Source: a virus
Lineage: Duplodnaviria > Caudoviricetes
Length of the DNA stretch: 30,615 bases
Direction: 5' to 3' (one strand)
IMG/VR virus record: IMGVR_UViG_3300030376_001642
Span: 1 to 30,615 of that record
Every line of letters starts with the position of its first letter. Within the stretch, counting starts at the first letter, position 1. The notes beneath the pieces were generated by a model. That model was not told where the DNA came from and ran no database searches. It saw only the letters and a program-made list of their open reading frames with translations. The position numbers and the translations under genes are program-made. Below are positions 1 to 30,615 of the stretch, piece by piece.

Positions 1-3000
1 TGATACCACTGGCAAAACCACTAGTTAGACCAGCATCATTATATAGTTCATAAACTGCTATACTACCAAATGTACCAAATAATTTTAAGTATTTTGTTGT
101 GCCATTTAGTGCGGCATATGGAGATCCTGTAAATCCACTTATAACTGCGGCTGTACCATCAACATAATTACCACTACTTGTTAATGAACCTATAGCATCA
201 AAACTGTTACCAACAACACCTGCTCCAAACACATTGTTTGGTGAGTTATCTGCGTTAATAACTTGTCCTGCTAAACTGTAACTGTTGTCATTTCTTTTTA
301 CTACAATTTCTTGGTCACCAACTGTACCAGCACCTCTACTTTGACCATGTGTTACTGTTAATTGAGCACCACTAGTTGCTGAAGTATTGGCATAATTCAT
401 TTTTGCCCAACTCTTCTGTCCTGCTACAGTACTAAAGTCATATGTTGAGTCTACAGCATAACCTGGATTAGGTTGTAGTGCTGGAGCAAAATAGATATCT
501 TCTTTGGTAGTGCCTTTTTCACCTGCGGCAATAACAGTTTTACCATTTTGTGATGCTAGATATATGTGTGCTTTGTTACTGCTACTGCTGTTATCACTGT
601 TGCTCATTACCCCAAAATAAATATTGGTATTTGAACCTAGACTGTGGTCTTCTGAGGCAATAGCATTTATATAAACTGGTGGTCTTAAACTACTAGGTGT
701 TAATGTAGTGCCTGTTGTGGCCTGCCATGCTATTTGACCTAAACTTTGTCCACTTCTTGGATATGTACCAAATGGGTCATCTGAAATTTTACCTTTAGCA
801 CTACTTAATAATACTCTAGGTCCTTGTGAAGCAATAGAATTTTGAAGAGTACTTTCTGTATACTGCTTTATTCCATATTGACTGTTCCAACTGCTACTAC
901 CAAATTCAGTACTGAATGTGGCCTCTCCATCATGTACAATGTTTATACCTTTTGTGGCAAAATTATCGTTTTCAAATCTACTAGATAATGTAGCACCGTC
1001 ACCTACTGTGAAACCATTTTTACTTGCTGTATAACCTAAGTTAGTTGTTAATTTACTTCTTTGTGAGGTATAGTAATCACCATTTGTAATTGTGCCACTT
1101 GCTACACTATTGGTAAGGTCAGCATCTTGTGGTCCATCAACACCATAACTCAAATCATCTGTGCTACCTGTAAATTGAGCAAATTCGATTGATTGAGCAC
1201 TACCGCCACTCCAATCAGCATTTGTTACATATAATTCACCGTATGGTTGATTAGTATCATGTGCGCCATCACCTGTAAATAAACCTGTGCCACTTGCTTG
1301 ACTGAATGTAGCATCTGCTGTGGCATTTTGTGTCATTGTGATCACAAATCCTGTAGCATCTACACTTAGTATTCTAGTTCCTAGTGGGAACGGTGATGTT
1401 GTGCTGTTACCTGTAGAGGCATTAGTTGCCTTAGTAATAAACATACAATTTGCGGCTATGTTGGCAAATGCGTTTGTTCTTTGTCCAGCACTAGGTGTAC
1501 CATACCAAAAGTTTACAGCACTTGCTGTAACTGTTACATTTGGTGAACCTGCTGTAGCAGTACCTTCATGTAGTGTGTTTCTACGCAATCCTGTGCCTGA
1601 ATAACTAGGATATGCTGTTTTCCAATTTAAAGGTCTGTAACCATCTGAGTCTAGTATAAGTGTATCTTGACTTGTTACACTGGCAAAATCTTTTAGTACT
1701 TTTACTGCTTTGGTATTTGTATCTAGTGATATGTTACTAGCACTTTCACTGGCTATGCTGTTTACACTTGTTAAACTATTGCTTAAACTGAATGCGTTAC
1801 CTGTTGATTTAAAGTTACTACCTGGTGTTATTTCTAATGTAGTGTTGCTAGAACTTCCTAGGAACATTTTACCACTTGGTAAAGCCCCTACACTACCTGC
1901 TGGTCCTGTTGGCCCTTGTGGTCCAACTGCTCCTTGTGGTCCTGCTGGTCCTTGTGGTCCATTTGGTCCTGGTACTGTACTTGCTGGTCCTGTTGGTCCA
2001 GTAACACCTAGTTCACCTTTTTGACCTTTATCACCAGCACTACCTTGTGGACCCTGAGCACCTTGAGGCCCTTGAGGTCCTGTATCTCCCTGTGGTCCTT
2101 GTGTTCCTTGTGGTCCAAGTTCTCCTTTCTGACCTTTATCACCAACAGTTCCTTGTGTTCCTTGTGGTCCTTGTGGTCCAGTTGGTCCTTGTGGACCCTG
2201 TGGTCCTTGAGTACCAACTTCTCCTTTTGTACCTTGTGGTCCTGTGGCTCCTTGTGGTCCAGTTGCTCCTTGTGGTCCAGTTGGTCCTATAAGACCTTGT
2301 GGTCCTTGTGGTCCAGTTGGTCCTGTTAGTCCTTGTGTTCCTTGTGGCCCTTGAGCACCTTTATCACCTTTTGTGCCTAATGGTGCTGTTTCTATATTTG
2401 TTATATTTAGATAAGTGTTAGTACCATCATGTATAAAGTTTACTACGTCTACATTACTTGGATTAGTACTAAGTGTACTATAATCATTAGCAAAAATAAC
2501 ATTTGGATAACTAGCACTAGGATAACTGTCTATACCTCTGTTACCTACTACGTCTTGTGTCAAGAATATAGTACCTGTTGTACCTGCTCTTATGTTTGAG
2601 AAACTTATACCACTGACATTACCAGTTAGTGTTGCTGTAAATACTGTACCTGTTGATACATCAAATGATATAGCACCATTTTGATTACCTTTGTCAACTT
2701 TGGTTTCTTGAAATTGTTTTAGTGTTATATCTGATAATGGTGCTACAGTTTCTAAACCACTTGAAGTTAGATATAAGTTTGTGCTACCTTGTGATAGATT
2801 ATCTGTGTTTAAACCACTAAGTGTTACTTCTATATCATTGGCATTTACTTGTAAACCTGTACCAGCACCTACATTTAGTGTTACATCACCTGCTACACCG
2901 CCACCTGTTAAACCACTACCTGCTGTGATACCTGTGATATCACCTACTTGTCCATCAATTGTTAGTGTGTTTGCGGCATCATTATAAGTTAGAGTTATAC

Positions 3001-3460
3001 CTGTACCACCTACTAATAAGTTTGCTACTTGATCATCTACTTTTTCTGCGTTAAAGTCTAAACCATTATCTACAATGTATGATTGTACTCTTGCGTTTGT
3101 GTAATATAAATTTGTGCCTTCTGCTAGGTCTGTAGTTGTTTTACCACTAAACAATGCTGAACTATCAACACTGATTTGTCCGTTTGCTTCTAGATTTACT
3201 GGTGATACGTTTGAAAAATGTGCTAAGACTTCTGCTTGACTAGGTCCTGTGTATGTGAATACACCTGTTCCTGTAGTATATACTAATGATCCATCTCCAC
3301 CTAGATCTGATACACTAAAAGCAGACCTTATGTCTGCGTTACTTACTAAAGCAGTTTCACTAACTACAATGTTGCTAGGCGTAGAGGTGACTGTTACTGC
3401 TGAATTTGTGCTATCAACTGTTATTAATGGAGTTGTAGCGGTGACTGTTACATTTGCCAT
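1..3460 (-). CDS. Long tail fibre / collagen-repeat structural protein, 5' part; runs off the left end and continues through the terminal overlap into 30264..29705 (joined ~1339 aa)
   Basis: ATG at 3460 with upstream GGAG. The frame is open to base 2 ([20 protein letters not shown]...), so the ORF track missed it. Contains TxxLxEGxxNLY motifs, a Gly-X-Y block and T/S/G-rich beta segments. In frame with 29705..30496 across the overlap. Confidence 0.85.
3..351. repeat. Terminal direct repeat, left copy (349 bp; circular assembly overlap)
   Basis: Matches 30267..30615 (offset 30264) except for 8 substitutions within 254..279. Confidence 0.95.
1884..2377 (-). repeat. Collagen-like Gly-X-Y repeat (about 50 triplets) within the fibre gene
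   Basis: Translation [27 protein letters not shown]...GPAGSV with one interruption ([10 protein letters not shown]). DNA shows 9-bp periodicity (ccttgtggt). Confidence 0.95.
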
Positions 3461-3470
3461 GCTATACTCC

Positions 3471-3977
3471 TTATGTTAGTGTTAGTGCTGTATATCCTGC
3501 TGAAGCACTTGGTTTACCAATACCTCTATCTGGTGAATATCGTTGAATCAATGCCCAACGATGTTCTTCAGTGGTATTAGGTGTTACGCCTGTGTCAGTC
3601 CATTTTACACTGACTACTGTTATTGGTGTTTCGCCTCTACTGTCAGGTATAACATCACCAGCATATAAATTGCCTGGTATTGTGATTGCTACTGTACCTG
3701 CTATGTTACTAATTGGATTAACGTTTGTGCTTGATATTTCTGCGTTAGCAAAACTGCCAATTACTGTTGAATCTGTGAACGAGGGTAATGATGTTGTACG
3801 ATCGTATGTTATTTTGTCTACTACTAATGTTTGTTGGCTTAATTCAAAGTTATAATTTGATATGTCTTTGCCATAGTTGTACGTGAATGTTTTTGCCGTG
3901 TCTTTAAACACTTCTTCGACTTGGACATTGTCTGCCCCGCCTATATAGTTTTTGAAGGATAAAAGTCTTCCGCTCAT
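3471..3977 (-). CDS. Putative virion structural protein (fibre attachment/adaptor?), 168 aa
   Basis: ATG at 3977 (MSGRLLSFK...) has an AGGAG RBS, better than the track's GTG at 4016. Beta-rich, directly upstream of the long fibre. Confidence 0.6.
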   Translation of the reverse strand: MSGRLLSFKNYIGGADNVQVEEVFKDTAKTFTYNYGKDISNYNFELSQQTLVVDKITYDRTTSLPSFTDSTVIGSFANAEISSTNVNPISNIAGTVAITIPGNLYAGDVIPDSRGETPITVVSVKWTDTGVTPNTTEEHRWALIQRYSPDRGIGKPSASAGYTALTLT

Positions 3978-4037
3978 GTTTCTACTCCTGAAGGGTATTC
4001 CTATGTACTGAGGCACATAGGCTTTATATTACTTGTG

Positions 4038-4045
4038 TATTTATC
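4038..4045 (-). promoter_or_regulatory. T4-late-type promoter motif GATAAATA
   Basis: Intergenic, oriented toward 3977 and the long fibre gene. Confidence 0.7.
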
Positions 4046-4047
4046 TA

Positions 4048-5715
4048 TTATGTCTGGAATACACGATATTTCAGTTTAGATCTAACTATAACTGTACCTG
4101 TACCACCTGTTTGTTCGTGTAATTCTTTGCCGCCTTTATTTGCGATAAACTGTACACTACCACCACCACCAATGTTAGCACTTGAACCACCTTGTCCTGG
4201 ATCTCCTGGTCTTGCTAGATAACTGTTGTTACCTGGTCCTTGCGTGTTAAAGTTTAAGTGACCACCTGTCATTAGACTACTACCAGCAAGATAACTGTTA
4301 AAGTCAAAGCCTAGCAAGTCTAAGAATGTGGGTCCACCACCTCCTCCTCCGCCATAGTAGACTGTATTACCTGCTGTATTGAATATTGTGTAACTAACAC
4401 CATCGCCACCATCTCCACCAGTTTTAGCAGAACTGTAACCATTGAATACATTTATTATAGCATTAGCATTGCCTTTACCACCTGTAGCACTAGCACCACC
4501 GCCTCCACCACCGCCAAGTGGTCTACCAGCATTGAAATTGCCTACGCCTGGTCCACCATCTGTGAATGTTGTTGGTGCTGGTGGCCATATACCACCTGAA
4601 CTGAATGCTATTTTAGTGTAAGGTCCATCAGCATATACTTGATTAAATGTTTCTACGTTCAATCCACCTAAACCTGCTCTACCATGTCCAGCACCTTGTC
4701 CACCTTGTGAACCTAAACCACTAGCACTTACTGTAGCATTACCTGGTTTACCTTTAAAGTTTGAACTTAGATTGTTACTCCAACTAGAGAATCTACTTAT
4801 ATCTGATGCTTCACATGCCGCACCACCACCTGAACCACCGTCTCTACCGTCTATGGTATTAGATTGGAAACCTAATTGTTGTATTACATTGCCTGATATA
4901 GTTGTGTTAGGATTGTTAGGTGTACCTTCTCCATTACCTACTATAGGTCGAGCACAACCTCCACCACCGCCTCCATTAGCAGTTAGTGTGGTTAAACTAC
5001 TGACTATACTACTGTCTCTACCATCACTGTTAGCATAACTGTCAAAACTTCCACCTACACCTACTGTGACTGGTAAACTTGAGGTACTGTTAAGGTAAAC
5101 TAGGTCGTTGATGACTTCTCCACCACCACCTCCACCTACTGATGTTACACCTGCGTTAAACACATTGGCAATATTGGCGTTTAGTTGATGTCCTGTAGCA
5201 CCACCTCCACCTACTACAAGTGCTCTTACTCTGTTAAAGTCACTGTACGGTGTTAAACTTGTTATTGATAGGCTACCATTAGCACTGAATACTGTGATAT
5301 TGGCTTCACCATCTGCTGAAAGTGTGCCTGGTATTTGTGGGCCATCTATTTGTAATATATTCACTATACCTGAAGCGAATATAACTTTGCCTACATTTGA
5401 ATTAATTCTACCTGATATATTGATACCAGTTGCTGTGGCATTTTCACTGTCTAATTCTGCTACTACACTTGCTGTGGTACCTGTTATTGTTGCTGTACCA
5501 TTGGCATTTCCTATTAGATCACTGTTTGTAACGCCGCCTAATGACCAAAATAATGTAAGACCGTCAGCACGACTATCACTTAATGTTATATCGAATGTAA
5601 TTATGTTGTCAGCAGAACCACTCACAGTAGAAACTACTGTACCTGTTAGATCAGCAATATCTTTTTGTGGTATGCCTTTGTAATTTGTGTTGTAAAAGAA
5701 TTTATTATCAGCCAT
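4048..5715 (-). CDS. Glycine-rich domain tail fibre / receptor-binding protein
   Basis: VRALVVGGGG...GGGGGG, YYGGGGGG and C-terminal GTGTVIVR pattern typical of phage Gly-rich fibre domains. Lies next to a fibre chaperone. Confidence 0.75.
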   Translation of the reverse strand: MADNKFFYNTNYKGIPQKDIADLTGTVVSTVSGSADNIITFDITLSDSRADGLTLFWSLGGVTNSDLIGNANGTATITGTTASVVAELDSENATATGINISGRINSNVGKVIFASGIVNILQIDGPQIPGTLSADGEANITVFSANGSLSITSLTPYSDFNRVRALVVGGGGATGHQLNANIANVFNAGVTSVGGGGGGEVINDLVYLNSTSSLPVTVGVGGSFDSYANSDGRDSSIVSSLTTLTANGGGGGGCARPIVGNGEGTPNNPNTTISGNVIQQLGFQSNTIDGRDGGSGGGAACEASDISRFSSWSNNLSSNFKGKPGNATVSASGLGSQGGQGAGHGRAGLGGLNVETFNQVYADGPYTKIAFSSGGIWPPAPTTFTDGGPGVGNFNAGRPLGGGGGGGASATGGKGNANAIINVFNGYSSAKTGGDGGDGVSYTIFNTAGNTVYYGGGGGGGPTFLDLLGFDFNSYLAGSSLMTGGHLNFNTQGPGNNSYLARPGDPGQGGSSANIGGGGSVQFIANKGGKELHEQTGGTGTVIVRSKLKYRVFQT

Positions 5716-5723
5716 TATATCTC

Positions 5724-6128
5724 CTAACTTGGTTTTGTTGGATAAACTATATTTGCTACATCTGTAACGTTAGCATTAGTACTAGGTAAATCTCTAAGTG
5801 CTTGTCTATATGTTTGCCATTCTGCTTTTTTACTGTCTGATAATGGTGAATCAACACCTACTGTCCAATCAGTATTTTTTAAATGTACTGTACGATATTC
5901 TCTACAGTATTGTGGTATGTTTATTGTAGGTTCTGGTTTTGATTCTATCACATGTGGGTCTACACTTACATTTACACAATAGTCATCTATTGCGCCACCT
6001 AGGTCATGTTCTAGCACACTCAAATAAGGTCTACCTGTTAACATGCGTTCTAGACTGCTAGGTGCTATTTTTATATTTTGTTCTATATGCCCTGTTGTAT
6101 TGTTATAAATTACTACTTTGTTAATCAT
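5724..6128 (-). CDS. Tail fibre assembly chaperone
   Basis: C-terminal RxxxLxxTDW...D.PLS...W..YRQALRDLP motif of phage tail assembly chaperones. Confidence 0.85.
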   Translation of the reverse strand: MINKVVIYNNTTGHIEQNIKIAPSSLERMLTGRPYLSVLEHDLGGAIDDYCVNVSVDPHVIESKPEPTINIPQYCREYRTVHLKNTDWTVGVDSPLSDSKKAEWQTYRQALRDLPSTNANVTDVANIVYPTKPS

Positions 6129-8509
6129 TAGAATATGTCTCCTTTATTGATCTTAACGAAATCATATTTCATGCCAGTATAACCTATTTGTCCACTACTA
6201 TTAGGAGCCATTGTGTTTTTACCACGCAAGACTACATTTCCTGTACTTAAATCTGGTGATATAGTTATTTTTCTCACTGCCATCAATGTTTCAGGAATAT
6301 CACCACTATTGTTTTTTGATACACCAAATTCTTCACTAGTGGTAACACCTTGTATGTCTGTGAGATTAACTTTACCTCTAAATGTAAAGTCTGCTGTACC
6401 TGAGCCTGGAATTGCTCCTATAGGCGAACCACTGGCAACAAAACTGTAATCTCCAGGTTCTAAACCTTCTAATCCTAGTTTAAAGTCTAGTTCGCGAGGT
6501 GTAAATATATCTTTTACCACTGCTGTGTTTGACATTGATACATTACTTGCTGGTTGATCTTCAATTTGTGTACCTACTGATAAATTTCCTACATCACTTT
6601 TTCCTATCCTCCCTCCAAATTTATCTGGATCGTACATGTTTGCTACACCTGTAATATTACCTACAGGGTTAGTTATAGAACCTGAACTAACTGCGTCTAC
6701 TGTAAATGTAACATCATGTATTGTATCAATACCACCTAAATTACTACCGCTTAGAGTAACAACATCACCTATACTGAAATCTGGTGTACCAGATACCACA
6801 AAGATTGTTGAATATACATTTGGCAGTTGTTTGAATACTGTACAACTACAACTAGTTCCTGTGCCAGTTACACTTTTACTTGGTACACCTATAAATAAAT
6901 TATTAAATATTGATGGGGGTAGAATAGGGTCTTTAACTGGTGGTAAACTTGGTACACCATTACCCTCGTCTTCTTCTTCTGTTTCTGTTACTGTGGCTTC
7001 TATGTATACTTCTCCATTGTATTCTAACAATGTTAATTGACAAGTAATCATGCCTTCAGGCGTAAAGTTTTCTCTGCTACGCATTACCCAAAACAATTTA
7101 TTACTGAAACCATAAACACTATTAGTAAGTTTTACTACATCACCTGCGTCTATTTGTAGTGTACTGAAGTCGCCTTCTAGTGTTACTACCATGCCATATC
7201 TACTTTGATTGAGATTTATGTTTGCCAATTGTGCGCCGTGTATATTGTTATTCAACAATGCCGCTCTAAACGTAAGTTCATTATCAGGCTCACCGCTATT
7301 GCGTTCACTTGCTGGTGTGTTTACTACGACAGAATTCATTTGGTCTTTTCTGTTTTGATCTTGAAATTCTACTTTGACACTATTGTATAGACTGAATAAT
7401 TCTGTACTGCTTACACTCAGTTTGCTAACAACATTGTCGTCATTCAAAACAAAAGCATTTGCTTGTTCATTTGCTGGTATTTCTCTGTTAGGTACTGTTT
7501 TAAATTTGCCTTGTTTGCCATCAAATGTAAAGAATGTGTTACTGTTTTTACATATTCTATCGATATTGTCTAGTACAGTATCTGCTGTATTTAAGTAACC
7601 ATTAATTTGCCATCGATCAATAAAACTAGTAGCACCTCCATAGGCAGAATTTCTTGTAAATGGTATTTGCTCATCACAATAGCCTTTCATTGATGTATTG
7701 CTAGTACCTAATAAACTAGTAGTGTCAATATATGTATTTGAAAGTCCTGCGCCCCATTGTGTATTGTTTAGATACTTTTGTAGCACTTCTCCTGGATTGT
7801 GTATGCTGTTTGTTACATCAAAACTCATTGAACCTAAGCCTGTTAGTCCATTTTCAGCATCATAATCAAGTTCTATCATGGCAAACACCAAGTTTTCCAT
7901 AGTATAGTGTGTTGGTCCAAATACTTTCCAATGTGGCATCATGTTTGTTGCCGCAGTTGATGTTGTAGAACCACCTACTACAGGGAATATTTGATCAGCA
8001 CCATTTGTACTACCAGCATATACTCTAATTCTTATTTTGTCTGACCAATCATTTCTAGTTGTGGCATTAGGATCAGTGTAACTTGCTACTTTGTGTGCGT
8101 TAGCACCTGTACCAAAGTTTAATTTTGCGTCGTTGAAGAATATTTGATTGACTGTGTATGTAGCACCTTCAACGTATTCACTTAACACAATACAGTAACT
8201 CATTGTTTCATTTTGATTACTGATAGCAACATCTGTGATAGGGCCACTCATGAAGTTCTTTCCAAAAGCCACACCTATCCTGTTGTCTGTGTTAGGCGCA
8301 ACCTGTATTTTTACGCCAGGGTCAGGCCCCAGATCTGGTACATCAAATACACCCATTAAATTTGCTGTGGCAATAGCCAAACCACCAGCAACAATCCAAC
8401 CAGCCGCAGTTGCTACAGCAGTACCTATCAGAGTACTACCTAAGAAACCACCGCCTACAGTGATTAACCATCCTGTTACCGCACTTGCTATTGCTGAAAA
8501 AACTGCCAT
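6128..8509 (-). CDS. Tail tip / hub protein (lambda gpJ-like host specificity protein)
   Basis: 793 aa with a hydrophobic N-terminus, followed by IGVAFGKNF, YLNNTQWGAGL and QIDAGDVVKL motifs. Position downstream of the tape measure and distal tail genes. Confidence 0.8.
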   Translation of the reverse strand: MAVFSAIASAVTGWLITVGGGFLGSTLIGTAVATAAGWIVAGGLAIATANLMGVFDVPDLGPDPGVKIQVAPNTDNRIGVAFGKNFMSGPITDVAISNQNETMSYCIVLSEYVEGATYTVNQIFFNDAKLNFGTGANAHKVASYTDPNATTRNDWSDKIRIRVYAGSTNGADQIFPVVGGSTTSTAATNMMPHWKVFGPTHYTMENLVFAMIELDYDAENGLTGLGSMSFDVTNSIHNPGEVLQKYLNNTQWGAGLSNTYIDTTSLLGTSNTSMKGYCDEQIPFTRNSAYGGATSFIDRWQINGYLNTADTVLDNIDRICKNSNTFFTFDGKQGKFKTVPNREIPANEQANAFVLNDDNVVSKLSVSSTELFSLYNSVKVEFQDQNRKDQMNSVVVNTPASERNSGEPDNELTFRAALLNNNIHGAQLANINLNQSRYGMVVTLEGDFSTLQIDAGDVVKLTNSVYGFSNKLFWVMRSRENFTPEGMITCQLTLLEYNGEVYIEATVTETEEEDEGNGVPSLPPVKDPILPPSIFNNLFIGVPSKSVTGTGTSCSCTVFKQLPNVYSTIFVVSGTPDFSIGDVVTLSGSNLGGIDTIHDVTFTVDAVSSGSITNPVGNITGVANMYDPDKFGGRIGKSDVGNLSVGTQIEDQPASNVSMSNTAVVKDIFTPRELDFKLGLEGLEPGDYSFVASGSPIGAIPGSGTADFTFRGKVNLTDIQGVTTSEEFGVSKNNSGDIPETLMAVRKITISPDLSTGNVVLRGKNTMAPNSSGQIGYTGMKYDFVKINKGDIF

Positions 8510-8512
8510 TTG

Positions 8513-8965
8513 TTACTCCGCATAATATATAGTTTCAATTGGTTTGAAACCATATTTCTCTATTTTGATATCTGGTGATTGTTCCATCATTGTCATTGTG
8601 TAACCTGTTATCTTACCAGCATCTTTCATTGCTTTTGCTATACTTAAATATTTGAAAAACAATTTGCCACCTATTGTGCCTTCTCTGTATTTTGGTTCTA
8701 CCCACCATGCCGCTTCACGCATAACTGGTTTTACATTAGGTAACCATAAATCTGGTGTTGGTACACCTATAAAGAAACCTGCTGGTTCACCATTGTGTTC
8801 TGCGTACAACAATATACCTTGTTTGCTTATGCCGTACAATATTTGATCTATATAATCATTGTCGTACTTTGGGTTGTGTAAATAATCAACTGGCGCACTA
8901 TTGGCAAAGTTGATAAACATCTTTTTGATGTTTTTGAAATCTTTTGTGTCTGCTTGTTTAATCAT
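8513..8965 (-). CDS. GNAT-fold acetyltransferase-like protein
   Basis: N-terminal MIKQA, EAAWWVEPKYREGTIGGKL (acetyl-CoA motif A-like) and KYGFKPIE near the C-terminus. Confidence 0.7.
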   Translation of the reverse strand: MIKQADTKDFKNIKKMFINFANSAPVDYLHNPKYDNDYIDQILYGISKQGILLYAEHNGEPAGFFIGVPTPDLWLPNVKPVMREAAWWVEPKYREGTIGGKLFFKYLSIAKAMKDAGKITGYTMTMMEQSPDIKIEKYGFKPIETIYYAE

Positions 8966-8979
8966 ATCTTTATATCCTT

Positions 8980-9654
8980 TTATCTTTGTTCTCTTCTATC
9001 TCTACGGTCATCACGGTTACGGCCACCGCCACCGCCTCCTCCACCGCCACCACCGTAGCCACCTGAACCTCCAGTATATTCTTTACCAAAGTCAAATGTG
9101 GTGTTGAACAGTATAGGGACTCTGTTGAAACTCCTATCTGCTGGGTATAAACGTTTCCTGTCATCAGGATTTGTCTTTTGCCCGTTGATCTTGTTTGCTA
9201 ATACACTAACTAAACCACTTACTATAACTGTAACAGCATAGTCATTTGTTTTAGTTAATACATTAAGTTCTTCATTGATTGTGAAGTTGGTTATTACGCC
9301 ACTGTAACGTGTGTACACTTGGCCTGTAATAAGTTCTAAGTTACCTGTGTCCACAAAACCTCTGCGTAACACTACGTTACCACCTTTTACAGGCGAATTT
9401 AGTACTGCTTGTAGGTAATTTGCTTCAGCAGGTATACCTGTAAGTGATATTTGTATGTCACTTTCTGAATGTTTGAGGTCATCTGTAACTTCAGATACAT
9501 TCAACAAGGCACCAAGTTCAGTATAACTGTTTGAATCATATGTAATTGGTTTATAATTACTGCTGAGATAGTAAACATTACTACCTAACTGTAAATCTAT
9601 CAGTGTGATAGGTGCTATATTGTTACCTTGTACTGCTGTTATTGTTGTAGCCAT
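8980..9654 (-). CDS. Minor tail / baseplate hub protein (gpL/DUF2163-like)
   Basis: LIDLQLG..YYLS, Y.ELGALLNVSEV and IQISLTGIP motifs. Lies between the distal tail and tip genes. Confidence 0.65.
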   Translation of the reverse strand: MATTITAVQGNNIAPITLIDLQLGSNVYYLSSNYKPITYDSNSYTELGALLNVSEVTDDLKHSESDIQISLTGIPAEANYLQAVLNSPVKGGNVVLRRGFVDTGNLELITGQVYTRYSGVITNFTINEELNVLTKTNDYAVTVIVSGLVSVLANKINGQKTNPDDRKRLYPADRSFNRVPILFNTTFDFGKEYTGGSGGYGGGGGGGGGGGRNRDDRRDRREQR

Positions 9655-9661
9655 CTTTTAC

Positions 9662-10312
9662 CTATGTAATTACTTCATAAAACACAAAATTATCTTGAAA
9701 TACAAGAAAATCATGTGGTGCTATACCATAAAGTGGATTTTGTATGGCTTTTACACGCCATGTAACGTCTTTTCCAACATTTATGCCTTTACCACTCACT
9801 GTATAACCAGTTTGTGATAAGAAACCTCTGTGTATAGGTACTGTAACACTTGTGCCACTGTAGGCAACATCCGCTGTTACTGTATAAGGGTACCTATAAT
9901 TGTTATCTAATTGTATGTAATCACCTTTTTTGAATATATTTCCTGTGGGTGATCCTGATACACTGGTTGTATTCAACACAATTTCATTGCCACTAGCACT
10001 TGTTACTGTGACTTGTCCTATTTGTGAGGCACTTAGATTGCCTAGGTATTGTGTTATGTATGCTAAACCAGTATTTGTACTACCAATATTGATTTCTTCT
10101 TCTATGGTAGTGTCTAATCTGTCTAATTCTTCTACTAAATCTCTATTTGTGCTGTATTTTAGACCATCATTCATGCCTACTGTAAAACTGTAAACACTAG
10201 GAAGTCTTTCTGCTGTCTTTAGTATACCACTTCTACTAACTGTACTACTTGTGACTTTACGTCTGTTAACAGTTATAGCAGTTGCGTTGTTAATTATTGT
10301 TTGAAAACTCAT
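9662..10312 (-). CDS. Putative distal tail protein
   Basis: Immediately downstream of the tape measure gene (TAATG coupling), beta-rich, KKGDYIQL motif. Confidence 0.6.
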   Translation of the reverse strand: MSFQTIINNATAITVNRRKVTSSTVSRSGILKTAERLPSVYSFTVGMNDGLKYSTNRDLVEELDRLDTTIEEEINIGSTNTGLAYITQYLGNLSASQIGQVTVTSASGNEIVLNTTSVSGSPTGNIFKKGDYIQLDNNYRYPYTVTADVAYSGTSVTVPIHRGFLSQTGYTVSGKGINVGKDVTWRVKAIQNPLYGIAPHDFLVFQDNFVFYEVIT

Positions 10313-12600
10313 TATCCTGGTAACCTCCTTCTACCTGCTCTAGTTAAACTGTAGATAAATTCTGGATCTCTTGCTAATGCTGATTGGAAACTTTGTGTAT
10401 CTACTGCTGATATATTGTACACTATTGTTTGTCCACCACCTAATGCTCTAGCACTATCACTAGCACTCATTACACTTGCTGGTCCTGTGACAATTTCTGG
10501 TCCTGATTCACCTACAACACCAAACTTACCACTTGGTATATTACCACCGTTAGCAAAGAAGCCAGCAAATAGACTGCTAAACAATCCACCTGTTGGATCA
10601 AATAGTGCTAAGAATAATCTATTGGCAGCCATTTTAACTATTTCCATCATTAATGACTTGAATAGATCTTTAAAACTAAGTTTACCTGTTTCAGCAAACT
10701 TAACAAAAGCATCTTCCCAACCTTGTGTCATTGTATTGAATAAATCTGTACCAAATTTAGCATTGTTTTCTACTTCATCTTTGAATATAAGGAATGCGTC
10801 TTTGATACCTTGACCAAATTCGCGACTTTTAGCAATCAAGGCATCATAAGTTGCTAATTGTTTTTCAGCACCTTCTAAGAATAACTGATTTGCTTGTTCA
10901 TTGTCATCTATTCTGTCTTGAAGTACTGCTTTTGCTTGTTCTTTTTCAGCATCAGTTAGATCTGCTCGTTTTTTGCCTAGTTTTTCTGCTAGTTTTTCTT
11001 CTTCTGCCGCTTGGTCAATAATAAGTTGTATTCTTTCATTGGCTATGTTTCTGTATAAGCCTTGTGTTATTTGTAATCTTGCTCTTTCTTGTATAGAATT
11101 AGCATTCATGATATCACTTTGTTCTTGTACACTCATTAACAAGTCATGTGATGGTCCTAATGCTTGTTCATATATGCTTAAGAAACTTTCGCCTGCTCTT
11201 TGTACTGCTTGTTGAACTTTTAATTGTTCTTTAGTAAGTCTTATACGTTCATCGTATTCATCATTGATTTCTTGTTCACGTTTTCTTCTTTGTTCAGCAT
11301 CTATTTTGGTTAGATCAGCAAGATCTTGTAATGCTGATTTTCTATCTGATTCTATATCTGCTATAGCATTGAGTTCATCTTTTTGATTTTCTGTTGCTAA
11401 TAATAAATCATTTTGTAATGTTAATTGATCTCTAAACTCAGCACTATTAGATTGTAATTCATCTAGTTGTGATTTGAATTCTTCTGTTTGTCTTTCTAGT
11501 ATTCTTAATGATTCATCATTAAGTGTTTTTTCTTCTTTCTTCTTTTCAACTAAATCTGCTTCAGCATCAGCCATTTCCTTTGTACTGCCTTTTTGCTTGT
11601 CAACATTATCAACTATGTCTTCTACAGTTTCTCCTTGTTCATCAAACATAGCATTCATTACACCAAGTGTTACACCTGCCGCGGCTAATCCTGCGCCTAC
11701 TTTAAGTAAACCTACACCTGTAACTGCTTGTAACAATACAGCACTAGCGGCAGCGGCTTGGTTTGCGGCTCTAAATGCTTGTATGGCTTTAGTCACAGCA
11801 ACTATTTGATTTACTATTGCTACAGCAAATGCGGCTGCCAGTGCGGCTGCCACAATGTCTAGATTATCTGCTACCAATTTGAATGTTGCGGCTAATCCAC
11901 TGAATATACCTGTTTTTTCTTCTATTTTTCCTACAAGTATAGTGAATTCTGTTCTTATGCTTTCAAAACTTTCTGCTAAAGTTTGTGTTGTTAAGGCAAA
12001 TGTAGCATCAATTTCATCGCCTTGTTCTAGCAATGCGTTAGTGACAATTTTAGCAGTAAGTTTACCTTCACTTGCTAATTTTTTAAGTTCTCCACGTGGC
12101 TTACCTAGTGCTTTAGCCAGTCTATCCATGAGATCACTGTTTGTCTCATTGATACTTCTAAATTCATCACCACTTAACTTGCCTGATGCCATGGCCTGAC
12201 TGAACTGTAAGATAGCACTTGCTGATTCTTGTGCGCCAGCACCACTATTCTTTAGTGTTTTAGCAAATAGTTCTGTTACTCTGCTTGTTTCTGCTTGTGA
12301 TAAGCCTAAGTCTTCACTGGCTTTTGTTAAACGGAAGAATAAGTCTGCTGTACCACTAAGGTCACTACGAGTCTTTCTAGCAATATCAACAACAGCATCA
12401 AATCGTTTGCCTGCTTCTTCAGTACTGCCACTAACACTACGCAGTTTGTTTGTGATTTCTTGGAAATTGTTAGCAACATCAATTATGCCTTTTGCGGCGG
12501 CACCTGTTGCCAGTGCCTTAAGAGCATTTCCTACATTAGCAACGCCCTTTTCTGCTTTTCTTGTATCTAGTACTAACTCTGCTTTTATAGACCTAGCCAT
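10312..12600 (-). CDS. Tail tape measure protein
   Basis: AILQFSQAMASGKLSGDEFRSINE tape-measure motif, Ala-rich hydrophobic segment, long coiled coil, lambda-like C-terminus (GKLSFKDL; FANGG...VVGESGPE). Confidence 0.95.
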   Translation of the reverse strand: MARSIKAELVLDTRKAEKGVANVGNALKALATGAAAKGIIDVANNFQEITNKLRSVSGSTEEAGKRFDAVVDIARKTRSDLSGTADLFFRLTKASEDLGLSQAETSRVTELFAKTLKNSGAGAQESASAILQFSQAMASGKLSGDEFRSINETNSDLMDRLAKALGKPRGELKKLASEGKLTAKIVTNALLEQGDEIDATFALTTQTLAESFESIRTEFTILVGKIEEKTGIFSGLAATFKLVADNLDIVAAALAAAFAVAIVNQIVAVTKAIQAFRAANQAAAASAVLLQAVTGVGLLKVGAGLAAAGVTLGVMNAMFDEQGETVEDIVDNVDKQKGSTKEMADAEADLVEKKKEEKTLNDESLRILERQTEEFKSQLDELQSNSAEFRDQLTLQNDLLLATENQKDELNAIADIESDRKSALQDLADLTKIDAEQRRKREQEINDEYDERIRLTKEQLKVQQAVQRAGESFLSIYEQALGPSHDLLMSVQEQSDIMNANSIQERARLQITQGLYRNIANERIQLIIDQAAEEEKLAEKLGKKRADLTDAEKEQAKAVLQDRIDDNEQANQLFLEGAEKQLATYDALIAKSREFGQGIKDAFLIFKDEVENNAKFGTDLFNTMTQGWEDAFVKFAETGKLSFKDLFKSLMMEIVKMAANRLFLALFDPTGGLFSSLFAGFFANGGNIPSGKFGVVGESGPEIVTGPASVMSASDSARALGGGQTIVYNISAVDTQSFQSALARDPEFIYSLTRAGRRRLPG

Positions 12601-12893
12601 TATATTCTCCTGAACTCTTTGTCAAGTTGACTTTGGAGATGTTTAAATGAAGGTTCTGTCATTCCACGTGGTGCTTGTTTGCTCCATCCTTCATCTAATC
12701 TTGCCGCATAAGGGTAATCTGCTATAATTTCTAAGTTTCTTCTATCGAAATCAGTGTTACTTCTGGCATTACCACTTCTTTTAGGTGTTATACGTCTAAA
12801 ATATCTGTAAGTTGAGTTCATAGAATCGCTGACAGCCTTATTGATGTCTTTTTGTAACAATCCTAAATCTCTTCTACTTACTTTTATTCCCAC
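12600..12893 (-). CDS. HK97 gp10-like tail completion / neck protein
   Basis: TPKRSGNAR...YAARLDEGWSKQAPRGM motif; small basic protein. Confidence 0.7.
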   Translation of the reverse strand: MGIKVSRRDLGLLQKDINKAVSDSMNSTYRYFRRITPKRSGNARSNTDFDRRNLEIIADYPYAARLDEGWSKQAPRGMTEPSFKHLQSQLDKEFRRI

Positions 12894-13145
12894 GTGTTCT
12901 CTCCATTATCGCTTGTAAATCTGTTTGATCATATTGATCAGTTATGTCTTTCATGGTTTGTGTACCATTTTGTTTCTTAATCTCGCGAGTCTTGTGTGTC
13001 AATGCTATGTCGTATGTGCGTAAATCAAAGGTTGTACCCCTTGCTAACACTTCAGAAGGTAATAACCCGTATCGTTCACCTAGTGCGTCTAACATTAAGG
13101 CGTTAGTAAATTCAGCACTACCTTCTTCAAATGAACTACTGGTTA
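12874..13145 (-). CDS. Tail assembly chaperone, -1 frameshift extension (gpT-like part of gpGT)
   Basis: The -1 frame from GGGAAAG is open (GKVTSSSFEEGSAEFTNAL) into MLDALGERYGLLPSEVL. Confidence 0.8.
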
Positions 13146-13445
13146 CTTTCCCAGTTGTTCTACTACTTTATTTACACATTTCAGTAAGAGTTGGTTAGGT
13201 AATATATGTCCATCAGTCATAACTGGATTACCTTGGTCATCAAGAATCATATCACTACACATAGTGATTAATTGTGGATATTGATCTGGTTTTTGTGTGC
13301 TACTAGCAAATTCGACAAATGTATCTAAGGGTTGTTTGTCCCATACATAAAATTCTAGTGCTTCTTCGTATTGACTGACAGTTTCTTCATCATCTAAAAC
13401 TATCTTTACTAATTGTGGTTTTGTTGCGAGTTCTTTTAACTTCAT
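13143..13445 (-). CDS. Tail assembly chaperone (gpG-like)
   Basis: 100-aa acidic protein ending in the slippery site; AGGAG RBS; synteny. Confidence 0.8.
   Translation of the reverse strand: MKLKELATKPQLVKIVLDDEETVSQYEEALEFYVWDKQPLDTFVEFASSTQKPDQYPQLITMCSDMILDDQGNPVMTDGHILPNQLLLKCVNKVVEQLGK
13146..13152 (-). other. Programmed -1 ribosomal frameshift slippery site GGGAAAG
   Basis: CTG GGA AAG TAA at the end of the gpG-like ORF. Same heptamer as lambda G-T, located between the tail tube and tape measure genes. Confidence 0.85.
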
Positions 13446-13448
13446 AAC

Positions 13449-13625
13449 TTACTCCTTTATATCTCTTTTCTTTAAATTGTGAATAACACTTAAACAAAAT
13501 GCTACTCTGTTTGAGGCCTTATCAGCATCTCCTCTTAGACACCTAATTTCATTCTGTGTCTTCGCTAATTCCGTCTCCAACGATTGGATCATCTCCATCG
13601 TCGTCTTTGTGTCGTATATCTTCAT
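13449..13625 (-). CDS. Small coiled-coil hypothetical protein (58 aa), not in ORF track
   Basis: MKIYDTKTTMEMIQSLETELAKTQNEIRCLRGDADKASNRVAFCLSVIHNLKKRDIKE. Fills the gap and stops 3 nt before the next ATG. Confidence 0.65.
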   Translation of the reverse strand: MKIYDTKTTMEMIQSLETELAKTQNEIRCLRGDADKASNRVAFCLSVIHNLKKRDIKE

Positions 13626-13809
13626 TACTATTTACCTTTGTTTTTTGTTTTTGTTGTTTTTTGCTATCAGGAAGTGTTATGCCGTTGTCTTTGGCATATT
13701 CATCCATGTCTACAGTGACTATTTTTCCATCTACTTCAATACGAATATCGCGTGTAGGTTTGGTCCAGTTACCATCTGCGTCAAAGTTTCTTAACCATTT
13801 ATGTTCCAT
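13549..13809 (-). CDS. Hypothetical protein
   Basis: ATG with AAGGAG RBS; acidic disordered C-terminus overlapping the next ORF. Confidence 0.7.
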   Translation of the reverse strand: MEHKWLRNFDADGNWTKPTRDIRIEVDGKIVTVDMDEYAKDNGITLPDSKKQQKQKTKVNSNEDIRHKDDDGDDPIVGDGISEDTE

Positions 13810-13826
13810 TGTTTCTCCTTATAAGA

Positions 13827-13853
13827 ATACTACCCCACATAGTGAGGTAGTAT
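13827..13853 (-). terminator. Hairpin after tail tube gene, possible weak terminator or processing site
   Basis: ATACTACCTCAC-TAT-GTGGGGTAGTAT stem followed by only TCTT. Confidence 0.45.
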
Positions 13854-13865
13854 AGTCTATGTTCG

Positions 13866-14351
13866 TTATACGGTGCTTACTGTATAATCGCCGTCAACTT
13901 CTAGGGTCAAACTACTAACAAAAACTGGTGCGTCCATGTTTACAGTTGGGGCTAATCCTGAAAGGAAGCCTTTACCTGAAATTGTTCTAGATCCACCTAG
14001 TGAACCTTCGATACCAATTTCGAAATGAACCTCTGTTTTGTTTTTACTTGCTCCAAAGATACCGTTTCTCACAACACTATTTAAAGTGTTTGCGCCATCA
14101 CCAAAGAAAGTCGCCTCATCTAAGACGATGTTCATTGCTAATGAGTTAGTGGCAGGTGTTGTAGCGGCACTTTCTGCTGTACTGTCTAGAGTTTTCCATC
14201 TAAACACACCTGTACTATTGTTGATAGTGATATCTTGTAAGTAAGGTAAGATCATAGCATTATTACCACCAGTAATGTCTGCTTGTGAACTTACGTTTCC
14301 TAATGCGATTATAGCCTTATCACCTGAACTTACGTTAATTGGACTTGGCAT
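13866..14351 (-). CDS. Major tail tube protein
   Basis: 161 aa beta-rich protein with ISGKGFLSGLAPTV...LTLEVDG C-terminus; synteny. Confidence 0.85.
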   Translation of the reverse strand: MPSPINVSSGDKAIIALGNVSSQADITGGNNAMILPYLQDITINNSTGVFRWKTLDSTAESAATTPATNSLAMNIVLDEATFFGDGANTLNSVVRNGIFGASKNKTEVHFEIGIEGSLGGSRTISGKGFLSGLAPTVNMDAPVFVSSLTLEVDGDYTVSTV

Positions 14352-14365
14352 AATTTTCTCCTTTA

Positions 14366-14752
14366 TTAATAATTTATAAACCTATACTCAAATGTATAAG
14401 TTATCCTGTCGTTTTCAGTCTCTGTAGTGTACTCACATTCTGCTACTGTTGTACCAGATATGGCACTCTTAGAGTTTAAAATACCAGATATGACAGTATC
14501 AATATCTGATAGTGGATTCTTAGCATCTACTTGAAGGAATCCTTCCATGGTTGTTTCTGTTTGATATTGTTTGTTATCATCTAACGTTTCAATATAAACA
14601 GTCTTACTGATTTGCTCTTCGTCTAGATAAAACTTCTTCATATTAATTGAGTACAAGGGTTGATCCCCTTGTACCCAAGGTAATTCTGAACTAACTGTAC
14701 AACTACTTGTTGCTAAGTTAGAAGTTATGGCTGTTAGCAATGAATCTCTCAT
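14366..14752 (-). CDS. Putative tail terminator / completion protein
   Basis: 128-aa acidic protein directly upstream of the tail tube gene. Confidence 0.55.
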   Translation of the reverse strand: MRDSLLTAITSNLATSSCTVSSELPWVQGDQPLYSINMKKFYLDEEQISKTVYIETLDDNKQYQTETTMEGFLQVDAKNPLSDIDTVISGILNSKSAISGTTVAECEYTTETENDRITYTFEYRFINY

Positions 14753-15327
14753 TATCTAATTTTCACCACACTTGCTCTTCTTCTAGATCTACGAGTTTGG
14801 AAATATGTTACTGCTTTTTCGTCTGCGTCTACAGTACCACTGTTGTCGTAGTCATACCAGTCAGCAATGCTTATCAGTTCATTAAACATGTCTGTAAACT
14901 TTGCGTCATAGTAATTAATCTTTTGAAATGTAGGACTTTCTTCATTTCCAAAGTCTGCGACTAACGGTAATAGATATTGCGACATACAGTGGTAGACCGT
15001 TAAATCTGTGAACTGTTGTTGTCTTCCTATTTTGTTACTTGGATCTATAAGATTTGGGTTAACATTAGGTAAATTATTCAAGTTTGTGATACCAGCACCA
15101 ACATAATTGTTGTATGCTTGCCACCATGTACTTGCTTTAATTTTAAGCAATATTCTATTTGTGCTTTTGGTAAGCATGTCTTCAATAAAATCTGTTTTAT
15201 CAACAAACCCACTTTCAGCGGGTACAATGATTTCATTTGCTTCTAGCAAACGTTGATCTTTTTGAAGTATGTCTGTAAACTCAGCAAAACTAAGTACATT
15301 TCCACCTCCATCAGTAATAAACGCCAT
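14752..15327 (-). CDS. Putative head-tail adaptor
   Basis: Helical 191-aa protein directly after the capsid gene; YDYDNSGTVDADEK near the C-terminus. Confidence 0.6.
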   Translation of the reverse strand: MAFITDGGGNVLSFAEFTDILQKDQRLLEANEIIVPAESGFVDKTDFIEDMLTKSTNRILLKIKASTWWQAYNNYVGAGITNLNNLPNVNPNLIDPSNKIGRQQQFTDLTVYHCMSQYLLPLVADFGNEESPTFQKINYYDAKFTDMFNELISIADWYDYDNSGTVDADEKAVTYFQTRRSRRRASVVKIR

Positions 15328-15336
15328 AGTATCTCC

Positions 15337-16245
15337 TTACGATGCGTCAGGTAATCTATTACTTCTAAAGAATGTTATACCAGCCGCTTGTCCTATTAAA
15401 CCACTTAACAATGTTCTGTTACCAATATCACTTAGTGATCCTAGTGTAGCATCGTTAACTGATGATAATTGTTTAGCAATTGAAAACTCTTCTTCTGGTG
15501 AAACAAATCCAATGTATGAACCGTCTGCCATTTCAGGTGCGTTTGATTTTCTCAATGTAGCAACTGCTTTTAAGTAGTTTTCTAAGTTTGCTGTTGGAGC
15601 CGCGAAAGAGTCTGTTCTATCTGTTACTTTACAGCCAAACTCTGGTCTCATTACTACGAAACCTTGTCTTACTGTTCCTCTGAACTCATGTAAGTCTAGG
15701 TTTGGGTTATACCATGTAGCAACTGTAGGTTGACGACCTGATGCTGTTGCTAAACATTCTGGAGACATTACGAAATGCTCTGTGAATGCTGAGTTGGCTC
15801 CTGCCGCGTCACCTGTTTCTTGAGTAATGCCTGCCTTTAGAGCGGCAAAACCTGCTGTGTCGACTGCTTCTGCTAGTCCTTTTGAAAGTCTTGTAAGTAC
15901 TGCGTTTCTAACTGTTGCTATTCCGCCGTCTTCCAATGCTTCTTCTGATACGTCTGTCGCGATACCAAATTTGCTTAATGTAATATTAGCCGCTGTAGGT
16001 ACTAAGTTACTTTGTACTCCAGTTTGTCTAATATCCCCACCTTCAGCCACGGCACCTGCCGCTGAATAACTGTTGGTTAGTGGGATTCTAATCGTGTTCC
16101 CTGCTTCTGGTCCGCTTAGGTCATATGAATTCATGATAAAAGCCTGATTTGGTAACATTACCGCATCTGAATAATATGCTTGAAGATCTGCTACGACGTC
16201 TGCGTACAACTGCTGAACACTACTGCTTGATGTTCCTGCTGCCAT
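15337..16245 (-). CDS. Major capsid protein (HK97-like fold, apparently permuted)
   Basis: GNTIRIP...AEG E-loop, KFGIATDVSEEALED strand, spine helix, LRKSNAP...FVSP and GLIGQAAGITFFRSN motifs; strong RBS; follows the scaffold gene. Confidence 0.9.
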   Translation of the reverse strand: MAAGTSSSSVQQLYADVVADLQAYYSDAVMLPNQAFIMNSYDLSGPEAGNTIRIPLTNSYSAAGAVAEGGDIRQTGVQSNLVPTAANITLSKFGIATDVSEEALEDGGIATVRNAVLTRLSKGLAEAVDTAGFAALKAGITQETGDAAGANSAFTEHFVMSPECLATASGRQPTVATWYNPNLDLHEFRGTVRQGFVVMRPEFGCKVTDRTDSFAAPTANLENYLKAVATLRKSNAPEMADGSYIGFVSPEEEFSIAKQLSSVNDATLGSLSDIGNRTLLSGLIGQAAGITFFRSNRLPDAS

Positions 16246-16283
16246 TATGTTCTCCTTTTATTAATGGTTACTAGAAAGGATAC

Positions 16284-17123
16284 CTATCCTTTCATTTTCT
16301 TTTTAATCATTCCGTCTGTGATTTGATCACGTGTTAATGATTTGTTATAATCTCGTATTGCCATGTACGCCCTACGATAACTTGCGTCTGATGTCAGTCT
16401 AGCCTCATCAATACCTTTTGGTGCTGATGAACCGCCAGTGTCTGTTTCACCATAAGCAACATCTACTCCTTTCTTGCCAAAACTAAAGTTCAACTGTTTT
16501 CCAATCTTTTCTACAGCGGCGGAATAATCTGGTGTTTCACCGTCGACAGTTAAGAAACTATCACCATCTCTCAATGCGAATGTTTCTCCTTCTACAGCAA
16601 TCATGTTTCTAGCATTCATTAAATCAATAACTGCTTGACTTTGATCTGCTGTCCAGTTACTAGGCATAGCACTATTGAGTTTACCAATGTGATCCTTAAG
16701 TACCAATTCAGTTTTTAAACTGCTTACTTGTGTTTGTAGTTCTTCTAGAGTAGCCTCTTTTTTCATTACAGCATCTTTCAATGCTTTAACGTTGAGACTT
16801 TGTCCTTCTTCACTGTTAACACTTCGTAATTCATTTACTACTGTTTTAACTTGGCTTAAATCATCTACATCAAGTTCTTTCATGATGCTTTGTCTTGCTC
16901 TGTCTTCAGCCTGCTTGGCGACCATATTGGTTTCATCTCTTGTATAAAACCTCTTGTCGTTCAAGTACCATTTTCCGTCTTTGTATTGAGGTTGGTCACT
17001 GTTTACTACAGTTTCCGCCTTCTGTGTAGACGTTTCTTCAGATTTTATATCATTACTTGATTCAGTATCTGTTACTGGTGCTGTTTGTTCAGTTAGCACT
17101 TCTGTATCTATGGTATTATCCAT
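16284..17123 (-). CDS. Capsid scaffolding protein
   Basis: Acidic disordered N-terminus, FYTRDE motif and coiled coil; lies between portal and capsid. Confidence 0.75.
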   Translation of the reverse strand: MDNTIDTEVLTEQTAPVTDTESSNDIKSEETSTQKAETVVNSDQPQYKDGKWYLNDKRFYTRDETNMVAKQAEDRARQSIMKELDVDDLSQVKTVVNELRSVNSEEGQSLNVKALKDAVMKKEATLEELQTQVSSLKTELVLKDHIGKLNSAMPSNWTADQSQAVIDLMNARNMIAVEGETFALRDGDSFLTVDGETPDYSAAVEKIGKQLNFSFGKKGVDVAYGETDTGGSSAPKGIDEARLTSDASYRRAYMAIRDYNKSLTRDQITDGMIKKKMKG

Positions 17124-17166
17124 TATTCATCTCCTTTTAGTCGTTAGAAGCAACGTACTTTATTGT

Positions 17167-18885
17167 TTATAAAGAGTTAGAACTGTAAGTCTGATTAATC
17201 AGTGCTTTCATTCTTTCTCTTATCTTCTCTTTTAATTCTTGTTCGAATCCACGATCTTCTTCAAAATCAACACCTGGATTCGCACGTTCTAGTGCCTGTT
17301 CATATTCTAGGTGTGTAGCGAATGGCATGTAAATTATAGTACCGTCTTCATTTTGATGACTATGTGATCCACTTCCGCCTAAACTTACTGCTTTTGCTTC
17401 TGCTTCTGCTTCAGTGGCATACTCATCTGCCACAAACTCTGTGACGCCAGTTGCGAACTTGTTTTCATATGTTTCAAGCATACCCATTATGCCTTCTAGT
17501 TCTTTGATTTCTTGTTCTAAGCCTCTTTGTGAGAAAGTTTTATTGTAACTTACACTAAAGTCTTCTGGTAAAGGCTTATCCATCCAATCAAACCATATTT
17601 TCCATAGATTATATTCAGCATTTTCCATTGCTGTGGCTTTACGCCTAATCATGGCTTCAAGTTTGCTGTCAAACATTTCTATTTGAACTCCACTCCTACT
17701 AGCCTTGATAAGTTCATCTGATCTTACCATGGCAACCTGATTCATTTTTTCAATTAATTGATTTACATATTCTCTTAATTGAACCATGCTGTCTAATGGT
17801 GGTGCTCTAAATTCAAATACATAGGCTGGCTCGCCTTGTAAACTTGAATTTACTCTTATAACACTACCTGGTTCTGCTCCTATACTGTTGTCGTTGAGAT
17901 CACTTGTTTCCGTGTCTACTACTGTTACAGGGTGCGAACCATAACTTTGTATAGCATATAGATCACCATATGCCGCATATATGTTCTTTTGTATTCCTGC
18001 TATGTCAAATATGATACTATGTCCTACACCATTGTGTATCTTAGTACCTGTGTATACTGGTATACATGGTACATAGCCTAATTCATTTTCTTGTCTTACC
18101 ACATAATATCCATCGCCACCTTCTATGTTTTCCGCATCTATATATTGGCTGATGTCAAATTCATCTTCATCTGTGTCTTCTTTGATTAAGAAGTATGTGT
18201 CGATGTTTTCTGGTGTTATATATTGATATACATCAAATTCTGGTTCTGATGCTGTTTTGATTACTATCTTTTTCAATACCAAGTCGCCGCTCATGTCATA
18301 AGCAAACTGCCAGTTAGTTACATCTAGTGGAGTGTGGTATCTCCAACGTGGTAAATCACTGCCTACTGGTTTTATACAACTGACCCAACAAATACCAAAT
18401 ATAGTACTCATCACGTCTACGTGCGAGAAGAATTCGTTAAGTGAATTTTGTTCACCATCACAGTTCTGTGAGAACTCTTCTACTTCTGGGGTTAATGGTA
18501 ACACTCGATATGGTGTGTTTTTCATTAAGATAGCATTGTATTCTTGTACATACAATCTAGTGTAAGGCAGTACTGGTACATTGTGTAACTTTTCATGATA
18601 GAAGTTACTTGAGTAATCACCGCCGTTATTAGCCGCTTGTGGCGAGTTTACACTAACTGCGCCTTTATAGATACCTTGTGTTACACCGTTATCATCAACG
18701 TCATATGTGTTGATTACTTCGCTTGGTGTACTGTTATCTGAATCAAATTGCTTGAGGTATTCGCCCATTCTGTATTCTGGGCCACCGTAATATGATTTAA
18801 TGGCTAAACGCCAGTCATCTTGGTATCGTGAGTATAGTTCGTGTGCGGATACTACGAACTGAAATTCGTCAAATGGTTTAGCCAT
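17167..18885 (-). CDS. Portal protein
   Basis: 572 aa with H..Y...W...SYYGG.EY N-terminus, NELGYVPCIPV and SRSGV motifs; lies between terminase and scaffold. Confidence 0.9.
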   Translation of the reverse strand: MAKPFDEFQFVVSAHELYSRYQDDWRLAIKSYYGGPEYRMGEYLKQFDSDNSTPSEVINTYDVDDNGVTQGIYKGAVSVNSPQAANNGGDYSSNFYHEKLHNVPVLPYTRLYVQEYNAILMKNTPYRVLPLTPEVEEFSQNCDGEQNSLNEFFSHVDVMSTIFGICWVSCIKPVGSDLPRWRYHTPLDVTNWQFAYDMSGDLVLKKIVIKTASEPEFDVYQYITPENIDTYFLIKEDTDEDEFDISQYIDAENIEGGDGYYVVRQENELGYVPCIPVYTGTKIHNGVGHSIIFDIAGIQKNIYAAYGDLYAIQSYGSHPVTVVDTETSDLNDNSIGAEPGSVIRVNSSLQGEPAYVFEFRAPPLDSMVQLREYVNQLIEKMNQVAMVRSDELIKASRSGVQIEMFDSKLEAMIRRKATAMENAEYNLWKIWFDWMDKPLPEDFSVSYNKTFSQRGLEQEIKELEGIMGMLETYENKFATGVTEFVADEYATEAEAEAKAVSLGGSGSHSHQNEDGTIIYMPFATHLEYEQALERANPGVDFEEDRGFEQELKEKIRERMKALINQTYSSNSL

Positions 18886-18910
18886 GTGCCTCCGTTATAT
18901 ATAACAAGAC

Positions 18911-18918
18911 TATTTATC
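18911..18918 (-). promoter_or_regulatory. T4-late-type promoter motif GATAAATA
   Basis: 25 nt upstream of the portal ATG, at the head of the structural operon. Confidence 0.75.
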
Positions 18919-19136
18919 TATTCTTTGAAAGATGTGTTGTTATCACCAGTAATCTGTTCATAATCTGGTGTTTCTGGTTCTATGATGCCTGCTTTTTGTA
19001 GCAGTGGTGCCCATAGCATGTGTGTTTCTAATCGTGAATACTTTGGTCCTGTATACTTCTTGTTTTTTCTTTTTAGTTTTTTATTGTGTCTTTTATTTGC
19101 TAATGCTTTTTGTGTTAACATGTTGTTCCTTTTCAT
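18918..19136 (-). CDS. Small Lys/Arg-rich hypothetical protein
   Basis: ORF with NKRHNKKLKRKNKK; start uncertain (19136 or 19121). Confidence 0.6.
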   Translation of the reverse strand: MKRNNMLTQKALANKRHNKKLKRKNKKYTGPKYSRLETHMLWAPLLQKAGIIEPETPDYEQITGDNNTSFKE

Positions 19137-19290
19137 CTTTATCGCCGTCCCAATTAAGTATTGTTACAGACTTTTGTTTTAACTTTTGATCTTTACCAAA
19201 TATCTTATCCCAATTGTCTTGATATTGTTGGCTGTTTACATCTGTTCTAGGTGTACTGCCTTTACCACCGTGCCAATTGCTACTTTTCAT
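19093..19290 (-). CDS. Small hypothetical protein with GGKGS.PR...Y..NWDKIFG motif
   Basis: ATG at 19290 (MKSSNWHGGKGSTPR); motif shared with the upstream neighbour. Confidence 0.65.
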   Translation of the reverse strand: MKSSNWHGGKGSTPRTDVNSQQYQDNWDKIFGKDQKLKQKSVTILNWDGDKDEKEQHVNTKSISK

Positions 19291-19501
19291 CTTTGTTACC
19301 AAATATACGTTCCCAACCGTCTTTGTATGCTTGATCGTTGATACCAGTAGTTACACCTGTTGGTCTAAATCCTTGCTGTATATCTCTTATCCTGCGTAAT
19401 GTTGGGTCTTTGGCAATCTTAGATTCATTGCTGATCCATTCGCGACTATTCTTTTTTGGAATCTTACCGCTTACTTGTTTACCTATACTTGGTTTTTCCA
19501 T
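19280..19501 (-). CDS. Small hypothetical protein with Y.DGWERIFG motif (likely leaderless)
   Basis: ATG 5 nt downstream of GATAAATA; no Shine-Dalgarno. Confidence 0.7.
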   Translation of the reverse strand: MEKPSIGKQVSGKIPKKNSREWISNESKIAKDPTLRRIRDIQQGFRPTGVTTGINDQAYKDGWERIFGNKDEK

Positions 19502-19506
19502 ACAAG

Positions 19507-19514
19507 TATTTATC
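19507..19514 (-). promoter_or_regulatory. T4-late-type promoter motif GATAAATA (leftward of divergent pair)
   Basis: GATAAATA-CTTGT-ATG. Confidence 0.75.
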
Positions 19515-19562
19515 GATCTGTGTCATTATTACCTTAAATTTATGTACAGAATACATGATCAT

Positions 19563-19570
19563 GATAAATA
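19563..19570 (+). promoter_or_regulatory. T4-late-type promoter motif GATAAATA (rightward of divergent pair)
   Basis: GATAAATA-TATTAT-ATG. The motif flips strand exactly where the genes flip strand. Confidence 0.75.
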
Positions 19571-19576
19571 TATTAT

Positions 19577-19963
19577 ATGATAAGAATTAATTTCAAAGAA
19601 AGGTGGGGTTATACATGTAATCAATTAGCGGCCATGGAAGGCGTTACACCTGAAGCAATAAGAATGCGTGTGCGTAACTATGGTACACCATTTCAAAGAC
19701 GCAAAAAACTAACAAAGTGGGAAAAGAAGTATGGCAAAACACTAGGGCAAATAGCACTAGATTTAGGCCTACACCCACAAACTGTTGCTAGGCGTGATAG
19801 ACTATTTGGTGATGCTTATGCTGAATCTAAATGGAAAAGACCTACGTTGCGTGGTGCTATACTAAATGAACGTGGCGAACATTGGACTGAAAATACCAAA
19901 ATGGGTTATGTTAAAGTTCAATCAACGTATATGGATCAGTATAATGAGAACAAGAAGGCCTAG
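19577..19963 (+). CDS. Putative DNA-binding protein with two HTH-like motifs
   Basis: TCNQLAAMEGVTPEAIRMR and TLGQIALDLGLHPQTVARR; basic. Confidence 0.7.
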   Translation: MIRINFKERWGYTCNQLAAMEGVTPEAIRMRVRNYGTPFQRRKKLTKWEKKYGKTLGQIALDLGLHPQTVARRDRLFGDAYAESKWKRPTLRGAILNERGEHWTENTKMGYVKVQSTYMDQYNENKKA

Positions 19964-20111
19964 AAAGTATGAATGGATAAATGGCAATCTAGTCAAACGT
20001 CCACACACAGAAAGTTATCGTAAGTTCTTACAGGCTACATTACCACATGCTGTTAAATACAGTAAGTACAACCTAGGCAATATTGCGCCTAAGGATAATA
20101 ATGAAGATTGA
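19944..20111 (+). CDS. Small basic hypothetical protein (55 aa)
   Basis: MRTRRPRKYEWINGNLVKRP...; bridges the two flanking plus-strand ORFs. Confidence 0.55.
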   Translation: MRTRRPRKYEWINGNLVKRPHTESYRKFLQATLPHAVKYSKYNLGNIAPKDNNED

Positions 20112-20340
20112 TAACACACCAGATCCAAATGCTGAATTCAAAGTATTCTTTGTTAAAGTAGTTGACGACTATGTCAAAGAGCCCACAGACAAAAAACAAG
20201 CCAAGTTACTTCAACTTGTTACTGACAGTATAAAGTTAGATGGTGAATTGATGTTGTGGTTCAATGCCATGTTCAAATGGCGTAACACACAAACTGGTTT
20301 AGATGTAAACTATAGAAATCAAATTAAGTTTCCTTTTTGA
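20101..20340 (+). CDS. Hypothetical protein (79 aa)
   Basis: ATG at 20101 with AAGGA RBS. Confidence 0.65.
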   Translation: MKIDNTPDPNAEFKVFFVKVVDDYVKEPTDKKQAKLLQLVTDSIKLDGELMLWFNAMFKWRNTQTGLDVNYRNQIKFPF

Positions 20341-20497
20341 TTACTAATTCTTGTCCATATCCTATTAGTATACACAATACAGTTAGTACTGTAAACCAAG
20401 GGTTCAATAACCCTAACATTTGACCCCATAACAAACTGATGCCTGTCATTGTCATTGTGTTTAATCCTGTGCTAAGATTCTTCGTTGGTAATTTCAT
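20324..20497 (-). CDS. Small membrane protein with two hydrophobic segments (57 aa), not in ORF track
   Basis: MKLPTKNLSTGLNTMTMTGISLLWGQMLGLLNPWFTVLTVLCILIGYGQELVIKKET; AGGAG RBS. Confidence 0.7.
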   Translation of the reverse strand: MKLPTKNLSTGLNTMTMTGISLLWGQMLGLLNPWFTVLTVLCILIGYGQELVIKKET

Positions 20498-20729
20498 TCA
20501 TTTCTCCTAATAATTTTCCTTGTATGGCACCGTAATGGCCCATGTAATATTTTACTGCTAGTGCGATATCATGTGGATATCCCGCATATGATTGTTCTGT
20601 TGTGAATACTTTTCTTTTGTTGCGATCTGGCTCGTAACAGTTTTCTCTAGTAACCACAAAGTGAACAAACTCATAGTTTGCTACATATTTCTTTTTTGGA
20701 TCAAGTTTATTGTTGCCTAGCATATACAA
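20472..20729 (-). CDS. Hypothetical protein
   Basis: ORF overlapping both neighbours in operon fashion; AAGGT upstream. Confidence 0.6.
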   Translation of the reverse strand: MYMLGNNKLDPKKKYVANYEFVHFVVTRENCYEPDRNKRKVFTTEQSYAGYPHDIALAVKYYMGHYGAIQGKLLGEMNEITNEES

Positions 20730-21237
20730 CTACCTTATAATTACGATCACTGGGATCCCAACCTTCTTCTATGATTTTAAAACGTGGTTCTAGTTTTTCT
20801 TTCCACCATTCTTTTGGCTTTATCAATATGTGTGCGTTTCTACCGTCTTTGAGTATTTTAGTAGCAGGTCTACAACTTATAGTAAAGTAACCTTTCTTAC
20901 CTGTAACTCGCTGTAAATCGTCTAGTACATTGTCTATGAGTTCTGGCTCTACATGTTCTAGCACATCTATACACACTACATAATCATGAACACCAGGTGC
21001 TACAGTATTTGGTCTGCTTGGTTCATATTCTGTGATAGAATATTTGTTACCATACAACTTGCTAACTGTTTTGCCTAATCCTCCTGATCCTGCTCCATAA
21101 TCTAACCAATCTGTAAATTGTTCACAGTGGCTTACTATAACTGGCACATACATTTCTGCTGTATGTCCCCATTCGCCTGGTGTGTTAGCATGTTCCCATT
21201 CTAACAGTTTGGCGTATTCTTCACTTATCATTTTCAT
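20707..21237 (-). CDS. Class I SAM-dependent methyltransferase
   Basis: WLDYGAGSG motif I and DYVVCIDVLEHV. Confidence 0.85.
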   Translation of the reverse strand: MKMISEEYAKLLEWEHANTPGEWGHTAEMYVPVIVSHCEQFTDWLDYGAGSGGLGKTVSKLYGNKYSITEYEPSRPNTVAPGVHDYVVCIDVLEHVEPELIDNVLDDLQRVTGKKGYFTISCRPATKILKDGRNAHILIKPKEWWKEKLEPRFKIIEEGWDPSDRNYKVVVYARQQ

Positions 21238-21868
21238 GAAAGTACTCCCTTTGATGTTCTATGGTGCTGTAAGCACAAAGATGGTTCATAACAACATTGC
21301 CTTCACCACGTCCTCTGCGTTTTATTTCACACCATATTTTATTCAGCAGTTCGTCTTCTTTAACGACACTATTTAGGCGTGTCATCATATTGTATATCAT
21401 GTCGCCATTAGGTATGTCTGCTGTGATCATACCTCCCCAGGTTTTTGCTTTTCGCTCTTTGGTTAATTTGCTAGGGTCTAAATTACCATTTTCTACATTC
21501 GCTATTATGGTTAGATGTAAGTTGGTGCCATTAACACATTGTACTATGTTCATGGCTACAGCACGTCTGTGAGAATCACCTATGTCCACGTAGGTGTCAC
21601 AAATGCTTAATAACCATCTTACATCTAAATTTTCTAACAATACATCAGTATACTCTTCAACTAATCTGTTGAATTCATAATGATGTCTGTGAAGATTTGG
21701 ATTTCTGCGTAAGTGTACTATATGCGATGCTACTTTATAACAAACTTGTGGTTTGCCAATAAATTCTCTACGCAATTCTTTTATGTTTACACTTATATCT
21801 TTGTGCCTGTTTAGATTGTGAGCAATTTCACTTTCATGTCCTGGCACTAGTTCTAGCATTGGATCCAT
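21221..21868 (-). CDS. Hypothetical helical protein (215 aa)
   Basis: TAATG-coupled to terL; AAGGAG RBS; LRREFIG...RWLLSICDT motif. Confidence 0.75.
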   Translation of the reverse strand: MDPMLELVPGHESEIAHNLNRHKDISVNIKELRREFIGKPQVCYKVASHIVHLRRNPNLHRHHYEFNRLVEEYTDVLLENLDVRWLLSICDTYVDIGDSHRRAVAMNIVQCVNGTNLHLTIIANVENGNLDPSKLTKERKAKTWGGMITADIPNGDMIYNMMTRLNSVVKEDELLNKIWCEIKRRGRGEGNVVMNHLCAYSTIEHQREYFHENDK

Positions 21869-23073
21869 TATAATCTCCTTGTTAAAGGTTTAAGTTTCTT
21901 AGTACTTGTATTCTTTATAGCAAAGTGTTGATACACAAAATATCCTAGAGAATCATTAAGGTGGTCCAATCCTTGATCCTTTGTTGGTTGACGTGTACCT
22001 TCGCGGTATGTGTGTTTTATAAGACAGTTCTTAAGACTTCTACACTTTGGGTCTATGAATAGTTTATTGTGTTCAAAAGCCGCATTCACACTGGCTATAC
22101 GATCTATAACAGGTGGGTTACCTGGTTGTACCATTAGTTTAAATCCTGCGTTTTGTAGTATTTGGTGATCACTTATACCTGAATTGGTTGTGCGTTTTAT
22201 ACCACTACTATCTGGATATGCTACAATTCTGTTTTGTGGATATCTGGCTTTTATCTCCTGTACAAGTTCATTGGTGTTTGAACCATATATTTCTATTTCA
22301 TCAATTACCCAACCTATACCATTCTTTACTATGGCTATTGTAGCACTCATTGGATCAATATTGAAGTCACAGCCTACATGTAGTACATCATCTTTGGTTA
22401 TAGGTCCTGGATATGCTTTGATGTTCTGTTCTGCGAAAGCATAGTATATAACACCAGCATAACTGACAAATTGTGCTTCATATTCTTGTTCAAATGTTCT
22501 ACTGTCTAGATCTTGTTGTGCTTGTTCTACTTCTTCTTGTGGCACAAAGCCACCGTCTAGTGTAGTAAACTGATAACTGCTGTAGTTAGCCTTTTCACCT
22601 TCACACCACAGTTCATAAAACCAGTTTCTGCCTTTTGGTGAACTAATGAATAGTGCGTGTCCGCCAGTATCTGATAAGGTGGGGCGTAGCACTGAAAACC
22701 AAACATCTGGCTTCATATCAGCACACTCATCTAACACTATGAAGTTGTATTTGGCACCTCTTAGTGCGTCATAGTTCTCACTGCTACGCAGAGTTATTGT
22801 GCTACTGTTTACTAAGGTGATTTGTAGTTCTGATTCGTTGATCTTCTTTGCCCAGTTCTTTTCAATCATCATGCCTTTGAGATCATTCCACCAAATGTTC
22901 TTACATTGTTTATATGTTGGGGCAACGGCAAGTATGCGTTGTTCTGGGAATCTGGCAAACTTTGCCATTTCGTTCATTGCTAAGTATGATTTGCCAAAAC
23001 GTCTACCCGCGGCAAGTATGCGAAATCTGTTTGTATCATCAGATACTTTCTTTTGAACTTTGCTTAACTTCAT
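21868..23073 (-). CDS. terL: Terminase large subunit
   Basis: Q motif (LSKVQ), Walker A AAGRRFGKS, Walker B IVLDE, SSPKG coupling motif, nuclease GCDFN and DHLNDSLGY. Start at 23073 preferred; upstream alternatives exist. Confidence 0.95.
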   Translation of the reverse strand: MKLSKVQKKVSDDTNRFRILAAGRRFGKSYLAMNEMAKFARFPEQRILAVAPTYKQCKNIWWNDLKGMMIEKNWAKKINESELQITLVNSSTITLRSSENYDALRGAKYNFIVLDECADMKPDVWFSVLRPTLSDTGGHALFISSPKGRNWFYELWCEGEKANYSSYQFTTLDGGFVPQEEVEQAQQDLDSRTFEQEYEAQFVSYAGVIYYAFAEQNIKAYPGPITKDDVLHVGCDFNIDPMSATIAIVKNGIGWVIDEIEIYGSNTNELVQEIKARYPQNRIVAYPDSSGIKRTTNSGISDHQILQNAGFKLMVQPGNPPVIDRIASVNAAFEHNKLFIDPKCRSLKNCLIKHTYREGTRQPTKDQGLDHLNDSLGYFVYQHFAIKNTSTKKLKPLTRRL

Positions 23074-23178
23074 ATCTTTAAAGTGTTGAAACGGTACTAG
23101 GACATTATTGTCCATGAACACACAACAAACAGTTTCCTCCTATATGAGTAAAAGTTTATAAGTACCGTTCAACATACT

Positions 23179-23186
23179 TATTTATC
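23179..23186 (-). promoter_or_regulatory. T4-late-type promoter motif GATAAATA upstream of terL
   Basis: Within the 16-mer AGATAAATAAGTATGT, which is identical at 26360..26375. Confidence 0.7.
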
Positions 23187-23187
23187 T

Positions 23188-23655
23188 CTACTCATCTTCT
23201 TGGTCATCTATCCATGGCAGAGTTTGATTGCTTTCTGAACTAACTGGATTATCTGTCCAATTGAGTAAGTTCTTTGATGTCCATACAAGTATAGTTGGAT
23301 TTTGTTTTACTATAGCACTTTCTAGCATGGCTTCCATTAGACGTTGTTTGGTTACTTGTCTGCTTTTTTCTACCACACTTCTAAAGTTGTCTCTGAATGT
23401 GGTTTCTTTACAGCCAAAGAAGTCTGCCATGTCTTTGTATGTTAAGTGTAGACTTGCTAACTTTTTAACTTCTTCTATGCTGATAATGGCACGGTTATCA
23501 CCTTGCCCTATAATGATACCTTTTACTGTCTTTTCGCCATATTTTCTGCGTGGGGTTACACCATATTCTGGTGATGCTCCATCAGGTATCTCTATGTAAT
23601 GTTCTTTTTGTTCGTTTTCCACGGATTGTGGAGAATTGGTGTCTTCTTTTGACAT
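23188..23655 (-). CDS. terS: Terminase small subunit
   Basis: HTH LTYKDMADFFGCKETTF and NPTILVWTSKNLLNWTD motif; directly upstream of terL. Confidence 0.8.
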   Translation of the reverse strand: MSKEDTNSPQSVENEQKEHYIEIPDGASPEYGVTPRRKYGEKTVKGIIIGQGDNRAIISIEEVKKLASLHLTYKDMADFFGCKETTFRDNFRSVVEKSRQVTKQRLMEAMLESAIVKQNPTILVWTSKNLLNWTDNPVSSESNQTLPWIDDQEDE

Positions 23656-23693
23656 GTTTTACCTCAGAGTTAATCGTTCTGTAACGTAGAAAG

Positions 23694-23701
23694 TATTTAT
23701 C
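23694..23701 (-). promoter_or_regulatory. T4-late-type promoter motif GATAAATA upstream of terS
   Basis: Immediately after a terminator, 38 nt before the terS ATG. Confidence 0.75.
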
Positions 23702-23705
23702 ACAT

Positions 23706-23750
23706 AAAAGAAAACCCCCTAGAAAGATGAGTCAAACTAGGGGGGTTTCA
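23706..23750 (-). terminator. Rho-independent terminator
   Basis: CCCCCTAG...CTAGGGGG stem followed by TTTTCTTTT. Confidence 0.75.
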
Positions 23751-24086
23751 ATTACCGATTAGTGTATAACTCCTTATACACATATATTTTTAGGAAAAAT
23801 TAAAATGTCAGTTGCGATATTTAATCAAAAAGAAAAAATATGTTTTCTGATGGTACTAGCGAATGCTGTACCTTTTAATTTATGTTGTCCGTAATTTAAA
23901 TTTATTAGGAGATTTAAGCACTAATATTAGTGTCTTAGATCAATATGTTATTATCAACTACTATGCTTTATCGATATAAGTGTTTGGCAACATTCATTAT
24001 GATAAATTGAGAACTATCTATGAGCAAATGCTCTTATCTAGTGAACGTGTCTCGAATGATCCACGTGTTATAACATTACGTCCAAC
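23706..24086 (-). ncRNA. Candidate ~380-nt non-coding RNA
   Basis: No long ORF; bounded by GATAAATA (24092..24099) and a terminator; many short hairpins. Confidence 0.4.
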
Positions 24087-24090
24087 AGTA

Positions 24091-24555
24091 TTATTTATCT
24101 TCTTTGAACAGGTCTGGATCATCTTGTGGCAGTTCTTCGCCTAAGAATGTGCCCAGCATCTGTTCAAACTCTTCTGGTTTGAATCTGTCTGTGATTTTGA
24201 ACTTTGATAGTTCTTTTACTACTCTGTGTTTGCCTTTTAGTGGCAATATGTCAAATGTACCAGTTATTTCCAGTATTTGATTCTTTTCTTTAACTGCTTC
24301 TACTACAGGTCTCCAACGTGGCCATGCTTTAGAACTTTTACCTGGATATGTTTCTAGTATTTCAAAGTCTGTGCTACCATTAGCATATACTGTACACATA
24401 CACAACTTTACAGTGAAGAACTTGCCTATTTGACTAGCCCAGTTACCTGTGAATGCTTTCTTTTCGTTCAGTACGTCAATGACTTGTAGTGTAGTTGTTA
24501 CAGGTTTACTGTCTATGTACCTGTTTTGACCTCTACCGTGACTTTTATTATACAT
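24091..24555 (-). CDS. Hypothetical protein (beta-rich, acidic tail; possibly OB-fold/SSB-like)
   Basis: AGGAG RBS; C-terminus EELPQDDPDLFKEDK. The fold guess is weak. Confidence 0.6.
   Translation of the reverse strand: MYNKSHGRGQNRYIDSKPVTTTLQVIDVLNEKKAFTGNWASQIGKFFTVKLCMCTVYANGSTDFEILETYPGKSSKAWPRWRPVVEAVKEKNQILEITGTFDILPLKGKHRVVKELSKFKITDRFKPEEFEQMLGTFLGEELPQDDPDLFKEDK
24092..24099 (-). promoter_or_regulatory. GATAAATA motif overlapping a stop codon and pointing into the non-coding region
   Basis: GAA GAT AAA TAA; could also be a coding coincidence. Confidence 0.5.
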
Positions 24556-24919
24556 CTATACTCCTAAATGTTTCTGCCATTGCTCTATTGTCAGTAGCAC
24601 TTTTAAACTTTATAGGTGTATGTGCTAACATTTTGTGTATGAGTTCTGTCTCTAGTGCTGTTACTTCTGAGTCTGGATGTGTTATGGTTATGTTAACATC
24701 TAAGCAATCACACTCAGGATCATGATCATAGTGTAATGCTTTTATTTTCAAGTCCCAACCACGTAATTTGGCTTCTGCTAGGTATTTGTTGTTGCTGAAC
24801 AGGTGTCGCACACGACTTTCACAATATTGCCATGTTTTACCTACAATATCAGCACTTTGATATATGAATTCAAATTCATTGTTGCTGTACCATTCTGCTA
24901 CTGTGATATATTCTTTCAT
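24548..24919 (-). CDS. Hypothetical protein
   Basis: ATG at 24919 (MKEYITV...) TAATG-coupled to the upstream gene, GAGG RBS. Confidence 0.7.
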   Translation of the reverse strand: MKEYITVAEWYSNNEFEFIYQSADIVGKTWQYCESRVRHLFSNNKYLAEAKLRGWDLKIKALHYDHDPECDCLDVNITITHPDSEVTALETELIHKMLAHTPIKFKSATDNRAMAETFRSIDV

Positions 24920-25479
24920 TAATCTATATCCTCTGACTTGTGTTTGCCTTTCCATGTGTACCACATGCTTTGTGCGTCACTGGCATACTTTATTTCTTCC
25001 AACAGTATTTTAACATGATGTGTGTTTATGTACACATCTGCTACCAAATGCCCTGCGTCTGTTTCTGTGAGACTGGCAAAACAATTGGCAAATGCTTTTT
25101 TCTTGGTTAGTGCGTTGTGTTTTCTGTTTGTGAGTTTGCCTGCCCAGTATGTGTCACATTTGGCATAATTGTCTAGTATGTGTGTAACACTACCTATGTT
25201 ACGCATACTGATATTACGCAAAAATCTCTGTTTGAGACTTTTGTCCATCATTTTGGTGTTTAGTTTTATAAATTGATCGCCTTCGCCACCATATGGCAAT
25301 ACATCTACATTCATCATTACTCTGCCATCTACTGCTGTTCTTTTCTCCAGGGTGACTTCTATGTAAAATGGTGTTTCTTGTAGTGTGTTTAACAACTCTT
25401 CATTGTAATCCACAGACTCATTTAGTTTGCTACGCAATGCTTCTCGTTGTTGTGGGGTTAGTTTTTGTTTTTCTTTCAT
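24919..25479 (-). CDS. Hypothetical protein (186 aa)
   Basis: Long ORF downstream of a GATAAATA motif. Confidence 0.75.
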   Translation of the reverse strand: MKEKQKLTPQQREALRSKLNESVDYNEELLNTLQETPFYIEVTLEKRTAVDGRVMMNVDVLPYGGEGDQFIKLNTKMMDKSLKQRFLRNISMRNIGSVTHILDNYAKCDTYWAGKLTNRKHNALTKKKAFANCFASLTETDAGHLVADVYINTHHVKILLEEIKYASDAQSMWYTWKGKHKSEDID

Positions 25480-25526
25480 ATTTGATCTCTTGAAATTTTG
25501 TTTTCTCCTAAAATAAACTGTACTAG

Positions 25527-25534
25527 TATTTATC
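25527..25534 (-). promoter_or_regulatory. T4-late-type promoter motif GATAAATA
   Basis: Intergenic, oriented toward 25479. Confidence 0.7.
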
Positions 25535-25583
25535 TTTTTATTATGCCCTGCGATAAAATTTTGGGGCTTATTCTATATCTCTT

Positions 25584-25735
25584 ACCCTTACGGGTTTCTT
25601 TAAAGCCACTTGTTGTTACGACGAAGTCGAGACTCAACGAGGGGTCTTTAGACCTTAATTTGCTAGGTAGCAAGTTATGTTATATGTTATATGTTAAATG
25701 TAAAAGTTCTAATTATAATATATAATATAATAATA
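25584..25735. other. Candidate replication origin / structured non-coding region
   Basis: Four mini-hairpins, tandem TGTTATA-like repeats and a 26-nt A/T-only run. Confidence 0.4.
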
Positions 25736-25939
25736 CTAACATAACTTGCTACCATTAACATAACGAACTGTTTCGTGTACTTCTGTGTCTCTTTCTGCTT
25801 CACGTCTTTGCCATTCTGCTCTACACATCACATAACCTTTTTCGCCTTCAGCAAACTCTCTCAATACCCACTGAATATAATCATCTGGTATTTGATATAG
25901 GTGTACATCAGCATACATTCCAAATCCCAACTTAGCCAT
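25736..25939 (-). CDS. DUF3820 / ExoX C-terminal-like small protein
   Basis: LGFGMYADVHLYQIPDDYIQW matches the (M/L)xFGKYxG..L..IPxxY..W pattern. Confidence 0.65.
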   Translation of the reverse strand: MAKLGFGMYADVHLYQIPDDYIQWVLREFAEGEKGYVMCRAEWQRREAERDTEVHETVRYVNGSKLC

Positions 25940-26337
25940 TATATTTCCTTGTGTAAACTGCTGAGTTTGTTTAGTTGATGTAGTAATGCCAAGTTATCTT
26001 CATTAAAGTCTAACAGTATTGCTTTCTTTACTAACTCTACACTTTTGAATATACAGTTAACAGTTTTATGTGGTATTGGCTCATTGAGATCTATATCTGT
26101 TAACACATGTGCTAAGAAACTGTATAGATTATGATCTTTTGTTACTATTTTTGGTATGTATACTTTTTCACCATCAGCAAACTTGTATACTTTTTTACAG
26201 CGAAATAAGTTATCTATTTCATTGCTCATAATACTGGCTTTTTGTGTGATTTTTAGTATCTCTAGTAAACTGCTGTTTAATGAGTCTTTTATAAGTGATT
26301 GATTTGCTGGTCTCAACTTCACATATTTTGTTTTCAT
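25939..26337 (-). CDS. Hypothetical protein
   Basis: AGGAGG RBS; TAATG-coupled to the downstream gene. Confidence 0.75.
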   Translation of the reverse strand: MKTKYVKLRPANQSLIKDSLNSSLLEILKITQKASIMSNEIDNLFRCKKVYKFADGEKVYIPKIVTKDHNLYSFLAHVLTDIDLNEPIPHKTVNCIFKSVELVKKAILLDFNEDNLALLHQLNKLSSLHKEI

Positions 26338-26366
26338 ATAACCTCCTAATATTGTTGTTACATACT

Positions 26367-26374
26367 TATTTATC
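26367..26374 (-). promoter_or_regulatory. T4-late-type promoter motif GATAAATA
   Basis: Intergenic, 29 nt upstream of ATG 26337. Confidence 0.7.
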
Positions 26375-26404
26375 TTATGTTTGTTTGGTATCGAGATAAA
26401 GAGG

Positions 26405-26614
26405 TCAAATACATCTCATTTCTTTATAAACAATATCATTTTTATGCGCCGCTATATAAAGTGGTAACACAGATAAGACTCTTTCATATTGTTCTAACTG
26501 TTCGTCTGTGAGTTGTTTTTTTTGCTTTATTGTGTTATATACATCTTCAAGTATAAATTGAATATTGGGATTGTATATATCTAATCCATCGCCTGGTTTG
26601 TAAGTTATGCTCAT
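26405..26614 (-). CDS. Small hypothetical protein, probable early gene (69 aa)
   Basis: ATG at 26614 (MSITYKPGDG...) with AGGA, directly downstream of the sigma70 promoter. Confidence 0.65.
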   Translation of the reverse strand: MSITYKPGDGLDIYNPNIQFILEDVYNTIKQKKQLTDEQLEQYERVLSVLPLYIAAHKNDIVYKEMRCI

Positions 26615-26643
26615 AATATTTTTCCTAAATAAATTATACAACT

Positions 26644-26672
26644 AGTATACTAGTTTTTGTGACCATTGTCAA
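26644..26672 (-). promoter_or_regulatory. Near-consensus sigma70 promoter TTGACA-N17-TATACT
   Basis: -35 at 26667..26672, -10 at 26644..26649, 17-nt spacer. Confidence 0.8.
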
Positions 26673-26682
26673 CCTTTTTGTC

Positions 26683-26712
26683 AAAAAAATACCCCAATCA
26701 TCATTGAGGTAC
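26683..26712 (-). terminator. Rho-independent terminator insulating the sigma70 promoter
   Basis: GTACCTCAAT-GATG-ATTGGGGTAT followed by a T run. Confidence 0.7.
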
Positions 26713-26781
26713 TTTCATTCTAGTTTTTACATCTAGAGTAGGTTTGTTAGGACAAGCCATTAATACTTAGTGAAAAATATG

Positions 26782-27087
26782 TTATAACATTGATTTCTTG
26801 GCAATTCGTTTTACACACTTCCATTCTTTATTGCGATTAGTTCTAGCATAAAATGTTTTTTCAAACAGATGTGTGTCCACAATCATGCCTTCATAATAAA
26901 ACACACGCCATTGTAAGTATAGGGGTTTGTGATTTACATAATGTGTGAGTACATCAGCATACTTGCGTGATGTTTTGAATTCGTCTAAATGATATCTAAC
27001 TTGATAGTTAAAATAGTTGTCTGCCTTGATCCCAAAAAGTTTGTCTTCTACTTTTTTTATTAGTTTTTTTGCTTCTGTGTCTGTCAT
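26782..27087 (-). CDS. Hypothetical basic protein (likely leaderless)
   Basis: ATG 5 nt downstream of TATAAATA. Confidence 0.7.
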   Translation of the reverse strand: MTDTEAKKLIKKVEDKLFGIKADNYFNYQVRYHLDEFKTSRKYADVLTHYVNHKPLYLQWRVFYYEGMIVDTHLFEKTFYARTNRNKEWKCVKRIAKKSML

Positions 27088-27092
27088 TTAAG

Positions 27093-27100
27093 TATTTATA
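27093..27100 (-). promoter_or_regulatory. Exact T4 late promoter consensus TATAAATA
   Basis: TATAAATA-CTTAA-ATG. Confidence 0.75.
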
Positions 27101-27164
27101 GGACAAAGTATGTCCTAGTACTAGATCGTTGCTTACAGACGGCGTGTGTGCGTTGTATGGGGTG

Positions 27165-27419
27165 TTACATTGCGTTGCTTACAACACTTGCTATGATAGT
27201 TACTAGTGTGGTGAGAACCATACCAAGAATCCAAAAGATTCTGTTATCGAGCCTGTCTAGGCGATCCTGGAAAAACTTTCTGTTTTCTTTAATATTGTGT
27301 TCTAACCTGTGTATACAATCATGTATGTGGGTCAGTGACTCGTTTTTGATCTGCTCAGTCTCTTGATGTAATCTGATAACGTCTTCCTTTAGATCTTGGT
27401 TGGTTATTCTTTTAGCCAT
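27165..27419 (-). CDS. Holin-like membrane protein (XhlA-type architecture)
   Basis: N-terminal coiled coil plus a single C-terminal TM helix (IFWILGMVLTTLVTIIASVV); at the end of the late operon. Confidence 0.55.
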   Translation of the reverse strand: MAKRITNQDLKEDVIRLHQETEQIKNESLTHIHDCIHRLEHNIKENRKFFQDRLDRLDNRIFWILGMVLTTLVTIIASVVSNAM

Positions 27420-27420
27420 G

Positions 27421-27489
27421 TTACATTCCTAACATGTCTTTGATTTTTTGCCATATACTTTTACAGCATTGTTTAATTTTGTTCCACAT
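27421..27489 (-). CDS. 22-aa cationic amphipathic peptide, not in ORF track
   Basis: MWNKIKQCCKSIWQKIKDMLGM; AGGA upstream; stops 1 nt before the holin-like ATG. Confidence 0.55.
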   Translation of the reverse strand: MWNKIKQCCKSIWQKIKDMLGM

Positions 27490-27847
27490 ATCCTATGTTT
27501 TCCCTTATTGTTTCTAATTTTACCTTGTCTTGTTGTATAATACAAGGATATTGCGTAGAATCACCACCTTCATCTGGATGACTCCACAAAAATTCGCTAT
27601 GTGTGTGCCTGCTGTTCATTTTGTCTGCTAATTTGTCTAATTCATTTGCTGTCATGTCTTTATACACAAACACAAATGCTTCAAACTTTGTAGCAGGGAA
27701 TAGTGTTGCTATAGTATTCAAACACTTTATGCTGTTTTCCCATACAAGTATTTTATCCATTAACTTACTACTCCATGGACATACTTTCTTTATACTAGCA
27801 AAGTAAGTACGCCATTCAGAATCACTACTTGCGACCTTTACCGCCAC
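27473..27847 (-). CDS. Hypothetical protein (CPW ... HP motifs, weakly DUF1415-like)
   Basis: 124-aa ORF with GTG start (uncertain). Confidence 0.6.
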   Translation of the reverse strand: MAVKVASSDSEWRTYFASIKKVCPWSSKLMDKILVWENSIKCLNTIATLFPATKFEAFVFVYKDMTANELDKLADKMNSRHTHSEFLWSHPDEGGDSTQYPCIIQQDKVKLETIRENIGYVEQN

Positions 27848-27896
27848 GTTGATTCTTTTTCTTCTTTTTCTTTTTGCCGCCTCTCATGGTTGCCAT
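27825..27896 (-). CDS. 23-aa highly basic micropeptide, not in ORF track
   Basis: MATMRGGKKKKKKKNQRGGKGRK; TAATG-coupled, AAGGAG RBS. Confidence 0.6.
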   Translation of the reverse strand: MATMRGGKKKKKKKNQRGGKGRK

Positions 27897-28219
27897 TATA
27901 TTCTCCTTTGTAATTTTGTTACTTGTTTATTGACCCAACTTAATGCTCTAGGACCACCCCAAAGCAAGTAGGCTCCAATTGCTTTTGAATTCTCTGCTGT
28001 CAATCCTTTGTCTCGTGCTGTTCTGTAATTCTCTCTTGCCCTAATGAGATAACTTCTCATTCTAACCAATGTTCTTAAACTTAAATTATCACCATTTGCC
28101 AATTGGTTTGCTCTTGCTAAACCTACCTTAGTACCATATTGTCTACTAGGTGGCAATGTTTTTCTTATTTCTAGTGCCTTCTTTGCGGCATCTCTCATGT
28201 AATCTGGTGCTACTGGCAT
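27896..28219 (-). CDS. Conserved-type phage hypothetical protein (GT.VG.ARA.QLA...LLWGG)
   Basis: ATG at 28219 (TAATG coupling). I recognise the motif from phage head-associated hypothetical proteins; function unknown. Confidence 0.7.
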   Translation of the reverse strand: MPVAPDYMRDAAKKALEIRKTLPPSRQYGTKVGLARANQLANGDNLSLRTLVRMRSYLIRARENYRTARDKGLTAENSKAIGAYLLWGGPRALSWVNKQVTKLQRRI

Positions 28220-28389
28220 TATTCGTCTCTCAATTCCCAGGCTGAACCTGTCCAATAAGGTATCTTTTCTTCACCGTAATCACATATTTGTTCAGGTATT
28301 GCTGTCATTGTGTAAGAGTATCCTGTTTCATCTTTTAGAACACCCATTTTGTAAAATTTGCCTGTTTCTGTGTTATAAAAGTATTTCAT
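28219..28389 (-). CDS. Small tail-fibre-assembly-like protein (56 aa), not in ORF track
   Basis: MKYFYNTETG...TMTAIPE...PYWTGSAWEL; TAATG-coupled on both sides. Confidence 0.65.
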   Translation of the reverse strand: MKYFYNTETGKFYKMGVLKDETGYSYTMTAIPEQICDYGEEKIPYWTGSAWELRDE

Positions 28390-29564
28390 TATGGTCCTTT
28401 GTTCAGTGAGTGCGATATATGTGCTGAGAATATAGTATTCGCACTACTGCTGTTAGTATAAGGAGCACCATAACTGTTTACAGCATCATAATTTGTATCT
28501 ACTCTCATAAAATGACTACCATTTACTCTAGCACTATATATGTAACCTTCTTTTGTGGCACCAGCACCAATTGTAAATGAACTACTACCACTAGTTGCTA
28601 TTTGTGTATAAGAATTTGCCGCTGTATCTACTACCAACATATCACTTTCATTAAATGGCAAAGCATATACTTTACCGTCTGAACCTGTTGTAGGTCCTAT
28701 ATATGCTGTTGATGTATAGTTTAATCCTAATTGACTTGCTGAATATTCAACTAATGAATTGCTTGTGGTATCTAGTATACACACATAACCTTGACTGTGT
28801 GGTACACCTACTATTTTACCGTCATTGCCATTAGCAAAACCTGTGTATCTGTTAGCACCTGATAAACTAGAAGTAGCAAATGTAGTCCAACTGTTACCAG
28901 ATTCATTATACACTCTAAAGTCTGCTTGATTCTGTGGACAAGCATAGAATTTACCATCAAAGCCTACACAGCCTCCACTATGTCCAAAATCACTGGTGAG
29001 TGATTCTGATAATTGTTCTATGCTACTAGCACCTGGTGTGTATTTTAAATAAGGACCACTTGTTGTTCTAGGTTGAAACAGTATATTACCGCTAGGTAAG
29101 GTGTATGCTCCATAATAACTATAACTACTTGGCATACCTGTTAAAGTAAGTTGTGATGCTACATCATTTACAGGATCAAATTCAACTATTGGTTGCCCAC
29201 TGCCAAAAGGTGCTACATATATGTTACCATTGTGTCCTATTGCTCCACCTGTATAATTGTTACTGCCTAGAACACCATGACTAGTCATTTGTGTGTAAAC
29301 ATCATTTACTGGATCTATTTCAACAAAATATTGAACATTTCTAGGTATCATGTAAAGATTACCATTTGGATGTCCTATAACACCTCTATGATTCATGCTA
29401 AAGCCTGGACTTATTAATGTTGTAGTTGCTACACTAGTGTTACTCCAACTACCTACTTCTGTGAGATAGTCTGCTTGACTTGGAGCAGTATTCCATGTTG
29501 GGAAGTCAAAGTCATTAGCCACTACTCCTCCTGAAAAAAATCCTGTTCTAGCACTGAATGGCAT
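28389..29564 (-). CDS. Beta-propeller repeat protein, putative receptor-binding/accessory virion protein
   Basis: About seven ~45-aa repeats of Y.G...G.(N/D)G.IY..P (e.g. YTGGAIGHNGNIYVAP, YIGPTTGSDGKVYALP). Confidence 0.75.
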   Translation of the reverse strand: MPFSARTGFFSGGVVANDFDFPTWNTAPSQADYLTEVGSWSNTSVATTTLISPGFSMNHRGVIGHPNGNLYMIPRNVQYFVEIDPVNDVYTQMTSHGVLGSNNYTGGAIGHNGNIYVAPFGSGQPIVEFDPVNDVASQLTLTGMPSSYSYYGAYTLPSGNILFQPRTTSGPYLKYTPGASSIEQLSESLTSDFGHSGGCVGFDGKFYACPQNQADFRVYNESGNSWTTFATSSLSGANRYTGFANGNDGKIVGVPHSQGYVCILDTTSNSLVEYSASQLGLNYTSTAYIGPTTGSDGKVYALPFNESDMLVVDTAANSYTQIATSGSSSFTIGAGATKEGYIYSARVNGSHFMRVDTNYDAVNSYGAPYTNSSSANTIFSAHISHSLNKGP

Positions 29565-29565
29565 A

Positions 29566-29694
29566 TTAGTCTCTAAATTCTTCTGGGGCTTCGTCGCCGT
29601 GTCCTACAACATCCACATACATTTCTGCTTGTTCTTGTGTAAAACCTAAATTTAGATATATTTGTATTTTTTCTGCTCTGGTTAATTTAGCCAT
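29566..29694 (-). CDS. Small hypothetical protein (42 aa), not in ORF track
   Basis: MAKLTRAEKIQIYLNLGFTQEQAEMYVDVVGHGDEAPEEFRD; AAGGAG RBS. Confidence 0.65.
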   Translation of the reverse strand: MAKLTRAEKIQIYLNLGFTQEQAEMYVDVVGHGDEAPEEFRD

Positions 29695-29704
29695 TATCTA
29701 CTCC

Positions 29705-30615
29705 TTATGCGTATGCTTTAGTTAAACTTGCTAGGTAGTTAGTACCATCATAAACAACACTTATAACATCTATTGAACCACCTGCTGTACTTAATGTTTT
29801 ACTACCGCCTATAAATTTCATACTACTTGTTAGTGCGTGTGAGCCTGTGCCATCTTGTGTAATAACTATTGTCATTGATGTACCTGCTACAGCATTTGCT
29901 ATAGTGTTTATTGTGATACCACCTGTTGCTGTTACTGTATATATACTACCATTTGTGGCATTTAGACTAGCACTGATATCACCACTTTGGTTGCCTAATG
30001 CTACTACTGTTTCATTAAACTTTTTAAGTGTTGTATTGTCACCTGCTACTGTGGCACCTGATATAGTGCCTGTCGACACAACATTGTGATTAAATGTTGT
30101 ATTAGCAGTTTGTATTTCTACTCTGCTTGTAGTATCTTCTTTTATTTTTAGTACATTGCTTTGTTCTTCTAGTACTAAACTATATGATTTAGCAGTTACA
30201 CCACTGCCTTGCGTTGCTGTATATGTAAATACACCTGGGCCTAAGTTTTGGGCTGAACCACCCGCAATACCACTGGCAAAACCACTAGTTAGACCAGCAT
30301 CATTATATAGTTCATAAACTGCTATACTACCAAATGTACCAAATAATTTTAAGTATTTTGTTGTGCCATTTAGTGCGGCATATGGAGATCCTGTAAATCC
30401 ACTTATAACTGCGGCTGTACCATCAACATAATTACCACTACTTGTTAATGAACCTATAGCATCAAAACTGTTACCAACAACACCTGCTCCAAACACATTG
30501 TTTGGTGAGTTATCTGCTTGTATAGTCTGTCCTGTTAAACTGAAACTGTTGTCATTTCTTTTTACTACAATTTCTTGGTCACCAACTGTACCAGCACCTC
30601 TACTTTGACCATGTG
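29705..30615 (-). CDS. Long tail fibre, 3' part (continuation of the gene starting at 3460)
   Basis: Frame open to the right end. C-terminal ITQDGTGSH...STAGGSIDVISVVYDGTNY domain. Confidence 0.85.
   Translation of the reverse strand, partial: HGQSRGAGTVGDQEIVVKRNDNSFSLTGQTIQADNSPNNVFGAGVVGNSFDAIGSLTSSGNYVDGTAAVISGFTGSPYAALNGTTKYLKLFGTFGSIAVYELYNDAGLTSGFASGIAGGSAQNLGPGVFTYTATQGSGVTAKSYSLVLEEQSNVLKIKEDTTSRVEIQTANTTFNHNVVSTGTISGATVAGDNTTLKKFNETVVALGNQSGDISASLNATNGSIYTVTATGGITINTIANAVAGTSMTIVITQDGTGSHALTSSMKFIGGSKTLSTAGGSIDVISVVYDGTNYLASLTKAYA
30267..30615. repeat. Terminal direct repeat, right copy
   Basis: Matches 3..351 with 8 substitutions at 30518..30543. Confidence 0.95.

Follow-up and report, generated by a model that had tools for sequence, protein, structure and literature searches.

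A long-tailed phage family with T4-type late promoter words: candidate satellites of T4-like phages

The 30,615-nt virus record IMGVR_UViG_3300030376_001642, analysed over its whole length and hereafter called the window, appears from its sequence to be the complete 30.3-kb genome of a long-tailed phage, one of a family that is widespread in aquatic samples, marine and freshwater. We consider it probable that this is a tailed satellite virus, with its virion and packaging operons placed at a NATAAATA box that is read by gp55 of a co-infecting T4-like phage. The wider proposition, that these are bacterial virophages that build their own virions, leave the late switch, and for the most part replication and lysis as well, to the gp55 system of T4-like phages, and become active solely in cells that such phages have infected, leans slightly towards being true in our judgement. 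The claim of an earlier note on this DNA that the phage makes its own head and tail is borne out by a full head, neck, tail and packaging gene set.

In the infection that we envisage, the phage would enter by its own tail, and host sigma-70 would express a few small early genes. In a cell also holding a T4-like phage, gp55 of the latter would turn on the packaging, head and tail operons, as well as a structured RNA, each starting 5 nt past its box. For its replication and release the satellite would probably depend on the replication proteins and lysin of the helper. Where a box lies within or next to a sigma-70 promoter, the early genes would stay active once the helper has taken over the polymerase.

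CheckV gives the window a completeness of 100%, and its ends overlap over 349 nt at 97.7% identity, the 8 mismatches lying close together in the tail-fibre gene. Closing the circle produces the gene order found in relatives. Contigs aligned over the right end carry alleles that match the window's first two bases and none spanned the junction, so that circle closure rests on the terminal overlap and gene order. Our comparison set consisted of 22 related records of 21-33 kb, including DSL-LC06, with capsid identity down to 28%. Many of these records are fragments, and absences of shared genes are therefore partly gaps; the 27.7-kb repeat unit of G004 and the PCR-checked DSL-LC06 indicate that the small gene sets are complete genomes. 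The sole match in a capsid search of the cultured collection was an assembled genome, and a capsid protein search of GTDB genomes for prophages or hosts returned no match. The tail-fibre tip matches only DSL-LC06 and, weakly, two Curtobacterium phages.

Table 1. Boxes, genes and other features of the window
Feature	Position	Strand	Remarks
TATAAATA	27093..27100	-	ATG of ORF 26782-27087 5 nt on; no ribosome-binding site between; predicted leaderless mRNA
Holin-like protein (weak)	27165..27419	-	phrog_689 E 0.003; PF10779 E 0.002
Sigma-70 promoter TTGACA-17-TATACT (11/12 match)	26644..26672	-	Heads early operon 26641-24091; putative function
GATAAATA	26367..26374	-	Upstream of ORF 25939-26337
132-aa protein, commonest non-virion family (13/22 records)	25939..26337	-	Putative, no assigned role
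GATAAATA	25527..25534	-	Upstream of ORF 24919-25479 (186 aa, no family)
GATAAATA	24092..24099	-	Overlaps end of ORF 24091-24555, heads non-coding stretch
Probable structured non-coding RNA	23705..24086	-	z -7.05; 5' stem; terminator-like hairpin
GATAAATA	23694..23701	-	Upstream of terminase small subunit; kept in 16/17 records
Terminase small subunit	23188..23655	-	phrog_309, E 1e-4
GATAAATA	23179..23186	-	Upstream of terminase large subunit; within 130 nt in only 3/17 records
Terminase large subunit	21868..23094	-	Profile matches
GATAAATA	19563..19570	+	ATG of + strand operon 6 nt on
Tandem helix-turn-helix (HTH) protein (13/22 records)	19577..19963	+	Related: DNA-binding tail of HNH endonuclease
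GATAAATA	19507..19514	-	ATG of ORF 19280-19501 5 nt on
GATAAATA	18911..18918	-	Upstream of portal; heads 14.8-kb head-neck-tail operon; 16/16 near-subfamily records
Portal, scaffold, major capsid protein	15337..18885	-	Scaffold assigned by position
Neck, tail, distal tail, hub, fibre-assembly genes (long-tailed virion)	4048..15327	-	
Tape measure	10312-12600	-	Within 4048..15327 tail block
GATAAATA	4038..4045	-	Upstream of tail gene 3471-4016 and tail fibre; 15/15 records
Collagen-repeat tail fibre	2..3460	-	Runs over circle junction into 29705-30615

Placement, conservation and architecture of the box

The ten motif sites listed in the earlier note are all present in the window at the positions and on the strands given for them; one antisense TATAAATA, at 6890 on the + strand within a coding gene, had been left off the list. 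KATAAATA occurs 11 times against 6.3 expected, a count reached by 3 of 100 shuffles, and ATAAATA 12 times against 13.8 expected. We rejected the whole-window count as evidence, as by itself it is not significant: the departure from chance lies in the placement of the motif, its raw count being unremarkable. GATAAATA is found nine times in sense and never in antisense, with eight copies no more than 100 nt from a start codon. Nine of the 12 copies of ATAAATA stand upstream of starts, qualifying positions making up 8% (P = 1.7e-8), and the word ranks first among upstream 7-mers once ribosome-binding-site words are removed. Intergenic DNA amounts to ~1.5 kb, not the 2 kb of the earlier note. The motif does cover most of the larger gene gaps (8 of 14 gaps of at least 25 nt and 6 of 7 of at least 67 nt, the seventh containing the sigma-70 promoter), and it does flip strand where the genes flip, lying on the + strand before the + strand operon. 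The description of the motif as filling gene gaps has an exception in the 24092 site, which overlaps an ORF's last codons and heads a 387-nt ORF-free structured stretch. Three of the ten sites overlap a stop codon and seven have no contact with one; in the boxes at 4038 and 18911 the opening G is also the final G of a TAG codon.

Comparison of intergenic with coding DNA, a check that the earlier note had proposed, found the motif enriched and conserved both here and in relatives. The box precedes the terminase small subunit gene in 16 of 17 records, the tail gene in 15 of 15, and the portal gene in 16 of 21, the remaining five all having it before the scaffold gene (5/5); it was found before none of 22 capsid, 20 tape measure and 19 hub genes. 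Intergenic copies of the box make up 76/132 and 24/35, against at most 34/160 and 10/26 for six rearranged control words. ATAAATA is among the top seven upstream 7-mers in 20 of 23 family records, in DSL-LC06 seven of eight upstream sites carry the box, and in the gp55-bearing phage HTVC008M the word ranks 1-2 among upstream 7-mers. The pattern is missing from related cultured phages; no upstream enrichment was seen in HTVC111P (2/34), in Vibrio phage 1.157.O (1/11) or at seven other terminase-linked loci; in the 60-110 kb stretch of CBB one of four copies lies upstream, a region that is uninformative.

The position of the box, its recurrence at orthologous operon heads, the lack of a -35 element and the 5-nt geometry make it likely to be a T4-type late promoter. 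No conserved -35 box was found in a position table of 91 sites, in which no base exceeds 0.56 from -45 to -2, and among family sites the first base of the box is variable and no upstream element is fixed; in marine gp55 loci the first base of sense boxes is A in 68 cases, G in 53, T in 39 and C in 11. A pyrimidine-purine step stands at a gap of 5 nt in 50 of 90 family sites, with most other gaps at 17-33%, and in 20 of 30 sites of HTVC008M; a second peak at gap 7 (45/90 family sites) counts against the 5-nt reading. From the peak at gap 5, the leaderless ATGs and the start of the RNA stem we predict that transcription would begin ~5 nt after the box. Sigma-28 and archaeal TATA readings were rejected on the lack of upstream CC enrichment and on the 5-nt start geometry found together with bacterial sigma-70 promoters and ribosome-binding sites.

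The earlier proposal that the phage is transcribed by a helper fits the late operons, with their T4-type promoter-like sequences, and does not extend to the early operon, which has a near-consensus sigma-70 promoter. Since the promoters of the early genes are of the ordinary sigma-70 kind, borrowing would be confined to the late programme. In several relatives the box lies within sigma-70 spacers (8/106 consensus matches). The conserved 5' stem of the probable RNA begins exactly at position 24086, its predicted +1, and the RNA ends in a terminator-like hairpin rich in GC; an Rfam search of 23600-27500 gave no family.

Search for sigma, replication and lysis genes

As the earlier note had stated, no ORF like gp55, gp33 or gp45 was detected (0/22, 0/17 and 0/17 records, respectively) in searches for which HTVC008M was the positive control and was positive each time. 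Sigma region 2 was found in 0 of 21 records, and a gp55 profile of 81 sequences reached at best a probability of 7% against 126 clusters. Neither the PHROGs and profile search of 45 window ORFs nor that of 107 accessory proteins of relatives yielded a polymerase, primase, helicase, endolysin, integrase or sigma factor, and failure to find replication and endolysin genes fits helper dependence. Five of 23 records encode a 460-600-aa protein with no database match and with polymerase-like motifs, which we take to resemble those of family A polymerase, suggesting that not all members need helper replication. The 391-aa and 555-aa accessory proteins of relatives had no match. No non-virion gene family occurs in all records, the best reaching 13-14 of 22, and the box is present throughout.

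The sigma-fold search suggested in the earlier note covered two conserved small-protein families, neither of them sigma-like. The 25939-26337 family is diverse, with 116 remote relatives (clusters), and one member is predicted to form a bundle of helices plus a small sheet (pLDDT 94). No PHROG family is common to more than 1 of 123 members, comparison with PDB sequences gave nothing below E 0.03, and Foldseek returned nothing from the PDB and only uncharacterised phage proteins from the viral library; the best structural Z is 7.9, to generic helical bundles. A likeness to Rsd (rank 49, Z 5.0) was not taken as evidence. We rejected this family as a sigma factor on the lack of any sigma match in PDB or viral structure libraries, and likewise the tandem-HTH protein, which 9 of 22 records lack and whose model (pLDDT 68) has weak HTH-type matches only. 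ORF 24919-25479 has two close homologues, and its Atlas matches are all below 0.85. The 19280-19501 protein family also occurs in box-rich fragments of very large phages, and gp55 was not found in those fragments.

Comparison with known systems

The late promoter of T4 is TATAAATA, that of S-PM2 and other cyanomyoviruses NATAAATA and that of the jumbo phage CBB ATAAATA, and T4-type late promoters are read by gp55 with gp33 and gp45 (PMC7892883, PMC2984593, PMC5259590). The cyanophage element varies in its first base and has no fixed upstream box (PMC2984593), and CBB encodes gp55, with gp33 or gp45 not recognised (PMC5259590). The window family resembles these promoters in word, variable first base, lack of a -35 and position at structural operons, its 5-nt start geometry is that of HTVC008M, and early/late promoter overlap such as it displays is reported for RB49, S-PM2 and Syn9. 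By contrast, T4-like phages encode gp55, whereas none was detected in the window family, whose genomes measure 28-33 kb and whose tail is long and non-contractile. DSL-LC06, of the proposed 'Nanhuiviridae' (OR003941, PMC10611076), has the virion core and the 25939-26337 family in common with the window and no annotated replication or lysin gene; it represents a distant subfamily (terminase 44%), with core gene clusters in common. The main text of the DSL-LC06 paper (PMC10611076) never mentions promoter, satellite, helper or sigma.

Capsid-forming bacterial satellites are already known, namely MiniFlayer and MulchRoom (PMC10690885) and Ando (PMC13587820), with Phanie also named in both accounts. 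They are precedents for the self-made virion that the earlier note had presented as the reverse of P4, PICI and PLE, and what stays distinctive is the full tail module, which they lack. They have their own capsid, portal and terminase, as does the window family, and no recognisable replication genes, which may also hold for the window family apart from the five records with a polymerase-like gene; MiniFlayer, again like the window family, has no integrase. They measure 13-17 kb and take helper tails or have short fibres only, whereas the window family has a whole tail module. Their dependence was shown by co-isolation (PMC10690885, PMC13587820), and promoter sharing with the helper did not appear in the portions of the MiniFlayer, MulchRoom and Ando accounts available; the proposed helper link of the window family, unlike theirs, is the promoter.

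P4, PICI, PLE and cf-PICI need a helper phage, as the window family would, but they integrate, self-replicate and take helper capsids or tails, whereas in the window family no integrase or primase was found and the virion is self-made. Ogr of P2 activates the late promoters of P4, a precedent for borrowing a transcription factor. Sputnik and mavirus make their own virion and carry the late promoter of the helper ahead of their genes, and mavirus retains its own DNA polymerase (PMC6723459), as some window-family members may. Their hosts are eukaryotic, however, they use giant-virus factories, and what the helper supplies is a complete RNA polymerase instead of a sigma factor; their helper is identified, shares its late promoter with them and is demonstrably inhibited, whereas a helper of the window family and its inhibition would be putative. 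The box of the window family is shared with T4-like phages as a class. In the openly accessible literature searched we found no precedent for a satellite using a helper's sigma factor or an ATAAATA-type motif.

Alternative readings and implications

Against the satellite reading stand the small number of genes that the family shares with T4-like phages and the failure to find an integrase or clear plasmid module that would explain how free particles with long tails come to encounter a helper. The main rival is that the phage is autonomous, a diverged small early protein of its own serving as late sigma or activator and replication relying on host proteins with an unrecognised initiator, which we regard as unlikely without being negligible. 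A full virion with its own fibres, a holin-like gene and a real sigma-70 early operon would suit such a phage, about ten small window ORFs are without a family, and two families were folded. The large and diverse 25939-26337 family often sits behind the box, and in the window its ORF lies behind both the sigma-70 promoter and a box, as a self-activating factor would. Yet 9 of 22 records lack it, among them G005 (100% complete), G020 (91%) and G021 (97%), which keep the box; its model has no sigma match, the tandem-HTH protein is absent as often and is not sigma-like, and any separate factor must converge on gp55's seven bases and spacing.

A reader resident in the host, whether an alternative sigma or a gp55-like gene of a prophage or persistent phage, would dispense with lytic co-infection. 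Weak matches to the phrog_234 model in 8 of 14 control bacteria and archaea (E up to 1) speak for it, as does the failure to find capsid relatives in GTDB genomes; we nevertheless hold it improbable. Sigma-70 requires -11A, which is lacking in ATAAAT, the hexamer that occupies -12..-7 if +1 is placed at the 5-nt gap; there is no conserved upstream box, unlike for most alternative sigmas, the same word and geometry occur in gp55-bearing phages, and this reading would not account for the lack of recognised replication and endolysin genes. The overlaps with stop codons, the copies within sigma-70 spacers and the somewhat intergenic distribution of AT-rich control words could also mean that the box is no promoter and either serves as an operator or arises incidentally from stop codons and AT-rich gaps. 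This we think very improbable given the strict sense orientation, the start-site geometry, conservation at operon heads without a sigma-70 promoter, the absence of the pattern in related autonomous phages, and the seven sites off stop codons.

T4-like phages are among the main killers of bacteria in the ocean. Should the phage prove autonomous, a new kind of factor would read the T4 late word, which would also be new. If the satellite reading is true, a common, ordinary-looking siphovirus family parasitises T4-like phages by way of their sigma factor, and some of the 'lytic phages' that metagenome catalogues list would be hyperparasites. A promoter word without a sigma gene would then be a simple sequence criterion by which to spot hidden satellites and match them to helpers, and the virophage strategy would reach bacteria.

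Placement of the box

The ten ATAAATA sites of the earlier note are all present in the window, but one antisense TATAAATA was missing from its list. Box counts alone are close to chance; GATAAATA occurs nine times in sense and never in antisense orientation. ATAAATA is the top-ranked upstream word after removal of ribosome-binding words, the suggested enrichment check placing 9 of 12 window copies upstream (P 1.7e-8), and the box does occupy most larger gene gaps (8/14 of at least 25 nt, 6/7 of at least 67 nt). Three sites overlap a stop codon and seven leave it untouched; two ATGs follow at a gap of 5 nt and one at 6.

A capsid protein query returned 53 IMG/VR loci, and a terminase query a second subfamily and DSL-LC06, a related phage. 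In the 22 records analysed (20 from IMG/VR plus the window itself and DSL-LC06; four covered over the first 20 kb only; near-duplicate pairs G004/G013 and G010/G011), the box is conserved within 130 nt of the terminase small subunit gene (TerS) in 16/17 and of one tail gene in 15/15. The portal has a box in 16/21, the remaining five having it at the scaffold gene (5/5), the large terminase subunit in just 3/17, and capsid (0/22), tape measure (0/20) and hub (0/19) in none. Box flanks show no conservation; the first base varies, being mostly G in the near subfamily (G 54, T 8, A 8, C 6) and evenly spread in the far one. ATAAATA is among the top seven upstream words in 20/23 records, the three misses holding 1-5 copies, and ranks first or second in two stretches of HTVC008M, a gp55-bearing reference phage. 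No upstream enrichment was found in cultured HTVC111P (2/34) or Vibrio phage 1.157.O (1/11), nor any enrichment in seven further terminase- or small-protein-linked loci. In the tail-gene and TerS leaders, a short sequence is kept across distant relatives, suggesting RNA or packaging signals.

Coordinates of features in the window and related phages
Feature	Position	Also in
Tail gene with box	3471-4016	
Tail-gene leader	3977-4045	
Antisense TATAAATA	6890	
Tandem pair, one small protein family	19093-19302, 19280-19501	
Protein of two HTH units	19577-19963	
TerS leader	23655-23701	
Structured stretch	23705-24086 (-)	G001, G004, G009, G011; L001, L002, L004
Further window ORFs that might hold a reader	24091-25479, 26405-27087	
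ORF downstream of palindrome	24919-25479	
Palindrome GGTCTWWAGACC	about 25643-25655	
Widespread uncharacterised family	25939-26337	L086:6626-7039
Tail-fibre tip	29831-30543, 254-279	
Second non-coding stretch	G004:20746-21479	G009, G011
Polymerase-like protein	L080:3122-4513 (G001)	G007, G012, G016, G019
TAAAT-core sigma-70 spacers		G003, G004, G006, G007, G011, G014, G015, DSL-LC06

Gene content and the search for a reader

The ends of the window, a single virus record, overlap by 349 nt at 97.7% identity, with all 8 mismatches confined to a 26-nt piece of the tail-fibre gene; circle closure (about 30.27 kb) fuses two fibre pieces and yields the gene order of relatives. Allele differences are clustered in the fibre tip, both when one end is compared with the other and among public runs. 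The best public matches are marine metagenomes, the top one possibly the source sample. Among 45 window ORFs, PHROGs and Pfam recognised terminase, portal, capsid, neck, tape measure, distal tail, hub, fibres, an acetyltransferase, a methyltransferase, an HTH protein and a weak holin, and no polymerase, helicase, primase, integrase, endolysin or sigma; NCBIfam on 26 ORFs gave nothing further. In the relative G004 (47.9 kb) a 27.7-kb unit is repeated as a concatemer; its two copies differ in tape-measure length (756 vs 629 aa) and so probably represent two strains.

The earlier note saw no ORF resembling the T4 late sigma factor gp55, co-activator gp33 or clamp gp45, and searches each with HTVC008M as positive control agree (gp55, phrog_234, 0/22; gp33, PF16805, 0/17; gp45, phrog_223, 0/17). 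Sigma region 2 was detected in none of 21 records, the unrelated G017 counted among them, and an 81-sequence gp55 profile gave a best E of 0.016 (a 43-aa frame) against 9,745 six-frame ORFs and nothing above 7% probability against 126 clusters. The 107 accessory proteins of relatives (at least 75 aa, one per cluster, four listed rows omitted, one a ParB-like protein scanned separately) include recognisable methyltransferases, glycosyltransferases, tail proteins and nucleases of the HNH and endonuclease VII types; none was recognised as a sigma, polymerase, primase, helicase, endolysin or integrase.

For the sigma-fold check proposed earlier, the two most widespread candidates were folded. The protein at 19577-19963 consists of two HTH units. 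The 25939-26337 family (13/22 records, 116 remote clusters; window member joining its profile at E 2.5e-14) was rejected as a sigma, a confident model, built for the G004 member and not for that of the window, having no sigma match. This family is large, with no clear solved structural relative, and all 21 of its metagenome loci lie within the window's phage family. It and the two-HTH protein are each absent from some box-keeping records.

Promoter-like character and host-type signals

No -35 box was found in 91 family sites, and a pyrimidine-purine step stands at gap 5 in 50/90, with a second peak at gap 7 (45/90) and 17-33% elsewhere; HTVC008M has the same pattern (20/30 at gap 5, with eight ATGs there). 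The box resembles a T4-type late promoter, which passages of PMC7892883 describe as a -10-like element with -35 unconserved that gp55 reads, with gp33 and gp45 as activators. Excerpts of PMC2984593 give the cyanophage late word as NATAAATA and report early/late promoter overlap in RB49, S-PM2 and Syn9, and in CBB the word is ATAAATA, used together with a gp55-like sigma (PMC5259590, in excerpt). Around 80 marine gp55 genes, ATAAATA occurs 171 times in sense vs 12 in antisense, with G common as first base.

Directly downstream of one box lies a structured ORF-free stretch (z -7.05) whose conserved closing stem begins precisely at the predicted +1 and shows compensatory changes in two of its pairs across the four close sequences compared. 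The stretch ends in a GC-rich hairpin, the loop of which (ACTCATCTTT in most sequences) stays conserved also where the remainder diverges. The stretch has no Rfam match and is probably a late non-coding RNA beside TerS. A second non-coding stretch, in relatives, begins at GATAAGTA and ends near the palindrome GGTCTWWAGACC, which in the window lies upstream of an ORF; it is possibly an origin or a second RNA.

The proposed transcription by a co-infecting phage agrees with the T4-like late word, but a near-consensus sigma-70 promoter heads the window's early operon and relatives carry several; the phage is therefore able to express some genes by itself. The TAAAT core (GATAAATG, CTAAATA, GTAAATA) is frequent in sigma-70 spacers, beyond the eight with the full box. 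A polymerase-like protein of 460-600 aa, in 5/23 records, window not included, stands in G001 where the window has ORF 24919-25479; we take its conserved motifs to resemble family A polymerase, and it matched nothing in Pfam, PHROGs, NCBIfam or PDB.

Probable dependence on a helper

The box pattern is real, family-wide and without explanation in the phage's own recognisable genes. On balance we favour a scheme in which the phage would make its own virion and enter the cell on its own, its early phase would run on host sigma-70 and its late phase on helper gp55, the helper probably supplying replication and lysis as well. Full T4 late activation requires a clamp loaded on DNA (a passage of PMC7892883), which would suit a genome copied by the helper replisome. 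The search for a helper came up empty; the family of the tandem pair also occurs in box-rich fragments of very large phages (L128, L136, L140) and a 71-aa protein of relatives is common to HTVC008M (51%), hints of a helper link that are suggestive only. For a free particle without integrase, the need to meet a helper counts against a simple satellite reading.

A cryptic factor of the phage's own might instead read the box, for instance one of the further window ORFs in the table, a reading we regard as unlikely, though it is the strongest of the rivals. That a sigma resident in the host reads it seems improbable for a box with no conserved -35 element. In several relatives the box lies in or beside a sigma-70 spacer (8/106 consensus hits); its being an operator, or an artefact, is very improbable beside its conserved placement at TerS and the tail gene.

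Satellite viruses that make a capsid of their own but lack replication genes are described in parts of PMC10690885 (MiniFlayer, MulchRoom) and PMC13587820 (Ando), with an overview in PMC12822802 (in excerpt); these have helper tails or short fibres, whereas the window has its own tail, hub and fibre genes. Late promoters of their helpers are present in Sputnik and mavirus, according to a passage of PMC6723459. Promoters and helpers go unmentioned in excerpts of the DSL-LC06 description (PMC10611076), and our literature searches found no bacterial satellite relying on a helper sigma. The genomic evidence makes it likely that the family depends on a helper; satellite viruses being known already, it would represent a further variant of satellite virus.
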